This document shows, piece after piece, positions 1 to 64,000 of a stretch of 64,000 nt of DNA. The notes beneath the pieces were generated by a model. It did no database searches, had not been told where the DNA came from, and saw nothing but the letters and a program-made list of their open reading frames with translations. This stretch comes from Microgenomates group bacterium (GTDB lineage: Bacteria > Patescibacteriota > Microgenomatia > UBA1400 > MFAQ01). Where the stretch lies: NCBI GenBank assembly GCA_049303575.1, contig JBAQNH010000002.1, forward strand, positions 444,541-508,540, in the 5' to 3' direction. Within the stretch, counting starts at the first letter, position 1. Every line of letters begins with the position of its first letter. The translations under genes were made by a program, and so were the position numbers.

Positions 1-85
1 TTATTATGGAGCTAAATTAGATAAGTTTGATATATATCCACTTGTATATGATTATGGTGGAGTGAAGATTTGGAGGTTAAGATAG
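1..85 (+). CDS. 3' end of an upstream gene (last ~27 codons, ...YYGAKLDKFDIYPLVYDYGGVKIWRLR*); function unknown
   Basis: Open frame 2 runs from the window edge to TAG at 83-85. A GGAGG RBS for the next gene lies inside it. Confidence 0.25.
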   Translation, partial: YYGAKLDKFDIYPLVYDYGGVKIWRLR

Positions 86-88
86 TCT

Positions 89-1969
89 ATGTGTGGAATT
101 GCTGGAAAACTCTATTTTGCAAAAGACAAAGAAGTCACTGTTTCTCAGGTAGAGAAAATGACCGAGTCAATTAAACACAGGGGGCCGGATGATGATGGTG
201 TATACATTTCCCCAGACAAAACAGTAGGCCTAGGTCACAGAAGACTTTCCATAATTGATCTCTCACCATTGGGTCATCAGCCGATGAATTATCTAAATAG
301 ATACTGGATTGTATTCAATGGCGAAATTTACAATTACCTAGATGAAAAATCCAAACTAGAAAAGTTTGGATACAATTTTTCCTCTCATTCAGACACTGAA
401 GTAATCATGGCACTATATGACAAGTATGGTTTCAAATGCCTCGATCATTTAAGGGGGATGTTTTCTTTTGCAATCTATGACGAGAAAGAAAAAACAATAT
501 TTTGTGCTAGAGATAGGGTAGGAAAGAAACCATTTAAATACTACACAGACGACAATGTGTTTATTTTTGCCTCTGAACTGAAAGCTATCCTTACTCAAAA
601 AGAATACAAAAAGGAACCAGATTTTGAAGCGATTTATCATTATCTTACTCTTCAATATGTTCCTTCTCCTCTAACTGGTTTTGTTGGAATAAAGAAGCTA
701 GAACCCGCTCATTACCTTTTTATAGATATAAAAACAAGAAAATTAATCAAAAGAAGATACTGGAAACTTAACTACAAAAATAAACTAAATCTTAGTGAGA
801 CAGAGTGGAAAAAGAGGATAATCAGTAAACTCAGGGAATCAGTAAAAATTAGGATGCTAGCTTCTGATGTCCCTGTCGGGGCATTTCTTTCAGGAGGAAC
901 TGACTCAAGTGCAATTGTCGCTATGATGAGTAGTATAAGTAATGCGCCTGTCAAGACATACACAATCAGTTTTGATGAAGAAGAATTTGATGAATCAAAA
1001 TATGCAGAAATGATTTCGAAAGAATTTCATACAGATCACACAATCTTTTCAGTAAAACCTGACGCTATTAGAATACTGCCTTTATTAGTCAAACAATATG
1101 AAGAGCCCTATGCTGACAGCAGTGCTCTACCAACATATTATTTGTCGAAGTTGACAAGAAAAGGGGTTACCGTTGCTCTTAATGGAGACGGGGGAGACGA
1201 AAACTTCGGTGGATATGAACGCTACTCTATCCAGAAAATTGCTCTTTTCCTTGAAAAATTTGGTGTCCTAAATACTCTATTTTTCAAACCAATATCTCGA
1301 ATGATCTTCGAAATAATACCTACTGTTTTTACCGAGAGACTTGCAAGATTATTTTGCATGTTGAATTGGGATTATCGAGAACGGTTCGTGGGATTTTCAG
1401 CTTATTTTACTGAAAAAAACAAATCTCATTTATATAAAAACAAACCTAACCTAAATACCTATAAATATATGTCAAGATTTTTCAATCAATCAAAATTTGT
1501 CGACAAACTTGACAACACAATGTATGGAGATTTTTCGAGCTACTTGCCAGAATGCCTTCTGTCTAAAGTAGATATTGCCACCATGTCAGTCTCGTTAGAA
1601 GGAAGATCACCATTCCTTGACCATGAATTTCTTGAATTAACGGCACAAATTCCAAACAAGCTAAAAATTAAAGGTATAAATCAATTAAAACACATTCTAA
1701 AAGAATCCTTTAGAGGATTAATCCCAGATGAGGTCATGGACAGACCAAAAAGAGGTTTTTCGGTACCTATTCAAAAATGGTTTAAAAATGATTTAAACAA
1801 TTATATTAGGAACATATTACTTTCCAAGAAGTCGAAAACGTCCACTTTGTTCGATCAAAACTACATCAGAGAAATGATAGATAATCACACCAATGGAAAA
1901 GAAAACTATGGTCACAAACTTTGGGCACTATTGACCCTAGAATTATGGTTTAGAGAATATTTTTCATGA
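89..1969 (+). CDS. asnB: Asparagine synthetase B-like glutamine amidotransferase (WbpS-type, likely sugar-acid amidation)
   Basis: N-terminal MCGIAG, where Cys2 is the class-II GATase nucleophile. SGGTDSS PP-loop at ~aa 268. Length 626 aa. GGAGG RBS at ~72. Confidence 0.85.
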   Translation: MCGIAGKLYFAKDKEVTVSQVEKMTESIKHRGPDDDGVYISPDKTVGLGHRRLSIIDLSPLGHQPMNYLNRYWIVFNGEIYNYLDEKSKLEKFGYNFSSHSDTEVIMALYDKYGFKCLDHLRGMFSFAIYDEKEKTIFCARDRVGKKPFKYYTDDNVFIFASELKAILTQKEYKKEPDFEAIYHYLTLQYVPSPLTGFVGIKKLEPAHYLFIDIKTRKLIKRRYWKLNYKNKLNLSETEWKKRIISKLRESVKIRMLASDVPVGAFLSGGTDSSAIVAMMSSISNAPVKTYTISFDEEEFDESKYAEMISKEFHTDHTIFSVKPDAIRILPLLVKQYEEPYADSSALPTYYLSKLTRKGVTVALNGDGGDENFGGYERYSIQKIALFLEKFGVLNTLFFKPISRMIFEIIPTVFTERLARLFCMLNWDYRERFVGFSAYFTEKNKSHLYKNKPNLNTYKYMSRFFNQSKFVDKLDNTMYGDFSSYLPECLLSKVDIATMSVSLEGRSPFLDHEFLELTAQIPNKLKIKGINQLKHILKESFRGLIPDEVMDRPKRGFSVPIQKWFKNDLNNYIRNILLSKKSKTSTLFDQNYIREMIDNHTNGKENYGHKLWALLTLELWFREYFS

Positions 1970-3036
1970 AACTATCACATTTCAAATTTTTATCCGACCC
2001 AATCGACAATAGTGTTCTAAAGCTAACAATATTAAAACAAGTCAAAGACGAAATTGTTGATGGAATATTACTTGGTAAAAGTTGCTGGTACCCTGTCATT
2101 GACGGTGTTCCCAGGATGTTAACAGCTCAATCAAAAATTGAACTACTCCAACGAAAAACTTCATTTTTAAATAAATACAAAAACAAACTTAATCCAAAAA
2201 TAATTACTGAATGGAAACAAAATATCAGGGAAACAAAAAATAAATCACCATTTGAAATACATCAACAAAAAACCGCAGACAGTTTTGCGTACGAATGGAA
2301 GAATATTTATCAAGAAAACTCATTCGAGAAAAATAATTTTTTTCATTTTCTAACACCATTTATAAAAGAGAATGATTTTAACGGAAAAATAACTGTAGAT
2401 ATTGGTTGTGGTTCTGGAAGATTTACCAAGTGGGCGGCACTAGGAGGCGCCAAGGTGGCATTTGGGGTCGATCTTGGAGATAGTGTCGAAGTTGCTTATG
2501 AGATGACGAAAACCTATGGAAATGTCGCCATAATACAGGCCGATATATATGCCCTTCCTCTAAACAGAGTAATAGATATTGCTTACAGTATCGGAGTACT
2601 TCATCACATACCAAAACCAAAACTAGGTTTCTTAAAACTAATCAAAGCGCTTAAGAAAAATGGGAAAATGCTTATTTGGGTATATAGCCGTCGTCACAAC
2701 AATAGGGCAATATATTTGTATGAACCTTTAAGGGCAATTAGTCGACACATTCCCAAACCAATTTTGTACAAGCTGTGTTACATACCGGCTTCTATTGTTC
2801 ACTTGTGGAATTTACTTTGTAAATTGTTTAAGTGGAAAAAAATGCCCTTTTTCTACTACGAAAATTTTTCTTTCAATATGAAGTTAAATGATGCATTTGA
2901 TGTACTGGCAACTCCAAAGAGCAATTATTATTATTCGGAAGAGATTGAAAATTGGTTCAAAGAAGCAAAGCTCAAAAGCATAAAATCATTTGAACATCCG
3001 GAAGCAGGGATTACTTGTATTGGAACATATGTCTAA
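1966..3036 (+). CDS. Class I SAM-dependent methyltransferase with N-terminal Trm112-like module
   Basis: CWYPVIDGVPRML resembles the Trm112/UPF0434 Y-P-I-x-DG-I-P-x-LL motif. VDIGCGSGRFT is motif I. ATGA start/stop overlap with the asnB-like gene. Confidence 0.75.
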   Translation: MKLSHFKFLSDPIDNSVLKLTILKQVKDEIVDGILLGKSCWYPVIDGVPRMLTAQSKIELLQRKTSFLNKYKNKLNPKIITEWKQNIRETKNKSPFEIHQQKTADSFAYEWKNIYQENSFEKNNFFHFLTPFIKENDFNGKITVDIGCGSGRFTKWAALGGAKVAFGVDLGDSVEVAYEMTKTYGNVAIIQADIYALPLNRVIDIAYSIGVLHHIPKPKLGFLKLIKALKKNGKMLIWVYSRRHNNRAIYLYEPLRAISRHIPKPILYKLCYIPASIVHLWNLLCKLFKWKKMPFFYYENFSFNMKLNDAFDVLATPKSNYYYSEEIENWFKEAKLKSIKSFEHPEAGITCIGTYV

Positions 3037-4117
3037 AAAAGTAATAGTTCATTTAATTCAATCGTTAGATAGTGGGGGGTGTGAAAACATGCTTCTACGG
3101 ACGTTGCCACTCATGAAGAAATTCGATCATGTAATAATCACTCTAAACAAAAGAGGAAATCTTGCTGATAAATTTGAGGGAAAAGGAGTCCGAGTTGTAA
3201 ATATCAATCAGAAGAGTCTGGTTGATTTATTCTCATATCGTCGATTAAAAATTAAGATAAAACAATTAAAACCAAATTTAATTATTACTTATTTGTTTCA
3301 TGCAGATTTGATTGGAAGATTGTATCTCCAGTCAATTTCTAAAATAAAGGTTGTCCCATTTTTACGAACAACATACAATCATAAAAATTATTGGCAAGCC
3401 AGGTTATTTGAAAAGCTTACCAAAGGATTGGTTTATGAATATCTTGCAAACTCAGAAGCAGTCAAAGATTATTATGTTAATCAGATAGGAGTCAAAAAAA
3501 ATAATATTACTGTGATTCCAAACGGTATTGATATAGATTATTACAATAGTATTCCAAAAGATCTTACACTTAGGAAGAATATGGGTATCAAACTATCTGA
3601 TACTGTCATAATTTGTGTGGCAAACCTACATGTTAATAAAGGGCACAAATATCTACTAGAAGCCTTTGAGTTGTTATATAAAACGAACAAGAATATTAAA
3701 CTATTACTAGTTGGGGATGGTGTAGAAAAGGAAAATCTCTTGAATCAAATATATAGTTATCATTCAAAAAATTATATTCTCTTTTTAGGAAATAGAAATG
3801 ATGTTCCTTTGCTTCTAAAAATATCAGATATATTTGTTCTTCCAACATTATTTGAAGGAATGAGTAATGCTATCTTAGAAGCGATGGCAGTAGGTTTACC
3901 TGTTATTTCAACCAAGATTCCTGAAAATATTTCGATTTTGGGAGCTAACGATTTAGTAGAATCGGAATCGAGTGAATCTATTTACCAAAAATTATTCCAG
4001 TATCTTTCAGGAGTAAGTTTATCAAATATGATTATAAAACAAAAGAAAATTATTAAATCAAATTTTGATCTCTCAATAGTATCCAAGGATTTTGAAAATT
4101 ATTTACAAGGGAAATGA
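3029..4117 (+). CDS. Glycosyltransferase family 4
   Basis: C-terminal FEGMSNAILEAMAVGLPVISTKIPE is the GT4 EX7E motif. The track ORF starts at 2990; the internal ATG at 3029 removes the overlap with the upstream gene. Confidence 0.8.
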   Translation: MSKKVIVHLIQSLDSGGCENMLLRTLPLMKKFDHVIITLNKRGNLADKFEGKGVRVVNINQKSLVDLFSYRRLKIKIKQLKPNLIITYLFHADLIGRLYLQSISKIKVVPFLRTTYNHKNYWQARLFEKLTKGLVYEYLANSEAVKDYYVNQIGVKKNNITVIPNGIDIDYYNSIPKDLTLRKNMGIKLSDTVIICVANLHVNKGHKYLLEAFELLYKTNKNIKLLLVGDGVEKENLLNQIYSYHSKNYILFLGNRNDVPLLLKISDIFVLPTLFEGMSNAILEAMAVGLPVISTKIPENISILGANDLVESESSESIYQKLFQYLSGVSLSNMIIKQKKIIKSNFDLSIVSKDFENYLQGK

Positions 4118-4845
4118 AACCGACATATATTTTTAGAGTTGATGACATCTGTCCGACAATGAATTGGAAAAACTTTGATCGGCTTGAAGAGATATTTGAT
4201 AAATATAATATAAAACCTATTGTAGGAATAATCCCAGACAATAAAGATACCAAATTACATGTTAATAATCCAAATATTGAATATTGGAAAAGAATGAAAT
4301 TGCTTGTAACAAAGGGGTGGGTAATTGCCCAACACGGTTATCAACACCAATATATTAATAAGGAACCTGGCATGTTAGGTATTACTAATCATAGTGAATT
4401 TTCAAAAATAAAATATTCTGAGCAATATAAGAAAATTTCATCAGGTAAAAAAATATTAGAAAAAAAATTAGGAATAAAAATAAAATGGTGGATGGCACCA
4501 TCTCACAGTTTTGATGAAACCACGTGTAAGGTATTAGTAGATCTCAAATTCAAATATATTACCGATGGAATAGCCCTTTATCCGTATATAAGAAATGGAT
4601 TAATTTGGGTACCACAACAATTATGGAAGCCTGCTAAAAAATTATTTGGAGTCTGGACGATTTGTATACATCCAAACTCAGAGAATGATATGACTTTGTC
4701 CACAATTGAACGTTTTATCGTTAACAACATGATAGGAAATTCAGATATTGACTTGTTAATTCGATATTCAATATTTAATTATCTATATTATATATATTGG
4801 AAAATAATCCATATTATGTCAAGAATTTATGAATTACATAGATAA
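4114..4845 (+). CDS. DUF2334-like putative polysaccharide deacetylase
   Basis: N-terminal FRVDDICP, and HGYQH in the middle, match the DUF2334 pattern from memory. ATGA overlap with the upstream GT. Confidence 0.5.
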   Translation: MKPTYIFRVDDICPTMNWKNFDRLEEIFDKYNIKPIVGIIPDNKDTKLHVNNPNIEYWKRMKLLVTKGWVIAQHGYQHQYINKEPGMLGITNHSEFSKIKYSEQYKKISSGKKILEKKLGIKIKWWMAPSHSFDETTCKVLVDLKFKYITDGIALYPYIRNGLIWVPQQLWKPAKKLFGVWTICIHPNSENDMTLSTIERFIVNNMIGNSDIDLLIRYSIFNYLYYIYWKIIHIMSRIYELHR

Positions 4846-5548
4846 TACATTTCGATATACCAACGCGAGTATTTACGACAGGAGGTCTATAAAACCAATT
4901 GAAAAATATATTAAGTCAATTTGGGATCCAATATTAATCAATACACTTAGAAAGAATATCTCACCGAATGATATTATATGCGATTTAGGTTCTGGAACAT
5001 TTGAATATACACAATATATGGGAATGGCAAAAGAAATATTTGCAGTAGAAATTAACAAGAAAATGATTGATGGAGGAACGAATAAAATTAAACATATTAG
5101 CAATAAAGTAAACATCCTTTGTGAAAACGCGCTTTCTAGTAGTATTGCAAATAAATCTTGTTCAATAGTTTGGATCATAGGATTGTTAGAATATGTTGAC
5201 TTGCATAAAATATTTGATGAAATAGGTCGTGTTAGTAAAAATAAGACGAAGTTATTTATCCAATTTCCTAATCTATTTCATCCATATAATTTTGGTATTA
5301 ATATAATTTATAAAATACTTGGTATACCAATAAAAAAATATCATACATTGTCAGAAGTGAAAACAATCGCACGTCAAAATGGATTTATTCTTAAAAAAAC
5401 AACGAGTAGAGGAATATTTCTACTAGTACCAGAATCAGTTCAAGACAAGCTAATTTGGCTTTGGAAAATACTTGAAAAGGTTGTAAAACCTATACAATCT
5501 ATATTTCCATTAGGAATCAACGTATTCTGTGAGTTTGAGAAAGGATGA
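4829..5548 (+). CDS. Class I SAM-dependent methyltransferase
   Basis: ICDLGSGTFEY is a motif I variant, followed by an acidic residue; a WIIGLLEYV motif II-like segment follows. Confidence 0.6.
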   Translation: MNYIDNTFRYTNASIYDRRSIKPIEKYIKSIWDPILINTLRKNISPNDIICDLGSGTFEYTQYMGMAKEIFAVEINKKMIDGGTNKIKHISNKVNILCENALSSSIANKSCSIVWIIGLLEYVDLHKIFDEIGRVSKNKTKLFIQFPNLFHPYNFGINIIYKILGIPIKKYHTLSEVKTIARQNGFILKKTTSRGIFLLVPESVQDKLIWLWKILEKVVKPIQSIFPLGINVFCEFEKG

Positions 5549-6623
5549 GACTCGACCATTGTTTGGAGATTTGCCTTATATCATGATTTGCACAAACGTA
5601 TTTATAAGCGTTTGATGATTTGGTTTTATATTCTCCTGAATTTCTAAGAAGACGATCAACCTGCTTAATAAATAATCCAAAATCATTATTTGAAAAATAT
5701 CCAAGGTTATATGTAGAAATGAAATTATCGGGGTTAACATTAAGTGATACAACAGGAGTTTTTCCAACACATGCCTGAAGATATACGTTTGGGAATCCTT
5801 CAAATTTAGATGTTCCAACTAATAGTTTAGCTTTATTAAAATACGTTTGTATTTTATCGAACGGAACACTTTCAACAAATTTAAGATTGTTAATATATTT
5901 AGATTCATTATAGATTGTGTTCCAAAGTATACGATTTGATGATTTTGGCATTATCATAACAAACTTATTATCAGGTAGTAATCTACATAATTGTAAAAAT
6001 AAATTTGGTTGTTTTACTTCTCTTGCTGATCCAACCCACAATATATATTCACCCTTTGCCTTGATTGAATTTTCAATATTAATACCATTCCTTATTACAA
6101 TAGAATTTTTATTGTGAAATTTTTTTAGGTCACTTTTTTGCTGTTTGTTTTGAACAATTACGATATCCGCATTTATTAATCCGTATCTATAGACCTGTCC
6201 AAAAAAATATCCCATTAACCTAATTTTTTCATTCGTACAGTCAACGCTACTGGCGGAACGGAATATAAAACGCTTTCCATATATTTTGCAGAATAATGCA
6301 ATTAGTCCTATTTCAAACCCTGCTGAAGATGAAATGAATATATCTGAATCTGCCTTTACAAGAGATTTCCACAATACAAAAGGAACGGCAAGAATATTAA
6401 AAATATTCTTTTTCAATGAAATAGATTTTATTATTTCGATATTCTTCTTCTTTTGATTTACAGTGCCAAAATCACCAACTATAAATTTAATCTTAAAGTT
6501 TTTGTTAGTACTTAATATTTCAGAAATTTGACCAAGTTGCGATTCCGTCCCACCAATTGAAACCGTCGAATCATTCGAAAAATATGAAAACGAAAATAAA
6601 TTTACGAAGCAAATACTTGTCAT
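5517..6623 (-). CDS. Glycosyltransferase family 4
   Basis: SKFEGFPNVYLQACVGKTPVVS is the GT4 E-x7-E region. Last gene of a 10-gene minus-strand operon. Confidence 0.75.
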   Translation of the reverse strand: MTSICFVNLFSFSYFSNDSTVSIGGTESQLGQISEILSTNKNFKIKFIVGDFGTVNQKKKNIEIIKSISLKKNIFNILAVPFVLWKSLVKADSDIFISSSAGFEIGLIALFCKIYGKRFIFRSASSVDCTNEKIRLMGYFFGQVYRYGLINADIVIVQNKQQKSDLKKFHNKNSIVIRNGINIENSIKAKGEYILWVGSAREVKQPNLFLQLCRLLPDNKFVMIMPKSSNRILWNTIYNESKYINNLKFVESVPFDKIQTYFNKAKLLVGTSKFEGFPNVYLQACVGKTPVVSLNVNPDNFISTYNLGYFSNNDFGLFIKQVDRLLRNSGEYKTKSSNAYKYVCANHDIRQISKQWSSLILSQTHRIR

Positions 6624-7378
6624 TTCTTAAGTATTGTAACTATATACGGAGACCACCATTTACAATCTCTAAATGAAATATTTAAGAGACGAGATAACCA
6701 ATCTATAATAATTTGAAATAAATATCCAATTCTTAATAACCATATATTTCCAGAAAACAGCCCAAAGTTAATTCCACCAACATAATCGTTAAATATAATT
6801 TTTAGTTTATATTCTTTTGAAATGTTTTCAAAATATTTAAGGTTCATTACTTCATCGTTGTGAATATTTAAAACTCTTCGATCAAGTATTGTTTGAATAT
6901 ATTTATTAATTCCGTTTAAATTGGGTACAATAATAATTATTAATCCTCTGGGCTTTGTTAAATTTACGTGAATTTTTATAATATCATCTAACATTTTTCC
7001 TCTAAAGTGCTCTATGAAACCTGCTGAAAAAACGACATCGTACTGTATATCATTTTTATACTTGAGAATATTTGATTTGATTAAAGTCGATTTAATATTT
7101 AGATAGTCCAGATTCCTTTTTGAGATTTCTATTGCATTATTGGTATAGTCAAGCCCGTATACTTGATATCCAAATACTGTATGAAAATAATGCATCCAAC
7201 TTCCTGGTGCACAACCAATTTCAAAAAATTCAATTTTTTTCGATTTTGATAATTTATCAATAAATATATTATTTAATCGTAAAAACGGTAAGCTATGTAA
7301 ATTTTCAGTAATTGGAAGCCTTCTTTCTCTTTTATATAACCGATTCCAATATGATTTTGAAGTCATTTCTTCCTTCAT
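6620..7378 (-). CDS. Class I SAM-dependent methyltransferase
   Basis: FFEIGCAPGSWMHYF matches motif I. The gene overlaps its neighbour in the minus-strand operon. Confidence 0.65.
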   Translation of the reverse strand: MKEEMTSKSYWNRLYKRERRLPITENLHSLPFLRLNNIFIDKLSKSKKIEFFEIGCAPGSWMHYFHTVFGYQVYGLDYTNNAIEISKRNLDYLNIKSTLIKSNILKYKNDIQYDVVFSAGFIEHFRGKMLDDIIKIHVNLTKPRGLIIIIVPNLNGINKYIQTILDRRVLNIHNDEVMNLKYFENISKEYKLKIIFNDYVGGINFGLFSGNIWLLRIGYLFQIIIDWLSRLLNISFRDCKWWSPYIVTILKK

Positions 7379-7397
7379 AAGGATAAATTTATTAGAA

Positions 7398-8246
7398 TCA
7401 TTTTTTAAAAAATAGTATCTGATGGCAACCTAAATTATCTGAACTAATAATTTTCTTAACAAAAAATCCTTTGTTGCTAAAATAGTTAATTAATTCGTCA
7501 ACAGAGGCGTATTCGTACGGATAACCGCCAAGCCAATCTTTGATATCTGTCGTAAAAAACATTCCTCTATTGTTGTAGTTTTTGATGTATAAAAATGGAT
7601 TCCTCAAGGTCAGAATGTATCCAAAAACAAACCATATATAGTAAAGATACTCAATAATTTTTTTACCAAACCAACCAGAAGAATTATATGTTTTTTTTAT
7701 CTTAAGCCATAAATCTGATGAACCTGAAAACAATGCACTCAATCCCCGGTTTTTGTTATATATAGCTAATATCAAATAACTATTTTTTTTACATATTTTA
7801 ATAATATTGTTAAAGGCTTGATACATATCTCCGGTGTGATGAAGAACACCCCATGAATAGACAATGTCGAATTTTCCCAACGAATTGACGAATTTTTGAT
7901 TCAATATAGAACCATGTTTTACAAGCCAATTAATGGGATTATCCTCCTGTTGTTTAAGACGATTTACACACTTGATAGAATATTTATCGATATCAACACT
8001 TAGCAGCTTTGCAACCCCAAAACGGTAAGCTGCAAATGAAAACAAACCGCTTCCACATCCAATGTCAATAAATGACTTGTTTTTAAGCTGTGACTTAGAT
8101 ATGAGATCCAACATTGAATTTTCAGCTTGTATGATTTTTTTTGGTGATACTTTATTCAGGTATTCTTGCCAGTTTTCGCCAAAACTAAAATGATCTTTAT
8201 CCTTGTATGAATTTTCATATAATAAATGGTGATCTCTTTTTTTCAT
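7398..8246 (-). CDS. Class I SAM-dependent methyltransferase
   Basis: FIDIGCGSGLFSFAA is motif I; VDID and VYSWGVLHH follow downstream. Confidence 0.75.
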   Translation of the reverse strand: MKKRDHHLLYENSYKDKDHFSFGENWQEYLNKVSPKKIIQAENSMLDLISKSQLKNKSFIDIGCGSGLFSFAAYRFGVAKLLSVDIDKYSIKCVNRLKQQEDNPINWLVKHGSILNQKFVNSLGKFDIVYSWGVLHHTGDMYQAFNNIIKICKKNSYLILAIYNKNRGLSALFSGSSDLWLKIKKTYNSSGWFGKKIIEYLYYIWFVFGYILTLRNPFLYIKNYNNRGMFFTTDIKDWLGGYPYEYASVDELINYFSNKGFFVKKIISSDNLGCHQILFFKK

Positions 8247-8262
8247 GGGAAGTAAAAACTAT

Positions 8263-9561
8263 TTAGTCATTTCTAATTGCTCTTTTAACAAAAGATGATG
8301 TGAAATTTGCCCCCCCCTTATTAAAAGATTTTAATAATTTATCCATATCAGTCCAAAAGATGTCAGAAATATTCTTCTCGCTAAACTGTTCCAATACATA
8401 ATTGCGGCCATTTATTGCGATGCGCTCTAATTCATTTTGATGTCTTTGATAATATTTAATCTTTTCTATCAACATTGAAAAACTGCCATCATATGAAATA
8501 TAATTCAGCCCATTAATCATACCTATTCGTTTATACATATCATCTTCAAGACCAATATAGGCACAACCACACGCCATCCCTTCAAAAACATTTACAGAAG
8601 GCAGACCGACAATTTCTTCTGGACTAATGAACATTTTATATGAATTGTATTTTTCCACAATATTAAATGAAAAATATTTATTTAAAAAATTTGGATAAAA
8701 TTTCTCCAAAATAAAATAAGGTAAATATTTCTTGCAGATTTTAGTTACAAAGGAATCGTTTTTTTTGGCGGTTTTTAAATTGTTGATATCGTCGTATAAA
8801 TATAGTAAAAACTCGATCTGTTTTTGATATTTAGATATTTTTCTATTATCATATAAAGTTTTTCTCATAGGATGCAGATTTTGCCCCTTACCGAAATAGT
8901 CGTTTAGGGGATGGGTAATAGCTTGTGAAATGGTTCCAACTGCCATGCACTTGTCACTTCTATCCGAAAATGTTTGAGTATCTTTAAATCTGGGAGATAA
9001 AGTAAATGGAAGTTGATATACGCTTTTTACGTCTGGAAAAAAATTCATAAAATACATGTTATGTGATATATCATTTTCAGCAAGAAGGAAGCTATTTTTT
9101 ACAGAAGAAAGATATTTAGATATATGATTTGTTCCAACGAAATAATGAGTTAGATGAGTCAAGACTACACCATCATATTTATGGAATTGCATATTGTTAT
9201 TATTTAGAACATATGATCCATCGATGGTTGAATGTGAATAATTTAAAATAATATCTTTTTTGGGGTTTAGATTATCGACATTAAAATACACTTTCACTTT
9301 TAATGGATTAATATTATTGATAATCATCCAAATTAGTAACTCAATGTAGGATATAACTTTTGATAACAACACAAATCTGATTCCTATCCCGTTTAATGAA
9401 GATTTTGAGCCATCAACAATAAATGCTACATCTCTATTTTTACTTAATATGTATTCAGTAATGAAAAAACTATATTTCTTATGACCCTTTCGTGAAATTA
9501 CTAAATCTAAGAGCGTCCTCCCGATTAAATGAACCTGAGGGTTAGATATTACTAATCTCAT
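8263..9561 (-). CDS. CgeB-like / GT1-type glycosyltransferase (C-terminal Glyco_trans_1_2-like domain)
   Basis: C-terminal VFEGMACGCAYIG...LIEKIKYYQRHQNELERIAINGRNYVLEQFS resembles the CgeB/DUF3880 family C-terminal domain. Confidence 0.55.
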   Translation of the reverse strand: MRLVISNPQVHLIGRTLLDLVISRKGHKKYSFFITEYILSKNRDVAFIVDGSKSSLNGIGIRFVLLSKVISYIELLIWMIINNINPLKVKVYFNVDNLNPKKDIILNYSHSTIDGSYVLNNNNMQFHKYDGVVLTHLTHYFVGTNHISKYLSSVKNSFLLAENDISHNMYFMNFFPDVKSVYQLPFTLSPRFKDTQTFSDRSDKCMAVGTISQAITHPLNDYFGKGQNLHPMRKTLYDNRKISKYQKQIEFLLYLYDDINNLKTAKKNDSFVTKICKKYLPYFILEKFYPNFLNKYFSFNIVEKYNSYKMFISPEEIVGLPSVNVFEGMACGCAYIGLEDDMYKRIGMINGLNYISYDGSFSMLIEKIKYYQRHQNELERIAINGRNYVLEQFSEKNISDIFWTDMDKLLKSFNKGGANFTSSFVKRAIRND

Positions 9562-10349
9562 TTTTTAATTAAAAGATAATTCTTTGTAAATTTAGTGTTA
9601 GAGTCAACTTTTATTATCCAATCATCACTAATTTTTTTTAAAAATTTGTCTACCACCCTTCTCAGTCCTGAATCGCAGCCGTAATCGTCAAAAAGGATAT
9701 AAGCTTTATCAGCAATAAGATCTCCGTCAATTAAAATATCGAAAATTTCTATTGCAGATTGGGAAACATCACAATCAATGTGTATAAAACAAAACCCCTT
9801 TACATTTATAGTCATTAGATATTTAAGGATCTCCTGTTTTTGTCTATATAAATATTTTTTTATGTGAATTTGTTTTATTGTTTCAGGATATAAGATATTG
9901 CTATTCAGTACATTTTTTTTACACAATCTTAACGACGTATTATTAAACTGTCCCTTAAAAAACAGTTTGTCTTCATAAGGCAATCCTATAAAACCATCAA
10001 TACCAATCAACTTCTTGTTAATAATCGCGAATCTTTCCATAAAATATGCAATCCAAAGCAATGAAAATCCTCGCCATGATCCAAATTCAATAAATTCACC
10101 CTTCAACCCAGAACACTTACTGATAATTTTTTTAAAGTTTATTAATCGACCAATTTGGTGTTCAAATTCTCTATTACCAGTGTTCTTTATTTTATCGTAA
10201 TATTTTTTATTTAAATCATTAATATTATAAATTAAACTCATCGGCTTTAAACTATCTAACAAATTATATTTTTTTATCCCATTAGCCATTAAATATAATT
10301 TGTTAGAAAGTTTTTCTCCTAAAATATTTTTAATAATCTTTTTTATCAT
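9558..10349 (-). CDS. TylF/MycF-family (macrocin-type) sugar O-methyltransferase
   Basis: GEFIEFGSWRGFSL matches the TylF E-x-G-v-w-R-G motif. HIDCDV...ILFDDYG matches the TylF Mg/SAM region. Confidence 0.6.
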   Translation of the reverse strand: MIKKIIKNILGEKLSNKLYLMANGIKKYNLLDSLKPMSLIYNINDLNKKYYDKIKNTGNREFEHQIGRLINFKKIISKCSGLKGEFIEFGSWRGFSLLWIAYFMERFAIINKKLIGIDGFIGLPYEDKLFFKGQFNNTSLRLCKKNVLNSNILYPETIKQIHIKKYLYRQKQEILKYLMTINVKGFCFIHIDCDVSQSAIEIFDILIDGDLIADKAYILFDDYGCDSGLRRVVDKFLKKISDDWIIKVDSNTKFTKNYLLIKK

Positions 10350-10891
10350 TTTTTTATTTTATCCCAAACACCTGATCTATTAATAAGGCTCAGACTAAAC
10401 AAGTCAAATGGTTCGAAGAATTTTTCCAATATATGAAGGCATGCTTCTGCCACAGCACCCTCACCACCCCTCGCTTTTGTTACGTAGTCTGCCAATTCTT
10501 TTGTTTTATAAAACGCATTTGCAGGAGCGATACTGTATCCTACTTTTTTAAACACCAACGGGTCGTATATTCCGTCGCCCATATATATTGTCTCAGCAAG
10601 GTTGTATCTTTGTTCAATCCATTCAACTCGGTTGAAAGTGCTCACCAAATCTAAAGGAAGCTTCATGTCATCAGCAATCCTTTTCTTTGTTATGGCAAAC
10701 CCATTTTTATCACCGGAAATTGCGTGAATCACTAGTTTATCCTTTAATAAAGATAAAGCATCGTTATCCTCTGGTCCGAATTTTTTCATCACCTTTCCTT
10801 CGGTAGTATAGAAAAACGATCCATCAGTAAAAACACCATCGACATCGAGAATAAGATATTTAGGTTTCGTCATTTTTGTAGTTCTCTCCAT
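10346..10891 (-). CDS. HAD-IIIA phosphatase, KdsC/YrbI family (ulosonate/sugar-phosphate phosphatase)
   Basis: LILDVDGVFTDG is HAD motif I in the KdsC layout. The C-terminal MGDGIYDPLVFKKVGYSIAPANA is KdsC-like. Confidence 0.75.
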   Translation of the reverse strand: MERTTKMTKPKYLILDVDGVFTDGSFFYTTEGKVMKKFGPEDNDALSLLKDKLVIHAISGDKNGFAITKKRIADDMKLPLDLVSTFNRVEWIEQRYNLAETIYMGDGIYDPLVFKKVGYSIAPANAFYKTKELADYVTKARGGEGAVAEACLHILEKFFEPFDLFSLSLINRSGVWDKIKK

Positions 10892-12438
10892 AGATTTAAT
10901 TTACCAAAATAAAATAAGAACAAGTCAAATGGGTGATGATGAAGCGGAGACATATTAAGCCAAATTAGCGCAGAGAGTATTCTTACCTTTTTCTCGTTAA
11001 ATTGATTTTTATCAATAAAGTCAAACAAAACTTTTTGACATTGAACTAAATTTTCTTTTCTCAATATGTCGCAAGAAATCTTTCCTCCCTTTATATCAAT
11101 GGTAAAAAGATTTTCATTTACGATTCCGTGGTTCACTACCAAGTTGTGGTTTAGTTTTGCCAAATCATAATACTTATCACCAGATATGAGCAATCCTCCA
11201 AAATCCTGACGCCAGTCGAGTAGGGAATAGCCAGATTTTGTCTTAATTATATTGTCGAGTATAAAGTCACCATGGAACATACTCTGCTCCGCTTCACACA
11301 ACTCATTAAAATCTAACTTCTTAATTATTTCTTTTATTGAAGGAACAATCTCGCCATTAATAACGTCTTTTTGATCAACAATAGATCTAGAACTAAGAAA
11401 CTTATCTATTCTTTGAATTGTTTTTTTATAATAAAAATCTCTACAAATTGATTTGAACTTTTCATTACCAACCTCTTTAGTTTTTTTCCACAATTTTTTA
11501 TTTGCCCAATTTAAGAACTCTCGAAAGTCATTTGGATTTGCGACAGTTGAATATAGATCGCCTTGTGAATATTTATATTTAAAAAAGTTACTTTTCACAC
11601 CTTCTATTTTTGGAACCAATCCCTTAAGTATCTCTGCTCTTTTTACTCTCTTGGTTATGAGATCTTTATCCGAAAAAAACTTTACAACAAATTTATCAAA
11701 TATAAATATCGATTCTCCAAGCTTATCTAAAATATAAAAAGTATCATTTATTTCCTGTCTTGCTTTTTGTAAACACTCAACGTTTCCAGTGTCGTACCAC
11801 TTTTTAAAATCAACCGCTTTAAAACCAATCTCATTCTTAAACATGACATTTAAAGCCTTCACGTCATTTAATGATGAATCATTAGGATTTTTCTCGTATA
11901 GATTTCCAAGTGAAGACCAAAAGGCTTTAAAGTCGTTTATTCCCACAAGACCAATGTGTAGAAAATCAGGATCAAAATTTCCTTTGTCATATATTTCCTT
12001 AACTTTTTCTTCGATGACATCGAATGAGGAATATGCAGATGACCCTTCTCCTTTAAATCCTCCAATCCAGTTCTGGTTTGGAACCGGAATTTTTTGATCC
12101 ATCACGAGGGTGTCAGCTGCATGATAAATAAACGGACACATAAGAGCTTTCTTCGCCTTCAGCATTGAGTACCCGAGACTAGTTCCTGGACCCTCGTATT
12201 TATCCACTGTCACAAACTCGAAAGTTCTGTCCGGATATACCAGCTCCAAAAAGTCTCTTACCTGATTACCAAAATACCCAAGAGTAATAACAAACTCAGT
12301 TTTTTTTGGATAGGCCTCAATAATGTATGAAATCGCTGGTTTTTTCCCCACCTTAACTAAAGATTTATTCGTATATTGAGTAATTTCACCCAATCTAGAT
12401 CCAGTCCCCGATGTAGTAACTAGTACTTTAAATTTCAT
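10870..12438 (-). CDS. Bifunctional nucleotidyltransferase (N-term) / APH-ChoK-fold kinase (C-term) fusion; substrate unknown
   Basis: N-terminal TTSGTGSRLGE...SLVKVGKKPAISYII is an NTP-transferase G-x-G-T-R-L fold of LicC/RmlA type. C-terminal HGDFILDNII is the Brenner catalytic loop of APH/choline-kinase-like enzymes. Confidence 0.6.
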   Translation of the reverse strand: MKFKVLVTTSGTGSRLGEITQYTNKSLVKVGKKPAISYIIEAYPKKTEFVITLGYFGNQVRDFLELVYPDRTFEFVTVDKYEGPGTSLGYSMLKAKKALMCPFIYHAADTLVMDQKIPVPNQNWIGGFKGEGSSAYSSFDVIEEKVKEIYDKGNFDPDFLHIGLVGINDFKAFWSSLGNLYEKNPNDSSLNDVKALNVMFKNEIGFKAVDFKKWYDTGNVECLQKARQEINDTFYILDKLGESIFIFDKFVVKFFSDKDLITKRVKRAEILKGLVPKIEGVKSNFFKYKYSQGDLYSTVANPNDFREFLNWANKKLWKKTKEVGNEKFKSICRDFYYKKTIQRIDKFLSSRSIVDQKDVINGEIVPSIKEIIKKLDFNELCEAEQSMFHGDFILDNIIKTKSGYSLLDWRQDFGGLLISGDKYYDLAKLNHNLVVNHGIVNENLFTIDIKGGKISCDILRKENLVQCQKVLFDFIDKNQFNEKKVRILSALIWLNMSPLHHHPFDLFLFYFGKLNLWRELQK

Positions 12439-13117
12439 TTTTCAATTTATTATCAATTGTTTTCCTGAACTCTTTGATTTTTACATTAACTTTCACGTCT
12501 GGCTTAAAGATTGAAGATGTACCACAGACAAGAATGTCTGCTCCTGCTTTAATCATTTCTGCTGCAGTATCCGGATTTACTCCACCATCAATTTCAATAA
12601 GAATCTTTTTTCCAGAAGTAATAATCTTTTCTTTCAAGTCCGAAATCTTCTTAAATATTCCAGGAATTACCTTATGTCCAACAATTCCAGGGTTTATAGC
12701 CATTAGCTCGACCATATCCACATCGTCTAGGATGTAGTCGAGAGCATTTAGTGGAGTCGCATAGTTCAAAACTACTCCTGCTTTAACGCCACACTCTCTA
12801 ATCTTTTTTAATGTTAGATGAAGATGTTTGCATGATTCGAAATGAACCGCAATGATATCTGCTCCAGCATCAGCAAACTCTTTAATGTATCTTCCGGGCT
12901 CTTCAGTCATCATATGAACATCGATAGGGAGATGAGAAACCTTCTTTATTGAAGATAATAGTTCAGGGTATAAGCCATATCTGGGAACAAAATTACCATC
13001 CATCATATCGAAATGGATATAATCAATTTTGCCTTTTTCTAAGTTTTTTACTTCTTTCCCAAACTCCAGGTGGTTTGCACAAATTAGAGAAGCTGATAGA
13101 TAGTATCTTTTTTTCAT
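12428..13117 (-). CDS. rpe: Ribulose-phosphate 3-epimerase
   Basis: IHFDMMDGNFVP, DVHMM, GVKAGVVLN, MAINPG, IDGGVN and AGADILVCGTSSIF are the canonical RPE motifs in the canonical order. Confidence 0.9.
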   Translation of the reverse strand: MKKRYYLSASLICANHLEFGKEVKNLEKGKIDYIHFDMMDGNFVPRYGLYPELLSSIKKVSHLPIDVHMMTEEPGRYIKEFADAGADIIAVHFESCKHLHLTLKKIRECGVKAGVVLNYATPLNALDYILDDVDMVELMAINPGIVGHKVIPGIFKKISDLKEKIITSGKKILIEIDGGVNPDTAAEMIKAGADILVCGTSSIFKPDVKVNVKIKEFRKTIDNKLKNEI

Positions 13118-13118
13118 A

Positions 13119-13673
13119 TTATTCCAAATTTGAGTGTCTTTTCCACATTGTTTCGTGAGTTTCTTTCATTTTTTCCATAAGTTCCAAAACCACGGCATCA
13201 TAAAATATTCCCAGACATTGTTCGTTCAAAGTAGTCATTGGTTGAATTGAAGAGAATCCATCAACCGACTTAGTTTTTGATGGGGCTTTTATCTGAACGA
13301 TAATATCAGCAAGTTTTCCAATTCTGGACTTTGGATCTCCTGTAACAAGTAACACTTTCGCTTTGTTTTTTTTGGCAATCAAAACCAAGTCATATATTGT
13401 TTGGGTTTCCCCAGATCCTGAACTGACAATAAATAAGTCTCCCTTACCTATTGAAGGAACCGTTGAGTCTCCCAAGGTATAAGCATTGAGTCCCAAATGA
13501 CCCAATCTCATTCCAAATCCTCTCGTGGCCATTCCTACTCGGCCAGCACCACACAAAACGATTTTATCTGCTTTCAAAATTGATGCCACTAATTGCTTGA
13601 TTTCTTTATTGTTCAAAGAATCTAACACAGTATCAATTTCTCTCAATATTCTTTTAATATAACTACTTATCAT
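13119..13673 (-). CDS. hxlB: SIS-domain sugar-phosphate isomerase, 6-phospho-3-hexuloisomerase (HxlB/PHI)-like
   Basis: CGAGRVGMATRGFGMRLGHLGLNAY, FIVSSGSGETQ and the C-terminal ...ETMWKRHSNLE align closely with remembered B. subtilis HxlB (AGAGRSGLMAKSFAMRLMHMG ... ETMFTHHANLE). Confidence 0.8.
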   Translation of the reverse strand: MISSYIKRILREIDTVLDSLNNKEIKQLVASILKADKIVLCGAGRVGMATRGFGMRLGHLGLNAYTLGDSTVPSIGKGDLFIVSSGSGETQTIYDLVLIAKKNKAKVLLVTGDPKSRIGKLADIIVQIKAPSKTKSVDGFSSIQPMTTLNEQCLGIFYDAVVLELMEKMKETHETMWKRHSNLE

Positions 13674-14997
13674 GTTTAACCAAATAATCTATTGACATAT
13701 TTATATATGATTTAATCAAATACTTTTGAATTATTATTACGATCATAGCATTTAATATGTACAAAATAACTAATGCTTGAACTGAAATAGCGTGAAAGAA
13801 TATTAATAATCCATATGCCAATATATGAAAAATATTTATCAAAGTTTGTAATAATACAAAATGTCGATATATTTCTTTTGATATAGATACAAGAATGTTT
13901 CCATTTATTGATAGATATACATAAAGTGCAGATAAAATTGAAAAACTCAGTACCAGATTTAGATTAATACTATACTTCGCACCAAACAATGAAATTGCAA
14001 CTAATATCACACCAATCATTAATATGATTAAAGGTAGTGAACAAATTAAAAATAATCTGTCGATTTTCTTTACCACTACCCTGTAGTTAATCCCAGAAAT
14101 TGAGGGAAGAAAAACATTAATAAACATTTGAGTTAACTGTGCCATCAGGTTAACTGACACCATATAATATGCACTGTAAATCCCCAAATCAGTGAAGGTT
14201 AAATATTTTACGATAATTAATTTGTCTATCGAATTAAAACCGACAGCTAATACAGTACCAATAAAGATTATCCTACCTAGTGATAATTGTTTTAATAGGG
14301 ATGAAAAATCAAAATGAGTTATATATGGAATAATTTTTTTAAAATAAATTGCCAACAACACCAGAAATCCGAAAATTAGGGATATTACAAAAAAATAATA
14401 GTCATGTCTATTCCCTAAAACAAAAGTAAAATAAAAAATAATTCCCAATATTAAAATCTCAGTAATTTTCCCAAAAAATTGATATCTAAATAAATGTAAA
14501 CCACGAATTATTGAATCAAGAAAGGCTTTATAACCTACCAATAATGAATAAATAAATGCAATTACAAAAAATGATTTTCCCAAAGAAAATCTCAAATTAA
14601 GATAATTTAGAGAAAAAATAAAAATGATTGTCAGCAATATAGAGGAAAGAAAAACAAAAAAAATCGAACTTGAAATTATTTTTTTTCGGTCAGTAATATC
14701 ATTGTTCTTAGATATTGATATCAAACTCGACACATCCAACCCGAATAACATTGGGACAATTAAGATTTGTGCGATTGTGGTAATGAGACTATATTTCCCA
14801 AATTCTTCAGGACCCATTAACCTCCCCGCATAAATATTTATTATCATCATAATTGCTGAGGCAGTAATTCCCCCAGCAACTGACCATGAAAGATGTCTCA
14901 GAAATTTTCTCATTTGATCGCTCATTTCATGCTGAAACAGCTTCAAATGTAAAATTTCGGCAACAGCGACAATACCCTTCTTAATTGTAGAAATCAT
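13663..14997 (-). CDS. Wzx-like polysaccharide flippase (MOP superfamily)
   Basis: A ~12-TM hydrophobic profile over 444 aa with no soluble domain. Its position as first gene of the glycan operon is typical for Wzx. Confidence 0.6.
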   Translation of the reverse strand: MISTIKKGIVAVAEILHLKLFQHEMSDQMRKFLRHLSWSVAGGITASAIMMIINIYAGRLMGPEEFGKYSLITTIAQILIVPMLFGLDVSSLISISKNNDITDRKKIISSSIFFVFLSSILLTIIFIFSLNYLNLRFSLGKSFFVIAFIYSLLVGYKAFLDSIIRGLHLFRYQFFGKITEILILGIIFYFTFVLGNRHDYYFFVISLIFGFLVLLAIYFKKIIPYITHFDFSSLLKQLSLGRIIFIGTVLAVGFNSIDKLIIVKYLTFTDLGIYSAYYMVSVNLMAQLTQMFINVFLPSISGINYRVVVKKIDRLFLICSLPLIILMIGVILVAISLFGAKYSINLNLVLSFSILSALYVYLSINGNILVSISKEIYRHFVLLQTLINIFHILAYGLLIFFHAISVQALVILYILNAMIVIIIQKYLIKSYINMSIDYLVKHDK

Positions 14998-15081
14998 GGA
15001 CTTATTGTATTTTAGTCTATATTTTCCTCATCTACACAGCTATGAGGAATATATAAATTTGAAAAGCTATAATAAAACCAG

Positions 15082-16632
15082 ATGTTTAGGAAATACGCTT
15101 TATATTTTTTTCCAATTTGCCTTTCACTATTAATCTCGATCAACTTTTTTTGGTCAGAATCATTTCTTTCTGGGTTTGATACCCCCTTCTATCTCTCGAC
15201 AATCAGAGATTTTGCTCGAGATGTGCCGAGTATTACCAACTATTTTATTCTTGATCGCTACTTGGTAATTGGGTTTCCAGCGTTACTTTCCAGATTGTTT
15301 AATCTTGATCCTGTGGCGTCATACCGAATCGCAATTACGGTAATTTCTGCAATTATTTCCATTCTTATTTCGAAACTGATGTTCAAGCTAACAAAATCGC
15401 GTCTGGCAGGAATTGCATTGGCATCAGCGGTGATTATTTCTCCATACCTTTTAACGTATTCATACATGCTTTTTGCCAATTACACGAGCTTTGTTATTTT
15501 ATTTGCCTTCTTTGCCATTGAGCTTGGTAAAGAGTTTCGACTTAAAAGTGTTGTTCTCGGGGTGGTACTAGGCTTAATATTTTATATCCACAATTTTTCT
15601 TCAGTGGCTTACAGTCTGGTCGTTGGTCTATATTTCATTTTTAAGTTAATCCTAGAGGACAATAGACTTTCTACTATTAAACGCGCGACCGTTATTTTAC
15701 TCATATCCTGTGTAATTGGTTTTTTCCAGATAATTAAGTATTTTCCAGTGACCCTACCACCATTTTTGACGGTTGCGTCATCGTCTTCGTTCGTCGGTTC
15801 TATTATTAATAAAATCAAAATCATTGCGCCTAGCCAACCAGCTGTATTAGGTGACGAGGTACAAAGAATCAAAGCCACATTTTTAGATGAAACAGGCAAG
15901 TATTGGTTAGTGTATTTTGTTTGTTTCTCATTGTTCGCATTTATCACCAAAAGAAAAGAAATAGTTCTTAATCTAAAAAAGTTTGCATTTCCCCTGGCCC
16001 TATTTATTGTTGGTCTAGTGTTTTCATTTCAACCCCTTGTTGGTCTAAATTTTCTACCGGAAAGATTTATTGGTCTTGTGATAATTTCCACCTTTTTCTT
16101 TTACGCCATTTTCCTGTCACTTTTTTCAAAAAGTAAAGTATTTAAAATTTTGGCCGTATTACCACTCTTGTTTACTTACCTTTCCTCGGACACAAAAATT
16201 CTTAATCGAGGCCCCGTATTCGTAAACGATATGGAAGTCTCTTTTTATCAAAAAATTGCACAAATCGTACCTAAAGAAAATTCATATATTTTACTTCCTA
16301 GTGGCAACTATTACTGGGCAAAATATTATCTTGATGGCTACACTTTTATGCCAGGTGATTACTTTATCGCTTGTGGTATTGTAAAAATACCAGATTATCA
16401 AAATTCTGCTGATGTCGCTTATGCAAAGTTACTATCAGAAAAAAGTGTCGAAGAGGCTCAACTCTTACTAAAAGCAACAAAAAATTCAATATACATGAAT
16501 ATCACGATCAAAAAACTATACATCATTACCAATCATTCAATGAACTGTAGTGAGGGATATGTATTGGACAAGCTAAGTGGTGTAAAACTAATTTTGAACA
16601 AGGATAATTTTTACCTATATGAAGTACTTTAA
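15082..16632 (+). CDS. Polytopic membrane protein with C-terminal soluble domain (candidate GT-C transferase or polymerase)
   Basis: About 11 TM segments, then a ~120 aa hydrophilic C-terminus. Divergent from the minus-strand glycan operon. Confidence 0.4.
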   Translation: MFRKYALYFFPICLSLLISINFFWSESFLSGFDTPFYLSTIRDFARDVPSITNYFILDRYLVIGFPALLSRLFNLDPVASYRIAITVISAIISILISKLMFKLTKSRLAGIALASAVIISPYLLTYSYMLFANYTSFVILFAFFAIELGKEFRLKSVVLGVVLGLIFYIHNFSSVAYSLVVGLYFIFKLILEDNRLSTIKRATVILLISCVIGFFQIIKYFPVTLPPFLTVASSSSFVGSIINKIKIIAPSQPAVLGDEVQRIKATFLDETGKYWLVYFVCFSLFAFITKRKEIVLNLKKFAFPLALFIVGLVFSFQPLVGLNFLPERFIGLVIISTFFFYAIFLSLFSKSKVFKILAVLPLLFTYLSSDTKILNRGPVFVNDMEVSFYQKIAQIVPKENSYILLPSGNYYWAKYYLDGYTFMPGDYFIACGIVKIPDYQNSADVAYAKLLSEKSVEEAQLLLKATKNSIYMNITIKKLYIITNHSMNCSEGYVLDKLSGVKLILNKDNFYLYEVL

Positions 16633-16807
16633 ACCACTCATTTTTGCTCTCACCACCGCAACATTGGATTTTTTCTACCGCGTTCTACGCCACCTTAAGG
16701 TCGATATCTGGTTCTTTGCCATTAGCTTCATGGTCTTTTTGACCATCTTTTTTGTCGTATTTAATAATCAAAAAGAATAATTAGTATCTATCTAGTAAAA
16801 TAAACAG

Positions 16808-17833
16808 ATGACCAAACCCAAAGTCGCTCTAATTGTTGGTGTTACTTCACAAGACGGTTCATACCTAGCCGATCTATTGCTTGAAAAAGGCTACAAAGTC
16901 GTTGGTACGATTCGACGTTCAACATCGACGGTTCAGCCAAACATTGAGCACCTCAAGGGTAAGATTATTCTCGAAGCCGCCGACCTGACTGATCAAGAAT
17001 CTCTCAACAGAGTCATGATTAAATATCAACCTGATGAGGTTTACAATATTGCTGCCCAAAGTGTTCCCGCCGACAGCTGGTCTCACCCCTTCTACACCGG
17101 AGAGGTGACCGCTCTTGGCCCCGTTCGTGTTTTTGAGGCCGTACGTCATTTTTGTCCAAACGCCCGCGTCTATCAAGCCACCTCCCGTGAGATTCTTGGC
17201 GGAGTTGAAGGGGTCGAGCATGCCAACGAAAAAACTCCCATTTTCGCCAACAACCCCTATGGCATTGCCAAGGCCTACGCCCACATGATGATTGATTGTT
17301 ATCGAAAGTCCTACGACATGTTTGTTTGCGGAGGCATTCTTTTTAATCACGAATCACCTCGTCGTTCACTTCACTTTGTCACCCGTAAGATTAGTATGGG
17401 TGTTGCCTGTATTAAGCTTGGTATCAAAAACCCACCTATCAATGAAATAGGTGAACCGTTGATTGACGCAGAAGGCAAACTTCATCTTGGGGATCTCTCG
17501 GCCGTCAGAGATTGGGGTTATGCCAAAGAATACGTTGAGGCTATGTGGCTTATGCTTCAACAACCTACTCCCAAGGATTATGTCATTGGTACTAACACGA
17601 GCTACTCCATTAAAGACGCTTGCAAGGCTGCCTTTGATCATGTTGGTCTTAACTGGGAAGATCACGTCATCTCGGACTCTAAACTTCTAAGACCAACAGA
17701 AATCAAAGCCATGATGGGAGATTCTTCTCTCGCCAAGAAAGAGCTTGGTTGGGAACCACGCACCTTCATGAAAGAGCTTATGGAAATAATGGTTGATAGC
17801 GACATTGCTCTCCTAAAAAAAGAAAACGGATGA
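16808..17833 (+). CDS. gmd: GDP-mannose 4,6-dehydratase
   Basis: ALIVGVTSQDGSYLADLLLEKGYKV Rossmann motif, NPYGIAKAYAHMM Y-x3-K and FNHESPRR are Gmd signatures. GC content rises abruptly at this gene. Confidence 0.9.
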   Translation: MTKPKVALIVGVTSQDGSYLADLLLEKGYKVVGTIRRSTSTVQPNIEHLKGKIILEAADLTDQESLNRVMIKYQPDEVYNIAAQSVPADSWSHPFYTGEVTALGPVRVFEAVRHFCPNARVYQATSREILGGVEGVEHANEKTPIFANNPYGIAKAYAHMMIDCYRKSYDMFVCGGILFNHESPRRSLHFVTRKISMGVACIKLGIKNPPINEIGEPLIDAEGKLHLGDLSAVRDWGYAKEYVEAMWLMLQQPTPKDYVIGTNTSYSIKDACKAAFDHVGLNWEDHVISDSKLLRPTEIKAMMGDSSLAKKELGWEPRTFMKELMEIMVDSDIALLKKENG

Positions 17834-18576
17834 TCCAACTAACCGACGAAGAGATTATCAACCGTTTCAATCTAAATTCCAAAGATAAAATCGTTGATAT
17901 TGGTGGAAGTATGCGTCAGCACGACAATCTGAATATTGATACTTTAGTTGATATTATCAGGCCGGAAGAAGCCCCCTATGGTCCGTCACCGCTTAAAGCA
18001 AAAAACTTCGTTAAATGTGACTTTACTAAACAAAAACTTCCTTTCCTCGATAAACAATTTGACTTTTGTATTTGTACTCACACCATAGAAGATCTCAGCA
18101 ACCCATTTTTCCTTTTGGATGAGATGTCTAGAATTGCCAAACGTGGATATATTTCGACGCCTTCGATGGGAAAAGATATGGTCTTTTCTCACTTGGATTA
18201 CACCAACTGGCTAACGGGAAGCAGGCGCGTTCCTGGTGACGGCCACCACAAGTGGTTTGTTGTTGATCAAAAGGGTGGAATCACCTTAATCCCCAAAAAC
18301 TATCCAATTCTCTATTCCAGCCATTTTAATTTTGTTGGCTGGTCTGGTGAAACAGAAATGCAATATTACTGGGAAAAACAAATCAATTACAAAGAAATAA
18401 ACGATTTGAATATCCACAAACTTATTGATTTTTATCAAAACTATGTCGATAAAAACAAGAAAAAACTAAAAAAATCTTTGGTTGTTATTTTTCTAGACTC
18501 TCCCTTTCATGTTATCAAAGCTCTCATTAAACTTATTCTTAGAAGGGGAAAAGGTTTCGGATATCGTCGAACTTAA
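17830..18576 (+). CDS. Putative class I SAM-dependent methyltransferase
   Basis: IVDIGGS (motif I-like), FDFCICTHTIEDLSNP and MSRIAKRGYIS are present. The gene is wedged between gmd and rmd with ATGA overlap. Confidence 0.45.
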   Translation: MIQLTDEEIINRFNLNSKDKIVDIGGSMRQHDNLNIDTLVDIIRPEEAPYGPSPLKAKNFVKCDFTKQKLPFLDKQFDFCICTHTIEDLSNPFFLLDEMSRIAKRGYISTPSMGKDMVFSHLDYTNWLTGSRRVPGDGHHKWFVVDQKGGITLIPKNYPILYSSHFNFVGWSGETEMQYYWEKQINYKEINDLNIHKLIDFYQNYVDKNKKKLKKSLVVIFLDSPFHVIKALIKLILRRGKGFGYRRT

Positions 18577-18599
18577 ATTATTATCATAAAATATATAAA

Positions 18600-19538
18600 A
18601 TGAAAGAAATTCTAATTACAGGCAGCGAAGGCTTTGCCGGCCAACATCTTTGGAGAGAGCTGAAAAATAATGAGTACGATGTTTTTGGCACAACTCTGAA
18701 TGCTCCGGAAACCGGACTTCCAGAAAATGTTTACGTTTGCGATATTCAAAAACAAGATAACTTGTTCAAATTGATTTCCGAGATAAAACCAGAGGCTATT
18801 TTCCATCTAGCCGCTCAACCAAAACCAGGGCTTTCTTTCAATATTCCCCAAAAAACATTCGAGATCAATACCATTGGCACGTTGAATTTATTGGAATCAG
18901 TTAGAGGCATTCCCAACTACCATCCAAGAATTATTATGATAGGAACGTCGGAAGAACACGGTGTTGTCCATTCAGAAAAACTTCCCATTACCGAAGAAAC
19001 TCCTCTAAATCCCATTAATCCTTATTCTATTAGCAAAACAGCAAACTGGTTTTTAGCCAGAGAATATGTTCAGTCTTTTAATTTTGATATCGTTTATGCC
19101 ACTCCCTTTAACCACACCGGACCGGGACAATCTCTTGGATTTATTGCACCCGACATTGCTTCACAAATTGCCGAAATTGAAAAAGGAATAAAAGAACCTG
19201 TTTTGTTGACGGGTGATCTTTCCTCAAAAAGAGACATCAGTGACGTTCGAGATGTTGTACGTGCATACAGACTTCTCATGGAAAAGGGGAAAACAGGAGA
19301 GCGTTACATCATTTGTTCGGGAAAAAGTGTGTCGATGAGTGAGATAGTATCAAAATTAATTTCACTATCAAAAGTCACCGTTGATCACAAGATTGACCCC
19401 ACTCGCTTTAGACCTTCTGATATACCAGATCTTTACGGTAGTCACGAAAAAATAACCCAAACAACCAGTTGGATACCTGAAATCTCTCTAGAAAAAACTC
19501 TTCAAGATCTCTTGGACTGGTATCGTACAAAAGGGTAA
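18600..19538 (+). CDS. rmd: GDP-4-dehydro-6-deoxy-D-mannose reductase (Rmd-like; GDP-D-rhamnose or GDP-6-deoxy-talose synthase)
   Basis: ITGSEGFAGQHL, FHLAAQ, NPYSISKTANWFLAREY and ATPFNHTGPGQS track remembered Pseudomonas Rmd (TGLSGFVGKHL, NPYAVSKLAAE, ARPFNHIGPGQ). Confidence 0.75.
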   Translation: MKEILITGSEGFAGQHLWRELKNNEYDVFGTTLNAPETGLPENVYVCDIQKQDNLFKLISEIKPEAIFHLAAQPKPGLSFNIPQKTFEINTIGTLNLLESVRGIPNYHPRIIMIGTSEEHGVVHSEKLPITEETPLNPINPYSISKTANWFLAREYVQSFNFDIVYATPFNHTGPGQSLGFIAPDIASQIAEIEKGIKEPVLLTGDLSSKRDISDVRDVVRAYRLLMEKGKTGERYIICSGKSVSMSEIVSKLISLSKVTVDHKIDPTRFRPSDIPDLYGSHEKITQTTSWIPEISLEKTLQDLLDWYRTKG

Positions 19539-19547
19539 GATATAAAA

Positions 19548-20801
19548 GTGGAAAGTATAAAAAAACTTCTCTTGTCACAGACAATTAAGGACACCTTGAT
19601 CAGTTTCATAGGGTTAGGTTTCGCCGCAGTGGTTGGTTTTGTATTCACCATTATTCTCGCCCGCACCCTCGGTCCTGAACAATTTGGGGTCTTTTCTGCT
19701 GTTGTTGCTCTTGTCGCCATTGTCTATAGTCTTGGTGATCTAGGCATCGCCTCTGCACTTATAAACTTTATTCCCAAACTCAAAGATCTACGACCGATAC
19801 TCATCGGTACCTCTTTTTGGTTTGAGATTATCATCGGTATTTTTATTCTTGTCTTGTTTTCCGTTTTTGGAATTTTTCATCAGCAAATCATTCCCGGCTC
19901 TTTGCTTTCTCAGCTACTTATCGCCGGAATTCTCGCCGTTAACTATCTTTTTATTAACTATGTTCAGGGAATCTTTACTGCCGAGAGACGTTTCTTAGGT
20001 TACTCATTTATCCAAATTATTGATGCTGGAGTAAAAATTGTCATTGTTTTGTTTCTATTATCTTTGAGTCGTCTATCTATCGAAACCGCACTCCTCGCCA
20101 ATGTCGTTTCTACAATCATTGCCTTGTTAATTACTTTTGGTAAGGACTTTCTTGGAATAAAACCTTCGTACAATAAGGAAATTCTTGAAAAGCTTTTTCA
20201 TTTTGCCAAATGGATTGCCGTCACCCGATTCTTTTCCGTCTTTATCTCTCGTATTGATATTATTCTTCTCAATCTACTTTCTAGTAGTTTTCAGGCCGGT
20301 ATTTTTGCCGCCGCTAATCGCATTACTCTCCTTTTTTCGCTTTTGGTTTCCAGTTTGGGCGCGGTCATCAACCCTCGTTTTTCCGGTTTCGATTCAAAAG
20401 ACAAAGTTATTTCTTACATCAAAAAGCTTCTTGGACTAATTGTTCTAGTTACCGGGTTGATGCTCATATCTGCTTTACTTGCGAAGCCAATCATTAATAT
20501 TGTCTTCGGAGACAAGTTTGTTGCCGCCATTCCCGTATTCCAGGCCTTAACTGTGGCTATGATCCCCTTTATTTTTTCTATGGCCACCACCTCGGCATTA
20601 ATATATACCTACAATCAAACAAAGTTTATTGCCCAGTTAACAGCCTTTCAGGTCATTCTTATGGTAATAATCGAATTGATTCTCATTCCCTCTCTCGGCT
20701 CTTTCGCCCCCCCCATTGCCCTAGGAATTACCAACACCCTTGCACTTCTTATTACTGGAACCAAACTTTTTCGATTACTTACCAAAAATGAAGACAAATA
20801 A
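19548..20801 (+). CDS. Wzx-like polysaccharide flippase (MOP superfamily)
   Basis: Twelve predicted TM helices across 417 aa with no soluble domain. Confidence 0.6.
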   Translation: MESIKKLLLSQTIKDTLISFIGLGFAAVVGFVFTIILARTLGPEQFGVFSAVVALVAIVYSLGDLGIASALINFIPKLKDLRPILIGTSFWFEIIIGIFILVLFSVFGIFHQQIIPGSLLSQLLIAGILAVNYLFINYVQGIFTAERRFLGYSFIQIIDAGVKIVIVLFLLSLSRLSIETALLANVVSTIIALLITFGKDFLGIKPSYNKEILEKLFHFAKWIAVTRFFSVFISRIDIILLNLLSSSFQAGIFAAANRITLLFSLLVSSLGAVINPRFSGFDSKDKVISYIKKLLGLIVLVTGLMLISALLAKPIINIVFGDKFVAAIPVFQALTVAMIPFIFSMATTSALIYTYNQTKFIAQLTAFQVILMVIIELILIPSLGSFAPPIALGITNTLALLITGTKLFRLLTKNEDK

Positions 20802-21624
20802 AATAGTTGTTCATTGCATAGTTAAAAATGAAGAAAACTTCATTTGGTACGCACTTCAATCTGTTCTTCCTTTTGTTGACAAAATTATGATTTGGGATAC
20901 CGGCTCGGAGGACAAAACCGTGGAAATTATCAAATCCATGGACTCTCCCAAGATAGATTTTGTCGAAAAAGGATCGGTCGACTCGGAAACACACACAAAA
21001 TTGAGAGGAGAGATGTTAGATAAAACAGACAAACAAAAATACCGCTGGCTTTTGATTCTTGATGGTGATGAAATTTGGGGCAAAAAAGAAATAATCAAAA
21101 TGATCGAGATTGCCAACAAGAAAGAACCATCAGCAATTGTCGTGAGAACTATCAACCTGGTTGGTGACATCTACCATAAACTACCGGAGTCGTCAGGAAA
21201 ATACGAAATTGCTGGTCAAAAAGGACACCTTTCAATTAGACTTATCGATCTATCGTTAAAAAATCTTAAGGTAATGAACCCTCATGGCGGTCAGACATAC
21301 ACCACCTCCGGAACCGCCATTCAAAATCTGCCGATTAAAGAATTATTCTTCTCGGAAGAAATCTATTTTTTTCACACCACCCACCTTGAAAGATCTTCTC
21401 TTGATAGTAAAACTCTGAAACGCAGTTTCAAGCGGAAATATGAAATAGGGGAAAAAATAAAAACAAACTCATTACCAGAAATCTTCTTTCAAAAACATCC
21501 TTCAATTGTTCCGGAAGTAACCAAGCCAATGAGTGTGGTTATCTTTCTACGTTGCCTCCTGGAAACCATCCCTAAACGCCTCAAGAGAAAATTTTTCCCA
21601 TCCAAAAAATCCGGCTATATATGA
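20788..21624 (+). CDS. GT2-like glycosyltransferase
   Basis: HCIVKNEENFI...DKIMIWDTGSEDKTVEII matches the GT2 pattern (v.NEe..l...l.s.....DEiiVvDtGStD.T.ei). The track ORF starts at 20740; the ATG at 20788 avoids the overlap. Confidence 0.55.
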   Translation: MKTNKIVVHCIVKNEENFIWYALQSVLPFVDKIMIWDTGSEDKTVEIIKSMDSPKIDFVEKGSVDSETHTKLRGEMLDKTDKQKYRWLLILDGDEIWGKKEIIKMIEIANKKEPSAIVVRTINLVGDIYHKLPESSGKYEIAGQKGHLSIRLIDLSLKNLKVMNPHGGQTYTTSGTAIQNLPIKELFFSEEIYFFHTTHLERSSLDSKTLKRSFKRKYEIGEKIKTNSLPEIFFQKHPSIVPEVTKPMSVVIFLRCLLETIPKRLKRKFFPSKKSGYI

Positions 21625-22382
21625 TTGGTCAAGAAAAATACTATCAGTTGGCAAAAGAAGCCAGTTCACAGATTAAAAATCACCCCGGTCTTTTAACAAT
21701 CCAAAGATTTGCCTCAAAATCTAAAAAAATTCTCGATGTGGGTTGTGGTGAAGGAACTCGTCTCAATTTGTTCTCCGGAAAAGCAAAAAATGGAACCGGT
21801 GTGGATGTCAGCTCTTTTGCTCTTCACAAAGCAAACAAGCAGTACCCTCGCCATAACTTTGTTCTAGTCAAAGATGAGGAGCTCCCTTTCACTTCCAACA
21901 CATTTGACTTGGTTTATACCACGTTTGTTCTCGAACACACCCAAAATCAAGAACTATTTATCAAAGAAATGATTAGAGTAACCAGGGAAGATGGATTGAT
22001 TGCCATTCTCTGTCCCAATTATGGTTCTCCAAATCGCCGTTCACCAGTATCCACAGAAACGCCATTAAAAAAACTGTTACTTGGTTTTCTTCAGGATATT
22101 ATTCCATCGGGAAAATCGTCCTTGTCATTTACCAAGGTTACCCCAAAAAAAATCTTCAAGAACCCCGACGACGACACTACTTGTGAGCCATACTTACTCA
22201 AACTTCAAAGATATGTTTCTCATTTTTCAAATATTAAAATTGAAAAATCCTCTTCACTTTGGGAGATTGACGACCAGGCAAACAGTATTCATCAAAGATT
22301 GTTTAAATATCTTGGAACACAAAACATTTTTCCTTTTAAATACTATGGCCCACAGCTCTTTATTGTTTTAAGAAAGATCTAG
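21621..22382 (+). CDS. Class I SAM-dependent methyltransferase (type 11-like)
   Basis: ILDVGCGEGTRLN is motif I; VDVS and FDLVYTTFVLEH follow downstream. Confidence 0.7.
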   Translation: MIGQEKYYQLAKEASSQIKNHPGLLTIQRFASKSKKILDVGCGEGTRLNLFSGKAKNGTGVDVSSFALHKANKQYPRHNFVLVKDEELPFTSNTFDLVYTTFVLEHTQNQELFIKEMIRVTREDGLIAILCPNYGSPNRRSPVSTETPLKKLLLGFLQDIIPSGKSSLSFTKVTPKKIFKNPDDDTTCEPYLLKLQRYVSHFSNIKIEKSSSLWEIDDQANSIHQRLFKYLGTQNIFPFKYYGPQLFIVLRKI

Positions 22383-23074
22383 TCTTCCAGGTTATATTTC
22401 AAAATACACCACAAAGCCCAGACACCATCTTTCCAATTGATTTTTTTTCCTTGGTCGTAGTTTCTTCCCGAGTAACTAACCCCGATTTCATAAACCCGGC
22501 ACTGCATTCTCGCAATCTTAGCTGTAAACTCCGGTTCCATACCAAAACGATTTTCTTGGAGATTTAGATTGTCGGCAACCTTGCGGGTGAACATCTTATA
22601 CCCCGTTTCCATGTCGGTGAGGTTGATGTTGGTCATCATATTTGATACCAGTGTCAGAAATTTGTTCCCTACCATGTGCCAGTAGTTGAGAACTCGGTGG
22701 GGTCTGTCACCCAGGAAACGAGAGCCGAAAACAACATCTGCCTTTTTGTCTAGAATTGGCTGAAGAAGTAGGGGATACTCCTTCGGGTTGTACTCCAGGT
22801 CGGCGTCTTGGATGATTATGATGTCTCCTGTTATTTCCTTTAGTCCTCGTCTTATGGCCGACCCCTTTCCCTGGTTTTTCTTTTGGAAAAATACTTTTAC
22901 TTTCTTACTTCTTATTTTTTTCAATATTTGAGTCGTACCATCCTTCGAACCATCATCCACCACAATTATCTCCTTGGCTAGTTTTCCAATATTTGCTTTC
23001 AAAACTGCCGAAATAGCCTTTTTGATAAAAGCCTTTTCGTTGTACACCGGCATAATAACTGATAGCTTTTTCAT
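22379..23074 (-). CDS. Polyprenyl-phosphate glycosyltransferase (GT2, DPM1/ArnC/GtrB-like)
   Basis: LSVIMPVYNEK, IIVVDDGSKDGT and IIIQDADLEYNP match the layout of Dpm1-type polyprenol-P-sugar synthases. Confidence 0.8.
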   Translation of the reverse strand: MKKLSVIMPVYNEKAFIKKAISAVLKANIGKLAKEIIVVDDGSKDGTTQILKKIRSKKVKVFFQKKNQGKGSAIRRGLKEITGDIIIIQDADLEYNPKEYPLLLQPILDKKADVVFGSRFLGDRPHRVLNYWHMVGNKFLTLVSNMMTNINLTDMETGYKMFTRKVADNLNLQENRFGMEPEFTAKIARMQCRVYEIGVSYSGRNYDQGKKINWKDGVWALWCILKYNLED

Positions 23075-23099
23075 TCTGGCTCTAGTTTACAATAAGATT

Positions 23100-24185
23100 A
23101 TGAAACTAGCGTTTGTAAATTTCTATTCCGGAATTGCCCAAAGGGGAGGGGAGACCTATGTTAATTCATTAGCCGAAAAACTTTCTCGAAGACATCAGGT
23201 CTATGTTTTCCAGGCGGGGCCGCAAAAAGAAAAAGGATTATATCGGATTGAGGAAATAAAAATTTCCTTTAATCCAAACCATTCTCATTCAAAACTTCCG
23301 GTAACTCACATACTCAAACGTCTCTTTCTAGACTATTTTCACCTCAAAGAACTGATATTTACGATAAAGCTCTTACCCAGACTTTGGAAAATCAAACCGG
23401 ATATTATCTTTCCCCAAAATTCAGGATGGGAAGTATTGTTACTTCGAATGTTTTCTACCATTATTCGCTCCAAGGTAATTGTCGCCGGACAATCCGGTCC
23501 CGGTTGGAACGACAGGATTAATCTTTATGTACGCCCGGATATTTTTGTAGCACTAACCAAAAACCAGGCTAATTGGGCCCAAAGAATCACCCCCTGGAAA
23601 GATCAAAAAATCGTCGTGATACCCAATGGTGTTGATTTGGAAAGATTTTTACCCAAAGGAAAGAAACAAGCCATCAGTCTTTCAAAACCAATAGTACTAG
23701 TAGTAGGTGCCGCCATAAAAAGCAAAAGAATTAAAGACACCATTAGGGCTGTTGCCAGGCTAAAAAATACTTCATTGCTCGTGGCTGGTACCGGTCCTCT
23801 GGAAAAAGATGAAGACCTCCTTGGAAAGAAATTATTGGGAAGTCGATATGAAAGAATTAAGGTAGCTCATGAGGACATGCCCAATATCTATCGCAGCGTT
23901 GATACTTTTACTCTATGTTCCGACAGTAGTGAAGCTTTCGGTATTGTCTACCTCGAAGCTCTCGCATCCGGTCTTCCCTGTGTGGTTACGGATGACGCCA
24001 GCCGTCGGGAAATTCTTAATGATGCCGGCATTTATGTGAAAGATCCAGAAGACCAAAAAGAGTACGCCGACAAGTTAAAGGAAGCCCTTCTCCAAAAATC
24101 ACCCGAAAAATATCTTAAACGGGCAGAAAAATATTCCTGGGACAAAATCGCCGACAAGTATGAAAAAATCCTGGACAAAAAATAG
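23100..24185 (+). CDS. Glycosyltransferase family 4
   Basis: MKLAFVNFYSGIAQRGGETYV at the N-terminus; SEAFGIVYLEALASGLPCVVTD is EX7E. The track ORF starts at 22974, but the ATG at 23100 lies clear of the divergent neighbour. Confidence 0.75.
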   Translation: MKLAFVNFYSGIAQRGGETYVNSLAEKLSRRHQVYVFQAGPQKEKGLYRIEEIKISFNPNHSHSKLPVTHILKRLFLDYFHLKELIFTIKLLPRLWKIKPDIIFPQNSGWEVLLLRMFSTIIRSKVIVAGQSGPGWNDRINLYVRPDIFVALTKNQANWAQRITPWKDQKIVVIPNGVDLERFLPKGKKQAISLSKPIVLVVGAAIKSKRIKDTIRAVARLKNTSLLVAGTGPLEKDEDLLGKKLLGSRYERIKVAHEDMPNIYRSVDTFTLCSDSSEAFGIVYLEALASGLPCVVTDDASRREILNDAGIYVKDPEDQKEYADKLKEALLQKSPEKYLKRAEKYSWDKIADKYEKILDKK

Positions 24186-24852
24186 TCATCAAATCCTGGA
24201 GCAGGCGACTAATCTCGATAATTACAATCGCTGGATTATTTCCATCTTCAAACAATATTTCGGAAATAATATTCTTGAAGTTGGTTCAGGACTTGGTGGT
24301 CTCTCTCAGTATTTACCCCACGTAAATATCACCCTATCTGATGTTCGCACCGATTATTTCAAACATTTAAAGACTCGGTTTGATTACGCAACAGTCAAAT
24401 TAAATATTGAAAAAGGATCACTAGATAAACTAATTAATTCTTACGACACCATATTTTCCTCCAATGTTTTTGAGCATCTTCAAGACGATCGGAAAGCCAT
24501 CAAAAACTGCTTCTCACTCTTAGAGCCGAGAGGAAAATTGTTGCTCTTTGTTCCTGCTCGTCCTGAAATAATAGGACAACTCGACAAAGCCATGGGTCAT
24601 TATCGTCGGTACACCAAAGAAGAATTATCAAAGAAGGCTATCAGCGCAGGATTCAAAATAATCAAAATTAAATACGTTAATTTTCCGGGCTATTTCACTT
24701 GGTGGTTAAGAGGCAGGTTGCCTGCAAAAACAAAATCCGATGGTTTTCTGGCCAAAGCATTCGATACTCTTATCGTTCCACTTTTATATCTAGAAAAACA
24801 CATCACCATTCCTTTTGGCCAAAGTTTGATGTTGGTTACCCAAAAACCTTGA
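24160..24852 (+). CDS. Class I SAM-dependent methyltransferase
   Basis: ILEVGSGLGGLSQYL is motif I, LSDV follows, and FSSNVFEHLQDD is motif II/III. Confidence 0.65.
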   Translation: MKKSWTKNSHQILEQATNLDNYNRWIISIFKQYFGNNILEVGSGLGGLSQYLPHVNITLSDVRTDYFKHLKTRFDYATVKLNIEKGSLDKLINSYDTIFSSNVFEHLQDDRKAIKNCFSLLEPRGKLLLFVPARPEIIGQLDKAMGHYRRYTKEELSKKAISAGFKIIKIKYVNFPGYFTWWLRGRLPAKTKSDGFLAKAFDTLIVPLLYLEKHITIPFGQSLMLVTQKP

Positions 24853-25833
24853 TTACTGTTTTGCCTTAGGAATATTTACTTCCGCTTCCCAAGCCGAAGC
24901 AATTATTTCTTCTATCCCTGGGTATTTAGGAATCCATCCTAACTCCGCTTTGGCTTTTTCGGAGGAAGCCACTAGTCTGGCCGGGTCACCTGCTCGTCTC
25001 TCGCCCATAACTACAGGTACGGGTTTCCCAGTGACTTTTTCTACCGAGGCAATTACTTCTTTTACAGAGTAACCGGCACCATTACCCAAATTAAATTCAT
25101 TGGTGGAAGAAGTTTCCATTTTTTGTATTGCCAAAAGGTGGGCGTCAATCAAGTCGGAGACATGAACATAATCGCGGACACATGTTCCGTCGGGAGTGTC
25201 ATAGTCAGTGCCGAAGATAGCGATGTTTGGTCTCTCTCCTTTGACTACCTGAAAAACTAAGGGAATCAGATGAGACTCCTGAACATGTTGCTCTTTACTC
25301 TGTGTCGTTGCTCCACAAGCGTTAAAGTAGCGGAAAATGGTGTACTTCAGACCGTAGGCTTCGGCATATCTCTTGATTACTTTTTCAAAGAAATACTTTG
25401 ACTCTCCATAAGGATTAATAGGATCCTTTTCGGCACTCTCATTTATTGGCACTATTTTTGGATTACCAAAAACAGCCGCTGTCGATGAAAAAATAATTTT
25501 TTTGACATTGTTCCGCATCATGCCGTCAAGAAGATCCACTCCCTGCCCCAGATTATTTTGGAAATATTTCCCCGGTTCTTTTACTGATTCACCAACTTGA
25601 ATTAATCCCGCAAAATCCAAAACTGTGTCAATCTGGTGTTCTGTAAAAATCTTGTCCAGTAAGGCTCCATCTCCTTTATCGCCTTGGTAAAAAGCAGCTT
25701 TCGGATGAATATTTTCTTTATGACCGGTTTTGAGGTTATCAAGAATTATCACTTCGTCACCTCGATCAATCATTTTTTCTACACAAACGCCTCCAATATA
25801 GCCGGCTCCGCCGACAACTAAATATTTACTCAT
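24853..25833 (-). CDS. galE: UDP-glucose 4-epimerase
   Basis: MSKYLVVGGAGYIGGVCV, the SSTAAVFG region and NPYGESKYFFE (Y-x3-K) are classic GalE motifs. Confidence 0.9.
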   Translation of the reverse strand: MSKYLVVGGAGYIGGVCVEKMIDRGDEVIILDNLKTGHKENIHPKAAFYQGDKGDGALLDKIFTEHQIDTVLDFAGLIQVGESVKEPGKYFQNNLGQGVDLLDGMMRNNVKKIIFSSTAAVFGNPKIVPINESAEKDPINPYGESKYFFEKVIKRYAEAYGLKYTIFRYFNACGATTQSKEQHVQESHLIPLVFQVVKGERPNIAIFGTDYDTPDGTCVRDYVHVSDLIDAHLLAIQKMETSSTNEFNLGNGAGYSVKEVIASVEKVTGKPVPVVMGERRAGDPARLVASSEKAKAELGWIPKYPGIEEIIASAWEAEVNIPKAKQ

Positions 25834-25864
25834 ACTTTATGTTACTACAGCTATAATTGATTTA

Positions 25865-27145
25865 ATGAATTTTTTCGATAATCTGAAAAAGAAATTTCGC
25901 GTCCACAGATATCTGATTTTAATTATTATTTTATTTGCAATCGGTACTTTTTTGAGGCTATACAACTTTCAAAACCGTTTGATTTTTGGTCCAGAACAGG
26001 CAATTTCTTTGATTACCGCTTCCTCGTACCTTGATAAGTTTTCCTTGTTGGGCGAAGTAAATCTTCAAAGAACCACTAGTACGGGTTTAAATCCATTTCA
26101 TGGAGCCTACTTTAATTATTTTCTTGTTCCATTTGTCATCTTATTTAAATTCAACCCCTTACCAATTACTTATTTTTTCTTATTCCTAAACCTCTTTACT
26201 GCTTATCTTTTTTTGTATGTTTCAAACAAGTTATTCGGAAAATTAATGGCTGTATTTGCCCTAATATACTTTTTATTCAGTTCCAAGATGATTCACCACT
26301 CTCTCTTTATATGGAATCTAAATTTTTTGCCCTTACTCGGAATTCTTGTTCTGTGGATACTTGCCAATCTTTATAAAAATCGACAAAAAGTAATCTACCC
26401 TTTCTGGCTAGGTATTATCGGTGGTATTGGTTTCGGTCTCCAATATTTATTTTTACCGTTCATAATTTTTACCTTTGTTCTTTCGATTCTATTGTCAAAA
26501 AAGAAAATCCAATCAATTATTGCCTTTGTTGTCGGAATAATAATTGGAGGCTTATCAATGGTTATTTTTGATCTTCGTCACGATTTTTATTACACAAGAA
26601 CTTTGTGGCAGTACTTTATTGATTCAATCAACAATAGGGTTAATGGCGGAATTCATTACTATGATTTTATGTATCTTTTACCATATCTATTTTTGATTTA
26701 TGCCGCGGTTACAACCGTACTCTACAAGACATGGAAACCACTGTGTTTAATTCCCCTTACCATCTTTATCTTCATTAGCTTAAAATCACCTCAAATTAAT
26801 TACCAAAACTCCACAGGAGTGGCCCCAGGAATCACTCTTAAGGCTCTTGAATCTGCTTCAGCAACTATTGCAGCTGACAACCCTCCAAAAAAATACAATG
26901 TGGTGACTCTCTGGGATTTTGATACTCGTGCTCATACCCTCCGTTACTTTCTAACTAATTACTACAAACGACCTCCCCAAGGAGTGGAAGAATACAAAAA
27001 TATAGATGCTTTATATGCATTTGCTCCAGAAGGCTACAATATTGATAGTCCTAATGTGTATGAACTCAACTCATTCTTTCCATATAAAATTACTGAGTTA
27101 TCATCAAATACCACAGGTTACCGTCTATACAAGCTAACCAAATGA
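25865..27145 (+). CDS. Polytopic membrane protein (candidate GT-C-type transferase)
   Basis: About 10 TM segments followed by a ~110 aa C-terminal soluble region. Sits inside a GT2/GT-C cluster. Confidence 0.4.
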   Translation: MNFFDNLKKKFRVHRYLILIIILFAIGTFLRLYNFQNRLIFGPEQAISLITASSYLDKFSLLGEVNLQRTTSTGLNPFHGAYFNYFLVPFVILFKFNPLPITYFFLFLNLFTAYLFLYVSNKLFGKLMAVFALIYFLFSSKMIHHSLFIWNLNFLPLLGILVLWILANLYKNRQKVIYPFWLGIIGGIGFGLQYLFLPFIIFTFVLSILLSKKKIQSIIAFVVGIIIGGLSMVIFDLRHDFYYTRTLWQYFIDSINNRVNGGIHYYDFMYLLPYLFLIYAAVTTVLYKTWKPLCLIPLTIFIFISLKSPQINYQNSTGVAPGITLKALESASATIAADNPPKKYNVVTLWDFDTRAHTLRYFLTNYYKRPPQGVEEYKNIDALYAFAPEGYNIDSPNVYELNSFFPYKITELSSNTTGYRLYKLTK

Positions 27146-27858
27146 CCCTCACAATTGTCGTCCCTACTCTAAACGAAGAAAAAGATTTATACAAAACGCT
27201 ATCTTCAGTCAAAGACTTGGCCGATGAAATTTTGGTGATTGATTCCGGTTCAACCGATAAAACCATTGAGATAGCTAAAAATTATGGAGCCAGAGTCGTT
27301 AACCATTCATTTACTTCTTTCTCCGACACCAGAAACTTTGGCAACGATGAGGCAAAAGGAAACTGGATACTCTCCATCGAAGCCGATGTTGTTGTCTCCC
27401 AAGAATTAGGGACCGAAATACGTCAAGCCATCGAAGAAAATAAATACTCTGCTTTTTATATTCCCCGTCTCAATCTCATTTGGGGCAAACCAATTCGTCA
27501 TACCGACTGGGGTCCTCGCGACGACTGTCATATCTGGCTCTACCAAAAGGGGAGTGGTGCTTGGCAAAGTCTGGTTCACGAAGAATATGTGACGACAAAA
27601 CCGACCGGCAAACTCAAAAACTACTTGGTTCACAAAAATTACGAAACCATTTCTGAGTTTATCGACAAAGTTGATCGTTATTCCAGTCTGGCCGTCAAAC
27701 AGAAAAACATTTTTCCAAACTGGTGGTTCTTGCGCGACTTTTTCAAACGCTATTTCTACAAGCTTGGTTTCTTGGATGGCTATCACGGTTTGTTTTTAAG
27801 TTATCTGCAATCTGTGTATTACCTTACCCTTACGGTCAAAAACAAAACCAAGCAATGA
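27142..27858 (+). CDS. Glycosyltransferase family 2
   Basis: LTIVVPTLNEEKDL and ILVIDSGSTDKTIEIAK are the GT2 DxD-region architecture. ATGA overlap with the upstream gene. Confidence 0.7.
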   Translation: MTLTIVVPTLNEEKDLYKTLSSVKDLADEILVIDSGSTDKTIEIAKNYGARVVNHSFTSFSDTRNFGNDEAKGNWILSIEADVVVSQELGTEIRQAIEENKYSAFYIPRLNLIWGKPIRHTDWGPRDDCHIWLYQKGSGAWQSLVHEEYVTTKPTGKLKNYLVHKNYETISEFIDKVDRYSSLAVKQKNIFPNWWFLRDFFKRYFYKLGFLDGYHGLFLSYLQSVYYLTLTVKNKTKQ

Positions 27859-29228
27859 TAATTATTATTGCCATTCTAGGGTTAATCCTGCGCCTTGTAC
27901 TCGCCAACCAAAGTTTTTGGTTGGACGAAGGTGCTTCTCTCATGGCCGCCCGTATTCCTCTTGCCCAGTTCTTCGAGTATCTCAAAGCCGACTTCCACCC
28001 ACCCCTTTATTATCTTTTCCTCAAACTTTGGTTACCTTTAGCCGGAAATACCGAGTGGCTCATTCGTCTTCCCGATATTCTCATCGGCACCGCCAGTATT
28101 TATCTCGTCTATCTTCTCAGCAAAAGTATTTTTGGCAATAACTCAAAACTCCCTCTCCTTATGGCCATTCTTCTGTCCCTAAACCCATTCCACATCTACT
28201 ACACTCAAGAACTTCGTATGTACAATTTTTCCACTTTCTTCGTTCTACTTTCTTGGTTGGCTCTCCTTAAAAATAAATATCTATTTGTCGGAATCGCCAA
28301 CTTCCTTAGTATTTTTACTTTTTATGGTGCCGGTTTCAACTTTGTTAGTCAGGGATTGTATCTTCTGTTTTCCAATCGAAAAAATATTTGGCGCTACCTC
28401 ACCTCATTTTTACCTACAGTTCTTGGATTTATTTTCTGGTGGCCAATATTTTCTATCCAGCTTTCAGGCGGGGACTTCATGCAAAATTCTCTACCTGGTT
28501 GGAATCTTCTCTCCGGATCGGCTACCGCCAAGTCATTTCTCTTGATACCAATCAAATTCATCATTGGTCGAGTCAATCTAGAGCCCCAGTCTCTCTACTT
28601 CGCTGTCGGTGGCTTACTTCTGGTTATCTTTTCTTGTTTAATTCTGCTTTCCCTCAAGGACAAAAAAAGTAAACCTCTCTGGTTTTTCTTTCTTACACCA
28701 TTAGTCTTAGCTACCCTCATTAGTTTTAAAACACCCATCCTTGGTTACTGGCGTTATCTTTTTCTTCTCCCTCCATTTTTAATGCTTCTGGCGGCTGGTG
28801 TCTGGCAGCTACCCCGTCGTCTCCGCACACTAGCCATCACTTTTATCAGTCTGGTTTTTGTTTCTGCAAATATCTATTTCTGGGTTTCGCCTCGCTTTCA
28901 AAGAGAGGACTGGCGTGGTTTTACTAGTATGATCAACGGCAAACAAGCCTTAGTCATTCTTCCTTTCTCCGGAGTCTTTGCTCCACTTACTTTCTACCAA
29001 ACCGACGCTTTTTACTACCCCGCCCAACAAAACCTAGGGAAAACCGACGCCGATATTAGTGCTAAGCTTTTGCCTCTGACAAAGAAATATCAAACTATTT
29101 ATGTTATGGAATATCTTTCCGACCTCTCCGATCCGAATCGTAAGATTCTCAATACGGTAAGGGAACTGAAGCAAAAAGAAAAAGCAGTCTATAATTTTAA
29201 TAATCTAGGCCAGGTATACGAGTTCTAG
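27855..29228 (+). CDS. GT-C fold glycosyltransferase, ArnT/PMT (GT39/GT83)-like
   Basis: FWLDEGASLMAARIPL is the DE-motif loop of ArnT/PMT-type enzymes, and the protein is polytopic. The track ORF starts at 27723; the ATG at 27855 gives an ATGA overlap. Confidence 0.6.
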   Translation: MIIIIAILGLILRLVLANQSFWLDEGASLMAARIPLAQFFEYLKADFHPPLYYLFLKLWLPLAGNTEWLIRLPDILIGTASIYLVYLLSKSIFGNNSKLPLLMAILLSLNPFHIYYTQELRMYNFSTFFVLLSWLALLKNKYLFVGIANFLSIFTFYGAGFNFVSQGLYLLFSNRKNIWRYLTSFLPTVLGFIFWWPIFSIQLSGGDFMQNSLPGWNLLSGSATAKSFLLIPIKFIIGRVNLEPQSLYFAVGGLLLVIFSCLILLSLKDKKSKPLWFFFLTPLVLATLISFKTPILGYWRYLFLLPPFLMLLAAGVWQLPRRLRTLAITFISLVFVSANIYFWVSPRFQREDWRGFTSMINGKQALVILPFSGVFAPLTFYQTDAFYYPAQQNLGKTDADISAKLLPLTKKYQTIYVMEYLSDLSDPNRKILNTVRELKQKEKAVYNFNNLGQVYEF

Positions 29229-29234
29229 AAACTT

Positions 29235-30335
29235 ATGAAAATTGCTATTGATATTTCTCAAGCCATTTATGGCACCGGTGTCTCTGTTTACACCAAGAAC
29301 CTCGCCGCTACCCTAATTAAACTCTATCCCGATGACCAGTTCATTCTCTTTGGCGGTTCCTTGCGTCGTAAACAGGAACTTATCTCTCTTGCCAAAAAAC
29401 TCAAAGGCACTCCCAAGATTTATCCTTTCCCCCCTACCTTCATGGACTTAATTTGGAACTCTCTCCATATTTTTCCGGTCGAAAAACTCATCGGCGAAGT
29501 CGACATCATCCACACCTCAGACTGGACCGAACCACCATCCAAACTCCCCAAGGTAACCACCGTTCACGACCTCATTCCCTTCAAGTTTCCTCACACAACG
29601 ACGGAGTCGATCAGAAATACCCACAAAAAACGCCTCGCCTGGGTTATGCGTGAATCAGACAAAATCATTGCCGTTAGTCAGTCCACCAAGGAAGATCTCA
29701 TTTCCATACTCAAGATTCCCGCAGACAAAATCGTTGTTATTTCCGAAGGGGTAGAGGATAGATACTCTCCACAATCCGTCGACATTCAAGAAATTATTAA
29801 AAATCGTTACAAAATCAATGAAGATTTTATTTTTACTCTTTCTACTCTTGAGCCGAGGAAAAATCAGGCAAGGCTTATCAAAGCTTTTCAGCTGGTTAAA
29901 AAAGACTATCCGAATCTCCAGTTAATCATTGGCGGCCGCACTGGCTGGGGTGAGATTCCGGAAGCCGTTGAGGGTGTTTCCATGCCCGGCTACATTCCTG
30001 ACTCTGATCTTCCTGGGCTCTACTCCGGCTGCCTCGCTTTTGTTCTCCCCAGTATTTATGAGGGTTTTGGGCTTTCACCTCTCCAGGCTATGGCTTGTGG
30101 AGCTCCCGTCGCCGTTAGTAATACTAGTAGCCTTCCAGAGGTAGTCGGTGAGGCTGGTGTTCTTTTTGACCCGGAGAGTGTAGAATCTATCGCGACTGGT
30201 ATAATTGAGGCTATCAAAAATAGAAGTAGGCTCAAAGAAAAAAGTCTCGCCCAAGCATCCAAATTCACCTGGGAAAAAACCGCCAAAGAAACCTACAGAG
30301 TCTACCAAGAAGTTCTGTCTAAAAATAATTTATGA
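29235..30335 (+). CDS. Glycosyltransferase family 4
   Basis: YEGFGLSPLQAMACGAPVAVSNTSSLPEV is the GT4 signature. Confidence 0.8.
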   Translation: MKIAIDISQAIYGTGVSVYTKNLAATLIKLYPDDQFILFGGSLRRKQELISLAKKLKGTPKIYPFPPTFMDLIWNSLHIFPVEKLIGEVDIIHTSDWTEPPSKLPKVTTVHDLIPFKFPHTTTESIRNTHKKRLAWVMRESDKIIAVSQSTKEDLISILKIPADKIVVISEGVEDRYSPQSVDIQEIIKNRYKINEDFIFTLSTLEPRKNQARLIKAFQLVKKDYPNLQLIIGGRTGWGEIPEAVEGVSMPGYIPDSDLPGLYSGCLAFVLPSIYEGFGLSPLQAMACGAPVAVSNTSSLPEVVGEAGVLFDPESVESIATGIIEAIKNRSRLKEKSLAQASKFTWEKTAKETYRVYQEVLSKNNL

Positions 30336-31447
30336 ACATCGGATTTGATATTAATGAAGCCAATATTCCCCAAAGAGTCGGCGTCAACCAAGTAGCCTAC
30401 AATATTTTTCTGCACCTAGCCAAACAAATCGCCGAAAACGACAAACTTTTTGCTCTTGGTAAAGAAAGACCTCTGCCGGACATGCCGGTAGGTAACGAAA
30501 AACTCACCTACGAGATTTTTGGTTCCAAAAAAGCTTGGGTTCTCACTAGTCTTACTAAAAGACTCTGGTTTGGCCAACCCAAGATCGATGTTTTATTTTC
30601 CCCTAGTCACTACACACCACTTTTTTCTCCCACAAAGACCGTTATTTATCTCATGGACATGAGTTTTGAACGCTTTGGCACCGAGTACTTCACCGACTAC
30701 GACATCAACCAACTTAAAAAATGGACTCCCTTGTCGGTTAAGAAAGCTAAAAAAGTCCTCACCATTTCCGAGTTTTCCAAAAGCGAGATTATGAAACTCT
30801 ACGGTACATCCTCGGACAAAATTGAAGTAGTTTACCCGGCTTTTGACAAAGAAATCTATCACGGTAAAGTTCCCAAAACTAAAATTGTTTCCGTCAAGAA
30901 AAAATACGGTATTGTCGGCAGCTATCTTCTTTACTGGGGAACCCTTCAACCCCGAAAAAATATTTCCCGTTTGATCGATGCCTTTGCCAAACTGGACAAG
31001 TCCCAACTCAAGCTCGTCATCGCCGGCAAAAAGGGTTGGCTCTACGATCAGATTCTCGAACAGTCAAAAAGACTTGGCATTGAAAACCGCGTTATCTTTA
31101 CCGGGTTTGCTCCCAACGATGACCTTCCCGCCCTCATCAAAGGCAGTCGTGCCTTTGTTCTCCCCAGTCTTTACGAAGGTTTTGGTATGCCTGCCGTTGA
31201 GGCTCAGGCTGTTGGTACCCCCATTGTTGTTTCCAGAGTCAGTAGTCTTCCCGAGGTAGCCGGATCATCCGCGCTTTACATCGAAGACCCCGAGTCTGTT
31301 GACAGTATTAAAACCGCCCTTGAACAGGTACTTGCACTTTCTATCGGTGAAAGGCTTAAACTGATTAAAGAGGGGAAGGAAAATACCAAGCGTTTTGACT
31401 GGGATATCTCCGCTCAAAAAATCTTAAATATATTAAAAACAGTATGA
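30332..31447 (+). CDS. Glycosyltransferase family 4
   Basis: [29 protein letters not shown] is the GT4 signature. ATGA overlap with the upstream gene. Confidence 0.8.
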
Positions 31448-32079
31448 AAATAAGTAACCTCAATATTGGCTCGGACGGTATACAGTTTGTTGACAAAGAT
31501 GGAAACAGACTCGAGACCTCCAAGGCCATTGGTAAAATTACCAATCGTTTCGGAAGTTTCTTTCTTGACCTCTGGCTACTTAAACTTACCTGCGTTGGCC
31601 ACGTCCCATTTCATGGGTATAGAAACTTTTTCTACCGCCTTTCCGGTATCAAAATGGGCAAAGGTTCTACTTTCCATATGGGAGCTAGATTCTTCCTCCC
31701 TAAAAATATTGAGATTGGGGAGGGGACCATCGTCGGTGATCACGCTTTCTTTGACGGCCGCGCCAAAATAAAAATCGGTAAACAAGTTGATATCGCCTCT
31801 CAGGTAATGATCTACAACTCCGAACATGATCTGTCAGATCCTACTTTCAAAGCCATCGAAGAGCCTGTCACCATTGGTGACTACGTTTTTATCGGACCTC
31901 GCGTCATCATCATGCCGGGAGTTAATGTTGGCAACGGTGCCGTCATTGCCGGTGGAGCAGTTGTTACCAAAGACGTCCCAGAAAACACCATTGTTGGTGG
32001 CGTTCCTGCAAAAGAAATTGGACAAAGACCCCTCAAAGTCCAAAATTACAAACTGGGCAGAGCCAGGCTATTTCAATGA
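31444..32079 (+). CDS. Hexapeptide-repeat (LbH) sugar O-acetyltransferase, WcaF/maltose acetyltransferase-like
   Basis: Repeated [LIV]GxxxxI hexapeptides, e.g. [13 protein letters not shown]...[25 protein letters not shown]. Confidence 0.75.
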
Positions 32080-32633
32080 AACTAAAGTATCTTTTAGTCG
32101 GAGCGATCTACCTTCTTGGTTTTGTTTATCTCACCTTACCTACACCGGAAACTCCCGAGCTTTCGCAAGCGGTACGTTCTAACGAGCCCGGCGACACCTG
32201 GCAAAACCCCGATCAAAAAGGTTTTTACACCGACTCCAATAGAGCCCAGGTGATAGGGGAGATGCAGTCAAAATACTCTCTCCAATTTAACGGCTACCCC
32301 CTTCCTTCATACAGACTTAACTACCGTCCCGAAGAAGCCTTTGAAATGGTTCGGGATCAGCTTAATAGTTACTATCTTGAAGAAATTGTTTACCCCCTAA
32401 GAAACTCTCTTTTTGTTAACGGCTGGGAACCGATTCACTCTCCTCGATACGCCGACCGAGAACTCAAAGAAATCCCCATGATTTCTTTCAATGGAATTCC
32501 CTACATCAGCAAGGTCACTCTTAAGCCGGTCAACTCACCAGTCTGGGCGCGTCTTTTAATTTGGACTCTCATCTTTCCGGCTAGTTACTTAGTTTATTTT
32601 TCCTTTAAAAAATCCTTAGACAAAAATGTCTAA
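32076..32633 (+). CDS. Hypothetical bitopic membrane protein
   Basis: N-terminal and C-terminal TM segments flank a ~120 aa hydrophilic domain. No recognisable motif. Confidence 0.35.
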
Positions 32634-33534
32634 ACTCGATCTGTCCATCATCATCGTTTCCTTCAATACTAAGGAAATTCTCACCGACTGTGTTAAATCC
32701 ATTGTCAAATACACCAAAGGCATCGACTACGAAATTATCATCGTTGACAACGACTCCAAAGATGGTTCACTTGAGCGAATCAAAGAACTCGAAAAACAAT
32801 ATCCCCAAATTAATCTCATCGATGCTCAAGCCAATCTTGGTTTCGGCAAAGCCAACAATCTGGGTGCTAAAAAAGCCAAAGGGGAGTACTTACTCCTACT
32901 AAACTCCGACACTCTCATTTTTGATAACGCCATCAAAGAGTCCCTCGAAAGTCTGAAGAAAATTCCCAGTGCCGGAGTCTACTCTTGCAGACTTCTAAAT
33001 TCCGATAAAACAGTTCAGGCATCGGGTGGTCACTTTCCCAACTTCGGCAATGTTTTTGCCTGGCAGTTTTTTATCGACGACCTTCCCTTTATTGGTAACC
33101 TAATCCCCTCCTTCCACCCCCAGGTTTCCTCATATAACCGTAACAAACAAATGGACTGGGTCACCGGAGCATTTATGCTTATTCCCAAAAATGTTTTTGA
33201 CGAAGCAAATGGTTTTGACGAAAACATTTTTATGTATACCGAAGAGATGGAACTTTGCTACCGTCTTAAAAAACTGGGTTACCAAACTATTTACCAAATT
33301 TCCCCATCCATCATTCATCTCGGGGGAGCATCAGGTGGTTCTGTCCTTGCTCTGACTAGCGAAATCAAAAACATGCTTTACTTCTGGAAGAAGCATAAAC
33401 CAAGCTGGCAGCTTTTCTTCATCAAATCCTTCTTCTTTATTGGTTCATTGCTTCGTCTATTAATATTTGGGATAATCAAAGGAGATGAAAAAGCCCGCCG
33501 TGCCTATACACAAGCTCTTGGACTCATTATTTAA
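32626..33534 (+). CDS. Glycosyltransferase family 2 (rhamnosyl/galactosyl-transferase type)
   Basis: LSIIIVSFNTKEIL and YEIIIVDNDSKDGS are present, with a C-terminal EEMELCYRL (ED-motif region). Confidence 0.75.
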   Translation: MSKLDLSIIIVSFNTKEILTDCVKSIVKYTKGIDYEIIIVDNDSKDGSLERIKELEKQYPQINLIDAQANLGFGKANNLGAKKAKGEYLLLLNSDTLIFDNAIKESLESLKKIPSAGVYSCRLLNSDKTVQASGGHFPNFGNVFAWQFFIDDLPFIGNLIPSFHPQVSSYNRNKQMDWVTGAFMLIPKNVFDEANGFDENIFMYTEEMELCYRLKKLGYQTIYQISPSIIHLGGASGGSVLALTSEIKNMLYFWKKHKPSWQLFFIKSFFFIGSLLRLLIFGIIKGDEKARRAYTQALGLII

Positions 33535-34840
33535 GTACGCCTTAGCTGCTGTTCTGGTATTTATTCCACTTTACCCAAAGTTTCCTCTTTTTATACTTCC
33601 TTTTACCTACGTGCAGATTAGAGCCGAAGATTTTTTGATCGCCGCAGTTTGGGGAATCTTCTTTCTCCGTTTATTGTTTACCCGCAAGTTCAAGTTTCCG
33701 CCCTTATCACTGCAAATCGGAATTTTCTTCGTCATAGGTTTACTTTCCGCCATCTCGGCTATTCTAATCACCAAAAATGTTATCCCTACGGCAGTCCTAC
33801 TTCACTACTTCCGCCGGGTTGAATATCTCTCTATCTTTTTCCTAGTCTATGCCGCTGTTGACTCGGCTCAAACTCGCCGCTACTTCTTAGAGCTCGCCAT
33901 TCTCCCCGTTATCGGTGTCTTTTTCTATGGACTGGCCCAGATGTATCTTGGTGCTCCAGTTATTTCCACCATGAACGTCGAGTCCAGCAAGGGAGCAGCC
34001 CTCACTCTCCGCCCTGGTGTGCCTCTCTCTAGTACTTTTGCCGGTCACTACGATCTAGCAGTCTATCTCACCATGATGCTCACCTTCTTTACCGGACTAC
34101 TTTGTTCTCTCAAAAGCCGATTTAAATTGATTCTTTCCTTCGTTGCTTTCCTCGCCACTCTTTGGCTTTTTATGCAAGCCGGTTCCCGTATCGGTCTCTT
34201 GGGTCTATTCTTGTCCATCTCTCTGGTTAGTTTCCTTTACAAAAAATATCTTATCGGAGCCGTTTTGATTATCACTATGTTTGCCTTTATCGCCACCTCG
34301 CCCGGATACATCGACCGCTTCAAGTCCATCATCAACATCTTCACCGCCAAGATGAGTCAAGTATTTACGCCATCGGTTTACGCCGTCTCCGTTACTCCTA
34401 CACCTACTATTACCATCGCTCCAACTCCAACTCCGACACCGGAACCGCTTCGTGCCCTCCAACAAGACACTAGCACCAGTATCCGTTTTGATGTTGAGTG
34501 GCCTCGCGCTCTACGCTCTTTCTACAAAAATCCTTTCCTGGGAACCGGTTATTCTTCCATTACTCTTTCCACCGACAACGACTATCTTCGTGCTCTTGGG
34601 GAAACAGGTCTTCTTGGATTCCTTGCCTTCGTTTCCATAATTCTTGGCCTCTTCATTAAATTAATTAAAAACTTAAAGAACGTTGTTGGCCAAGACAAAC
34701 TACTGACCATCTCTGCTCTGGGAATTCTCGTCGCTTTTGCGACCACCGCCATCTTCCTTGACGTTTTCGAGTCCAGTAAAATTGCCATTCTCTTCTGGGC
34801 TTTCATGGGACTGGCCTTAAGTACCAACAAAAACAGTTAA
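33485..34840 (+). CDS. O-antigen ligase/polymerase family (Wzy_C-like) membrane protein with PT-rich linker
   Basis: Polytopic. The C-terminal GTGYSSITLSTDNDYLRALGETGLLGFLAF matches the O-antigen-ligase motif (GxG...NxYL..l.E.G..G). A PTPTITIAPTPTPTPEP linker is present. The start is uncertain because it overlaps the upstream gene. Confidence 0.6.
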   Translation: MKKPAVPIHKLLDSLFKYALAAVLVFIPLYPKFPLFILPFTYVQIRAEDFLIAAVWGIFFLRLLFTRKFKFPPLSLQIGIFFVIGLLSAISAILITKNVIPTAVLLHYFRRVEYLSIFFLVYAAVDSAQTRRYFLELAILPVIGVFFYGLAQMYLGAPVISTMNVESSKGAALTLRPGVPLSSTFAGHYDLAVYLTMMLTFFTGLLCSLKSRFKLILSFVAFLATLWLFMQAGSRIGLLGLFLSISLVSFLYKKYLIGAVLIITMFAFIATSPGYIDRFKSIINIFTAKMSQVFTPSVYAVSVTPTPTITIAPTPTPTPEPLRALQQDTSTSIRFDVEWPRALRSFYKNPFLGTGYSSITLSTDNDYLRALGETGLLGFLAFVSIILGLFIKLIKNLKNVVGQDKLLTISALGILVAFATTAIFLDVFESSKIAILFWAFMGLALSTNKNS

Positions 34841-34841
34841 T

Positions 34842-36269
34842 ATGCGCAAAATAGATTTTTTGATTGCCCTAATCATCACCGTTATTTGCTTTACGGTCAG
34901 ACTTTACAAGATCGACAATCCCATCGCCGATCAACACTCCTTCCGTCAAGCCGACACCGCTGCTGTTGCCCGAAACTTTATCAAGGAAGGTTTTAATCCG
35001 CTTTTTCCCCAGTCCGACAGTTTTACGGCACTTAGTGAAACTCAGATTCCTAACCCCAAGCGTTACTTTATCAACGAGTTTCCTCTTTACAACTCCATTG
35101 TTGCCCTCGTTTATTACTTCAAAGGAATTAATCCAATCTATGCTCGTCTTGTCAGTATCTTTTTTGCCTCTCTCGGTACTTTCTTCCTTTATTTGATCGG
35201 CAAAAAACTATTCAGTACTAAAGTTGCTGCTCTGGCGGCACTTTTTTATGCTGTTTTACCTTTCAATATCTACTATGGCCGGGTAATTATGCCGGATCCT
35301 ACCTTTATTAGTTTCTCCATCATTTCTTTTTATCTCCTCCTTCGTTTTGTGGACAAACCAAACTTTTTAAGAGGAATTCTCTTTTCTCTGGCCTTCGCTC
35401 TTGCCATGCTCGTCAAACCCTACGCCATTTTCCTTTTTATCCCCTTCGTTTACTGGGTCATAGCGAACCACGGGTTGGGATCACTCAAAAAACCCATGTT
35501 CTATCTTGCCCCAGTGATCGCCATAACTCCACTTCTTCTCTGGCGCTACCACGCCTCACTTTACCCGGAAGGTATTTTTTACTCTTCCTGGCTTCTGAAT
35601 AAATACGACATTAGATTTACCGGAGCTTTTTTCCGCTGGCTAATTTTTGACAGAATGAATCGTCTTATTTTTGCGACCGGAGGTTTTGTCTTATTCTTCT
35701 TCGGTCTGGTGCACTCTCTGCTCTCCAAAAAAGGTTGGCTCATGGTCTCTTGGCTTTTAAGTGTTCTTGCCTACTTCACTGTTTTTGCCGCCGGTAATGT
35801 TCAACATGATTACTACCAGTTACCCATCATGCCAGTTGGCGCTCTTCTTGTCTCTCTCGGTTTCTTTGCCATAATCGACAATGGTAAAAATATTTTTCAA
35901 AAACTCTCTCTGGGAGTTCTCGCTTCGACCCTCATTGTGATTTCCCTTGCCTTTGGTTGGTACGAAGTCCGCGGCTTTTTCAACGTTAACGACTGGAACA
36001 TGGTCGAAGCCGGAAAAAGAGTTGATGAAATTACTCCCCTGGATGCCCTCGTCATTGCTCCTTACCAAACCAACCCGGCCTTCTTGTACCAAACCAACCG
36101 CCATGGCTGGACAATGGGCTATGATATAGAGAAGAAAATTGCCGAAGGGGCCACCTATTATGTCTCAACGAGCTATGATGATGAAGCCAGGGGACTGGAA
36201 AAGAAATATACTCTGGTAGAAAAAAACGACAAATACATCATTATCAAATTGACGGAAACAAAAAAATGA
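34842..36269 (+). CDS. GT-C fold glycosyltransferase, ArnT/PMT (GT39)-like
   Basis: The N-terminal first-loop RQADTAAVARNFIKEG and the polytopic profile over 475 aa are family-typical. Confidence 0.55.
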   Translation: MRKIDFLIALIITVICFTVRLYKIDNPIADQHSFRQADTAAVARNFIKEGFNPLFPQSDSFTALSETQIPNPKRYFINEFPLYNSIVALVYYFKGINPIYARLVSIFFASLGTFFLYLIGKKLFSTKVAALAALFYAVLPFNIYYGRVIMPDPTFISFSIISFYLLLRFVDKPNFLRGILFSLAFALAMLVKPYAIFLFIPFVYWVIANHGLGSLKKPMFYLAPVIAITPLLLWRYHASLYPEGIFYSSWLLNKYDIRFTGAFFRWLIFDRMNRLIFATGGFVLFFFGLVHSLLSKKGWLMVSWLLSVLAYFTVFAAGNVQHDYYQLPIMPVGALLVSLGFFAIIDNGKNIFQKLSLGVLASTLIVISLAFGWYEVRGFFNVNDWNMVEAGKRVDEITPLDALVIAPYQTNPAFLYQTNRHGWTMGYDIEKKIAEGATYYVSTSYDDEARGLEKKYTLVEKNDKYIIIKLTETKK

Positions 36270-37474
36270 AAATATTAATGCTCACTCCATATCTTCCATA
36301 CCCCGACTCTTCCGGTGGGCAGATTAGAACTCTTAACCTGCTCAAATATCTCTGTAAAAATAACGAAATAACCCTCGTTTCCTTAATAAAAAACGAAAAA
36401 GAAAACGAAAACATCAAACACCTTCTCAAATACTGCAAAAAGGTGATTACTTTCCCCCGAAGCTCTACCCCTTGGACCTTAAACAACATCCTCCGCACTG
36501 GTTTCTCTCTCGACCCTTTCCTGATTGTCCGAAACTCCGCCCCCGGAGTCAAAGAGGCTGTTACCAAAGAGTTGGAAAAAGGGGACTACGATTTAATTCA
36601 CGCCGAGACTTTTTACGTGATGCCTTCGCTTCCCAAAACCAATATTCCTACCATTCTTGTCGACCAAACCATCGAGTACCTCGTCTATCAACACTATGTC
36701 AATGAAACCGCACCCTGGTTCCTTCGCCCTCTACTTCAAATTGATGTGGAAAAACTCAAACACTCCGAACGTTTTTACTGGCGCCAAGCCAGTCAGGTAA
36801 TTGCCGTTTCCGTCGCCGACAAAAACGAAATGAACAAACTAGAACCGGATCTTTCTGTTGAAATAGTTCCTAACGGTGTTAACCTCGACCTTTTTCAAAA
36901 GAAAACCAGCTGGAGCTCCAAAGAACCAACCATTCTTTTTGTCAGTAACTTTAAATGGCTCCAAAACATCGAAGCTGCTCATGTTCTCATTAAAAAAGTC
37001 TTCCCCCTAGTTCAAAAAAGTCTTCCCCAATCCAAACTACTCATACTCGGTCAGCACATCACTGAGGATATTAAACAAAGTGCCATTGGTAAAAAAGGAG
37101 TTACCGTCACCCAGATTGCTGATGACGATGTCGATAGTCTCGTCAGGGCATATCATGACTCTTCCGTCTTTGCCTCAACTATCAAGGGACCGGGAGGAAC
37201 TCGTCTCAAAAACTTAGCCGCCATGGCCAGTCAGTTACCCATTGTCTCCACCAAAGTCGGTGTTGAAGGGCTTAAGGTCAAAGACAATATTCACGTTCTC
37301 ATCGGTAACACTCCGGAAAAAATCGCCGATCTCATTATTAAAGTCATCAAGACACCCTCTCTCGCCGAAAAGCTGGCCCTTACTACCCGTCGTCATGTCG
37401 AAGAAAACTTTGACTGGCGTAAGATAGCTAAGAGTCTTGATGCTATTTATCAGAAACTCGGTAAAAATGAGTAA
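36266..37474 (+). CDS. Glycosyltransferase family 4
   Basis: [29 protein letters not shown] is a GT4 N-terminal domain; the C-terminal domain is GT-B. ATGA overlap with the upstream gene. Confidence 0.75.
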
Positions 37475-38384
37475 ATTCAAAAACGATTTAGCCATTGTTA
37501 TCGTCAACTACAACACTCGTCAACTTCTCGACGACTGTTTGGAATCAATCTATCGTGCCGACTCACCCAGCGGAGGACTTCAAGTTATTGTGGTCGATAA
37601 TGCTTCAGTCGATGATTCTATGGACATGGTCTCCAAAAAGTACCCCGGAGTCATTGTCATTAAAAACTCGGAAAATTTAGGTTTTGCCAAAGCTAATAAC
37701 ATCGGTGTCAACGCCGCAGACGCCCGCTATATTCTTTTCTTGAACTCTGACACAGTTATCAAGCGATACAGTCTTGTGAAGCCCTTAAAATACCTCAAGA
37801 CACATCCCCGCGTCGGTGCCGTCACCATCAAGCTTTATCTCAAAGACGGTAGCATCGACTATGACAACCATCGTGGTTATCCTACCCCTTGGAATTCCAT
37901 TTCCAAATTCCTCGGACTGGCTAAACTTTTTCCCGGATCCACTTTCTTTAATGGCTATCACCTAGGGTTCCGCAAGCTGGACAAGATTCATCAAATTCCC
38001 GTTGCTGCTGGTTCATATTTGATGATGCCAACCAAACTTTTCAAGGATATCGGCATGTGGGACGAAACTTATTTCTTCTACGGAGAAGATATCGATCTCT
38101 GTTACCGCATCAATGAAGCCGGTTTCAAAATTATCTACTATCCTAAAGTCAGCACCCTTCATCTTCGTGGAGCAAGCTCTGGTCTGCGCAAAGAAAACGC
38201 CAAAACAGCCGTCTCCGACAAAGCCAACAAAATTAAGATTGCCAAGGCTTCCGCAAAAGCCTGGAAGATCTTTTATCAGAAGTTTTACAGCAAACGTTAT
38301 CCCTTTTTCGTCACCGCTTTAGTTCTTGCCGGAATGGCAATAAAGGGCAGGCTTCGAGTTTGGAAATATCAATTAGGTAAATAA
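37467..38384 (+). CDS. Glycosyltransferase family 2
   Basis: [28 protein letters not shown] and [10 protein letters not shown] are present. The track ORF starts at 37437; the ATG at 37467 is more plausible. Confidence 0.75.
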
Positions 38385-39524
38385 ATGCGCATTGGCATTG
38401 ATGCAAGACTCTATGGTTTAGAACATGCCGGTCTCGGCCGCTATGTAATGCGTTTGGTTGAAGATCTTCTTAAACTGGATAAAAAAAACAACTACGTTTT
38501 GTTTCTTAAAAAGGCTCACGCCGAGAAATTCAAAAACCGTAAAAGAGTCAAAGTAGTTATCACCGACATTCCAATTTACAGTTTTGCTGAACAAACCATT
38601 CTTCCTTTCATCTTTGCTAAAGAAAAACTGGATCTGCTACATGTTCCTCATTTTAATGCCCCCTTGCTTTACAACGGTAAATTAATTCTCACGATTCACG
38701 ACCTTATTAAGCACGACTCCAAAGGTCCGGAAACAACCACTCGAAATCGTTGGCTATACTCCATCAAACGACTGGGTTATCTCACTCTCACGGGTGGCAT
38801 TGCTGGTAGAGCGGACCATATTTTAGTTCCCTCAAACTTTGTCAAGGAAGATGTCGCCAAACGTCTGCATGTGCCTTCTGAGAAGATTACTGTAACCTAC
38901 GAAGCAGCTACCGGTTCCATTAGGGAAGTAGCTCTCACCGATGAGGAAAAAAACAAGTTACTCAACAAGTACCATCTTGTTCAACCCTTTGTCGTCTATA
39001 CCGGCAGTGTCTACCCCCATAAAAATGTTGATGTCCTAGTTGAGGCTATTGAAAAGCACAACCAACATAAAGAAGTTGATTTACAGTTGGCTCTCATCTG
39101 TTCCCGTTCTGTTTTTTGGGAACGTCTTAACCAAAAAATCGTGCAAAAAAATCTTCAGAATCGTATTAAGTTACTCGGGTTCGTTGAAGACGAGGATGTT
39201 TCCAAACTTTACAGTCTAGCTTTGGCTTTAGTTCACCCCAGCAAGATGGAAGGTTTTGGACTCACCGGTCTTGAAGCGATGAGTGTTGGTCTTCCGGTTA
39301 TTTCTTCAAATGCCAGTTGCCTACCGGAAGTTTATGGTGATGCCGCGCTTTACTTTAACCCCGACGACGTTGACGATCTCGTCTCTTGTTTGGAAACATA
39401 TTTGAAAGATCAAGATCTTCGTTTTGCCATGTCCACCAAGGGTTATCAGCAGGCTAGAAAATATTCTTGGCAAAAAATGGCTAAAGAAACTCTTGCCATC
39501 TACAAACAACTTCTCTCCAAATGA
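38385..39524 (+). CDS. Glycosyltransferase family 4
   Basis: MEGFGLTGLEAMSVGLPVISSNASCLPEV is the GT4 signature. Confidence 0.8.
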   Translation: MRIGIDARLYGLEHAGLGRYVMRLVEDLLKLDKKNNYVLFLKKAHAEKFKNRKRVKVVITDIPIYSFAEQTILPFIFAKEKLDLLHVPHFNAPLLYNGKLILTIHDLIKHDSKGPETTTRNRWLYSIKRLGYLTLTGGIAGRADHILVPSNFVKEDVAKRLHVPSEKITVTYEAATGSIREVALTDEEKNKLLNKYHLVQPFVVYTGSVYPHKNVDVLVEAIEKHNQHKEVDLQLALICSRSVFWERLNQKIVQKNLQNRIKLLGFVEDEDVSKLYSLALALVHPSKMEGFGLTGLEAMSVGLPVISSNASCLPEVYGDAALYFNPDDVDDLVSCLETYLKDQDLRFAMSTKGYQQARKYSWQKMAKETLAIYKQLLSK

Positions 39525-40624
39525 AGGTCGCTCTAGTCTACGACCGAGTTAATAAATTTGGAGGAGCCGAAAGAGTACTTCTCACCCTTCATCAAATATT
39601 TCCAGATGCTCCTTTGTACACTCTTGTTTACGACAAAAAATCCGCTCCCTGGGCAAATGACTTTAAAGTAATTCCTAGTTTTATTAATAAGATTGGTTTC
39701 CTCCGAAACAAACACGAGCTACTGGCACCCATTGCCGCTTTAGGGTTTGAGTCACTAGACTTACGTGAATATGATGTCGTTATAAGTATTACGAGCGGTG
39801 ACGCCAAGGCGGTAATCACCAAACCAGGGCAGCTACACATCTGTTACTGTCTTACTCCCACACGTTACTTTTGGAGTGGGGAAGGGGAGTATGTGGGAGA
39901 TATAAAGTTTAAAATTATTCCCAAATGGTTACATAACTATTTTAGAACAACAGACTTACTCATTTCCAAAAGACCGGACAAATATATTGCTATTTCCAAT
40001 GAAGTATTAGACAGAATACAAAAGTATTATCACCGTGAATCATCAATCATTTATCCGTCTATTGATGATAAATTTTACTCAAAAGATTATACTTCTCAAA
40101 AATCTCGAGAATACTACTTAATAGTGAGTAGATTGATTCCATACAAGAAGGTAGATCTCGCCATAAAAGTCTTCAATACGCTAAAGAAACCTCTTATTAT
40201 CGTCGGCACCGGCTCGGAAGCGTCCCATCTTAAAAACCTTGCCGGCTCTACTATTAAATTTGCCGGAGCAGTCGATGATGCCTCTTTAATTAATCTCTAC
40301 AAAGACGCCAAAGCCGTTATCTTTCCTCAAAATGAAGACTATGGTTTGGTTCCTCTGGAAGCCCAAGCTTGCGGTACCCCGGTAATCGCCTACGGCAAAG
40401 GAGGTGCTCTTGAAACCATTGTTAAAAATAAAACAGGTATCTTCTTTGCAGAACAAACGCTTGAGTCACTCAAAGACGCCATTGCTCGTTTTGAAAAACT
40501 TTCCTTCAGTCCCGAGGACTGTCACCGGAACGCTCTTCGTTTCAATAGTCAGACTTTCAAAAAAAACTTTGCCGCCAAAGTAAAAGAACTCTGGTTAAAC
40601 TACCTCGCCGACCCGACCGCTTAA
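39521..40624 (+). CDS. Glycosyltransferase family 4
   Basis: EDYGLVPLEAQACGTPVIAYGKGGALETI is the GT4 signature. ATGA overlap with the upstream gene. Confidence 0.8.
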   Translation: MKVALVYDRVNKFGGAERVLLTLHQIFPDAPLYTLVYDKKSAPWANDFKVIPSFINKIGFLRNKHELLAPIAALGFESLDLREYDVVISITSGDAKAVITKPGQLHICYCLTPTRYFWSGEGEYVGDIKFKIIPKWLHNYFRTTDLLISKRPDKYIAISNEVLDRIQKYYHRESSIIYPSIDDKFYSKDYTSQKSREYYLIVSRLIPYKKVDLAIKVFNTLKKPLIIVGTGSEASHLKNLAGSTIKFAGAVDDASLINLYKDAKAVIFPQNEDYGLVPLEAQACGTPVIAYGKGGALETIVKNKTGIFFAEQTLESLKDAIARFEKLSFSPEDCHRNALRFNSQTFKKNFAAKVKELWLNYLADPTA

Positions 40625-41617
40625 ATCTTTTCGGCAAACCAAGATTCCATCATCGCCCTCAACCACGATTATGTTATCGACACCAATAATGGCAATCTTC
40701 TTTTTGTTGTCACTAATGCAAAAGTTATCTTTTGCCTCAATTTCTTTTACTTCACCCTTTTTGGGTTCGATATTGTTTGCTAGATAATATTTTTCTAAAC
40801 TTTCCCAGGTTCCAAAATCGGTCCACTCAAAAGGTAGTTCGATAACCAGTGAGTCACCTTTGGCATGTACCTGTTTAGTTATTTCTTCGATTGCACCTTT
40901 GGGCATCTTGGCATACTCTTCGACAATATCTGCACCTTTGGAGATTTTAATTAATGGCTCATACCAATCAGGGCGGTAATCGGCAAACATCTTCAGTAAA
41001 TCGTTGGGAGTCATACAGGTATGATTCGCATGTACCAATAACTTCCCAGAACTTAGATTCTCTTTTATTTTTTCCTCTTCATTGCGGTCAACATACTCAG
41101 CTACCTTAAAAATTTTTACTCCGTTTTCTTCGGAAACGAGATCTCCCTTCATTAGGAAATCGACACCTTTAATAAAACGATCGGGAAGAAATCCTCCGGT
41201 GATGTATTTATGTGTTTCCTTTCCCAATTTCTCGGCCAGATCCATCATTTTAAAGATGTTTTCCCCGGGAACTCTCAAGTTATCTACCTGAATTAAAAAA
41301 AATGGTTCATCACCCTTACCCTTTTTAAGTAAAAGCGCGGCGGCCAGTCCTGTTGCCGGTCCCTGGTTACGAGACTCCGGTTCGATAAAAACATTTTCGG
41401 TCACAATCTCTGGTACTAATTTTTTGGCGATCTCGGCCTGTTCTGCATTTGTCTGAAGATATATTTCGCTCGCCGCAAATCTTTTTCTAAGAGTTTCCCA
41501 GTTTAATTCAAACAAGGATTTATCATGAACCAGGGGTAAAAAGTGCTTTGGTAACTTGGGTGAGGAGAGCGGCCACATCTTTGTTCCCACACCTCCGCAA
41601 ATTATTACTGGTATCAT
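40595..41617 (-). CDS. manC: Mannose-1-phosphate guanylyltransferase (NTP-transferase domain only)
   Basis: MIPVIICGGVGTKMWPLSSPKLPKHFLPL resembles the ManC GGxGTRLWPLS...PKQF motif. The 340 aa protein has no cupin domain. Confidence 0.7.
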   Translation of the reverse strand: MIPVIICGGVGTKMWPLSSPKLPKHFLPLVHDKSLFELNWETLRKRFAASEIYLQTNAEQAEIAKKLVPEIVTENVFIEPESRNQGPATGLAAALLLKKGKGDEPFFLIQVDNLRVPGENIFKMMDLAEKLGKETHKYITGGFLPDRFIKGVDFLMKGDLVSEENGVKIFKVAEYVDRNEEEKIKENLSSGKLLVHANHTCMTPNDLLKMFADYRPDWYEPLIKISKGADIVEEYAKMPKGAIEEITKQVHAKGDSLVIELPFEWTDFGTWESLEKYYLANNIEPKKGEVKEIEAKDNFCISDNKKKIAIIGVDNIIVVEGDDGILVCRKDLSGRVGEVV

Positions 41618-41667
41618 AGATTTAATAATATATCACTCAATAAGACAGAACTAACTTAAAATCATTT

Positions 41668-42318
41668 ATGTTTTACGACTTTATTAAAAGAATTATCGAC
41701 ATCGCCGGAGCCATCGTTCTCGCCATTCTTTTTGTTCCCATCTGGATCATTATTCCCATTCTCATAAAGCTCGACTCCAAGGGGCCAATTCTCTACAAGC
41801 CGGAACGCGTGGGTAAAAACGGCAAAATATTTAAGATGTTCAAGTTCCGTTCCATGAAAATGTTTGAGATCAATGGTAAGGCTGTTCACGCGGTGGAGTT
41901 TTGGAAAGCTAACCCCGCTCTCTTTGAAAAATACAAACGCAATGGTTGGAAACTGGAGTTAAACGAAGATCCTCGTATCACCAAACTCGGAAAAATTCTT
42001 CGCCAAACCAGTATTGATGAAATGCCCCAGGTTTTCAATATTTTTTCCGGTGAGATGAGTTTGGTTGGCCCCAGAGCTTACGTTGAGCCGGAACTGGAAG
42101 ATGCTAAAAAACGCTACGCCGAAAACGTCGAGGGACTCATTAAACTCAGTCTTTCGGCCAAACCCGGACTTACCGGTCCATGGCAGGTATCGGGTAGAAA
42201 CGATATCCCCTGGAACCAAAGAGTGGCTATCGATGCCGACTACGCCAAGCGTCGCTCCATAATTTACGACATTTATATTCTCTTTAAGACTCCATTTGCT
42301 ATGATTAGTAAGTGGTGA
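41668..42318 (+). CDS. Polyprenyl-phosphate phosphoglycosyl transferase, small monotopic PglC/WbaP-C type (initiating enzyme)
   Basis: KRIIDIAGAIVLAILFVPIW..., KPERVGKNGKIFKMFKFRSM and the C-terminal PGLTGPWQVSGR match the bacterial sugar-transferase family. Confidence 0.85.
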   Translation: MFYDFIKRIIDIAGAIVLAILFVPIWIIIPILIKLDSKGPILYKPERVGKNGKIFKMFKFRSMKMFEINGKAVHAVEFWKANPALFEKYKRNGWKLELNEDPRITKLGKILRQTSIDEMPQVFNIFSGEMSLVGPRAYVEPELEDAKKRYAENVEGLIKLSLSAKPGLTGPWQVSGRNDIPWNQRVAIDADYAKRRSIIYDIYILFKTPFAMISKW

Positions 42319-42340
42319 TTAACTAATTAAAGACGTTCCT

Positions 42341-44263
42341 ATGGACCAAAATACTCCCATTGCTGAAGATATTGAAAGCAAAATAATTGCAGAAAAACCC
42401 AAGATGAAAAAATTTAAACTTCGTTACATCCTCATTCCTCTAGCCGTAATTCTCGGTCTATTCCTCATCACCGGAGTTTATGGTTTCTTTGCCGCAAGAT
42501 CGATGATGCCCGACATCAACGCCCTCCAAGAAACCGGAACCAAACTCTCTACTGCCTTCCAAGGCCAAGATCTAGCTACCGCTAAGAAGGAAATAAAAAC
42601 TCTTTCGCAACAATTGGCTGATCTGGATACTAAATATCAAAAAGTTCGTTGGACTTTCATTATTCCCCTCGTTGGTAACTACACGAGAGACGGCCAGCAC
42701 GCTCTTAATGCCGGCAAATCTTTGATAAAGTCCCTCGACACCCTCATTGTTTCCGTCTCTCCTTATGCCGACCTCCTTGGTTTTAAAACTGACGAAGCCA
42801 CCCCTTCCGGTCAAACACCCAAAGTTCAGTCCATTGAAGACAGAATTGTTTACATGGCTCAGACCCTGGATCTCATTAGTCCCGATCTGGATAAAATCGG
42901 TGCCGACATGGCCGAAGCTCAAAAAGAACTGGATCTAATTAAAGACACTCGCTACCCGGTAAAGCTTTTTGGTAAAGAAGTTCGCAGCAAGATTACGGCC
43001 ATCAAATCCACCGTTTCCGAGTCTGCTCAGCTTTTAACACAAGCCAAACCTCTCATTAAGCTCCTGCCGGACCTTCTTGGTAATCCTAATGCCAAAACCT
43101 ACATGATTCTTTTCCAAAACGACGCCGAGCTACGACCAACAGGAGGATTTATGACCGCCTATGCTTTCATGAAAGTTACTAAAGGCAAGATCGATCTTCT
43201 CAGTTCCTATGACATCTACGATCTTGATGCTCGCTTCAACAAAAGAGTTCCCGCTCCCGACGCCATCAAAAAATACCTCAACGAGACATATCTCAATCTA
43301 AGAAACTCCAACATGTCTCCCGACTTCAAAGTTTCTATGGATACTTTTTCCAAATACTACAACGACATTCCCGGAATGATTCGACCCGACGGCATTATTG
43401 CCATCGACACTCAGCTCCCAGTCGAGATCTTAAAAGTCATTGGACCCATCGGCGTTGGTGGTTGGGGAAACTTCAGTGCTAACACTGATCCTCGCTGCGA
43501 CTGTCCCCAGGTTGTTTATGCTCTCGAAGAAATTGCCGATCGTCCTACCAACAAAATTGTCATCGGTCGTAAGGCCGTTCTCGGACCCCTTATGCACTCT
43601 ATGATGGCCAATGCCATGGGCAGTCCCAAACACCTCTGGCCAAAACTTCTCAATGTCGCTTTCGACGCCATCAAACAAAAACACTTGTTATTCTATTTCT
43701 TTGAAGAAAAAACTCAGATTGTTGCCGAAGACTTCAATGCTGCCGGTAGAATCACCCCAACAACCTACGACTACCTGCACATCAACGATGCCAATCTCGG
43801 TGGAGCCAAAACCGACATGTTCATTACCCGTGAGGTGGAACAGGAAATCACCGTTGAGGGCGGTACTGTCACCAAAACAGTCAGTATTAGCTACAACAAT
43901 CCTTACAAAGGTAGTAACTGTAATCTGGAAGCCGGCCAGCTATGTTTAAACGGTACTTACCGTGACTACATCCGTCTTTTGGTTCCCAAAGGAAGTACTC
44001 TTATCTCCGTTGTCGGTTCCGAAGTCAAGGAAATAGTTTCCGAAGATCTGGACAAGACTGTCTTTGAAGCCTTCTTTACCATGCGTCCCGAAAGTCAAAG
44101 TAAGATTGTTTTTAAATACACTCTTCCCCCAATGGATCTAACTACGTATCGTCTCTTAATCCAAAAACAACCTGGTACACCCGCCGTCAAAAACACCATC
44201 ATCTTCAATGGCACCGAAACCGTGGTTCAGTTGGACCAAGACAAGGAACTGGTTCTAAACTAA
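42341..44263 (+). CDS. Membrane-anchored extracytoplasmic protein, DUF4012-like
   Basis: A single N-terminal TM. The conserved-looking block ILFQNDAELRPTGGFMTAYAF matches my memory of the DUF4012 hallmark (LFQNNAELRPTGGF). The family name was not checked against a database. Confidence 0.45.
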   Translation: MDQNTPIAEDIESKIIAEKPKMKKFKLRYILIPLAVILGLFLITGVYGFFAARSMMPDINALQETGTKLSTAFQGQDLATAKKEIKTLSQQLADLDTKYQKVRWTFIIPLVGNYTRDGQHALNAGKSLIKSLDTLIVSVSPYADLLGFKTDEATPSGQTPKVQSIEDRIVYMAQTLDLISPDLDKIGADMAEAQKELDLIKDTRYPVKLFGKEVRSKITAIKSTVSESAQLLTQAKPLIKLLPDLLGNPNAKTYMILFQNDAELRPTGGFMTAYAFMKVTKGKIDLLSSYDIYDLDARFNKRVPAPDAIKKYLNETYLNLRNSNMSPDFKVSMDTFSKYYNDIPGMIRPDGIIAIDTQLPVEILKVIGPIGVGGWGNFSANTDPRCDCPQVVYALEEIADRPTNKIVIGRKAVLGPLMHSMMANAMGSPKHLWPKLLNVAFDAIKQKHLLFYFFEEKTQIVAEDFNAAGRITPTTYDYLHINDANLGGAKTDMFITREVEQEITVEGGTVTKTVSISYNNPYKGSNCNLEAGQLCLNGTYRDYIRLLVPKGSTLISVVGSEVKEIVSEDLDKTVFEAFFTMRPESQSKIVFKYTLPPMDLTTYRLLIQKQPGTPAVKNTIIFNGTETVVQLDQDKELVLN

Positions 44264-44267
44264 AAAG

Positions 44268-44807
44268 ATGAGAGCGTCATTTTCCGACACCGGGATTATA
44301 GTAAGGTCCGTTGACTCCGGTGAGGCAGACAAATTTGTTTCCATCATTACCGAAAATCACGGGTTGCAAGACTTTGTTGCCAGGGGTACCAGACGTCTCA
44401 CCTCCAAAAAAGCTCCTCATCTAGATCTTTTTAATCTGGTCAAGTTCCAAAGCGGTAGGGGAGAGCACCCTCACTTTTTGGATCAAGTCGAGTCGATCGC
44501 CTACTTCCCGGAAATCAAAAAAGACTTTGCCAAAGTTGGTCTTTGTCTCACCATCGTCGAAATTCTCACCAACACCCTGCCCATTGAAGTCGAAGATCGG
44601 GAAATCTTTCTCTCCCTCAAATCTTTCCTTGAAGCCGTTGAAAAATCGGACTCCCCCAAAGAAAACAATCGACTTGGTCGAAAATTTGGTCTCTTTTTAC
44701 TTCGTCATCTTGGCTATCCTCTTCCCAAACTACCTCAATCCGCCAAACTCACTACTTACTTTGAGTCCATCATGAGTAAAAAACTCATTGGACCACTTAT
44801 AAAGTAA
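44268..44807 (+). CDS. recO: DNA repair protein RecO (short form lacking a C-terminal Zn finger)
   Basis: GIIVRSVDSGEADKFVSIITENHGLQDFVARGTRRLTSKKA parallels the RecO N-terminal OB fold ([38 protein letters not shown]). FGLFLLRHLGY resembles FELALLGHLGY. Confidence 0.6.
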   Translation: MRASFSDTGIIVRSVDSGEADKFVSIITENHGLQDFVARGTRRLTSKKAPHLDLFNLVKFQSGRGEHPHFLDQVESIAYFPEIKKDFAKVGLCLTIVEILTNTLPIEVEDREIFLSLKSFLEAVEKSDSPKENNRLGRKFGLFLLRHLGYPLPKLPQSAKLTTYFESIMSKKLIGPLIK

Positions 44808-44812
44808 CAAAC

Positions 44813-45706
44813 TTGACGGCAAGTCTCAATTCTTGCGATAATGAGAGGTCTATGAAAATAAAAAATCCGTTAGTTATTGTTCTTCCCGTTATTATTCTCC
44901 TCGTCGCTTTTCTTTTAATTTTTGTTTTTAACAAAAAAACCACGACCACCCAAACAAAAGACATTGAAGCCGGTACTAAACTTCTGGTTAATGAACTGGC
45001 TCTAGCCGAGAGACCCTTCACCCTTCTTGTTCCTCATGCTACTAACAAACTTTTTACCTTTGTTACCATCAATGCCGACAAAGCCAAAGCCGCTACCCTC
45101 GACCTCGAGTATCAATCAGGTGACCTGCTTAAAGGTGCTCGGGCAACGCTCGAAACCCCCATTGTCAGTCCTTACATGAAGGCTATCATTCTTGGTAGTT
45201 GTTCCACGGGAGGCAAGTGTTCCTTTGACAAGGATCTAAAATCCGGAACTTTAAAGTTCAAATTAAACTTCGAAGGTCAAAAGGTGACTCATATTCTCAA
45301 AGGCGATTTTGCTTTTGTCACTGGTCAGAACAACCTCCCCGACGGCAAGGTTATTTTTACCCCTTCCAAAGCTACCGCAAGTGATAACCTCATTCTCCTG
45401 AACTCTTTTGGTTTACCCAAGGCAGTCAGCAAGGAGATTGTTCTCTATCCCATCGTCATCTCCGCCGTTGGCGCCAAAAACATTGTTGGTACTCTCACTG
45501 TCAATCAGTCAGGTGTCACCGGTGCCGAGATTTTCGACGGTCAAAACTACCTCCCGCTAACCTACACCGAAAAAGACGGTTCACTAACAATAGCTTTAAA
45601 CAACAAACCTTGGTCTATGAGCGCCGAAATCGTAAGAGATGACGAAAAGGGAACCAAAGAATCTCTCAATCTCTATCTTCTCGGCCCCATCGTTCTCTAT
45701 AAATAA
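44813..45706 (+). CDS. Hypothetical exported/membrane-anchored protein
   Basis: N-terminal TM (PLVIVLPVIILLVAFLLIFVF) followed by a Thr-rich segment. No recognisable motif. Confidence 0.35.
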   Translation: MTASLNSCDNERSMKIKNPLVIVLPVIILLVAFLLIFVFNKKTTTTQTKDIEAGTKLLVNELALAERPFTLLVPHATNKLFTFVTINADKAKAATLDLEYQSGDLLKGARATLETPIVSPYMKAIILGSCSTGGKCSFDKDLKSGTLKFKLNFEGQKVTHILKGDFAFVTGQNNLPDGKVIFTPSKATASDNLILLNSFGLPKAVSKEIVLYPIVISAVGAKNIVGTLTVNQSGVTGAEIFDGQNYLPLTYTEKDGSLTIALNNKPWSMSAEIVRDDEKGTKESLNLYLLGPIVLYK

Positions 45707-45744
45707 GTGTTATGCTAGATGGAGTGAGAAGGTGTTTCTCTATA

Positions 45745-45895
45745 AATTAAATAGCGTGTGGCCTCACAGGAACCCCCTTTGAGGATACGAGGAAGAAGGT
45801 TGTCGATAATCTGCGGATGCCTTCTGGTTACGCCTTTCTAACCAAAAGGGTACATAGTACCCAAGATCGGTGATTCACAAATCTCACACTAGTTA
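45745..45895 (+). ncRNA. glmS_ribozyme: glmS ribozyme (GlcN6P-dependent self-cleaving riboswitch)
   Basis: AUAGCGUG...GAGGAUACGAGGAAGAAGGUUGUCGAUAAUCUGCGGAUGCCUUCUGG...AACCAAAAGGGUACAUAGUACCCAAG...AUCUCACA aligns block by block with the remembered Bacillus glmS ribozyme (A^GCGCC cleavage site, GACGAGGAUGGAGGUUAUCGAAUUUUCGGCGGAUGCCUCC core, AAACCAAGGGGGUGACUCCUUG pseudoknot arm). It sits immediately 5' of glmS. Confidence 0.8.
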
Positions 45896-45915
45896 TTAAT
45901 TGCTATGCAAAACCT

Positions 45916-47640
45916 ATGTGTGGAATTGTTGGATACCTCAGTCATGAGGAAAAACCTGTTGTCTCAATTTATCGCGGTCTAAAAAGATTGGAGTACCGAG
46001 GATACGATAGTTGGGGAATAGTATATTTTAAAAATAATCGGTTAGTGTCTCAAAAAGAAGTTGGAAAACTTAAGTCAGAGCCGCTGGATCTTCCTGAGTC
46101 GGTGCTGGCCTTGGGTCATACTCGTTGGGCAACCCATGGAGGAATTACTAAGGCAAATTCTCACCCCCAGTTTGACTGTACCGGCAATATTGCTTTGGTT
46201 CATAACGGCATAATTGAAAATTATTATCACCTAAAAAAAGAATTAGCCCAAAGAAAGCATCAAATTGTTTCTGAGACAGACACAGAATTGGTCGCTCATT
46301 TAATTGAGGAAAAGGTAGCGAAGGGGATATCAACAAGAGAAGCGGTGAAACAAGTATTTTTAAGATTAAAAGGGTATAACGCTCTCGTTGTAATGGACAA
46401 AATACAAAAGAGATTGTTTGCCGTAAAAAAGGGCTCGCCCCTTATTCTCGGTCTTAGTCAGAAAGTAAACTGGATTGCCTCCGACATCAATGCCCTAAGT
46501 GAAGCAGAAGAACTAATTGTTCTTCTGGACGATGAGTTGGCCGAAATCAGTGAAAACGGTGTCCGAGTAATAAACGTCAGTGATGGCAGAGAAATTCCCA
46601 AGCAAAGAATAAAAATGGTTGAAATAGAAAAGGAGAGTGAGATGGGAGAATACCAAAGCTTTTTAGAAAAAGAAATTAACGAACAACCCCAAGTTCTGGA
46701 AAGAATTGCCCAAGAAGACGGAGTGCAGATGAAAAAGATAATCGCGTTGGCTAAGAAAATGGATAAGGTGATTTTGGTTGGTTGTGGAACTTCATACTTC
46801 GCCGGATTGGTCGCCGCCGAAAAGCTAATTAAAAAACTTGGTAAGTGGGTAATCACTGTCTTGGCCTCTGAGTTTGATACCTATGCCAGCCTTGTTGACA
46901 AAAAAACTTTAATCATTGTTTTGACACAATCTGGGGAAACGATTGATGTTCTAGACGCCATTACCAAAGCAAAACAAAAAGGAGCCACTATTACCTCAGT
47001 TGTTAACGCCAAATACTCAAGTGTGCAAAGGATCTCTGCTGTTTGTCAGATGCTTTCTTGTGGTGTAGAAAAATGTGTAGCTTCCACGAAATCATTTGTC
47101 GCTCAAATGGCGGTTTTTGACAAAGCTCTTGGAATAGATTTAAGTCAAAGAATTAAAAATGTTAAATGGATTCTCAAAAACAAAAATAAGATTGATCCCC
47201 TGGCAAAAATGATTAGCCAAAAACAACACCTCTTTATCTTAGGTAGAGGCAAGATGTTGCCCCTTGCTCTGGAGGGAGCTTTAAAAATAAAAGAACTCAG
47301 CTATATCCACGCTGAAGGAATGGCTGGAGGCGAACTCAAACACGGAACACTCGCCCTCATCGATAAAGACAGCATTTGTATTGTTCTTGTTTCAAAAGAA
47401 AATACCAACGAAATGCTGGCCTCCTCCTTGGAGGTAAAAGCCAGGGGAGCCAGAGTAATCGGTATTGCTCAAAGCAAAGAAGATGTTTTTGACGAATTTT
47501 TACCCATTAGGGGAAAAGAAGATGATGAACAAACAGAAGCTGTCGTTTGGTTGCAACTACTATCGGAAAAGATTTGTCATCTAAAACATCTTGATCCGGA
47601 CAAGCCGAGAAATCTAGCCAAAAGCGTTACGGTCAAATAA
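45916..47640 (+). CDS. glmS: Glutamine--fructose-6-phosphate aminotransferase
   Basis: MCGIVGY (Cys2 nucleophile), a GHTRWATHG block, and two SIS domains including GCGTSYFAG and SQSGETIDVL; 574 aa. Confidence 0.9.
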   Translation: MCGIVGYLSHEEKPVVSIYRGLKRLEYRGYDSWGIVYFKNNRLVSQKEVGKLKSEPLDLPESVLALGHTRWATHGGITKANSHPQFDCTGNIALVHNGIIENYYHLKKELAQRKHQIVSETDTELVAHLIEEKVAKGISTREAVKQVFLRLKGYNALVVMDKIQKRLFAVKKGSPLILGLSQKVNWIASDINALSEAEELIVLLDDELAEISENGVRVINVSDGREIPKQRIKMVEIEKESEMGEYQSFLEKEINEQPQVLERIAQEDGVQMKKIIALAKKMDKVILVGCGTSYFAGLVAAEKLIKKLGKWVITVLASEFDTYASLVDKKTLIIVLTQSGETIDVLDAITKAKQKGATITSVVNAKYSSVQRISAVCQMLSCGVEKCVASTKSFVAQMAVFDKALGIDLSQRIKNVKWILKNKNKIDPLAKMISQKQHLFILGRGKMLPLALEGALKIKELSYIHAEGMAGGELKHGTLALIDKDSICIVLVSKENTNEMLASSLEVKARGARVIGIAQSKEDVFDEFLPIRGKEDDEQTEAVVWLQLLSEKICHLKHLDPDKPRNLAKSVTVK

Positions 47641-47704
47641 TCCGAACCTAATTCCACCTTTTGAGTTTTTGTTTTGTCTTTTCACATCCCCTTTACACAC
47701 CCCT

Positions 47705-47765
47705 TGACATCATATATATTGTGTAGCATACTGGAAAGTGGTGATGAGTGGTGAAGTATCCTATA
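47705..47765 (+). promoter_or_regulatory. Candidate mraZ promoter plus tandem GTGGTGA direct repeats (possible MraZ operator)
   Basis: TTGACA at 47705-47710, then a 16-17 nt spacer, then a weak CATACT. Directly downstream, AGTGGTGAT and GAGTGGTGAA form a direct repeat with 10-bp periodicity, ~35 nt before the mraZ ATG. Confidence 0.35.
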
Positions 47766-47797
47766 TACCCCCATTCTGAAGCCTGCCAATATGAATT

Positions 47798-48229
47798 ATG
47801 TTTACTGGACGCTACTACCACAATCTAGAAGCCAAGGGGAGATTAGCAATACCCCAGTCCTTCAGGGACGAACTCGGATCAGGTGGCGTAATCACCTGGG
47901 GGCTCGATGGCTGTCTATTTCTTTTCCCCAAATCATACTGGCAGAAGCTTTCCGAGAAGCTGGCCTCGCTCTCACTAACCAACCCAGGAGCCCGAAACTT
48001 GACGCGTATCTTAGTACAGTCCGCCGTGGAATTGAATCTCGACAGTCAGGGTCGGACACTCATACCAGAACATCTCAGAGAACAGGTCAATATAAAAAAA
48101 CAGGTGGTAGTCGCCGGAACCCTTACCAGAATTGAAATCTGGGACAGAGACGCCTATCACGAGCACCTTGATTTAATAGCGCAAACGATTAACCAAGCCG
48201 ACCAAGGCTTAGCCGCAATCGACCTATGA
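47798..48229 (+). CDS. mraZ: Transcriptional regulator MraZ
   Basis: MFTGRYYHNLEAKGRLAIPQSFR (the MraZ DxxxR-type first repeat), a second half with a similar motif, 143 aa, and position as first gene of the dcw cluster. Confidence 0.85.
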   Translation: MFTGRYYHNLEAKGRLAIPQSFRDELGSGGVITWGLDGCLFLFPKSYWQKLSEKLASLSLTNPGARNLTRILVQSAVELNLDSQGRTLIPEHLREQVNIKKQVVVAGTLTRIEIWDRDAYHEHLDLIAQTINQADQGLAAIDL

Positions 48230-49161
48230 CAAACGTAATCGAAAGACACTACTCGGCCTATAAAGGCGAGTTAGCCAAACTCTACAGTTTTAAGAAAGGT
48301 TACCTCTTCTTAGACCTTACTCTAGGGGACGGTGGACACACCCAGGAAGCCTTAGAAGCCGGTTGTCGTGTTGTTTCCTTTGACATCGATGATGAGGCCA
48401 TTAAAAGGGCTATAAGTTTCGTCCCGGAAAAGTTCTCTCCCCAAATTATCGAACCGGAAAATATTTCGGAACTGGCCCCTAAAGACTTTAACTGGATTAT
48501 CATCCACAGTAATTTTACGAAAGTAGAAGAGATTGTTAAAAAGTTAGAACTCCCTCTCTTTGATGGCATCATGGTCGACCTCGGACCTTCCCAATTTCAA
48601 GTTCTTTCCGAAGGCCGTGGCTTTAGCTTTGCCAAAGATGAGCCTCTAGATATGCGTCTTACCAAAGATCTCGGTGTTACCGCCGCCGATCTTCTCGCCG
48701 TCTTAAACGAAGGTGAGTTAGTTGAGTTGTTTACTCTAGGAGACGAACCCTTTGCCAAGCCCCTGGCTCGTATTATTGTCAAACAAAGAACCATAAACCC
48801 AATAAAAACCACCAAACAGCTCGCCGATCTGGTTTTTAAAGTCAAAAAAGGTCGTCCTGGGAGAATTCATCCAGCCACCCAAGTCTTTATGGCTCTCCGC
48901 ATGGTCGTCAATCTTGAACGGGAAAACATCAACCTACTTTTACCCCAACTTCCCCAGCTTCTCAAAAAAGACGGCACCATGGGCATAATTAGCTTTCACT
49001 CAGGTGAAGACAAACTAATTAAAGACTTCATTAAGACCGAAGAAGAAAAGGGTGACATCAGCGCTATTAACGAAAAACCGATTGTTCCTTCGACATCTGA
49101 ATTATTAATCAGTCCTAGAACCAGAAGTGCCAAACTTAGACTCGCTAAAAAAACTAATTAA
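48226..49161 (+). CDS. rsmH: 16S rRNA (cytosine1402-N4)-methyltransferase RsmH/MraW
   Basis: DLTLGDGGHTQ matches the RsmH DxTxGxGGHS motif. The gene follows mraZ with ATGA overlap. Confidence 0.85.
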   Translation: MTNVIERHYSAYKGELAKLYSFKKGYLFLDLTLGDGGHTQEALEAGCRVVSFDIDDEAIKRAISFVPEKFSPQIIEPENISELAPKDFNWIIIHSNFTKVEEIVKKLELPLFDGIMVDLGPSQFQVLSEGRGFSFAKDEPLDMRLTKDLGVTAADLLAVLNEGELVELFTLGDEPFAKPLARIIVKQRTINPIKTTKQLADLVFKVKKGRPGRIHPATQVFMALRMVVNLERENINLLLPQLPQLLKKDGTMGIISFHSGEDKLIKDFIKTEEEKGDISAINEKPIVPSTSELLISPRTRSAKLRLAKKTN

Positions 49162-49435
49162 CTACAAAACCGCGTTCACCATTACCGCGATGGCCTTTGT
49201 TGGCCTTGCCGCCATCAATCTCATCGGTACCAACGCGCTTTCTACAGAAGGCATCGCCGTCAGTGAAGCTGAGACTCAAACCCTAAAACTGGAAAAAGAA
49301 AATCAGATCATTTCTGTTAAGATCGAAGAAGCCTCCCAGCTAAAAAATATTGAAGTACTGGCCGAGAATCGAGGGTTCATAAGATCAAAAAACATTGTCT
49401 TTGTACCCACCGCTCCGACCTTTGCCCAAAGATAA
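49127..49435 (+). CDS. ftsL: FtsL-like small bitopic division protein
   Basis: A single TM (FTITAMAFVGLAAINLIG) followed by a short periplasmic region, positioned between rsmH and ftsI. A plausible alternative start is the ATG at 49190. Confidence 0.5.
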   Translation: MPNLDSLKKLINYKTAFTITAMAFVGLAAINLIGTNALSTEGIAVSEAETQTLKLEKENQIISVKIEEASQLKNIEVLAENRGFIRSKNIVFVPTAPTFAQR

Positions 49436-49438
49436 TCG

Positions 49439-51115
49439 ATGTTAAACTCACAGGGTAATCTCATCCAAAAACGTCTCAAGACAATCATTTTTTTAATCCC
49501 TATTCTTTGTGTGATAATCGTCGGACGCTTATTCTACTGGCAGATCATTCGCGGACCGGAGTTGCAGACAAAAGCCAGCAACCAACACGAAACCACCACT
49601 TATCTTGAAGCCAAAAGAGGCAACATTCTTGATTTTGAAGGCAACATCCTTGCTGGAACCAAAAATCTTTATCATCTTTTTGTTTACAAACCCCAGTTAA
49701 CCATCGGTAACAACGATTTAATTGAAAAACTAATCGAAAATATGGACAAGGAACCGGAAGCAACCGACGAGCCGGATATAAGAGAGTATCTTAAGGGTCG
49801 TTTGGCTTTGGACTCAAACTGGGTTTCTCTCAAACACTATCTCACTCCCGACGCCAAAGACCGGATTGAGAAACTAGGGATTGCCGGGCTTGGATTTGAA
49901 GATGAGTATGTTCGTTTCTATCCCGAAGCCAGTATGTCAGCACACCTCTTGGGTTTTGTTGGTCAAGATGCTGCCGGAGAAGAGCAGGGATATTTTGGTC
50001 TGGAAGGATATCAAGATAGACTTTTACGTGGTCGGGGAGGCAAGATTAGAACCGAAAAAGATGCCAAAGGCAACCCCATCTTAATCGGCAACTACCAGTT
50101 TCTTCATGCCATTGAAGGCAAACCAATCACCACTACAATTAGCAAAAAAATTCAGTACCTTACTGAAAAAATGCTCAAGGAAGGTATCGAAAAATATCAA
50201 GCTTCTGCTGGAAACGTTATCATCCTTGAATCAAAAACAGGCAAAGTAAGAGCCATGGCCTCTTTTCCTAACTATGATCCAGGTAAATTTTCCGAGTTTC
50301 CTAATACCAGTTACAAGAATCCCAATGTTGCCGATCTTTTTGAGCCAGGATCTGTTTTCAAGGTCTTAATCATGGCCGCCGGTCTAAATGAAAAAGTGGT
50401 CGCACCGGAAACTCGATGTGATATCTGTGCTGGATCATTGGTTATTGGTAAGTACGCCATCAAAACTTGGAACGAAGTCTATCACCCCAACACCACCATG
50501 ACCGAAACCATCATAAACTCCGACAATACCGGTATGGTTTTTGTCGCGAGAAAACTGGGTAAGGATAAGTTTGTTGAGTATCTAAAAAAATATGGTCTGG
50601 GAAAGAAAACCGAGATCCAGTTGCAGGAAGAAGTGTCCGGCGTAATTCGCGAATCCAAAGACTATGGTGATATCGATCTGGCTACCAACTCCTTTGGGCA
50701 GGGTATTGCCGTTACTCCCATTCAGCTGGTCGCGGCGGTAAACACCATTGCTAATGATGGTTTCTACCTCAAACCAACCATTATTGAAAAAGAAGTTAGC
50801 AAAGGTAAACCCGTTCTCTCGGTAGAAGCAGTTGACCAAATGACCCAGATCATGATCCAAGCTGTCGATATGGGAGAAGCAAAATGGGCCAAACCTCAGG
50901 GACTGATTGTTGCCGGTAAAACAGGTACCGCCCAGATCCCAATTGAAGGCCATTACGATGCTGAAAAAACTATCGCCAGTTTCATTGGGTTTTTTCCAGC
51001 CAACAACCCGCAGTACACTATGTTAGTGACCCTTCGCGAACCTAAAACGTCACCTTGGGGATCCGAAACCGCCGCTCCTCTCTGGTTTGCAATTGCCAAA
51101 CAATTGCTGCTTTGA
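49439..51115 (+). CDS. ftsI: Penicillin-binding protein 2/3-type transpeptidase (FtsI)
   Basis: N-terminal TM, then GSVFKV (SxxK), SDNTG (SxN) and KTGTA (KTG) in the canonical order. Confidence 0.85.
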   Translation: MLNSQGNLIQKRLKTIIFLIPILCVIIVGRLFYWQIIRGPELQTKASNQHETTTYLEAKRGNILDFEGNILAGTKNLYHLFVYKPQLTIGNNDLIEKLIENMDKEPEATDEPDIREYLKGRLALDSNWVSLKHYLTPDAKDRIEKLGIAGLGFEDEYVRFYPEASMSAHLLGFVGQDAAGEEQGYFGLEGYQDRLLRGRGGKIRTEKDAKGNPILIGNYQFLHAIEGKPITTTISKKIQYLTEKMLKEGIEKYQASAGNVIILESKTGKVRAMASFPNYDPGKFSEFPNTSYKNPNVADLFEPGSVFKVLIMAAGLNEKVVAPETRCDICAGSLVIGKYAIKTWNEVYHPNTTMTETIINSDNTGMVFVARKLGKDKFVEYLKKYGLGKKTEIQLQEEVSGVIRESKDYGDIDLATNSFGQGIAVTPIQLVAAVNTIANDGFYLKPTIIEKEVSKGKPVLSVEAVDQMTQIMIQAVDMGEAKWAKPQGLIVAGKTGTAQIPIEGHYDAEKTIASFIGFFPANNPQYTMLVTLREPKTSPWGSETAAPLWFAIAKQLLL

Positions 51116-51141
51116 CGCCAACACTGTTAAAATATAAACAC

Positions 51142-51507
51142 ATGCAAAATCCATTCAGGATACACAGGATCAGTTTTAAGCACGCCTTTGATGGCTTTGT
51201 TTACTCTGTCCGCACTCAGCCAAATTTTCGCTTTCACCTTCTAGCTACGTTTATAGTCGTCTTGCTCGGTATCTATTTCTCCATCAGTATCATCGAATGG
51301 CTCATTTTGGTTTTTACTATCAACACTGTTCTGGCTGCCGAGATGGTCAATACTTCCATTGAAGCCATGGTTGACCTTATCACTCTCGAACGTAGAGCCG
51401 ACGCCAAAATAGCCAAAGACGTTGCCTCGGCTATGGTTCTTGTCTCTGCTATTCTCTCTATAATCGTCGGTTTAATAATCTTTTTACCCAAAATACTCAA
51501 CTTCTAA
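51142..51507 (+). CDS. dgkA: Diacylglycerol/undecaprenol kinase family protein (DgkA/UdpK)
   Basis: Three TM segments. EMVNTSIEAMVDLIT and AKIAKDVASAMVLVSAI match DgkA catalytic motifs (E..NTAIE..VD, KD.gSaAV). The track ORF starts at 51055; the ATG at 51142 avoids the overlap with ftsI. Confidence 0.7.
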   Translation: MQNPFRIHRISFKHAFDGFVYSVRTQPNFRFHLLATFIVVLLGIYFSISIIEWLILVFTINTVLAAEMVNTSIEAMVDLITLERRADAKIAKDVASAMVLVSAILSIIVGLIIFLPKILNF

Positions 51508-52533
51508 ATGGATTTACTACTTGGAATCTTAATTTTCTCCTTTATCGTTCATGCCTTTGCCATAGTTCCTTTTGTAAATTTCCTTTACCATCTTAAGTTT
51601 TTCAAAAACAAAACGGCTATTTCCAAAGATAAAACCGACGAAGCCTCTGTTCACATTCGTTCAAAATCTAGAACTCCGGAGGGTGGGGGACTACTAATCA
51701 TTGTCATTACCGGTCTCATTTTTGCCTTTGCTCTACCTTTATTAAGACGCTTGGGTTTTGAAATTACCCACGTTTATCCCATAAACGACGAGATTAATGT
51801 TATCTTTTTTACCTTTATTTCCTTTGGTTTACTCGGTCTCTACGACGACATCATCAAATTTTTTGAGTTGGATAGGGAACAGGGTTACACCGGCCTCAAA
51901 ACTCGTTACAAATTTCTCATTCAGGTAACTTTGGGTCTCATCATTGGCGCTATGATGTATCTCAATCTTGGTATCGACATTATTCACATTCCTTTCTTTG
52001 GTGTCATTCATTTTGGTCTTTGGTTTATTCCTCTGGCCGCTTTCCTTGTGGTCACTTTTGCCAACTCTGTAAACATTACCGATGGTATGGATGGTTTGGC
52101 TTCAGGCCTTTTGATGATTAGTCTGTTTGGCTTTCTTTTACTTTCTACTTCTATTCTCGACACCCCCCTTTCCATCTTTATTGCTCTCTGGCTTGGTGGT
52201 CTTATTGCCTTTCTTTATTTCAATGTTTTTCCCGCCCGTCTATTTTTGGGAGACGTTGGAGCCTTAGCTTTCGGTGCCGCTTTTGCCACGGTTGGTTTAC
52301 TTACCGGGAAAGTGATTGCCCTTTTAATTATTGGACTACCTTTCTTAGTTGATGGTTTAAGTAGCGTCCTACAGATTTTCTGGGTAAAAGTATTTCATCG
52401 TCGCATTTTTCCTATTGCCCCGCTCCACTATCTTCTCCTGAAAATTGGTTGGTCTGAACCAAAAATTGTTCAAAGAGCATGGCTTGTCGGCATCATGTTA
52501 GTTATCTTCGGTATCTGGTTAGCCATCATTTAA
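51508..52533 (+). CDS. mraY: Phospho-N-acetylmuramoyl-pentapeptide transferase
   Basis: ANSVNITDGMDGLASG (MraY DD/NxxD), the LGDVGALAFGAAFA region, and ~10 TM segments. Confidence 0.9.
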   Translation: MDLLLGILIFSFIVHAFAIVPFVNFLYHLKFFKNKTAISKDKTDEASVHIRSKSRTPEGGGLLIIVITGLIFAFALPLLRRLGFEITHVYPINDEINVIFFTFISFGLLGLYDDIIKFFELDREQGYTGLKTRYKFLIQVTLGLIIGAMMYLNLGIDIIHIPFFGVIHFGLWFIPLAAFLVVTFANSVNITDGMDGLASGLLMISLFGFLLLSTSILDTPLSIFIALWLGGLIAFLYFNVFPARLFLGDVGALAFGAAFATVGLLTGKVIALLIIGLPFLVDGLSSVLQIFWVKVFHRRIFPIAPLHYLLLKIGWSEPKIVQRAWLVGIMLVIFGIWLAII

Positions 52534-52536
52534 TTT

Positions 52537-53616
52537 ATGCTACGCCTCAAAGGCAATCATAATCGTCTCCCTACGACCATCCTTATTGCTGGAATATTGG
52601 CAGCTTGTTTTGGTCTCGTGGCGATATATGATGCTTCTGTTGTTGATGCTTTCAGGACTTTTGGCGACAAATTTCACTATGTCAAACAACAATCAGTTTG
52701 GATTGTCTTCGGCATTATCGTTGCTTTGATAACCTCAAATATTCCTATGTCCCTTTTCAAAAAATATGCCCACATTCTTTATGGTATTTCACTTTTTCTG
52801 ATGGTCATTGTCCTTATTCCCGGTATCGGTTCAAAGTTTCTTGGTGCAAGACGTTGGATTGATATTGGTTTCACCGTTATCCAACCATCGGAACTTCTTA
52901 AAATTACTCTGGTTATCTATCTTGCCAAATGGCTCGAACAGGAGCGTAGTCTCAAACACTTCCTCATTCTTCTGGCAGTGAATCTAGGTTTGATTATGCT
53001 TCAGCCGGATCTTGGTACCGCCCTCATCACCGTTGGTGTCTCCTTCATGGTTTACTATCTCTCGGGAGCCAAAATCAAGGAAATTTTTTCTTTTAGCGCT
53101 ATCTTGGCTGTAGCCATCAGTGCTTTAATTATTTTTTCTCCTTACCGTATGGACAGGGTAAAAACCTTTATGGATCCAACGACTGACCCCCTAGGTGCTT
53201 CATACCACATCAACCAAGTCCTCTACGGTCTCGGTTCGGGAGGATTCTCCGGTGTTGGTGTTGGTAAATCCCGTCAAAAATATGCCTATCTTCCCGAAGC
53301 CACAACTGACTCTATTTTTGTGATCATCGCCGAGGAGTTTGGTTTCCTTGGTAGCAGTCTCTTTATCCTTACTCTCACCGGACTTCTCCTGGCCTCTTTC
53401 AAGGTCGCCCTGAATGTTCATGATAAATTTGATAAGCTACTGTCTAGTAGTATCACTTTATTATTTTTAATTCAGATATTTGTGAATCTAAGTTCAATGG
53501 TTGCTCTAGTTCCACTCACCGGCGTACCCTTACCCTTCATTTCCTATGGTGGCTCAAGTCTGGTTACCAACTTCATTGCCCTAGGTCTTCTTATTAATAT
53601 CTCCAAAAGAGTATGA
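52537..53616 (+). CDS. ftsW: SEDS-family peptidoglycan glycosyltransferase FtsW/RodA
   Basis: QPSELLKITLVIYLAKWL and the C-terminal PLPFISYGGSSLV are SEDS signature regions. Confidence 0.85.
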   Translation: MLRLKGNHNRLPTTILIAGILAACFGLVAIYDASVVDAFRTFGDKFHYVKQQSVWIVFGIIVALITSNIPMSLFKKYAHILYGISLFLMVIVLIPGIGSKFLGARRWIDIGFTVIQPSELLKITLVIYLAKWLEQERSLKHFLILLAVNLGLIMLQPDLGTALITVGVSFMVYYLSGAKIKEIFSFSAILAVAISALIIFSPYRMDRVKTFMDPTTDPLGASYHINQVLYGLGSGGFSGVGVGKSRQKYAYLPEATTDSIFVIIAEEFGFLGSSLFILTLTGLLLASFKVALNVHDKFDKLLSSSITLLFLIQIFVNLSSMVALVPLTGVPLPFISYGGSSLVTNFIALGLLINISKRV

Positions 53617-54692
53617 AACCCTTAATTGCTTTTACCGGCGGTCACCACAACAGTACCTTAGTAATTGCTAAATCATTTCAAAAAGAAGACTACCCCATTA
53701 TCTGGATCGGCCACAAATTTGCTTCGAAGGGGGATAAATCACTCTCGGCTGAATATCAGGAAATTACCGGATCAGGAATCCATTTTCTGGAACTAAAAAC
53801 CGGCAAGTTTTATCAAAAATTTAACCCACTTGAATGGCTTAAGATTGCCTTCGGTTTCTTCCAGGCCTTTATTTATTTAATAACCTACCGACCAAAATTA
53901 ATCTTTTCTTCTGGTGGTTATCTTTCGGTTCCGGTGGTCATTGTTGGTTGGCTTCTCGGCATTCCCTCAATCACCCATGAACAAACAGTTATTGCCGGTT
54001 GGGCAAACAAAGCCATCTCACCTTTCGTTAAGAAAATTCTTCTAACTCACGTCTCATCACTCCCAAACTTTCCCCAAGAAAAATCTGTTGTTGTTGGTCT
54101 CCCGATAAGGAAAGAACTTTTAAACAATAAATACACCAAAAAATTTGATCCCAAACTTGTCTACATTTCCTGTGGCAAACAAGGTTCTCACACGATAAAC
54201 AAAGCTCTTTTTCCAATTCTTCCCCAACTTGTTAAAAAATTTACGGTAGTCCATCAAACAGGTGCTAATACACTAACCAAAGACTCCGACCGTGCTAGAA
54301 GAATCAAAGAAAAGCTAGGGGAGTACAAAGACCGTTATATTTTTGCCCCTTATTTTTTTGCCGAAGACGCCGCTACTTACATACGCTCCTCGACAATTGT
54401 TGTTGGTCGAGCCGGGGCTCACTCTGTCTACGAACTAATGGTTCTTGAAAAAAAAGCGGTTCTTATTCCTATTCCTTGGGTGTCTCACAATGAACAATTT
54501 TTAAATGCCAAACTCGCCGAAGAACAAATTGGCAGCACTATTCTGGAAGAAAAAGATCTCACCCCGGAGTCTTTATATCAGGCTATCATTGAGTTAGTTA
54601 AACGTCCATCAATCAAGCCATCAACCAAATTAGCGACCAATGCTACAGAGAAGATTACTCAAATCATCCGTGAACACCTCCAAGAGACTTAA
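53613..54692 (+). CDS. murG: UDP-GlcNAc:lipid I N-acetylglucosaminyltransferase MurG
   Basis: FTGGHHNSTL (G-loop) and GGYLSVPVVIVGWLLGIPSITHEQTVIAGWANK, which compares with MurG GGYVSGP...IPVVLHEQN.IAG..NK. Confidence 0.85.
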   Translation: MKPLIAFTGGHHNSTLVIAKSFQKEDYPIIWIGHKFASKGDKSLSAEYQEITGSGIHFLELKTGKFYQKFNPLEWLKIAFGFFQAFIYLITYRPKLIFSSGGYLSVPVVIVGWLLGIPSITHEQTVIAGWANKAISPFVKKILLTHVSSLPNFPQEKSVVVGLPIRKELLNNKYTKKFDPKLVYISCGKQGSHTINKALFPILPQLVKKFTVVHQTGANTLTKDSDRARRIKEKLGEYKDRYIFAPYFFAEDAATYIRSSTIVVGRAGAHSVYELMVLEKKAVLIPIPWVSHNEQFLNAKLAEEQIGSTILEEKDLTPESLYQAIIELVKRPSIKPSTKLATNATEKITQIIREHLQET

Positions 54693-55479
54693 TCGACGCG
54701 CTCGTATCGGTTTGGAAACGTTAAAAATAAACTCCAAGAAATTTTTACCGATTCTTGTCTTGATTCCTCTTATTTTTTTTCTTAATAGTCTTTTTATTAT
54801 CAAAAAAATAAACTGTTCTTTTAACAATGAAGTCTGTCCTCAAGAAATACAAATAGTTCAAAATAATTTGCTTGGTTCAAACTCGCTTTTTATAAATCAA
54901 AAAGATCTACTTACTTTTTTTAAAGCGGTTTATCCGATAGATAATATGAACATCGGCTATCACGCCTTTAACACACTCAATATTAATCTCAAGGGCAACA
55001 ACCCTTACGTCGAGGCGGACGTCTACTTAGTTACTAGCCTTCCCAAGCTCTCCATGGACCAAGCTCCCAGCACTACCGACTCGGCTGGTTGGTGGGTCAA
55101 GCCATCGGGAGAACTGGAGAACTTCGTTCTCACCCAAAAAGGACTGGGTTTTAATCTTTGGGAAAACGGCTCGATGTCTCAAACGGCGACAACGGGAGCC
55201 AATATAAGTTTCATTTTTATCGAAAAACCAACCCCGGAAATAGTGTCTTCGGTCTACAAAATGGTGAGGTTAGTTCTTAAATATCTTGATGTATCCGATA
55301 TTTATATCGTTGGCCGTCGCTCTTTCTTGAGCCGAACAGGTGAACCTGATATCATAATAGGTGTACCTTTTGACGAAGGAAGCTTGGTTTCTGCTTTACA
55401 ATCACTAAGCTACCTCGCTACAATTAAAAAAGACGCAAAAGTGATCGATTTAAGTTTTAAAAATCCGATCATAAGATAA
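54640..55479 (+). CDS. ftsQ: FtsQ/DivIB-like division protein
   Basis: An N-terminal basic stretch and single TM (ILVLIPLIFFLNSLFII), then a POTRA-sized periplasmic domain. Located between murG and ftsA. The start is uncertain because it overlaps the end of murG. Confidence 0.5.
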   Translation: MLQRRLLKSSVNTSKRLNRRARIGLETLKINSKKFLPILVLIPLIFFLNSLFIIKKINCSFNNEVCPQEIQIVQNNLLGSNSLFINQKDLLTFFKAVYPIDNMNIGYHAFNTLNINLKGNNPYVEADVYLVTSLPKLSMDQAPSTTDSAGWWVKPSGELENFVLTQKGLGFNLWENGSMSQTATTGANISFIFIEKPTPEIVSSVYKMVRLVLKYLDVSDIYIVGRRSFLSRTGEPDIIIGVPFDEGSLVSALQSLSYLATIKKDAKVIDLSFKNPIIR

Positions 55480-55483
55480 AAAT

Positions 55484-56758
55484 ATGGCTAAACCACAAGG
55501 AATAAATGCGATTGATATCGGCTCCAGTAAAATTACCTGTTTGATTACTGTTCCCGGTCAAGACGACTCAAAAATTAACTTAGTTGGTGCCGCCACAGTC
55601 ACCAGTCGTGGAGTTAGAAGAGGACAAATTGTCAACATTGAAGAGTGCGTCAGTTCCATTACCGATTGCGTCGAGTCAGCCGAAAGAATGGCCGGGTTTG
55701 GCGTTGACTCTGCTTTTATTTCCATCTCCGGCGAGAATATTTTGTCTCAAAATTCCCAAGGCTTAGTTGCCATTACCGAAACAGAGGGAGAAATTGGTCA
55801 CGACGATGTTTTTCGAGTAATCGAAGCCGCCAGAGCCGTGTCCTTGCCCACCTCTAGAGAAATCATTCATGTTTTACCCCGTGAGTTTATTGTTGATGGT
55901 CAGCATGGCATTAAAGACCCGACCGGTATGTCCGGCGTTCGTTTGGAGACCGAGGCCCATCTCATTACCGGGCTTACTCCTGCTATAAAAAATGTCACTC
56001 GTTGTGTCAATGAACTGGGCGTCAATGTTTCCGGTCTTGTTTTTACCGGTCTTGCTTCTGCCGAGTCGGTTTTAACCGATACGGACAAAGAGCTCGGTGT
56101 AGTTCTCGTCGACATTGGCGGGGGCACTACCAGTGTTTGTATTTATGTTGAAGGCTCCTGTGTTTACTCTGCCGTAATTCCTGTCGGCGCCAAAAAAATC
56201 AGTGATGACATTGCCATAGGTTTACAAATCAGCGTCGATAGTGCTGAAAAAATCAAACACTACTTAGGTAAAGCTAAACATGAAGCCGATCCTTCAGATA
56301 CCAAAAGTCTAGACGAAATTGATCTATCTAAAATTGGTATTACCGAAGACGTCAAAAAAGTTTCTCGCAAAACAATTGTTGAAGGCATAATCAGACCTCG
56401 TCTAAATGAAATCTTCACCATGGTTAACCATGTTATCAAACAGTCCGGTCTCGAAGGTCAGACACCTGCCGGAGTCATCGTCACCGGCGGAGGTGCTCTA
56501 ACTATTAACTGTACCGAAAGTTGCCGACGTGTCATGCAACTCCCAGCCAAGCTAGGTGTCCCAACTGGTCTTCATGGCCTTACTGATGAAATTAACTCTC
56601 CTGTTTACGCCACCTCGGTTGGTCTTGTTCTCTATGGCTATCACCACAAAGAACAACAGTCTGCCCCAAGATTAAAACTGTCTGGTATGATAAAAGGAAT
56701 TCCCGGCAAACAGTTTGTCGGAAAAGCAATCGATTTTATCAAATCATTCTTACCATAA
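55484..56758 (+). CDS. ftsA: Cell division protein FtsA
   Basis: [15 protein letters not shown] (actin-fold phosphate-1) and [15 protein letters not shown] (phosphate-2); 424 aa; directly upstream of ftsZ. Confidence 0.85.
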
Positions 56759-57932
56759 AGTGGGCCTAGTCAAACCGGATACAAACACCTTCGCCAAAAT
56801 AAAAGTCCTCGGAGTTGGAGGAGGCGGTAACAACGCCGTAAACTCCATGATTTCCTCAGGAAAAATCAAAGGAGTTGAGTTTATTGCCGTCAACACTGAT
56901 ATGCAGGCATTAATAAACTCCAATGCCGATATCAAACTTCAGATTGGTGAAAAGGGTACTAAAGGTCTAGGTTCGGGATCAAATCCCGAGATTGGTGCCC
57001 AAGCTGCCGAAGAATCACGCGAAAAAATTAAAGAAGTCCTTATGGGTGCTGATATGGTTTTCATTACTGCCGGTGAAGGTGGCGGAACCGGAACTGGTGC
57101 TGCTCCCATCATCGCTGAAATCTCCAGGAAAGATGTCGGTGCTCTCACCGTTGCTGTCGTTACCAAGCCTTTCCTTTTTGAAGGTGCTCGTCGTCGTGTT
57201 CAAGCCGAGGAGGGGATTGAGAATCTCAAAGATAAAGTTGACACTCTAATTGTCATTCCCAATCAAAGACTGATCGACATGGCCAAAAAAGAACAAACTC
57301 TTCTTGATGCCTTCAAAATGGCCGACTCTGTACTGGGTCAGGGGGTTCAAAGTATCTCCGATCTCATCACTATCCCCGGGCTTGTCAACGTTGACTTTGC
57401 CGATGTCAAAACCGTTATGACCAATGCTGGCTCTGCCCTTATGGGTGTCGGAAGAAGTTCTGGTGAAAAACGTGCCATTATTGCTGCAAACGCTGCTGTT
57501 AGCTCTCCTCTGTTGGAAATCAGTATCGAAGGTGCTCGAGGCATTCTCTTCAATATTGCCGGTAGTAAGAGTTTAACTCTCACCGAAATTAACGAAGCTT
57601 CATCCATCATTACTCAGTCTGCTGATCCAGATGCCAACATCATCTTCGGCACCACAATAAGAGAAGATCTTGGTGATGAAATTCAAATTTCCGTCATCGC
57701 TGCCGGTTTCGATGAAAACCGTCGTCATTTTGGTAGTATCCCTTCCATAAATCCCTATCTCACTCCCAAGCCGGTTATTTCTCAAGAACCGGAGAAGCCA
57801 CTTGATGAATCTGTCGAAGAGTCCCAGCCCTCAGCGCAAGTTAAGCTTGCCGGCAAATACAAAGTGCACCACAACGAGGTCGATATCGAAGACGATCTGG
57901 ACATCCCAGCATTCCTTAGAAATAAATATTAA
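56715..57932 (+). CDS. ftsZ: Cell division GTPase FtsZ
   Basis: [15 protein letters not shown], the tubulin signature [10 protein letters not shown], and the C-terminal DIPAFLRNK conserved peptide. Confidence 0.9.
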
Positions 57933-57941
57933 AATACACAC

Positions 57942-58196
57942 ATGGCTACCAAAAAAACTACCGAAAGTAAAACATTCAAAGTTACCGGAGAATCACTCCT
58001 AAAAACAGTCAAAGAACTAATTGCCGAAGGTAATGTTCGTCATATCACCATTAAAGACAAAAACGACAAAGTTGTTGTCTAATTTCCTCTCACTGTTGGC
58101 GTCGTTGCTACGGCTCTTCTTCCCGTTTTTGCCGCGATAGGTGCCCTGGCTGCACTCATTGGTGAGTGTTCCATCTCCGTCGAGATCGAAAAATAA
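57942..58196 (+). pseudogene. DUF4342-family small protein interrupted by an in-frame TAA at 58080-58082
   Basis: ATG at 57942 gives 46 codons (…GESLLKTVKELIAEGNVRHITIKDKNDKVVV) and then TAA. The same frame continues FPLTVGVVATALLPVFAAIGALAALIGECSISVEIEK*. Both halves together match the remembered DUF4342 layout (...LIxEGNVRRIIIKxExGxTIIEIPLTIGVVG...AAIGAIAAL..KCTIEVE). The stop replaces a single codon. Confidence 0.55.
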
Positions 58197-58236
58197 TTCC
58201 ACTCCCATGCCTGATTAGTTCGGGGTTTTTCTTATT

Positions 58237-58266
58237 TTGACCCGTAAGGACAAAAGGTTGTATGAT
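58237..58266 (+). promoter_or_regulatory. Candidate sigma70-type promoter for the LapA-like/NUDIX genes
   Basis: TTGACC at 58237-58242, an 18-nt spacer, and TATGAT at 58261-58266, about 27 nt upstream of the ATG at 58293. Confidence 0.3.
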
Positions 58267-58292
58267 TGCTATATTAGGGGATTGTAAGCATT

Positions 58293-58637
58293 ATGTTAAT
58301 TTTAATTTTGTTCTTGGTTGTCGGTTCGATTTTGGTATATATATCGAGGTTTAATTTTGTTCCGGTATCGGTCAATTTGGGAATTGTCTCGATCTCAGAT
58401 ATTCCTCTGTTTTATGTAATTGTTGGTTCCTTGATTATTGGTCTTGTTTTGTCATATATTGTTTATTTATTCAATTCCATTTCGACCTCATTTACGCTCC
58501 GCGGAAAAGATAAAGAGATCAAGAAAAACAAGGATGAAGTTCTTGAACTAACCAAACGTGTACACCAGCTAGAGTTGGACAACGAAAAGTTAAAACACTC
58601 TCCAACTAATGAACCTGAAGACGCCAACGCTTTGTGA
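58293..58637 (+). CDS. LapA/YciS-like (DUF1049) small membrane protein with C-terminal coiled coil
   Basis: Two TM segments, then a charged helical tail (KDKEIKKNKDEVLELTKRVHQLELDNEKLK). This architecture is typical for LapA-type proteins. Confidence 0.4.
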   Translation: MLILILFLVVGSILVYISRFNFVPVSVNLGIVSISDIPLFYVIVGSLIIGLVLSYIVYLFNSISTSFTLRGKDKEIKKNKDEVLELTKRVHQLELDNEKLKHSPTNEPEDANAL

Positions 58638-59107
58638 AAACATTACTAGCTAAAATCTGGAAATTTCTCCGTCTACCTAAAGGCATTCAACTGCTGATTA
58701 TGCGTATCTTTCAAGATCAATTTCTTGTTGGGGTAACCGGGGTTATTTTTAACGACAAGAATGAAATTCTTCTTTTCAAGCATAGTTACCGATCGCATTC
58801 CTGGAGTCTACCTGGCGGTTACTTAAAATCTGGTGAACATCCCCGTGAGGGACTGGAAAGAGAAATCAAAGAGGAGTCTGGTTTTGTGGTGAGTGTTGAT
58901 GACTCACTTAAAACTCTTACCGATCGAGACACTGCTCGTCTGGACATGTGTTACACCGGTGTTTTAATTGGTGGTGACTTTCAGCCAACCCACGAGGTTT
59001 CCGAGTATGGTTTCTTTGCCCAAGACAAACTTCCGTTACTTCGAAAAAATCAAATCTTTTTGATTGACGTGGCTCTAAAGCAGCGAATCTCATCCCAGAT
59101 ATCCTGA
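58634..59107 (+). CDS. NUDIX hydrolase
   Basis: Nudix box GGYLKSGEHPREGLEREIKEESG matches Gx5Ex7REUxEExGU. Confidence 0.8.
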   Translation: MKTLLAKIWKFLRLPKGIQLLIMRIFQDQFLVGVTGVIFNDKNEILLFKHSYRSHSWSLPGGYLKSGEHPREGLEREIKEESGFVVSVDDSLKTLTDRDTARLDMCYTGVLIGGDFQPTHEVSEYGFFAQDKLPLLRKNQIFLIDVALKQRISSQIS

Positions 59108-59138
59108 TCCTTCGTCCTTCCCCTCAAAAAGCAATAAC

Positions 59139-59612
59139 CTAATTTAAACTAGCTATGGTGAAGTTTAGATATGAGGCAAACGTCACCCACAAGATATATG
59201 GCACCATTAACCAACTTGCCACTTTATTCACTTTTTCAAACGAGACTATCGTTATCAAGATAAATATCCATAAAACCAGTATTTCCCCAAAAGCCAACCA
59301 AAAGTTTCCCATACCGAAGAAAAGGACAGACCATAAAACATTAAGAACGAGTTGAGCGGCAAACAGCTTCAAAGACATTCGCACCTTATTACTCATTTTT
59401 GTCGACCAGACAAGGTAAAGAGCCACACCCATCATGATAAAAAGAGACGTCCAAACTGGTCCAAACAGCCAAGATGGAGGGATCCATACTGGTCTATTAA
59501 TCGTCAAATACCAGCTTTGGACAGCCGGTGTCGTAAAAAGGGAACCTAAGACTCCAGCCGAAAGGGAAATCGCTAAAGAGAGTAACAATCGCCAAAAACC
59601 TTTTATCTTCAT
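59139..59612 (-). CDS. tspO: TspO/MBR family tryptophan-rich sensory protein
   Basis: WYLTINRPVWIPPSWLFGPVWTSLFIMMGVALYLVW matches the TspO core (WY..L.KP.w.PP..fg.vWt.LY..mg); five TM segments. Confidence 0.8.
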   Translation of the reverse strand: MKIKGFWRLLLSLAISLSAGVLGSLFTTPAVQSWYLTINRPVWIPPSWLFGPVWTSLFIMMGVALYLVWSTKMSNKVRMSLKLFAAQLVLNVLWSVLFFGMGNFWLAFGEILVLWIFILITIVSFEKVNKVASWLMVPYILWVTFASYLNFTIASLN

Positions 59613-59642
59613 ATATCAAGTATATCCCCAAACAAATACTTA

Positions 59643-60026
59643 TCAAGCATGAGCTTCCTCGGCAGCCAAAGCGTCCTCTTTGGTAGCGTGGATTGTACCT
59701 TCCGGGTGGTTTGCCGGAGAGTAGATGGTATAAAGCTTCAGTGGCTCTGTCGTTGAAGAGTTGATGATATTATGGTTAGTTCCTGCAGGCACAACTACTA
59801 CGTCATTGGCCTTAAAAAGGATTTCTTCTCCGTTTAGGATTGCTTTACCTTGTCCAGCCTCAAATCTAAAAAACTGGTCTACGTTTGCGTGAACCTCCAT
59901 ACCTATATCCTCACCAGGCAGCAAACTCATTACCACCAATTGGCTATGTGCCCCTGTAAATAGAACCTTTCTAAAGTTGGTGTTACCAATTGTTTCAGCC
60001 TCAATATCTGTGTAAAATCCTGTCAT
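59643..60026 (-). CDS. Cupin-2 domain protein
   Basis: A ~127 aa beta-barrel pattern with GMEVHANVDQFFRFEAGQG...VVVPAGTNHNIIN, which fits cupin motifs 1 and 2 (G(X)5HXH... / ...PxGxxH.N). Confidence 0.65.
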   Translation of the reverse strand: MTGFYTDIEAETIGNTNFRKVLFTGAHSQLVVMSLLPGEDIGMEVHANVDQFFRFEAGQGKAILNGEEILFKANDVVVVPAGTNHNIINSSTTEPLKLYTIYSPANHPEGTIHATKEDALAAEEAHA

Positions 60027-60091
60027 TTTTGTTTGTTAATTGCTAACTGAAATCATCTTACTACCATTGCTCAAAACCCGCCATTTTTGGT

Positions 60092-60120
60092 TTGACATTT
60101 ATCCTATAATAGAGTACAAT
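60092..60120 (+). promoter_or_regulatory. Candidate sigma70-type promoter giving a leaderless or near-leaderless transcript for the VanW-like gene
   Basis: TTGACA at 60092-60097, a 17-nt spacer, and TACAAT at 60115-60120. The first ATG of the downstream frame with a TM is at 60130, only ~7-10 nt past the predicted TSS. Confidence 0.4.
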
Positions 60121-60129
60121 ACCCACCTT

Positions 60130-60783
60130 ATGATAAAAAACCTGATCTTAAGTTTGTATTTTACGTTGTTCTCCAGCGGGATTCCTGTTGTCCAAAATAT
60201 TCTTCCTCAAAAAGAGAATGTTTTATCTTCTCGAACAATCTCCCTCGAGAATCGTTACCCTTCCCAAAGAGTGAGTGATGTCTTCAAAGACAACATCTTA
60301 CTCAATTTAGCTTATCTTGATGGGCGTGTTAATACAGCCAAAGACATTAACTGGTCTGAGATGGAAAACTCTTTCCGATCAGAATTTACTCTTCAACCCG
60401 ATGAAACTTTTGCCTATCACGACGCAGTTCTTTCCAAGTACGAAGGAAAGGTAGCAAAAACCACCGAGGCTCACTTTAACAGCCAAGACGGTTTCAAAAC
60501 CGATGGCTATCTATACGGAGACGGTGTCTGTCATCTAGCTTCTTTGATAAACTGGGCTGCCAGAGATGCCAACCTGGAGGTTTTAGCTCCCACTAACCAT
60601 AACTTTGCCAACATCCCAGAAGTTCCCAAAGAATATGGTGTGTCTATCTACTACAACCCGGCAAATAAATCTGTTGGTGCAAATCAAAACTTGTACATCA
60701 CCAACAATCAGAACAAACCGATAAACTTTGTTTTTGAATATAAAGATGGACAGCTTTCTGTTACCATTACCACCCAGGCCTAA
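60130..60783 (+). CDS. VanW-like domain membrane-anchored protein
   Basis: N-terminal TM (MIKNLILSLYFTLFSSGIPVV) and GYLYGDGVCHLASLINWAARDANLEV, which resembles the VanW core (G.GVCQ.ST.L..A). The track ORF starts at 60040, only 13 bp from the divergent cupin start, so the ATG at 60130 is preferred. Confidence 0.5.
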   Translation: MIKNLILSLYFTLFSSGIPVVQNILPQKENVLSSRTISLENRYPSQRVSDVFKDNILLNLAYLDGRVNTAKDINWSEMENSFRSEFTLQPDETFAYHDAVLSKYEGKVAKTTEAHFNSQDGFKTDGYLYGDGVCHLASLINWAARDANLEVLAPTNHNFANIPEVPKEYGVSIYYNPANKSVGANQNLYITNNQNKPINFVFEYKDGQLSVTITTQA

Positions 60784-60799
60784 AGTAAACAATAACACC

Positions 60800-60845
60800 A
60801 AAAAGAAGCCAGCTGTTCGTAAGGGCAGATGGCTTCTTCTCTGAT
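60800..60845 (+). terminator. Candidate intrinsic terminator after the VanW-like gene
   Basis: Inverted repeat AAGAAGCCA(N18)TGGCTTCTT right after the stop, followed by CTCTGATTT. The loop is long and the T-tract weak. Confidence 0.3.
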
Positions 60846-61174
60846 TTACACCGAATATCATGAACCAAACACCTTGATATCTTAGCGAGGTGTAAGGACG
60901 GTAACTTACTTCCCGGTTTCTACTGATATGCAACGCACGTACCCCAGAGTGGGATGGTATCCCTAGGCTGCATTACCACTTAAAAGTGCGGTGTACCAAA
61001 AAGAGTTAGAGAGGTCGTAATTTTGTTAACTTATCTCCACCCTCTTTTATGTGGGATTAATTACAATTTACCTAATTTTTAATCATTTGTCAATGGCAAA
61101 TTCCAAGCTACTCTGTAACCAAAATTACCAAATGTCAGAGACTAAATATTTTCTCCAAACGTAACTGCTATAAT

Positions 61175-61360
61175 CAAAAAGTAACAAAAGCGTTTGAGCC
61201 GGGCAATCACCCAGGCAAGCTGGAAGAAGAAAATAGTAGACCTTCCCGGGGAAGCCCGTAATAGCTACAATCAAGTAAAAAATTAGATGGTACCGTCAGA
61301 AAACGATGTTTAATGACTCTAATCCTGAAAGACTTATGTCTTGGCAGGATTTTTTTGGAA
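61175..61360 (+). promoter_or_regulatory. T-box riboswitch leader (Ile, AUC specifier) controlling ileS
   Basis: AAUUAGAUGGUACCGUCAG at 61281-61299 against the T-box consensus AAUUAGGGUGGNACCGCG; its UGGU bulge can pair with tRNA ACCA. A candidate specifier loop GGGCAAUCACCC carries AUC followed by A at 61206-61209. The terminator hairpin CCTGAAAGAC-TTAT-GTCTTGGCAGG is followed by ATTTTTTT at 61324-61357. A TATAAT -10 element lies at 61169-61174. The ileS ATG is at 61368. Confidence 0.7.
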
Positions 61361-61367
61361 TAAAAAA

Positions 61368-64000
61368 ATGAAAAACAAAACCGTAAAACCATTGGAAGTA
61401 CAGTACACTCCTTCAATAATTGAAGAGGAGATCATTGGGTACTGGAAAGAAAATCAAACTTTTGAAAAATCGGTTTCTCAAAGAGACAGCAAAGGCACTT
61501 TTCGCTTCTATGATGGTCCTCCTTTTGTCACCGGCAAGCCTCATTATGGGCATCTTTTAGGGTCAATCATTAAAGACGTTATTCCTCGTTATCAAACCAT
61601 GAAAGGTAAGCATGTCGACAGAGTCTGGGGTTGGGACTGCCACGGTCTTCCTATTGAAAATAAAGTTGAAAAGCTATTGGGAGTCAACTCTAAAAAGGAA
61701 ATTGAAACCCTGGGTATCGATAAATTTGTTTCTGCTTGCAAAACTTATGTTCACGATGTCTCCTCGGAATGGCAATGGTATATCGATAAGGTCGGCCGTT
61801 GGGTTGATATGGAACATTCTTATCGCACCATGGACAAAGACTACATGGAGTCGGTTATCTGGGTTTTTAAACAGCTTTACGAAAAAAACCATGTTTATAA
61901 AGGCAAAAGAGTTTCCCTTTTTTGTCCCAGATGTGAGTCTCCCATCAGTAATTTCGAAATTGCTATGGACAACTCTTACCGAGACGTCACTGACCCTTCG
62001 GTCTTTCTTAAATTTCGAGTAAAAGGTGAAAATCAATTTTTCCTTGCCTGGACAACTACCCCCTGGACACTTCCCAGTAACTTTGCCCTAGCTGTTTCCG
62101 TTGATGATACTTATGTTTTGGTCGAACAAGATAATGTTCAATATATTCTCGCCAAGGCTCGTGTAGAAGAAACTTTGGGTCACGACGGCCTCAGAATAAT
62201 TAAGGAATTTAAAGGTAGTGAACTTGTCGGCAAAGAATATGAACCACTTTATACCTACTATGACTCTACCAAAGCCGACTACAAAGTCTATCCCGCAGAC
62301 TTCGTCTCCATGGAAGATGGTACCGGAATTGTTCATATCGCTCCTGGATTTGGCGAAGACGACACCGAGCTCGGTAAAAAATATGGACTTTCAATGGGGG
62401 AGTCGGTTGATGATACTGGTACTATGGATCCTAAAGTTACTGTCGCCCAAGGCAAATATTTCAAAGCCGCCGACAAATTAGTGCTCGAAGATCTGGTCAA
62501 TAGAGGTTTAATACTAAAGAGCACAAAAATTACTCATAGCTATCCTCACTGTCATCGTTGTGGAACTGCTTTACTCTATAAAAGCCAAATAGCTTGGTAT
62601 ATCAATATTCAAGATATTAAAAGTAAATTAATTGAAACTAACAAAGACATCAACTGGGTCCCCAGTCATTTCAAGGATGGTCGTTTTAAACTGGGTATAG
62701 AGTCTGCTCCGGACTGGTGTATAAGTCGTTCTCGTTACTGGGGGACACCACTTCCCATCTGGGAGTGTGAGTGCGGTGAAAGAATCGTTCCTGGATCAAT
62801 TGCTGATATTGAGAGTCTTTCCGGTCAAAAGGTGAAGGATCTTCATCGTCCGGACATTGACGAAATCTATTTGACCTGTCCCAAGTGTGACAAAAAAGCT
62901 AAACGAGTTCCCGAGGTACTTGACGTTTGGATTGAGTCGGCTTCTATGCCTTATGCACAAGTGCATTACCCTTTTGAAAATGTGGATAAGTTCAAAGATA
63001 GCTTCCCGGCTGACTTTATTACTGAATACACAGGACAACTACGGGCCTGGTTTTACGTTACTCATGTTGTCTCCAATCTATTAATGGACTCTAAAGCGTT
63101 TAAAAACGTCGTGGTTAGCGGTGTCATCATGGGGACCGACGGCCACAAAATGAGCAAGAGTTTAGGAAATTTTCCCGACCCTAAAGACTCACTCCAAAAA
63201 TTTGGTGGCGACTCTCTTAGACTGTATCTTATGGGCAGTTCAATCGCTCTCGGTCAAGACATTATTGTCTCCGAAGAAGACTGGGCAAACGAACTCAAAA
63301 CCACCCTTATGTTACTTTGGAACTCCTACAAATATTTTGTCTCTTATGCTTCTCTCGAAAACTGGGAGCAAAAAACAGAATTTGCCAAAGAACCTGGTGT
63401 TCTAGATCGCTGGATTCTCACGAGGTTGGACGAAACAGTTCTCATGATGGACAACTACCTTAGTGTCTATCAAATTCCCAAAAGCGTGGCCATGCTGAAA
63501 AGTTTCATATCTGATCTTTCCACCTGGTATATTCGCCGTTCTCGTGACCGTGTTGGTCCTAGTGCCCAAGATCAAGCCGACAAAGAAGCTGCCTATATCA
63601 CCATGTCCACCGTTTTTAGTGTTCTTTTCAAAGCCGCGGCTCCAATTATTCCCTTCATTTCAGAGTATCTTTATCGTCATCTTACCGGAGAGGAATCGGT
63701 CCATCTTGAAGACTGGCCAACTGTCAAAAACGACAAGGTAATCGACAAGGAACTTTTGGCTCAAATGGTTCAGATTAGAAGAATTTGTGAAATGGGCAAT
63801 GGGGAGAGAAAGAATCTTGGTCTTCCAATCAAACAAGCCCTAGCCTCAATCACTGTTAAAGGAGAATTTTCCTCACTCAAAGAGGAAAAAGAACTTCTTC
63901 AGTTAATTAAAGAAGAACTAAACGTAGAAGAAGTCTTCTTCGCCGAAGGTAAAGAAGGGGTCAGCTACGACACCGTTATTACCACCGATCTCAAAGACAA
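61368..64000 (+). CDS. ileS: Isoleucyl-tRNA synthetase (type 2), 3'-truncated by the window edge
   Basis: MKNKTVKPLE..., PPFVTGKPHYGHLLG (HIGH-class motif), WDCHGLPIE, HSYPHCHRCGTALLY, DWCISRSRYWGTPLPIW and HKMSKSLGN (KMSKS at 63150) all lie in one open frame reaching position 64000. The ORF track omits it because no stop falls inside the window. Confidence 0.9.
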   Translation, partial: MKNKTVKPLEVQYTPSIIEEEIIGYWKENQTFEKSVSQRDSKGTFRFYDGPPFVTGKPHYGHLLGSIIKDVIPRYQTMKGKHVDRVWGWDCHGLPIENKVEKLLGVNSKKEIETLGIDKFVSACKTYVHDVSSEWQWYIDKVGRWVDMEHSYRTMDKDYMESVIWVFKQLYEKNHVYKGKRVSLFCPRCESPISNFEIAMDNSYRDVTDPSVFLKFRVKGENQFFLAWTTTPWTLPSNFALAVSVDDTYVLVEQDNVQYILAKARVEETLGHDGLRIIKEFKGSELVGKEYEPLYTYYDSTKADYKVYPADFVSMEDGTGIVHIAPGFGEDDTELGKKYGLSMGESVDDTGTMDPKVTVAQGKYFKAADKLVLEDLVNRGLILKSTKITHSYPHCHRCGTALLYKSQIAWYINIQDIKSKLIETNKDINWVPSHFKDGRFKLGIESAPDWCISRSRYWGTPLPIWECECGERIVPGSIADIESLSGQKVKDLHRPDIDEIYLTCPKCDKKAKRVPEVLDVWIESASMPYAQVHYPFENVDKFKDSFPADFITEYTGQLRAWFYVTHVVSNLLMDSKAFKNVVVSGVIMGTDGHKMSKSLGNFPDPKDSLQKFGGDSLRLYLMGSSIALGQDIIVSEEDWANELKTTLMLLWNSYKYFVSYASLENWEQKTEFAKEPGVLDRWILTRLDETVLMMDNYLSVYQIPKSVAMLKSFISDLSTWYIRRSRDRVGPSAQDQADKEAAYITMSTVFSVLFKAAAPIIPFISEYLYRHLTGEESVHLEDWPTVKNDKVIDKELLAQMVQIRRICEMGNGERKNLGLPIKQALASITVKGEFSSLKEEKELLQLIKEELNVEEVFFAEGKEGVSYDTVITTDLKD

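What the first reader, a model, noticed from the sequence alone, without database searches (positions are those of the whole stretch)
10870..12438. Single-polypeptide nucleotidyltransferase–APH-fold kinase fusion
Residues ~1-250 carry the sugar-1-P/choline-P nucleotidyltransferase glycine loop (TTSGTGSRLGE, then KPAISYIIE). Residues ~380-470 carry the Brenner motif HGDFILDNII and a downstream D-x-x-D region typical of APH, choline-kinase or anomeric sugar kinases (NahK/AmgK-like). The LicA–LicC (phosphocholine) and AmgK–MurU (MurNAc recycling) pathways use these two activities as separate proteins. A fusion would channel a phosphorylated intermediate straight to NDP activation. Its neighbours (phosphatase, isomerase, epimerase) point to a sugar substrate rather than choline.
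Basis: partly seen in the sequence, partly recalled or inferred. Interest (0 to 1): 0.7.

Follow-up and report, generated by a model that had tools for sequence, protein, structure and literature searches.

The report
Fused sugar kinase and nucleotidyltransferase
This is a real two-domain enzyme, a sugar-activating nucleotidyltransferase fused to an antibiotic-kinase-like kinase, in a four-gene cassette that most likely turns a pentose phosphate into a nucleotide-activated furanose sugar for a surface glycan; a related phage enzyme was characterised in 2026, so the fusion is not new, but I found no description of its wide use by cells.

Summary
ORF 10870-12438 (-) encodes a 522-aa protein. Its N-terminal half has a LicC/RmlA/MurU-type nucleotidyltransferase fold. 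Its C-terminal half has an APH/choline-kinase fold with all catalytic motifs intact.

It is not a one-off. More than 2,000 proteins share the architecture, in CPR bacteria, DPANN archaea, Bacteroidota, Campylobacter concisus, Chlorobium and viruses, and the kinase domain is nearly always found fused.

The gene overlaps its neighbours in a conserved cassette: PHI-type SIS isomerase, ribulose-phosphate 3-epimerase, the fusion, and a KdsC-like HAD phosphatase. The cassette lies inside a large glycan locus.

The family is homologous over both domains to phage bifunctional enzymes (RB69 gp52:53; hhalign E 2.4e-16). A 2026 paper equates these with HY126 AfhE, a D-arabinose-5-P kinase/UDP-D-arabinose pyrophosphorylase that works with a phosphatase.

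The best reading is ketose-P → aldose-5-P → sugar-1,5-bisphosphate → sugar-1-P → NDP-furanose, probably D-arabinofuranose. Because the separate phosphatase acts between the two fused activities, direct channelling is unlikely.

The isomerase and phosphatase belong to different subfamilies from the phage ones, so the identity of the sugar is unproven.

Verdict: a new cellular variant of a recently described kind, of moderate interest.

The parts
10870..12438 (-). Bifunctional nucleotidyltransferase-kinase gene (522 aa); AfhE-like
   Evidence: ORF confirmed. An identical protein exists in a Microgenomates MAG and there are 2,378 homologues. The full-length model has pLDDT 89.9. hhalign against the phage bifunctional family gives 98.7% probability and E 2.4e-16 over 462 columns.
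11749..12438 (-). N-terminal nucleotidyltransferase domain (about aa 1-230)
   Evidence: Arch_glmU NCBIfam model, aa 5-219, E 5.8e-11. LicC 1jyk by sequence: E 9e-6 for the single protein, 2.9e-8 for the profile. Foldseek: LicC TM 0.81, IPCT 0.80, RmlA 0.76, MurU 0.74-0.77. Invariant G13, L16, G17, K33, D109, W214, D216, G218 in the alignment.
12388..12417 (-). Glycine-rich NTP-binding loop TTSGTGSRLG (aa 8-17)
   Evidence: Translation. The Arg of GxGxRL is present in 196 of 222 full-length members.
10873..11736 (-). C-terminal APH/choline-kinase-fold kinase domain (about aa 235-522)
   Evidence: The model of aa 232-522 has pLDDT 89.5. All 50 top PDB matches are APH/ChoK-fold kinases. RB69 ORF052c is a better match, E 6.9e-13 and TM 0.63. 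18 of 26 homologues hit PF01636.
11251..11274 (-). Catalytic loop (Brenner motif) HGDFILDN, aa 389-396
   Evidence: Translation. H389, G390, D391 and N396 are invariant. The motif is present in 221 of 222 members.
11164..11217 (-). Metal-binding Asp and family-specific motif DWRQDFGG...GDKYYD (aa 408-425), continuing into AKLNH
   Evidence: Translation. The motif D-x-R-x-x-F-G...Y-D-x-A-K is shared with the phage family (IDPRGYFG...YDEAK) in the hhalign alignments.
13119..13673 (-). SIS-domain sugar-phosphate isomerase, 6-phospho-3-hexuloisomerase (PHI) type, 184 aa
   Evidence: TIGR03127 scores 195.9 bits against a cut-off of 160; KdsD reaches only E 2e-7. Found together with the epimerase next to the fusion in 42 of 80 species loci.
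12428..13117 (-). Ribulose-phosphate 3-epimerase family protein, 229 aa; overlaps the fusion gene by 11 nt
   Evidence: PF00834 E 1.2e-64. TIGR01163 scores 221.4 bits (cut-off 212.6). The AlsE model scores 182 bits, below its cut-off of 271. Coordinates.
10346..10891 (-). KdsC/YrbI-like HAD phosphatase, 181 aa (175 aa from the alternative ATG at 10873, which forms an ATGA overlap with the fusion's stop codon)
   Evidence: TIGR01670 scores 80.2 bits, below its cut-off of 106.95; the KDN-9-P phosphatase model scores 71.6 bits. The overlap was read directly from the sequence. Present in 69 of 80 loci. Fused to the enzyme in P0119.
9558..10349 (-). TylF-family O-methyltransferase, 263 aa; overlaps the phosphatase gene by 4 nt
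   Evidence: PF05711 E 1.7e-10. A TylF domain is fused N-terminally to the enzyme in P0068. Present in 11 of 80 loci.
13663..14997 (-). Wzx-type flippase at the head of the same-strand gene run
   Evidence: PF01943 E 8.6e-18. The same position is occupied by a flippase in several related loci.

Best explanation
The gene encodes an AfhE-like bifunctional enzyme. It belongs to a translationally coupled module (SIS isomerase, ribulose-phosphate 3-epimerase, nucleotidyltransferase-kinase, HAD phosphatase) that converts a pentose-phosphate-pathway intermediate into a nucleotide-activated sugar for a surface glycan.

Proposed order of steps (all inferred):
1. The epimerase interconverts xylulose-5-P and ribulose-5-P.
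2. The PHI-type SIS enzyme isomerises the ketose phosphate to an aldose 5-phosphate, which is locked in the furanose form.
3. The C-terminal APH-fold domain uses ATP to phosphorylate the anomeric hydroxyl, giving a sugar 1,5-bisphosphate.
4. The KdsC-like phosphatase removes the terminal phosphate.
5. The N-terminal domain condenses the sugar 1-phosphate with an NTP to give an NDP-furanose.
6. Glycosyltransferases in the locus use this donor, and methyltransferases then modify the sugar.

The most likely sugar is D-arabinofuranose (my estimate about 0.4-0.45). Another pentofuranose or a hexose is possible.

What is shown: the two folds, the intact catalytic motifs, the conserved cassette, and homology to the phage family. 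What is inferred: every catalytic step, the order of steps, the nucleotide and the sugar.
For: Folds and motifs.

Operon: the genes overlap by 11, 22 (or 4) and 4 nt.

Conservation of the cassette:
- Of 80 species-representative loci, 69 carry the KdsC-like phosphatase.
- 42 carry SIS plus epimerase, and 4 more have the epimerase at a cut contig end.
- The same gene order is seen in Moranbacteria and other contigs.

Gene fusions that tie the partners together: enzyme-HAD (P0119), enzyme-KbaZ-like (P0187), cupin-enzyme (P0233), enzyme-cupin (P0120), TylF-enzyme (P0068).

The kinase domain is almost never free-standing. Of the best 150 cluster representatives for the C-terminal profile, 107 are 500-560 aa, and the listed coordinates place the domain at about residues 230-520.

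Homology to the phage enzymes:
- hhalign against RB69-type, DLP1, JS98, Thanatos-2 and S-SRM01 proteins: 98.7%, E 2.4e-16, both domains in the same order.
- Against Enterococcus phage 9183 ORF047: 99.1%, E 6.9e-19.
- The best viral structural matches are two-domain proteins, E 4e-24 to 3e-19. The RB69 kinase half matches at E 7e-13, far better than any PDB APH.

The phage loci have the same order, isomerase, fusion, HAD.

PMC13326640, citing He et al. [quoted passage not shown]

Chemical reasoning (inference): the PHI reaction (3-hexulose-6-P to fructose-6-P) is the 1-hydroxymethyl homologue of ribulose-5-P to arabinose-5-P, with the same D-arabino stereochemistry. The phosphorylated tail of Kdo-8-P, the substrate of KdsC, derives from arabinose-5-P.
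Against: - No activity was measured for any cellular member.
- Only the fusion enzyme is shared with the phage system. The phage isomerases are KpsF/GutQ type and the phage phosphatases are EcbF/BcbF type. Here they are PHI type and KdsC type. The substrate may therefore differ.
- The SIS protein passes NCBI's PHI cut-off. This would suggest hexulose/fructose-6-P chemistry rather than pentose chemistry.
- A dedicated epimerase copy also occurs in Bacteroidota and Proteobacteria, which presumably have a housekeeping rpe (an assumption I did not check). This hints at a non-housekeeping specificity.
- In 27 of 80 loci the feeder enzymes are instead a GatZ/KbaZ-like protein, and in 23 of those also a PMI-type cupin. 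The characterised relatives of the GatZ/KbaZ family act on hexose phosphates (own knowledge).
- Identity to the phage proteins is only about 23%. With RB69 single sequences the domain-wise hhalign probabilities are modest: 56% for the kinase half (E 1e-4) and 15% for the nucleotidyltransferase half.
- The C-terminal profile finds nothing significant in the PDB by sequence alone.
Confidence: 0.7

Rival explanations
1. The enzyme logic is the same (anomeric kinase, phosphatase, nucleotidyltransferase), but the sugar is a hexose or ketohexose derived from fructose-6-P rather than a pentose. One route: PHI makes 3-hexulose-6-P, the epimerase inverts C4, and the result is tagatose-6-P or a derived aldose-6-P. 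A GatZ/KbaZ-like 4-epimerase could make the same product directly in the alternative cassette.
For: - The SIS protein scores 195.9 bits on the PHI model, above the cut-off of 160.
- The epimerase also scores 182 bits on the allulose-6-P 3-epimerase model.
- SIS plus epimerase and KbaZ-like (mostly with a cupin) are mutually exclusive next to closely related fusion enzymes: 46 loci (42 with both genes, 4 with the epimerase at a cut contig end) against 27, and never both.
- The KbaZ-like profile hits GatZ structures 2fiq and 3txv at about 1e-6.
- The cupin matches the phosphomannose-isomerase C-terminal domain.
Against: - The only characterised relatives (AfhE type) act on a pentose 5-phosphate.
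- 3-Hexulose-6-P cannot form a ring, so it has no anomeric hydroxyl for the kinase.
- The SIS-plus-epimerase cassette has no aldose-ketose isomerase for a 2-ketohexose. The cupin is nearly always absent there; the one exception is L004.
- The KbaZ and AlsE hits are far below their curated cut-offs.
Confidence: 0.2
2. A salvage-type order of steps. The phosphatase first frees the sugar, the kinase then phosphorylates the free sugar at C1 (as NahK, AmgK or MtnK do), and the nucleotidyltransferase activates it. No bisphosphate intermediate forms.
For: Table 1 of PMC13326640 annotates the phage HAD as 'dephosphorylates Araf5p to Ara' and the C-terminal domain as 'phosphorylates Ara to Araf1p'. APH-fold anomeric kinases acting on free sugars exist (own knowledge: NahK, AmgK, MtnK). 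Maltokinase, which appears among the fold hits, is another (its C1 specificity is own knowledge).
Against: The text of the same paper, citing the HY126 biochemistry, gives Araf5P to Araf-1,5-P2 (AfhE) and then Araf-1-P (AfhF). Heptose and octose pathways use the bisphosphate order (own knowledge). Arg410 and Lys428 are invariant and shared with the phage family. They could bind a second phosphate, but this is inference only.
Confidence: 0.1
3. A LicCA-like enzyme that phosphorylates a small alcohol or amine (choline, ethanolamine, a polyol) and makes a CDP-linked head group for decorating a glycan or lipid.
For: LicC is the best PDB match of the N-terminal half by sequence and by fold. Ethanolamine and choline kinases are among the best fold matches of the C-terminal half. 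Some sources name homologues 'choline kinase'.
Against: - The conserved, overlapping partners are sugar-phosphate enzymes and a sugar-phosphate-type phosphatase.
- No LicB- or LicD-type protein was found among the 20 neighbouring proteins scanned.
- Homology to the phage arabinose enzymes is much stronger than to LicC or LicA.
Confidence: 0.04
4. The C-terminal domain is a catalytically dead, structural or regulatory kinase-like extension of an ordinary sugar-1-P nucleotidyltransferase.
For: The window protein itself has no significant Pfam APH hit. The C-terminal profile finds nothing significant in the PDB by sequence.
Against: HGDxxxxN is kept in 221 of 222 members, and the metal-binding Asp and the beta-3 Lys (K253) are invariant. 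The fold is unambiguous. The characterised phage relative is reported to have kinase activity.
Confidence: 0.02

Closest known systems
Phage AfhE/AfhF pathway to UDP-D-arabinofuranose (HY126 AfhE and AfhF; RB69 gp52:53, gp51, gp55; DLP3 gp82, gp81, gp83), as described in PMC13326640, which cites He et al. 2026 and Mahler et al. 2025
   Same: - One polypeptide with an N-terminal nucleotidyltransferase and a C-terminal APH-like kinase.
- Full-length homology: hhalign 98.7%, E 2.4e-16; structural matches.
- Shared family-specific kinase motif D-x-R-x-x-F-G...Y-D-x-A-K.
- Same gene order: SIS isomerase, fusion, HAD phosphatase.
   Different: - Identity is about 23%.
- The isomerase is PHI type, not KpsF/GutQ type, and the phosphatase is KdsC type, not EcbF/BcbF type.
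- An extra ribulose-phosphate 3-epimerase is present.
- The context is a cellular glycan locus with flippases, glycosyltransferases and methyltransferases, not a 5-hydroxycytosine DNA-modification cluster.
- The sugar and nucleotide are untested.
NDP-heptose and NDP-octose pathways: GmhA/HddA/GmhB/HddC, the bifunctional HldE, and LmbN/LmbP/LmbK/LmbO of lincomycin (own knowledge)
   Same: The logic is the same: SIS isomerase makes an aldose omega-phosphate, an anomeric kinase makes a bisphosphate, a HAD phosphatase removes the omega-phosphate, and a nucleotidyltransferase activates the sugar. HldE likewise fuses a kinase with a nucleotidyltransferase whose reactions are separated by a phosphatase step. 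HddC appears among the fold matches.
   Different: The kinases there are GHMP (HddA, LmbP) or ribokinase/PfkB fold (HldE), not APH fold. The HldE transferase domain is of the cytidylyltransferase family. The HddC and GmhA models score far below their cut-offs here.
LicA/LicC phosphocholine pathway and the Treponema denticola LicCA fusion (fusion: own knowledge; Kent et al. 2004 is cited in PMC7368946)
   Same: A LicC-like nucleotidyltransferase fold (TM 0.81) precedes a choline-kinase-fold domain in the same N-to-C order.
   Different: No intervening phosphatase step is needed for choline. There are no LicB or LicD partners here. The partners here are sugar-phosphate enzymes. Sequence similarity to LicC is limited to about 100 N-terminal residues.
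AmgK/MurU (MurNAc recycling) and NahK-type anomeric kinases
   Same: An APH-fold anomeric sugar kinase is followed by a minimal MurU-type uridylyltransferase. MurU is a good fold match (TM 0.74-0.77).
   Different: Those are separate proteins that act on free sugars in salvage. The MurU equivalog model scores 22.7 bits against a cut-off of 250. The context here is de novo synthesis from sugar phosphates.
FKP (Bacteroides L-fucokinase/GDP-fucose pyrophosphorylase; PMC11982464, listed)
   Same: A bifunctional kinase plus NDP-sugar pyrophosphorylase in one chain.
   Different: The FKP kinase is GHMP fold and acts on a free sugar, so its two reactions are consecutive (own knowledge). It is not homologous in the kinase half.

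Membership tests
AfhE-like bifunctional sugar-5-P kinase / NDP-sugar pyrophosphorylase (phage family) | N-terminal nucleotidyltransferase and C-terminal APH-like kinase in one polypeptide | tested here: met
   Two-domain model, pLDDT 89.9. Fold matches for each half.
AfhE-like bifunctional sugar-5-P kinase / NDP-sugar pyrophosphorylase (phage family) | Sequence homology across both domains to the phage proteins (RB69 gp52:53 type) | tested here: met
   hhalign A1 against A4: 98.7%, E 2.4e-16, 462 columns. Against phage 9183 ORF047: 99.1%, E 6.9e-19. BFVD matches. I did not retrieve HY126 AfhE itself. Its equivalence to RB69 gp52:53 rests on PMC13326640.
AfhE-like bifunctional sugar-5-P kinase / NDP-sugar pyrophosphorylase (phage family) | Adjacent HAD phosphatase (AfhF-like, EcbF/BcbF type) | tested here: inconclusive
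   A HAD phosphatase is adjacent and overlapping, but it is KdsC/YrbI type. The phage ones are TIGR01689 type. tblastn finds no cross-hits. The partner is analogous, not orthologous.
AfhE-like bifunctional sugar-5-P kinase / NDP-sugar pyrophosphorylase (phage family) | Adjacent KpsF/GutQ-type arabinose-5-phosphate isomerase | tested here: not met
   The window SIS protein is PHI type (TIGR03127, 195.9 bits; KdsD E 2e-7). It is 19-25% identical to the phage isomerases, BLASTP E about 0.02.
AfhE-like bifunctional sugar-5-P kinase / NDP-sugar pyrophosphorylase (phage family) | [quoted passage not shown] | not testable with these tools
   Needs enzyme assays. Reported only for HY126 AfhE, second-hand through PMC13326640.
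AfhE-like bifunctional sugar-5-P kinase / NDP-sugar pyrophosphorylase (phage family) | Association with 5-hydroxycytosine DNA modification genes (ThyA-like hydroxylase, DNA arabinosyltransferases) | tested here: not met
   The neighbours are flippases, glycosyltransferases, methyltransferases and GDP-mannose dehydratase.
Sugar-/alcohol-phosphate nucleotidyltransferases (PF00483/PF12804; LicC, RmlA, MurU) | Profile match above the curated threshold | tested here: inconclusive
   The window protein scores 18.4 bits, below the cut-off of 21.2. 19 of 26 homologues match at E no greater than 0.01. The precomputed PF00483 hit appears on most close homologues.
Sugar-/alcohol-phosphate nucleotidyltransferases (PF00483/PF12804; LicC, RmlA, MurU) | Rossmann-like fold with the GxGxR(L/M) loop, a conserved Lys and two acidic metal ligands | tested here: met
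   Fold TM 0.74-0.81. G11/G13/R15/L16, K25, D109 and the W214-x-D216-x-G218 motif are present. The Arg is lost in about 12% of family members, but not here.
APH / choline-kinase (protein-kinase-like) phosphotransferases (PF01636) | Profile match above the curated threshold | tested here: inconclusive
   The window protein has no Pfam hit at E no greater than 0.01. 18 of 26 homologues do. The C. concisus and Chlorobium members exceed the cut-off, at 27.7 and 32.9 bits against 23.2.
APH / choline-kinase (protein-kinase-like) phosphotransferases (PF01636) | Bilobal kinase fold with the HxDxxxxN catalytic loop and a downstream metal-binding Asp | tested here: met
   All top-50 PDB fold matches are of this family. 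HGDFILDN and DWR are present and invariant.
LicA/LicC (LicCA) phosphocholine activation | Genomic association with choline uptake or transfer genes (LicB, LicD) | tested here: not met
   None among the 20 neighbouring proteins scanned with Pfam.
AmgK/MurU | Match to the MurU equivalog model | tested here: not met
   NF045761 scores 22.7 bits against a cut-off of 250 and covers only aa 4-64.

The most novel reading that the evidence does not exclude
The cassette is a widespread and so far undescribed cellular route to a nucleotide-activated D-arabinofuranose (or another pentofuranose), made directly from pentose-phosphate intermediates. CPR bacteria, DPANN archaea and scattered Bacteroidota, Campylobacterota and Chlorobiota use it for methylated surface glycans. 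Two non-homologous feeder modules (PHI-type SIS plus epimerase, or KbaZ-like plus cupin) converge on the same sugar phosphate. The phage DNA-arabinosylation pathway would then be a captured offshoot. Cells would gain a soluble NDP-D-Araf donor, where to my knowledge (own recollection) only the lipid-linked donor decaprenyl-phospho-arabinose is known.
Probability: 0.3. Interest if true: 0.75.

Novelty: new variant of a known kind. Interest (0 to 1): 0.55.

Why it matters
If the cellular enzymes work like AfhE, many uncultured lineages and some culturable bacteria (Campylobacter concisus, Chlorobium ferrooxidans DSM 13031) make a soluble nucleotide-activated pentofuranose that is not part of the textbook set of sugar donors.

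That would explain how furanose residues enter their glycans. It would give a functional name to more than 2,000 proteins now labelled 'hypothetical' or 'nucleoside-diphosphate-sugar pyrophosphorylase'. It would also point to a cellular origin for a phage anti-restriction DNA modification pathway.

The mutually exclusive feeder modules offer a clean case of non-orthologous replacement that can be tested in vitro.

Tried and rejected
- Single-sequence profile scans of the window protein were nearly uninformative for the kinase half. A sequence profile of the C-terminal half against the PDB gave only non-significant hits, ACAD11 and maltokinase at E about 0.3. The fold had to be established by structure prediction.
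- Foldseek with the full-length model returned only nucleotidyltransferase hits in its top 50. The C-terminal domain therefore had to be modelled separately.
- Four literature searches found nothing relevant: isomerase/kinase/capsule terms, 'anomeric kinase' fusions, GatZ/cupin clusters, and Patescibacteria glycosylation. The decisive lead came from a tblastn against phage genomes.
- The primary AfhE paper (He et al. 2026) and the T. denticola LicCA papers are not held. Those facts are therefore second-hand or from memory.
- No plasmid homologues were found.
- I considered a choline/LicCA reading, an AmgK/MurU salvage reading and a dead-kinase reading. I rejected them for the reasons given under the rival explanations.
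- I tried to identify the sugar from the alternative feeder enzymes, using PDB and NCBIfam searches of the KbaZ-like protein, the cupin and the roughly 378-aa methyltransferase. These gave only family-level assignments.
- No KpsF-type isomerase or EcbF-type phosphatase was found in any cellular locus.


Full report
**1. The observation**

The ORF listing finds an ATG-to-stop ORF at exactly 10870..12438 on the minus strand, encoding 522 aa.
- TTSGTGSRLG, aa 8-17.
- HGDFILDN, aa 389-396.
- DWRQDFGGLLISGDKYYD, aa 408-425.

Curated profiles barely see the window protein on its own. PF00483 scores 18.4 bits, below its 21.2 cut-off. The archaeal GlmU-type NCBIfam model covers aa 5-219 at E 5.8e-11. 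The only kinase signal is APH(3') at E 0.0094.

**2. Domain identity**

The protein is identical to a hypothetical protein of a Microgenomates-group MAG. It has 2,378 homologues at E no greater than 1e-3, and the 120 listed are nearly all 520-535 aa and full length.

Family-level profile evidence:
- In an alignment of 26 homologues, 19 hit PF00483 and 18 hit PF01636 (APH), best E 3e-6.
- The more distant Campylobacter concisus and Chlorobium ferrooxidans members exceed the Pfam APH cut-off.

Structural evidence:
- An AlphaFold model built on that alignment is confident, with pLDDT 89.9 and pTM 0.86.
- The N-terminal half superposes on LicC (TM 0.81, 2.6 A), CTP:inositol-1-P cytidylyltransferase, short RmlA and MurU.
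- Modelled alone (pLDDT 89.5), the C-terminal half has 50 top PDB matches that are all APH/choline-kinase-fold enzymes: ethanolamine kinase, APH(2''), glucosamine kinase, choline kinase, FN3K and maltokinase, at E 1e-6 to 4e-4.

Catalytic residues are conserved.
- In the transferase half these are the G-loop, K25, D109 and W214-x-D216-x-G218.
- In the kinase half these are K253, H389-G-D391...N396 and D408.
- HGDxxxxN occurs in 221 of 222 full-length members, and the G-loop Arg in 196 of 222.

**3. The fusion is the rule in this family**

A profile of the C-terminal domain was searched against 1.8 billion cluster representatives. It finds 2,507 proteins at E no greater than 1e-3, of which 564 are at E no greater than 1e-30. 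Of the best 150, 107 are 500-560 aa, and the listed coordinates place the kinase domain at about residues 230-520. The rest are mostly short proteins, probably fragments, or longer fusions.

A motif-guided scan of one genome per species gave 199 relatives. Most are in CPR/Patescibacteria. Others are in DPANN archaea, Bacteroidota, Verrucomicrobiota and Chlamydiota. At 36-40% identity there are members in Campylobacter concisus, Arcobacter, Wolinella, Geobacter, Chlorobium ferrooxidans DSM 13031 and Synergistaceae.

**4. Context**

In the window the gene sits in a same-strand run:
- Wzx-type flippase (13663-14997).
- SIS isomerase (13119-13673), which passes NCBI's 6-phospho-3-hexuloisomerase model at 195.9 bits against a cut-off of 160.
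- Ribulose-phosphate 3-epimerase (12428-13117), TIGR01163 at 221 bits against 212.6.
- The fusion.
- A KdsC/YrbI-like HAD phosphatase (10346-10891).
- A TylF-family O-methyltransferase.
- A GT1-like protein, two class I methyltransferases and a further GT1-family glycosyltransferase.

Successive genes overlap. The overlap is 11 nt between the epimerase and the fusion. An ATGA overlap is possible between the fusion and the phosphatase. The phosphatase and the TylF gene overlap by 4 nt. The surrounding 20 kb holds more glycan genes. The segment from 4 to 16 kb has 28-34% GC, against 38-45% beyond about 16 kb.

The cassette is conserved. Among 80 species-representative loci:
- 69 carry the KdsC-like phosphatase.
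- 42 carry SIS plus epimerase, and 4 more have the epimerase at a cut contig end.
- 27 carry a distant GatZ/KbaZ-family protein instead, 23 of them with a 115-aa PMI-type cupin.
- No locus among the 80 has both kinds of feeder.

Both kinds of feeder occur next to fusion enzymes that are 47-57% identical to the window protein. The two pairs are therefore interchangeable and probably supply the same substrate.

Natural gene fusions tie the partners to the enzyme: enzyme-HAD (P0119), enzyme-KbaZ-like (P0187), cupin-enzyme (P0233), enzyme-cupin (P0120) and TylF-enzyme (P0068).

**5. The key comparison**

tblastn against phage genomes found full-length but distant homologues. One is Enterococcus phage 9183 ORF047, which lies beside a small HAD gene and nucleotide-metabolism genes.

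A 2026 paper (PMC13326640) describes phages whose DNA carries arabinosylated 5-hydroxycytosine. The relevant genes are:
- RB69 gp55 and DLP3 gp83, arabinose-5-P isomerases.
- RB69 gp52:53 and DLP3 gp82, proteins with an N-terminal nucleotidyltransferase and a C-terminal APH-like kinase.
- RB69 gp51 and DLP3 gp81, small HAD phosphatases.

Citing He et al. [quoted passage not shown] It also states that AfhF dephosphorylates Araf-1,5-bisphosphate to Araf-1-P. I could not read the primary paper.

I fetched the phage loci and compared profiles:
- The window family against five phage proteins gives hhalign probability 98.7%, E 2.4e-16, over 462 columns covering both domains in the same order.
- Against phage 9183 ORF047 it gives 99.1%, E 6.9e-19.
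- The alignments share a kinase motif that ordinary APHs lack, D-x-R-x-x-F-G...Y-D-x-A-K.
- In the viral structure library the best five matches are two-domain proteins, E 4e-24 to 3e-19. The RB69 kinase half matches at E 7e-13 and TM 0.63, much better than any PDB APH.

The window protein is therefore a cellular relative of the AfhE-type enzymes.

**6. Mechanism**

By homology and context the most likely pathway is:

Xu5P ⇌ Ru5P (epimerase) → aldose-5-P (SIS) → aldofuranose-1,5-bisphosphate (kinase domain) → aldofuranose-1-P (HAD) → NDP-furanose (transferase domain).

Glycosyltransferases would then use the donor and methyltransferases would modify the sugar. This is the logic of the NDP-heptose and lincomycin octose pathways (own knowledge), but with an APH-fold kinase. 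As in HldE, the two fused activities are not consecutive. It is fused in some relatives.

The sugar is not settled.

For D-arabinose:
- The characterised relative acts on arabinose-5-P.
- The PHI reaction is the 1-hydroxymethyl homologue of the Ru5P to arabinose-5-P isomerisation, with the same stereochemistry.
- The natural substrate of KdsC carries an arabinose-5-P-derived phosphorylated tail. The last two points are inference.

Against D-arabinose:
- The isomerase and phosphatase belong to different subfamilies from the phage ones, and there are no cross-hits.
- The SIS protein passes the PHI cut-off.
- A dedicated epimerase is also carried by lineages that presumably have a housekeeping copy (an assumption I did not check).
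- The alternative feeder belongs to a family whose characterised members act on hexose phosphates (own knowledge).

I put the general mechanism at about 0.7 and D-arabinofuranose specifically at about 0.4-0.45.

**7. Novelty and verdict**

Fusion of a nucleotidyltransferase to an APH-fold kinase is not new. Precedents are AfhE-type phage enzymes and LicCA (the latter from my own knowledge).

What the papers I could search do not describe is the large cellular clade, its PHI-type/epimerase/KdsC-type partners, the mutually exclusive alternative feeder module, and its placement in glycan loci of CPR, DPANN and some culturable bacteria.

I rate it a new variant of a known kind, with interest 0.55. 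The most novel reading not excluded is a general cellular route to a soluble NDP-D-arabinofuranose donor. I give it a probability of about 0.3, and it would deserve about 0.75 if true.

Noticed in passing
L065-L084 (e.g. L077:3969-8710, L080:3121-8703); also L027, L042, L044, L048, L061: In 27 of 80 species loci the SIS-plus-epimerase pair is replaced by a distant GatZ/KbaZ-family protein (330-390 aa), in 23 of them together with a 115-aa PMI-type cupin. No locus among the 80 has both kinds of feeder. This looks like non-orthologous replacement of the feeder steps.
   Followed up: partly
L001:10155-11282, L003:11698-12837, L077:7568-8710 and 47 other loci; absent from the window: A methyltransferase of about 378 aa (PF13489 plus the C-methyltransferase C-terminal domain PF08484; weak hit to mycarose 3-C-methyltransferase 4rv9) follows the fusion-HAD pair in 50 of 80 loci. 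tblastn finds no counterpart in the window, which has a TylF-type methyltransferase instead.
   Followed up: partly
P0049, P0054, P0062, P0063, P0066, P0069, P0078, P0094 (alignment A1 columns for aa 13-17): About 12% of full-length family members have lost the otherwise universal Arg of the GxGxRL nucleotide-binding loop (replaced by P, M, T, N, G or A) while keeping all kinase motifs. The window protein keeps it.
   Followed up: partly
L085 (Enterococcus phage 9183, MT939241.1 28004-32956): A 544-aa homologue of the fusion (ORF047) sits after genes annotated thymidylate kinase, thymidylate synthase, dUTPase and a 114-aa EcbF/BcbF-type HAD. This suggests an uncharacterised sugar-based DNA hypermodification in this Enterococcus phage group. 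No SIS isomerase is nearby.
   Followed up: no
L086 (RB69 NC_004928.1 27708-29780): RefSeq calls the HAD phosphatase gp51 a 'phosphoheptose isomerase'. It also splits the bifunctional enzyme into ORF052c and ORF053c, whereas the near-identical Shigella phage phi25-307 has one 561-aa gene, labelled 'GlmU'.
   Followed up: yes
L091 (Synechococcus phage S-SRM01, MW015081.1 195088-197500): A KpsF-type SIS, fusion enzyme and small HAD trio lies inside a cluster with genes annotated for GDP-fucose synthesis, a fucosyltransferase and a GT2 enzyme. In this cyanophage the pathway appears to serve glycan synthesis rather than DNA modification.
   Followed up: no
L092 (Marine virus AG-345-E15, MH319741.1 10025-23551): An unannotated 'viral' single-cell contig encodes a fusion enzyme 46% identical to the window protein. 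A KbaZ-like gene follows directly and a cupin lies 4 kb downstream. No HAD phosphatase was detected.
   Followed up: partly
window 4000-16000 versus the rest: The part of the glycan locus that holds the cassette has 28-34% GC, against 38-45% beyond about 16 kb. This fits a variable or horizontally exchanged glycan segment.
   Followed up: no
window 1-25000: The window is dominated by glycan genes: two Wzx-like flippases (13663-14997 and 19548-20801), GDP-mannose 4,6-dehydratase (16808-17833), a second NAD-dependent epimerase/dehydratase-family (SDR) protein (18600-19538), an asparagine-synthase homologue (89-1969), a DUF2334/deacetylase, at least seven methyltransferases, and a 516-aa ORF with no Pfam hit (15082-16632, hydrophobic by eye).
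   Followed up: partly
P0192 (724 aa): One family member carries an N-terminal GIY-YIG/NUMOD3 homing-endonuclease module in front of the nucleotidyltransferase-kinase. It is probably a phage gene or a merged gene call.
   Followed up: no
L088:1240-1743 and L090:1301-1801 (phages Thanatos-2 and JS98): In these phages the gene upstream of the bifunctional enzyme is a 166-167-aa protein with no NCBIfam hit, in place of the arabinose-5-P isomerase. The phage pathway may also have alternative feeders or sugars.
   Followed up: no

Follow-up and report, generated by a model that had tools for sequence, protein, structure and literature searches.

What does a small uncultured Microgenomates bacterium near Collierbacteria make with a large, lineage-conserved surface-sugar gene cluster in which a Dpm1-like synthase lies close to several polytopic membrane proteins? 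The window (the whole 64,000-nucleotide stretch of DNA analyzed here) was originally predicted to encode sugar transfer outside the membrane by three or four GT-C enzymes. All of the ORFs named in the original prediction are present at the coordinates listed below and, because they are long, match known families and lie in conserved synteny, chance features are excluded. Peptidoglycan synthesis is encoded in the same window by a division and cell-wall (dcw) cluster with MraY, MurG, FtsW and a PBP, which contradicts the idea that the cells could be wall-less.

The putative synthase and the polytopic candidates are the following.

22379-23074, minus strand: soluble 231-aa GT-A (GT2) enzyme (PF00535, 5.5e-37)
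25865-27145, plus strand: GT-C glycosyltransferase, 426 aa, divergent PMT_2-related family (homologues and AF2 model)
27855-29228, plus strand: GT-C glycosyltransferase, 457 aa (PMT_2, 8.4e-10)
34842-36269, plus strand: GT-C glycosyltransferase, 475 aa (PMT_2, 1.4e-19; PMT, 7.1e-12; both above cut-off)
15082-16632, plus strand: fourth GT-C-fold protein, 516 aa, rare family (AF2 model and distant relatives)

The GT2 at 22379-23074 is predicted to be a polyprenyl-phosphate sugar synthase of the Dpm1/AglJ/PpgS/GacI type. Its full-length NCBIfam matches are to lipid-phosphate sugar synthases only (AglJ, 8.8e-34; PpgS, 1e-21; ArnC, 6e-20; haloarchaeal Dol-P-hexose transferase, 3e-17) and the PgfS model matches residues 3-177 at 6e-21, every one of these matches falling far below the NCBI cut-offs for exact function. 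The best PDB match was Pyrococcus DPMS (5mlz, 1.2e-19), followed by ArnC and GtrB, and the PxYNE, DAD and GSR motifs align. The Dpm1/ArnC/GtrB layout first ascribed to this protein holds for the catalytic domain, which is of the Dpm1/AglJ/ArnC type, but not for the C-terminal transmembrane helices of GtrB and ArnC, as a hydropathy scan found no transmembrane segment. The enzyme is instead like GacI, PpgS and human DPM1, which belong to the soluble type. A search of the window yielded neither a membrane partner for it (GacJ, DPM3 or an Rv3632-like small protein) nor a GtrA-type flippase.

Pfam, homologues and models identify each of the four polytopic candidates as a GT-C glycosyltransferase. 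Two of them, 27855-29228 and 34842-36269, score above the PMT_2 cut-off (39.5 bits vs 26.1 for the former). The former also matches the NCBIfam MT1671 mannosyltransferase model (8.8e-8) and carries the 'FWLDEGAS' string at residues 22-29; in its first loop, W22, L23, D24, E25, D46, H48, P49 and P50 are each retained by at least 90% of the family. Its longest ORF begins at GTG 27723; a start at ATG 27855, giving a 4-nt overlap with the stop codon of the preceding gene, agrees with the N-termini of homologues. The conserved first-loop residues of 34842-36269 are D30, H32, S33, R35, Q36, A37, D38 and T39.

The two polytopic proteins proposed more cautiously, 25865-27145 and 15082-16632, have no Pfam or NCBIfam match of their own, and their GT-C fold was assigned from AF2 models, Foldseek and relatives with PMT_2. 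For 25865-27145, 226 homologues were found at E <= 0.001; among the 120 listed, many carry PF13231 and a few also PF02366. Its model (pLDDT 93.4) matches GT-C enzymes exclusively among PDB entries with E < 0.1 (ArnT best at 8e-5; STT3, AglB, ALG12, ALG9, AftB and Pmt4), and at least 90% of family members retain E44 and Q45 in the first loop. The 15082-16632 protein has only 13 close homologues, and, in a set of 1.84 billion representative proteins, its family makes up just 19 clusters. The top 18 Foldseek PDB matches of its model, which is of moderate confidence (pLDDT 70.6), are all GT-C enzymes (STT3, 2.3e-6; PglB, 1e-5; DPY19, AftA and ArnT), and 4 of 12 scanned family members, mostly distant, match PMT_2 (up to 6.6e-5). 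G31, D33, Y37, D58, R328 and W412 are invariant in this family. In all four families, at least 90% of members retain acidic residues just past the first helix. It should be noted that the four proteins, initially called paralogs, are not close: BLASTP detected no pairwise similarity among them, and 27855 and 34842 are linked solely by a family profile.

In addition, the window encodes the components expected of a cytoplasmic assembly line, whose presence was confirmed with Pfam.

41668-42318, plus strand: PglC-like small monotopic phosphoglycosyltransferase, initiating enzyme on Und-P (Bac_transf, 1.8e-57; TIGR03025, 3.9e-71)
19548-20801, plus strand: MOP/Wzx flippase of the conserved core (Polysacc_synt_3, 2.9e-21; Polysacc_synt, 2.1e-20)
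13663-14997, minus strand: second MOP/Wzx flippase, low-GC module (Polysacc_synt, 8.6e-18)
33485-34840, plus strand: Wzy_C-domain polytopic protein, polymerase or ligase candidate (PF04932, 1.5e-13)

The PglC-like protein has a single N-terminal hydrophobic helix. Neither an LCP ligase nor a Wzz-type chain-length regulator was detected. Since the PglC-like enzyme, two Wzx proteins, the Wzy_C protein and an array of GT4 and GT2 enzymes lie beside the GT-Cs, the two routes put forward at the outset, a cytoplasmic Und-PP line and extracytoplasmic additions, are the natural reading of the gene content. The other genes of the cluster are listed here.

16808-17833, plus strand: GDP-mannose 4,6-dehydratase-like protein (Pfam; TIGR01472, 9.2e-94, below cut-off)
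17830-18576, plus strand: methyltransferase (Pfam)
18600-19538, plus strand: SDR epimerase/reductase (Pfam)
20740-21624, plus strand: weak GT2 (Pfam)
21621-22382, plus strand: methyltransferase (Pfam)
23100-24185, plus strand: GT4 glycosyltransferase (Glycos_transf_1, 4.3e-24)
24160-24852, plus strand: SAM-dependent methyltransferase (Methyltransf_12, 1.4e-10)
24853-25833, minus strand: UDP-glucose 4-epimerase (GalE), adjoining GT-C 25865 (TIGR01179, 1.3e-113, 379 bits vs cut-off 262)
27142-27858, plus strand: GT2 enzyme between two GT-C genes (PF00535, 1.3e-20)
29235-30335, plus strand: GT4 glycosyltransferase (Glycos_transf_1, 3.2e-32)
30332-31447, plus strand: GT4 glycosyltransferase (Glycos_transf_1, 5.1e-36)
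31444-32079, plus strand: WcaF-family hexapeptide O-acetyltransferase (Hexapep, 3.6e-13; NF007797 WcaF family, 2.2e-28)
32076-32633, plus strand: conserved 185-aa protein (hydrophobic N-terminal helix)
32626-33534, plus strand: GT2 glycosyltransferase, general type (PF00535, 1.4e-27; NCBIfam matches are EPS-type GT2 enzymes)
36266-37474, plus strand: GT4 (Pfam)
37437-38384, plus strand: GT2 (Pfam)
38385-39524, plus strand: GT4 (Pfam)
39521-40624, plus strand: GT4 (Pfam)
40595-41617, minus strand: ManC-like mannose-1-phosphate guanylyltransferase (NTP_transferase and ManC beta-helix; TIGR01479, 1e-38, below cut-off)
42341-44263, plus strand: DUF4012 protein, 640 aa, at the cluster end (PF13196, 4.6e-22; one N-terminal transmembrane helix)

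The GT4 ORF beside the putative synthase opens at TTG 22974; its likely start is ATG 23100 (codon 43, N-terminus MKLAFVNF), which leaves 25 bp to the start of the divergent GT2. The GT2 at 27142-27858 was rejected as a Dpm1-like enzyme, its best PDB matches being GmaR (4e-15) and SunS. The 185-aa protein has no Pfam, NCBIfam or PDB match; the hydropathy scan called one segment in it (residues 3-21), and a C-terminal hydrophobic stretch, not called by the scan, is visible by eye.

From 25865 to 40624 the genes are tightly spaced: neighbors overlap by 4 nt or stand 0-6 nt apart, the exceptions being two longer apparent overlaps that stem from uncertain start codons. Three GT-C genes share this run with GT4s, GT2s, the acetyltransferase and the Wzy_C protein. 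The proposal of one locus with four GT-Cs stands for these three, which belong to a conserved core, but not for 15082-16632, which lies in a separate low-GC flanking module and is divergent from that module's own Wzx gene. Comparison with relatives showed that the gene order of the run recurs in about 40 Microgenomates loci, spanning Collier-, Woese-, Davies- and Amesbacteria as well as Microgenomatus: Wzx, GT2, GT4, GT-C, (GT2), GT-C, GT4, GT4, acetyltransferase, 185-aa protein, (GT2), Wzy_C, GT-C, GT4. Even where protein identity drops to about 40% this order persists, an unusual degree of conservation for a surface-polysaccharide locus. The core Wzx is conserved at the cluster head, the GT4 pair at 29235-31447 is kept in nearly all related loci, GT-C 27855-29228 is found in 30, the 185-aa protein in 31 (between the acetyltransferase and Wzy_C genes) and the Wzy_C protein in 28, always with the 34842-36269 gene directly downstream. 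At least three GT-C genes occur in 27/40 loci, and relatives have arrays of 4-5 or more. Relatives whose GT-C 25865 shows about 55% identity retain the Dpm1-like GT2 at 80-90%. This GT2 lies divergently beside a GT-C gene, 27-462 bp away, in three loci (L003, L006 and L032) and precedes a GT-C gene array in another (L001).

We give a probability of about 0.55 to the reading that two coupled routes in this cluster build a conserved heteropolysaccharide for the cell envelope of a Microgenomates bacterium that has peptidoglycan. Judging from family membership, the first would be a Wzx/Wzy-type assembly line. The PglC-like enzyme would start the glycan on undecaprenyl phosphate, GT4 and GT2 enzymes would extend it in the cytoplasm using precursors from ManC, the GMD-like dehydratase, GalE and GlmS, and methyltransferases and the WcaF-like acetyltransferase would modify it; a Wzx flippase would then export the lipid-linked unit, which the Wzy_C protein would polymerize or ligate. 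In the second route, the soluble GT2 at 22379-23074 would load one hexose or N-acetylhexosamine onto undecaprenyl phosphate. As GtrA is absent, either Wzx protein may flip the lipid-monophosphate sugar, a role proposed for GacK. The core GT-Cs 25865, 27855 and 34842 would each add the sugar, on the membrane's outer face, at a site of its own on the exported repeat unit or polymer, and 15082 would act in a similar way on the adjacent low-GC glycan module. The analysis shows the folds and families, the acidic first-loop residues that are conserved, and the gene order with its conservation; we infer the donor sugar, the flippase, the acceptor and the pairing of this GT2 with each GT-C. That a single synthase serves all three or four GT-Cs is an assumption, because the GT2 lies less than 10 kb from the GT-C core in just 13/40 loci.

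Among known systems, the nearest is multi-component transmembrane glycosylation of wall polysaccharides in Gram-positive bacteria, of the GacI/GacK/GacL type. GT-C genes embedded in such polysaccharide clusters decorate that polysaccharide, and the GacI/GacJ/GacK/GacL variant uses a soluble GT-A and a Wzx-type flippase (PMC8035078).

The main rival, which we regard as unlikely, is protein O-glycosylation like that of Pgf or actinobacterial Pmt, in which the Und-P-sugar made by the GT2 would be used by the GT-Cs on disordered regions rich in Ser/Thr within surface or membrane proteins (e.g., pilins, PBPs or division proteins) and not on polysaccharide. Two GT-Cs do belong to the PMT and PMT_2 families, the GT2 matches PgfS and PpgS, and the arrangement GT2, GalE, GT-C, GT-C resembles the pgfS-pgfM1-pgfE-pgfM2 operon (GT-A, epimerase and two GT-Cs), which glycosylates such regions of membrane-associated proteins (PMC12041528). 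However, GT4, Wzy_C and acetyltransferase genes are interspersed among the GT-C genes and translationally coupled to them in an order fixed class-wide, which is typical of polymer decoration systems (PMC8035078). The large loop of the Wzy_C protein has a Ser/Thr/Pro-rich track (residues 295-332), found in the same place in at least 10 of 27 homologues, but no other window ORF of at least 150 aa has one, and the window holds no pilin or S-layer gene.

It is also conceivable, if rather improbable, that the GT-Cs build the chain of a lipoglycan or wall glycan outside the cytoplasm from a polyprenyl-phosphate sugar (e.g., mannose from GDP-mannose) on a lipid-linked primer made by the GT4s, as in mycobacterial lipomannan/LAM and arabinogalactan. 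The ManC-like and GMD-like genes, the MT1671 match of GT-C 27855, the strongly conserved gene order and GT2, and the large GT-C arrays of relatives are consistent with this, and the product would then be an essential class-wide envelope polymer and not a decorated repeat-unit polysaccharide. The PglC-type initiator, Wzx flippases and Wzy_C protein argue instead for an Und-PP-linked repeat-unit pathway, and both the processivity of the GT-Cs and mannose as the sugar of the GT2 are assumptions of this explanation.

En bloc transfer of a whole Und-PP- or Und-P-linked glycan to protein, by at least one PglB/AglB-like GT-C (especially 15082-16632) or by the Wzy_C protein as a PglL-type O-oligosaccharyltransferase, is highly improbable: 15082 finds its best structural matches in STT3 and PglB, the best NCBIfam match of the GT2 is to AglJ, an enzyme of archaeal N-glycosylation, and PglL-type enzymes share the Wzy_C domain, but 15082 lacks a WWDYG motif, has one invariant first-loop Asp and not a DxD pattern, matches the monophosphate-donor enzymes DPY19, AftA and ArnT almost equally well in a model of moderate confidence, and a PDB search with its family profile retrieves no STT3, PglB or AglB chain.

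For the two-route heteropolysaccharide, the gene context favors the polysaccharide itself as acceptor over protein or lipid. Overall, the cluster looks like a system in which sugars, once coupled to a lipid carrier in the cell interior, would be added to their target on the outside of the membrane, resembling the one known from Gram-positive bacteria.

All ORFs named in the original prediction, which had proposed a lipid-linked sugar synthase together with three or four GT-C membrane transferases, were present at their window coordinates. The four GT-C candidates, each named here by its start position, are:

15082-16632: GT-C 15082; no Pfam or NCBIfam match of its own
25865-27145: GT-C 25865; no Pfam or NCBIfam match of its own
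27855-29228 (ORF 27723-29228): GT-C 27855; PMT_2 8.4e-10, above the gathering cut-off
34842-36269: GT-C 34842; PMT_2 1.4e-19 and PMT 7.1e-12, both above the gathering cut-offs

The real start of GT-C 27855 is most likely the ATG at 27855, because this codon gives a 4-nt overlap with the upstream stop and an N-terminus like that of the homologues. The motif FWLDEGAS occupies residues 22-29 of this protein.

GT-C 25865, which is 72% identical to its counterpart in Candidatus Collierbacteria, the closest named relatives, has 226 homologues of about 415 aa at E ≤ 0.001; among those listed, precomputed PMT_2 matches are frequent, with PMT in addition in a few. Its AF2 model, built with 26 homologues, reached a pLDDT of 93.4, and all Foldseek matches in the PDB at E < 0.1 were GT-C enzymes (ArnT 8e-5, STT3, AglB, ALG12, ALG9, AftB, and Pmt4). 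GT-C 15082 belongs to a very small family, with only 13 close homologues and 19 clusters at E ≤ 0.001 in a profile search of 1.84 billion representative proteins. Its AF2 model is of moderate confidence (pLDDT 70.6), its top 18 Foldseek PDB matches were all GT-C enzymes (STT3 2.3e-6, PglB 1e-5, DPY19, AftA, and ArnT), and PMT_2 matches of up to 6.6e-5 were found in 4 of 12 scanned family members, mostly distant ones. For both proteins the Foldseek PDB matches with E < 0.05 were exclusively GT-C enzymes; neither transporters nor Wzy-only polymerases appeared among their significant matches, an outcome that favours the predicted GT-C assignment.

All four proteins are polytopic by Kyte-Doolittle hydropathy segments, and the models of GT-C 25865 and GT-C 15082 show at least 10 long helices and, at the C-terminal end, an alpha/beta domain. 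Directly behind the first helix, each of the four families keeps acidic residues in at least 90% of its members: D24-E25 in 27855, D30 and D38 in 34842, E44-Q45 in 25865, and D33 in 15082. We infer that this first loop faces outward, since the N-termini of 25865, 34842, and 15082 carry positively charged residues. PDB sequence searches gave nothing useful for 27855, 34842, and the Wzy_C protein at 33485-34840, or for the family profiles of 25865, 15082, and a 185-aa protein at 32076-32633. The four transferases had also been described as paralogs. This description could not be kept as such: BLASTP found no significant pair among the five polytopic proteins, comparing the family profiles of 15082 and 25865 with each other gave no significant match, and the sole link among the four is the 27855 family profile, which detects 34842 at 8.9e-16. 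The term was thus dropped for all but the 27855/34842 pair, and the four are not recent paralogs.

The candidate for making the lipid-linked donor is a single GT-A enzyme, referred to as the GT2:

22379-23074, minus strand: Dpm1-like GT2, 231 aa; PF00535 5.5e-37

Its five best NCBIfam matches are all to enzymes that load a sugar onto polyprenyl phosphate (AglJ 8.8e-34, PpgS 1e-21, PgfS 6e-21, ArnC 6e-20, and a haloarchaeal Dol-P-hexose transferase 3e-17), and they cover more than 85% of the protein in every case except PgfS (residues 3-177); positions 4-212 of the 226 in the PpgS model are matched. The scores lie far under the equivalog cut-offs (AglJ, 117 bits versus 325; PpgS, 77 versus 370), and the sugar therefore cannot be named. 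In the PDB the best match is the Pyrococcus Dol-P-Man synthase 5mlz (1.2e-19), then come three ArnC structures, with GtrB lower in the list; these four best matches are lipid-phosphate sugar synthases, while other GT2 families align only with the N-terminal ~100-135 residues. The alignment to 5mlz pairs PVYNE with PTYNE, DADLEY with DADLQH, and GSRF with GSRY, that is, the PxYNE, DAD, and GSR signatures. Because the hydropathy scan scored no hydrophobic segment in its 231 aa and the listed homologues are all 206-241 aa long, the GT2 is of the soluble type, like GacI, PpgS, and human DPM1. Of the Dpm1/ArnC/GtrB layout first proposed, the catalytic domain of a lipid-phosphate synthase is thus supported by the full-length matches, whereas the GtrB/ArnC arrangement, with its transmembrane helices, is not. 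Inspection of all small hydrophobic ORFs in the cluster revealed neither a small membrane partner of the GacJ, DPM3, or Rv3632 type nor a GtrA-type flippase; this search, which covered the cluster only, also found no small multi-transmembrane ORF.

The full-length synthase pattern was absent from the other four GT2 enzymes of the locus in the NCBIfam and PDB comparisons. The GT2 at 27142-27858 and the others were accordingly rejected as further lipid-sugar synthases, their best matches being GmaR, SunS, and EPS-type GT2 enzymes. The Dpm1-like GT2 is far better conserved than the genes beside it, being 83-84% identical on contigs where GT-C 25865 is 56% identical, a difference that would fit a conserved donor-making step feeding more variable transferases. 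It is transcribed divergently from the adjacent GT4 gene, with a 25-bp spacer if the latter starts at ATG 23100, which is most likely.

The surrounding genes were then assigned. Pfam confirmed the predicted Wzy_C-like protein, PglC-like enzyme, and two flippases:

13663-14997, minus strand: MOP/Wzx flippase; Polysacc_synt-type match
19548-20801, plus strand: MOP/Wzx flippase; Polysacc_synt-type match
33485-34840: Wzy_C protein; Wzy_C 1.5e-13
41668-42318: PglC-like Bac_transf enzyme; Bac_transf 1.8e-57

An initiating phosphoglycosyltransferase, a Wzx flippase, and a Wzy polymerase candidate are therefore all present, together with six GT4 enzymes, four GT2 enzymes, three methyltransferases, and one WcaF-like acetyltransferase. 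Precursor genes encode ManC-like and GMD-like proteins, the latter with a reductase/epimerase, as well as GalE (above the equivalog cut-off) and GlmS. The constituents predicted for the polymer are 6-deoxyhexose, mannose, Gal or GalNAc, and O-methyl and O-acetyl groups. This predicted gene content fits a Wzx/Wzy-type pathway. No Pfam scan returned a Wzz match for a Wzz/PCP chain-length regulator. A 185-aa protein (32076-32633) lies between the acetyltransferase and Wzy_C genes in 31 related loci and has no detectable relative in Pfam, NCBIfam, or the PDB. The hydropathy scan scored one N-terminal helix, and a C-terminal hydrophobic stretch, seen by eye only, would add a second anchor, for a topology like that of Wzz; the protein may be an accessory factor. 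The cluster ends, beside the PglC-like gene, with a 640-aa DUF4012 protein (42341-44263) that has one N-terminal transmembrane helix.

The genes from 25865 to 40624 follow one another with 4-nt overlaps or gaps of 0-6 nt, bar two longer apparent overlaps that stem from uncertain start codons, and this tight packing suggests one operon. For comparison, 38 loci from species-representative genomes and three from metagenomes were fetched, and their genes were mapped by phmmer best hit; the DNA compared comprised the window and relatives' flanks of up to 10 kb. The same order was found in Collier-, Woese-, Davies-, and Amesbacteria and in Microgenomatus: Wzx, GT2, (methyltransferase), GT4, GT-C 25865, (GT2), GT-C 27855, GT4, GT4, acetyltransferase, 185-aa protein, (GT2), Wzy_C, GT-C 34842, and GT4. 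By family HMMs, at least three GT-C genes occur in 27 of 40 loci (three in 14, four in 9, and five in 4), and the loci with fewer are mostly truncated contigs. Within the fetched DNA, a Dpm1-like GT2 lies within 10 kb in 13 of 40 loci, always on the opposite strand. In the window, the GT2 and a GT-C gene are at most 2.8 kb apart; in three loci (L003, L006, and L032) the two are divergently adjacent, 27-462 bp apart. In L026 and L029 the fetched DNA only just includes the GT2, which lies 8-9 kb upstream, and its absence from the remaining loci is therefore not established.

In locus L001, polytopic genes, PMT_2 and PIG-V-like ones among them, form an array behind the Dpm1-like GT2. Seven consecutive genes there encode proteins of 374-617 aa (L001 107-11242; JGI Ga0209514_10000005, a 1.02-Mb contig): four match GT-C family profiles, a 374-aa one resembles PIG-V, and the other two gave no match. 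The same locus encodes, further downstream, a fifth GT-C with a profile match, of the 34842 family. GT-C arrays thus expand in this lineage.

The 15082 family stands outside the conserved core, its gene being located in the low-GC module and divergent from the second Wzx gene. The layout of the window is as follows:

1-16.6 kb: low-GC glycan module, GC 0.28-0.34
16.8-44.3 kb: higher-GC glycan cluster, GC 0.38-0.45
45742-45900: glmS ribozyme/riboswitch RF00234, 45.6 bits (gathering score 37), immediately upstream of GlmS
45916-47640: GlmS
47798-57932: dcw cluster (MraZ, MraW, a PBP with a transpeptidase domain, MraY, FtsW, MurG, a 279-aa ORF without assignment, FtsA, and FtsZ)

At about 16.7 kb the GC content rises abruptly, from 0.28-0.34 to 0.38-0.45. 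The low-GC module (1-16632) encodes an AsnB-like amidotransferase, several methyltransferases (one TylF-like), GT4 enzymes, a DUF2334 deacetylase, a Wzx of its own, and the rare GT-C 15082. A recent transfer of this module is not established, as close relatives carry the 15082 gene on core-cluster contigs. Four adjacent genes at 10346-13673 encode a ribulose-phosphate 3-epimerase and an HxlB-type 6-phospho-3-hexuloisomerase (both above the NCBIfam cut-offs), a KdsC-like phosphatase, and a 522-aa protein whose N-terminus is a nucleotidyltransferase and whose C-terminal part shows, by eye, a kinase-like motif; the four may form a sugar-activation pathway. A heptose pathway for the SIS and HAD genes of this module was withdrawn, NCBIfam having assigned them as the HxlB-type isomerase and the KdsC-like phosphatase.

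The dcw cluster is preceded by RecO, a 297-aa ORF without a family match, the glmS ribozyme, and GlmS. Since the window encodes this cluster, the organism makes peptidoglycan, and the idea that the cells might be wall-less is contradicted by the window's own MraY, FtsW, MurG, and PBP. The last segment (58000-64000) contains short ORFs only (at most 247 aa), among them a TspO-like five-helix protein at 59139-59612, and no tRNA or Rfam match was found in it. Cumulative GC skew declines almost linearly over 6000-64000, despite the plus-strand majority of genes. The same strand disparity has been reported for the order UBA1400, Collierbacteria included (PMC7143001), and the pattern fits the placement in this order.

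Among known systems, the locus appears to match multi-component transmembrane glycosylation of type (b). In such systems of Gram-positive wall polysaccharides, GacI (a GT-A without membrane helices), GacK (a Wzx-type flippase), and GacL (a GT-C) decorate the rhamnopolysaccharide, and the genes are located inside the polysaccharide cluster (PMC8035078). The window shares with the Streptococcus pyogenes GacI/GacJ/GacK/GacL system a GT-A predicted to make an Und-P-sugar and lacking transmembrane helices like GacI, Wzx-family flippases instead of GtrA, GT-C genes inside a polysaccharide cluster, and a monoderm, peptidoglycan-bearing organism. It differs in having three co-conserved GT-C genes of distinct subfamilies where S. 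pyogenes has a single GT-C, in that no GacJ-like small membrane partner was found in the cluster, and in a backbone that, from its genes alone, looks Wzx/Wzy-dependent with a PglC-type initiating enzyme. The logic of a lipid-monophosphate sugar made inside, flipped, and used by a GT-C outside is also that of GtrA/GtrB/GtrC (O-antigen) and of CsbB/GtcA/YfhO and GtlA/GtcA/GtlB (teichoic acid), and GtlB and GttB are PMT_2 proteins (PMC8035078, Table 2). However, GtrB and CsbB have C-terminal transmembrane helices and work with a GtrA-family flippase, neither of which was found in the window. ArnC/ArnT, which modifies lipid A, provides the best structural match of GT-C 25865 (ArnT) and some of the best matches of the GT2 (ArnC), but ArnC has transmembrane helices, and the window has no lipid A, outer membrane, or Ara4N pathway genes.

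In the mechanism that we propose, the soluble GT2 would make an Und-P-sugar, which would be flipped across the membrane, and each GT-C would then add the Und-P-linked sugar on the outer face. Beyond family, fold, motif, and synteny, we infer all that is said here about the function of the cluster. A polysaccharide is the favoured acceptor of the putative transfers, because the GT-C genes are interleaved and co-conserved with those of the backbone enzymes.

Protein O-glycosylation of the Pgf type is rather unlikely. The Streptococcus mutans Pgf operon (PgfS, PgfM1, PgfE, and PgfM2) has the same gene content, namely a GT-A, a GalE-like epimerase, and two GT-Cs (PMC12041528), and the PgfS model matches the GT2 at 6e-21. 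Pgf targets Ser/Thr-rich disordered regions (PMC12041528), and residues 295-332 of the Wzy_C protein (34367-34480) form a Ser/Thr/Pro-rich, probably disordered track (TPSVYAVSVTPTPTITIAPTPTPTPEP...) in a large loop; at least 10 of 27 homologues carry a similar track in this position. This track could be a linker or an O-glycosylation target. However, no other Ser/Thr/Pro-rich track occurs in the window ORFs of at least 150 aa, and the four-gene Pgf operon stands alone and acts on proteins (PMC12041528), whereas the Pgf-like genes here form part of a ~28 kb cluster that also encodes an initiating enzyme, Wzx, Wzy_C, and numerous cytoplasmic glycosyltransferases.

Still less probable is a polymer built outside the membrane by the GT-Cs in the mycobacterial manner. 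Mycobacteria possess polyprenyl-phosphate sugar systems such as Ppm1 with PimE, MptA-C, and Pmt, and PpgS (Rv3631) with Rv3632 and Rv3779, in which a single lipid-linked donor serves several GT-Cs. What favours such a polymer is the cluster's unusual conservation and its mannose-pathway genes; the PglC, Wzx, and Wzy_C set speaks against it. The locus has in common with the mycobacterial systems a soluble GT2 synthase without its own membrane anchor, which matches PpgS over nearly its full length, but the similarity is at the superfamily level only (PpgS, 77 bits versus 370), no Rv3632-like partner was found in the cluster, and the overall pathway differs. En bloc oligosaccharyl transfer, to which the fold matches of GT-C 15082 to STT3 and PglB might point, is very improbable: this resemblance is at the fold level only, the WWD[YW]G motif is missing and the first loop has one invariant Asp (D33) and not a DxD, for which reasons this protein was rejected as an oligosaccharyltransferase (STT3/AglB/PglB).

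Literature searches found general remarks only and no published description of this conserved Microgenomates cluster; 29 glycosyltransferase genes have been counted in one Microgenomates genome (PMC7143001), and Peribacteria have about 8 genes resembling those of Dol-P-Man transferases (PMC4736985). Decoration of a polysaccharide by GT-Cs is a mechanism type already known, and nothing here departs from its established logic, so the value of the locus lies in annotation and comparison and not in a new concept. What is new is the class-wide conservation of gene order, the presence of three distinct GT-C subfamilies within a single operon, a GT-C family in which E-Q replaces the DxD-like motif, a fourth GT-C family that is very rare, and a conserved 185-aa protein without an assigned function.

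Two proteins of the window are 100% identical to NCBI proteins from a 704-kb contig of an uncultured, reduced-genome bacterium of the Microgenomates group. Glycan genes occupy about 46 kb of the window, roughly 6% of that contig. Several candidate families of Microgenomates share the core gene order, which points to a conserved envelope polymer rather than a variable capsule. A bolder and rather doubtful extension is that the three-GT-C/Wzy_C cluster is an essential, class-wide wall glycopolymer locus, with the polymer assembled from polyprenyl-phosphate sugars for the most part outside the membrane. It would be the functional equivalent, in ultrasmall bacteria, of mycobacterial arabinogalactan/lipomannan. 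If so, two GT-C subfamilies would so far have gone unrecognised, namely the 25865 family, with E-Q and not DxD in its first loop, and the rare 15082 family. As Patescibacteria are believed to live attached to other cells, their surface chemistry, of which very little has been described to our knowledge, is central to their biology. The cluster yields concrete enzymes: one highly conserved predicted lipid-sugar synthase and three co-conserved GT-Cs, plus the conserved 185-aa protein.

Follow-up and report, generated by a model that had tools for sequence, protein, structure and literature searches.

The described systems closest to the element reported here are the canonical glmS ribozymes (Rfam family RF00234) of Bacillus subtilis, B. 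anthracis and Thermoanaerobacter tengcongensis (Tte). Glucosamine-6-phosphate (GlcN6P) binds to a preformed pocket of the ribozyme and acts as the cofactor of cleavage (PMC2258182, PMC11602151), and in B. subtilis the 3' fragment is subsequently degraded by RNase J1 (PMC10810187, PMC5473149). The canonical core is braced by the P3/P3.1 pseudoknot, by the adenine-rich IL4 of P4, and by a GNRA L4 which docks on a G-C pair of P1 (PMC11602151). At slow elongation rates the core can nevertheless cleave co-transcriptionally without the peripheral domain (PMC10810187). Residue numbering and pairings in the present work follow Andreasson et al. 2020 (PMC7125110), in whose scheme P2.2 consists of C2-G56, G3-C55, C4-G54, C5-G53, a bulged A6, and G7-C52, P2.1 is formed by residues 28–30 with 43–45, and base triples are made by 26*7-52 and 27*28-45. 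The source data of the same paper cover 385 natural glmS ribozymes and provide kobs values in a minimal Tte core, for which a consensus kobs of ~0.064 s-1 was derived from statements in the text (PMC7125110).

A sequence-only reading of the DNA analysed here had described the glmS ribozyme as classically a feature of Firmicutes and Deinococcus-Thermus. This understates the spread of the class, which McCown et al. 2011 reportedly found in several phyla besides these two, and the taxonomic surprise is correspondingly smaller; its presence in a lineage of the Candidate Phyla Radiation (CPR) is therefore a modest extension and not a surprise. In the account of McCown, Roth and Breaker 2011 (RNA 17:728), the Deinococcus-Thermus variants, which are natural ribozymes outside the Firmicutes, reportedly keep the catalytic core, alter 'core-supporting substructures' in the P3-P4 region and carry additional stems within the core. 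Compared with these variants as reported, the element described below has no extra stem, but has junction substitutions and a truncated P4.

The leader of glmS in a Candidatus Collierbacteria genome resembles canonical RF00234 members in its position 5' of glmS, the A|GCG cleavage site, the P1 hairpin with C10-G23/U11-A22, the ACGAGG active-site strand, P2, P2.1 (CGA/UCG), P2.2 with a bulged nucleotide 6 and G7-C52, the GCGGAUGCC block, and a P3 hairpin directly 3' of P2. Unlike them, it has U26 for G26, U4.G54 and G5.U53 in place of two C-G pairs, a G8/A25 mismatch and C9-G24 at the base of P1, and a loop between P2.1 and P2.2 that is 1 nt shorter. The P4-IL4-P4.1-GNRA arrangement is replaced by AAAA, a hairpin of 5–6 bp with a variable non-GNRA loop, and a conserved 22-nt segment, and the candidate P3.1 amounts to no more than four base pairs, CGCC/GGUG, placed on the 5' side of L3. 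The minimal core-only constructs (P1-P2.2; PMC7125110, PMC10810187) show that the core alone can cleave and thus offer a precedent for a reduced periphery, although these are truncations made in the laboratory, whereas P3 and a conserved non-canonical 3' domain are retained in the Collierbacteria RNA. We propose that this leader is a functional glmS ribozyme-riboswitch, a reading to which, from the sequence comparisons set out below, we assign a probability of roughly 0.78.

Family assignment, genomic setting and distribution

The window, i.e., the whole 64-kb stretch of DNA that was analysed, contains a match above gathering score to only one Rfam family, namely RF00234 (Rfam 15 scan; E value 2.1e-7). 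The match spans the full model (positions 1–167), and its score of 45.6 bits exceeds the gathering score of 37 bits by 8.6 bits. It is on the same strand as glmS and stops 16 nt upstream of the start codon (Table 1). The core blocks of a glmS ribozyme that the sequence-only reading had quoted from this leader are all present in their places, and the pattern ACGAGGA-N(10-30)-GCGGAUGCC has a single occurrence in the window, against none in 100 dinucleotide-preserving shuffles. The core and P3 alone (45735–45847) score 40.4 bits against RF00234; on partial-region rescoring, the 58 P4/P4.1 model positions contribute only ~5 of the 45.6 bits, and the alignment over this half includes many non-canonical pairs.

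Table 1. Features of the glmS leader and adjoining gene (positions in the window)
Feature	Positions	Strand	Basis
TGnTAWRCT block TGTTATGCT, candidate extended -10	45708..45716	+	alignment
RF00234 match, full extent	45742..45900	+	Rfam, 45.6 bits
AGCG cleavage region	45753-45756	+	sequence
Predicted cleavage site, A-1 (45753) / G1 (45754)	45753..45754	+	RF00234 consensus A|GCG; invariant in 12 leaders
P2.2 5' strand C2 G3 U4 G5, bulged U6, G7; pairs with 45811-45815	45755..45760	+	PMC7125110 scheme
P1 hairpin CCUCACAGG / CCUUUGAGG, loop AACCC	45762..45784	+	MFE fold
Core strand U26-A27-C28-G29-A30-G31-G32 (UACGAGG)	45786..45792	+	invariant in 12 leaders; PMC7125110 roles for 26-30
Core blocks UACGAGGA...GGUUGUCGAUAAUCUGCGGAUGCCUUC	45786-45824	+	sequence
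P2 5' strand AGAAGG; pairs with CCUUCU 45820-45825	45794..45799	+	MFE fold, Rfam alignment
P2.1 3' strand UCG, residues 43-45, part of cofactor pocket	45803..45805	+	PMC7125110
UCUGCGGAUGCC	45810-45821	+	sequence
P2.2 3' strand C52 U53 G54 C55 G56, then G57-A-U-G of GCGGAUGCC block	45811..45819	+	invariant in 12 leaders
P3 hairpin GGUUA / UAACC, loop L3 CGCCUUUC (45831-45838)	45826..45843	+	RNAalifold, MFE fold
AACCAAAAGGG...CCCAAG	45840-45865	+	sequence
AAAA linker (45844-45847) and hairpin GGGUAC-AUA-GUACCC, GGGUACAUAGUACCC (45848-45862)	45844..45862	+	alignment
Conserved 22-nt 3' segment AAGAUCGGUGAUUCACAAAUCU	45863..45884	+	alignment
Remaining leader to start codon: CACAC, UUAUUAAUUG, AAAACCU	45885..45915	+	blocks conserved across clade
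glmS CDS, 574 aa, begins MCGIVGY, ATG at 45916	45916..47640	+	TIGR01135 541.8 bits; NF001484 557.4 bits

The GlmS sequence includes a GATase domain and two SIS domains, and is identified by the NCBIfam equivalog model TIGR01135 (cut-off 418 bits). Downstream of glmS, the dcw cluster mraZ-rsmH-PBP-mraY-ftsW-murG-ftsA-ftsZ occupies positions 47798–57932, while upstream of the ribozyme a very large glycan-synthesis locus (positions 89–42318) encodes at least 13 glycosyltransferases, many methyltransferases, two flippase-type proteins, Wzy_C, PMT_2, sugar-nucleotide dehydratases and an initiating sugar transferase. Both neighbours, the former placed some 2 kb downstream and the latter described as huge, had been recognized in the earlier reading. 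DUF4012, recO and an uncharacterised ORF, the last of which ends at 45706, are located between the glycan locus and the ribozyme. The order recO - uncharacterised ORF - ribozyme - glmS is common to all clade loci for which upstream flank is available, and mraZ follows glmS directly in most clade loci and after one to three reverse-strand ORFs in three. A Shine-Dalgarno-like motif of at least 4 nt precedes only 3 of 48 genes in the window, and glmS itself has no Shine-Dalgarno sequence.

The nearest public genomes with this GlmS are two MAGs, one of Candidatus Collierbacteria (LCDA01000006; 91% identity) and the other labelled 'uncultured Pseudomonadales' (95%). In a large protein collection, the relatives of this GlmS form a tight group at 61–98% identity, followed by a gap down to 44%, and the named members of the group are Collierbacteria, which NCBI taxonomy places in the Microgenomates group of the Patescibacteria group. 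The genome, which had been called CPR-like on inspection of the sequence, is thus, as placed by its GlmS relatives, that of a Candidatus Collierbacteria (Microgenomates, Patescibacteria/CPR).

The clade was sampled at glmS loci whose GlmS is between 98% and 61% identical to that of the window. RF00234 scored above threshold (40.8–50.5 bits) at all eleven of the further Collierbacteria-clade glmS loci scanned, which represent nine distinct leader sequences, and always on the sense strand immediately 5' of glmS. By eye, the leaders of two loci outside the scanned set (L021 and L022) carry the same element. The loci most distant from the window show an identity to it of 0.62–0.64 in GlmS (down to 61–62% across the clade), 0.67–0.69 in the nucleotides of the CDS, and 0.42 at third codon positions; over the same distance, the leader from A-1 to the ATG is 0.79–0.88 identical. 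Across the clade leader identity is 79–98%, and 73% in a deletion variant (L018). In the 12-sequence alignment (A3), positions 45748–45764 are without variation and 45782–45846 include only five variable columns. Judged by these comparisons, the leader is under strong purifying selection.

No RF00234 match was obtained, even at an E value of 0.1, for the three glmS loci sampled outside this clade (Chisholmbacteria, Gottesmanbacteria and one further Microgenomates lineage), in which glmS is packed 8–40 nt behind murA, glmU or another gene. Among the sampled Microgenomates, the element therefore appears to be specific to the Collierbacteria clade. A wider family sharing the U26/U53 core variant was sought in metagenomes with the pattern TACGAGGA-NNNN-GG-N(5-25)-TCTGCGGATGCC, but the scan returned only four Collierbacteria contigs and one chance match inside a GC-rich epimerase gene (L020). 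The deletion variant, found on one MAG contig, lacks 29 nt which include the hairpin and the GGUG of the periphery, whereas its sister contig L021 has an intact, nearly identical leader. Because the glmS copy of L018 also contains an indel, the deletion is possibly an assembly error.

Catalytic core and its rare substitutions

Every residue defined by the Tte work as catalytic or as part of the pocket is present without variation, namely C2, G3, G7-C52, C28-G29-A30, U43-C44-G45, G56, G57 and both G residues at the end of ACGAGG (numbering of PMC7125110), and A45753|G45754-C-G is the same in all 12 leaders. When aligned to the consensus GACGAGGA, the core strand has U for the first G; when aligned to CGGCGGAUG, positions 45811–45819 have U at residue 53. 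G45792, the second G of ACGAGG, is presumably the active-site guanine, corresponding to Tte G40 and Ban G33.

All of the helices P1, P2, P2.1 and P2.2 can be drawn with the conserved core, as the sequence-only reading had required of the first three of them. Over the 12 leaders, standard pairs account for 98.5% of pair cells, compared with 31–44% when the partners are slid by 1–3 columns, and each of the seven drawn helices is 92–100% paired. MFE folding likewise recovers those helices that are nested, namely P1, P2, P3 and the P4-like hairpin. P2.2 is paired in 100% of the sequences (C2-G56, G3-C55, U4.G54, G5.U53, U6 bulged, G7-C52), as is P2, which has six pairs and is invariant, and C28-G45, G29-C44 and A30-U43 of P2.1 pair in 12 of 12 sequences. 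P1 is 6–10 bp long; its distal part differs in sequence and length among orthologues and always pairs, with two pairs changed on both sides. Within the clade, the helices vary only in P1, at the sixth pair of the P4-like hairpin, and by isolated one-sided changes in P3 and in the candidate P3.1, so that two-sided (compensatory) change is limited to P1 and one pair of the hairpin. This paucity of covariation follows from a core that never varies. The support for P2, P2.1 and P2.2, which are invariant within the clade, is their agreement with the family consensus, from which C5-G53 has changed to G.U and a G-C pair of P2 to A-U.

Departures from the consensus are concentrated at the P1/P2.2 junction (U4, G5, U6, G8, C9-G24, A25, U26 and U53). 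As a result of the substitutions U4, G5, U53 and U26, P2.2 has two wobble pairs and the 26*7-52 triple is altered: G26 is absent and U45786 takes its place in 12 of 12 sequences. Position 26 is conserved in the class but does not define it absolutely. U4, G5, U26 and U53, each absent or below 1% in the 385 natural sequences, are joined in the Collierbacteria core, and the combination is fixed in all 12 sequences. In the Tte data, C4U has a natural frequency of 0 and a kobs of 2.4e-5 s-1 (~2,700-fold loss), C5G a frequency of 0.35% and a kobs of 7.5e-6 s-1 (~8,600-fold loss), G53U a frequency of 0.70% and a kobs of 5.1e-5 s-1 (~1,250-fold loss), and G26U a frequency of 0.58% and a kobs of 1.0e-3 s-1 (~60-fold loss), while the C5G+G26U double mutant is at the detection floor (PMC7125110). 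The corresponding values for the other substitutions are A6U (16%; 0.096 s-1), A8G (44%; 0.090 s-1), A9C (28%; 0.0093 s-1), U24G (23%; 0.0157 s-1), and U25A (7%; 0.0286 s-1), and A6U and A8G are described by the authors as slightly activating general rescuers (PMC7125110). Both rescuers are present in the core of the window. Pairing in the Collierbacteria P2.2 is kept, C5G and G53U together giving G.U and C4U giving U.G.

Peripheral domain and ends of the leader

P3 shows a single U-A to U.G change, in L006. The AAAA linker that follows is invariant, and the next hairpin, at the canonical place of P4/P4.1, has 5–6 bp and fits the Rfam P4 poorly. Its stem is invariant apart from the sixth pair, which alternates between C-G and U-A among orthologues, and its loop is AUA, AACA, AUCA, AAA, CACA or AAAA (non-GNRA). 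The earlier reading had taken AACCAAAAGGG...CCCAAG for an arm of the canonical ribozyme. The sequence is indeed present, but the canonical P4/P4.1 arm is not: a short hairpin substitutes for it, and this half contributes only a small share of the score. Neither in the RF00234 alignment nor in the 12 leaders could the canonical IL4 adenine platform or a GNRA L4 loop be identified within the element; despite the missing GNRA L4, its receptor pairs in P1, C10-G23/U11-A22, are conserved. It may be speculated that the role of the IL4 adenines is taken over by the invariant A runs on either side of the hairpin.

GGUG (45869–45872) of the conserved 22-nt segment and CGCC on the 5' side of L3 (45831–45834) constitute a candidate for a short P3.1-like pseudoknot, as suggested by the aligned sequences, in which no other complementarity between L3 and the tail is conserved. 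The two strands pair in 11 of 11 sequences, and in L007 CGUC/GGCG keeps all four pairs via two one-sided changes, although the geometry differs from that of the canonical P3.1. Alternatively, according to the MFE solution, the segment might fold into a local stem-loop, AGAU-CG-GUG-AUU-CAC-AA-AUCU. Other assignments were considered and rejected. The conserved GUGA (45870–45873) is not a canonical GNRA L4, as no closing helix can be drawn for it in any orthologue. A P3-loop pairing of CCUUU with AAAGG involves adjacent strands and competes with P3 and the hairpin in the aligned leaders, and ranked only among many non-varying alternatives in a systematic helix scan. A similar pairing of CUUU with AAAG, close to the start codon, lacks conservation in the window, L002 and L014, and is not listed by the helix scan.

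The 5' strand GUGUGG pairs with CACAC (45885–45889) in the MFE fold and, with CUAUGC, makes up the top 'covarying' helix of the helix scan. We tentatively attribute these long-range pairings to the promiscuity of a G/U-rich invariant strand. Upstream of the ribozyme, all aligned leaders have TGTTATGCT or TG(G/A)TAAACT, a block that is a plausible candidate for an extended -10 element 37–45 nt upstream of the cleavage site, which would place the transcript start near 45722–45725. A scan of the + strand of the leader for two-hexamer sigma-70 promoters and for terminators found none.

Proposed function, rival explanations and significance

In the proposed mechanism, the leader would be transcribed, probably from the conserved extended -10-like element ~40 nt upstream of the cleavage site or, alternatively, by read-through from the upstream ORF. 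As predicted by sequence and pairing analysis, its RNA would adopt the core with its double pseudoknot (P1/P2.2/P2/P2.1), to which P3 and a miniature peripheral domain would lend support. By analogy with other members of the family, accumulating GlcN6P would bind to the preformed pocket and serve as the catalytic cofactor for cleavage between A45753 and G45754. The resulting glmS mRNA fragment with a 5'-hydroxyl would then, if the B. subtilis pathway applies, be degraded by RNase J, leading to less GlmS and, as the net effect, to negative feedback on UDP-GlcNAc supply. At least 90% of CPR genomes have kept rnj, the gene for RNase J (PMC12641178). Because the core can cleave without a periphery (PMC10810187), the reduced periphery does not preclude function. 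A riboswitch acting by sequestration of a Shine-Dalgarno sequence is unlikely, since the genome hardly uses such sequences and glmS has none.

That the RNA is a conserved descendant of the ribozyme with no or negligible self-cleavage, kept for example as a structured leader that governs how stable the mRNA is or how it is translated, or as an element that binds the ligand but does not catalyse, is an unlikely alternative. It would accommodate U4, G5, U53 and U26, which are so rare in nature and singly cost ~60- to 8,600-fold in Tte, as well as the dead C5G+G26U Tte core, the missing IL4 and GNRA L4 stabilisers of the canonical type, and the partial loss of the periphery in L018. It is hard pressed, however, to explain without catalysis the strict invariance of the catalytic and cofactor residues over distances at which synonymous sites are saturated. 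Moreover, pairing is retained, with G.U restored by C5G plus G53U and U.G left by C4U, the rescuers A6U and A8G are both in place, and the score is still above the curated threshold of Rfam.

A second possibility, which we hold to be quite unlikely, accepts an active ribozyme whose main task is to process a longer recO-orf-glmS(-dcw) transcript and so to uncouple glmS from the upstream genes, or whose cleavage acts otherwise than via decay by RNase J. The absence of a predicted + strand sigma-70 promoter or terminator between the end of the upstream ORF and the ribozyme, the gene order conserved in clade loci with flank, and the scant use of Shine-Dalgarno sequences, by which the rules of initiation differ from those in Bacillus, all speak in its favour. 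The extended -10-like motif, itself conserved, and the near universality of RNase J in CPR (PMC12641178) speak for the classical mechanism instead, which requires nothing that is missing here. As to the match being a matter of chance or an annotation artefact, the narrow excess over threshold and the poor alignment of the 3' half might raise the suspicion, yet an E value of 2e-7 for the sole match in 64 kb, its correct strand and position before glmS, and the failure of 100 shuffles to reproduce the core pattern make this scarcely conceivable, and it is excluded by the comparative data, i.e., eleven further related loci with orthologous matches and structure-preserving variation. A functional ribozyme-riboswitch is thus the reading that we prefer.

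The Collierbacteria glmS ribozyme does not reveal a new kind of system. It is a somewhat divergent member of a known RNA class in a host lineage for which we found no literature report, as full-text searches of the available literature yielded no paper in which this ribozyme is mentioned alongside CPR, Patescibacteria or Microgenomates. With this element, the range of a classic metabolite-dependent ribozyme comes to include the Candidate Phyla Radiation, where gene regulation is scarcely known, and a streamlined, Shine-Dalgarno-poor genome would thereby have kept feedback control by an RNA over the first committed step of UDP-GlcNAc synthesis. The gene concerned sits between a 42-kb glycan locus and the cell-wall and division cluster. 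The apparent confinement of the element to one of the sampled Microgenomates lineages makes it a useful marker for the retention or loss of riboswitches during genome reduction, and its rare core substitutions and trimmed periphery offer a natural test of the epistasis maps for Thermoanaerobacter and Bacillus.

We tentatively raise the idea, for which we would give somewhat less than even odds, that the Collierbacteria RNAs are a distinct natural subclass of glmS ribozyme, with a rebuilt P1/P2.2 junction (U4.G54, G5.U53 and U26 with U6, G8 and C9-G24) and with a mini-hairpin and a short alternative pseudoknot in the place of P4-IL4-P4.1. If the RNA cleaves efficiently, evolution would have found a second way to hold together the active site of glmS ribozymes, one that tolerates substitutions which singly are near-lethal in the Thermoanaerobacter core and that provides a compact natural scaffold of ~120–130 nt from the cleavage site. 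The family is one of the most thoroughly studied among riboswitches. Because the match passes the curated threshold of Rfam, any Infernal-based annotation would find the element, and the copy in LCDA01000006 may already be included in the automatic hit list of Rfam.

Possible alternative pairings and a deletion in the glmS leader

Within the leader of glmS, the invariant 5' strand that forms helix P2.2 of the ribozyme includes GUGUG (45756-45760), which is complementary to the conserved CACAC (45885-45889) of the 3' tail, and these two segments are paired with each other in the minimum free energy fold. A second complementarity links GCGUG at the cleavage site (45754-45758) with UACGC (45829-45833), which runs from the end of P3 into the P3 loop. 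Both pairings could be traps during folding, alternative regulatory structures or coincidental. A potential small hairpin, GAGAA-GGUGU-UUCUC (45726-45740), separates the putative promoter from the cleavage site, and the orthologous leaders have a similar but weaker pairing potential. This element might protect the uncleaved 5' end.

One Collierbacteria contig (L018; Ga0075830_141) carries a deletion of 29 nt in the leader, at positions 2060-2075, corresponding to approximately 45847-45875 of the window. The deletion takes away the P4-like hairpin as well as GGUG, a candidate 3' strand of P3.1, but leaves the core and P3 in place, and the sequence scores 40.8 bits with RF00234. The glmS gene of this contig also contains an indel, and its product is shorter (565 aa). 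The leader of a close relative, L021, is intact. Based on these sequences, the contig would carry either a natural variant of the ribozyme lacking its periphery or an assembly error.

The glmS locus of a MAG titled "uncultured Pseudomonadales bacterium" (CAZWYN010000021.1) is 95% identical to that of the window at the protein level, and its leader is of the Collierbacteria type, like that of the window. The bin probably carries a wrong label or is contaminated.

Translation starts

Over all annotated gene starts of the window (e.g., that of glmS, preceded by 45894-45915), the 20 nt 5' of the start codon contain a match to AGGAGGUGA of 4 nt or more in just 3 of 48 genes. Shine-Dalgarno sequences are almost absent from the genome, and the regions before the gene starts are A/U-rich instead.

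Neighboring genes and the glycan-synthesis locus

The product of the ORF that precedes the ribozyme has no Pfam match; a counterpart of 276-287 aa occupies the same place in every locus of the clade for which the upstream flank was retrieved. The glycan-synthesis locus is nearly unbroken over ~42 kb. Its G+C content is much lower over the first 16 kb (0.28-0.33) than over the rest (0.39-0.44), which suggests that this section is variable or horizontally acquired. The TspO/MBR-family gene is unexpected in a reduced CPR genome.

Positions of the genes and gene classes described in the window
Feature	Position	Strand	Number or size	Remarks
Glycosyltransferases	89-42318		at least 13	glycan locus
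SAM methyltransferases	89-42318		~9	glycan locus
Wzx-type flippases	89-42318		two	glycan locus
Wzy_C	89-42318			glycan locus
PMT_2 proteins	89-42318		two	glycan locus
GDP-mannose dehydratase-type enzymes	89-42318			glycan locus
AsnB-type amidotransferase	89-42318			glycan locus
Initiating sugar transferase	89-42318			glycan locus
ORF	44813-45706	+	297 aa	TTG start; between recO and ribozyme
TspO/MBR-family membrane protein	59139-59612	-		E value 3e-49; just 3' of division cluster
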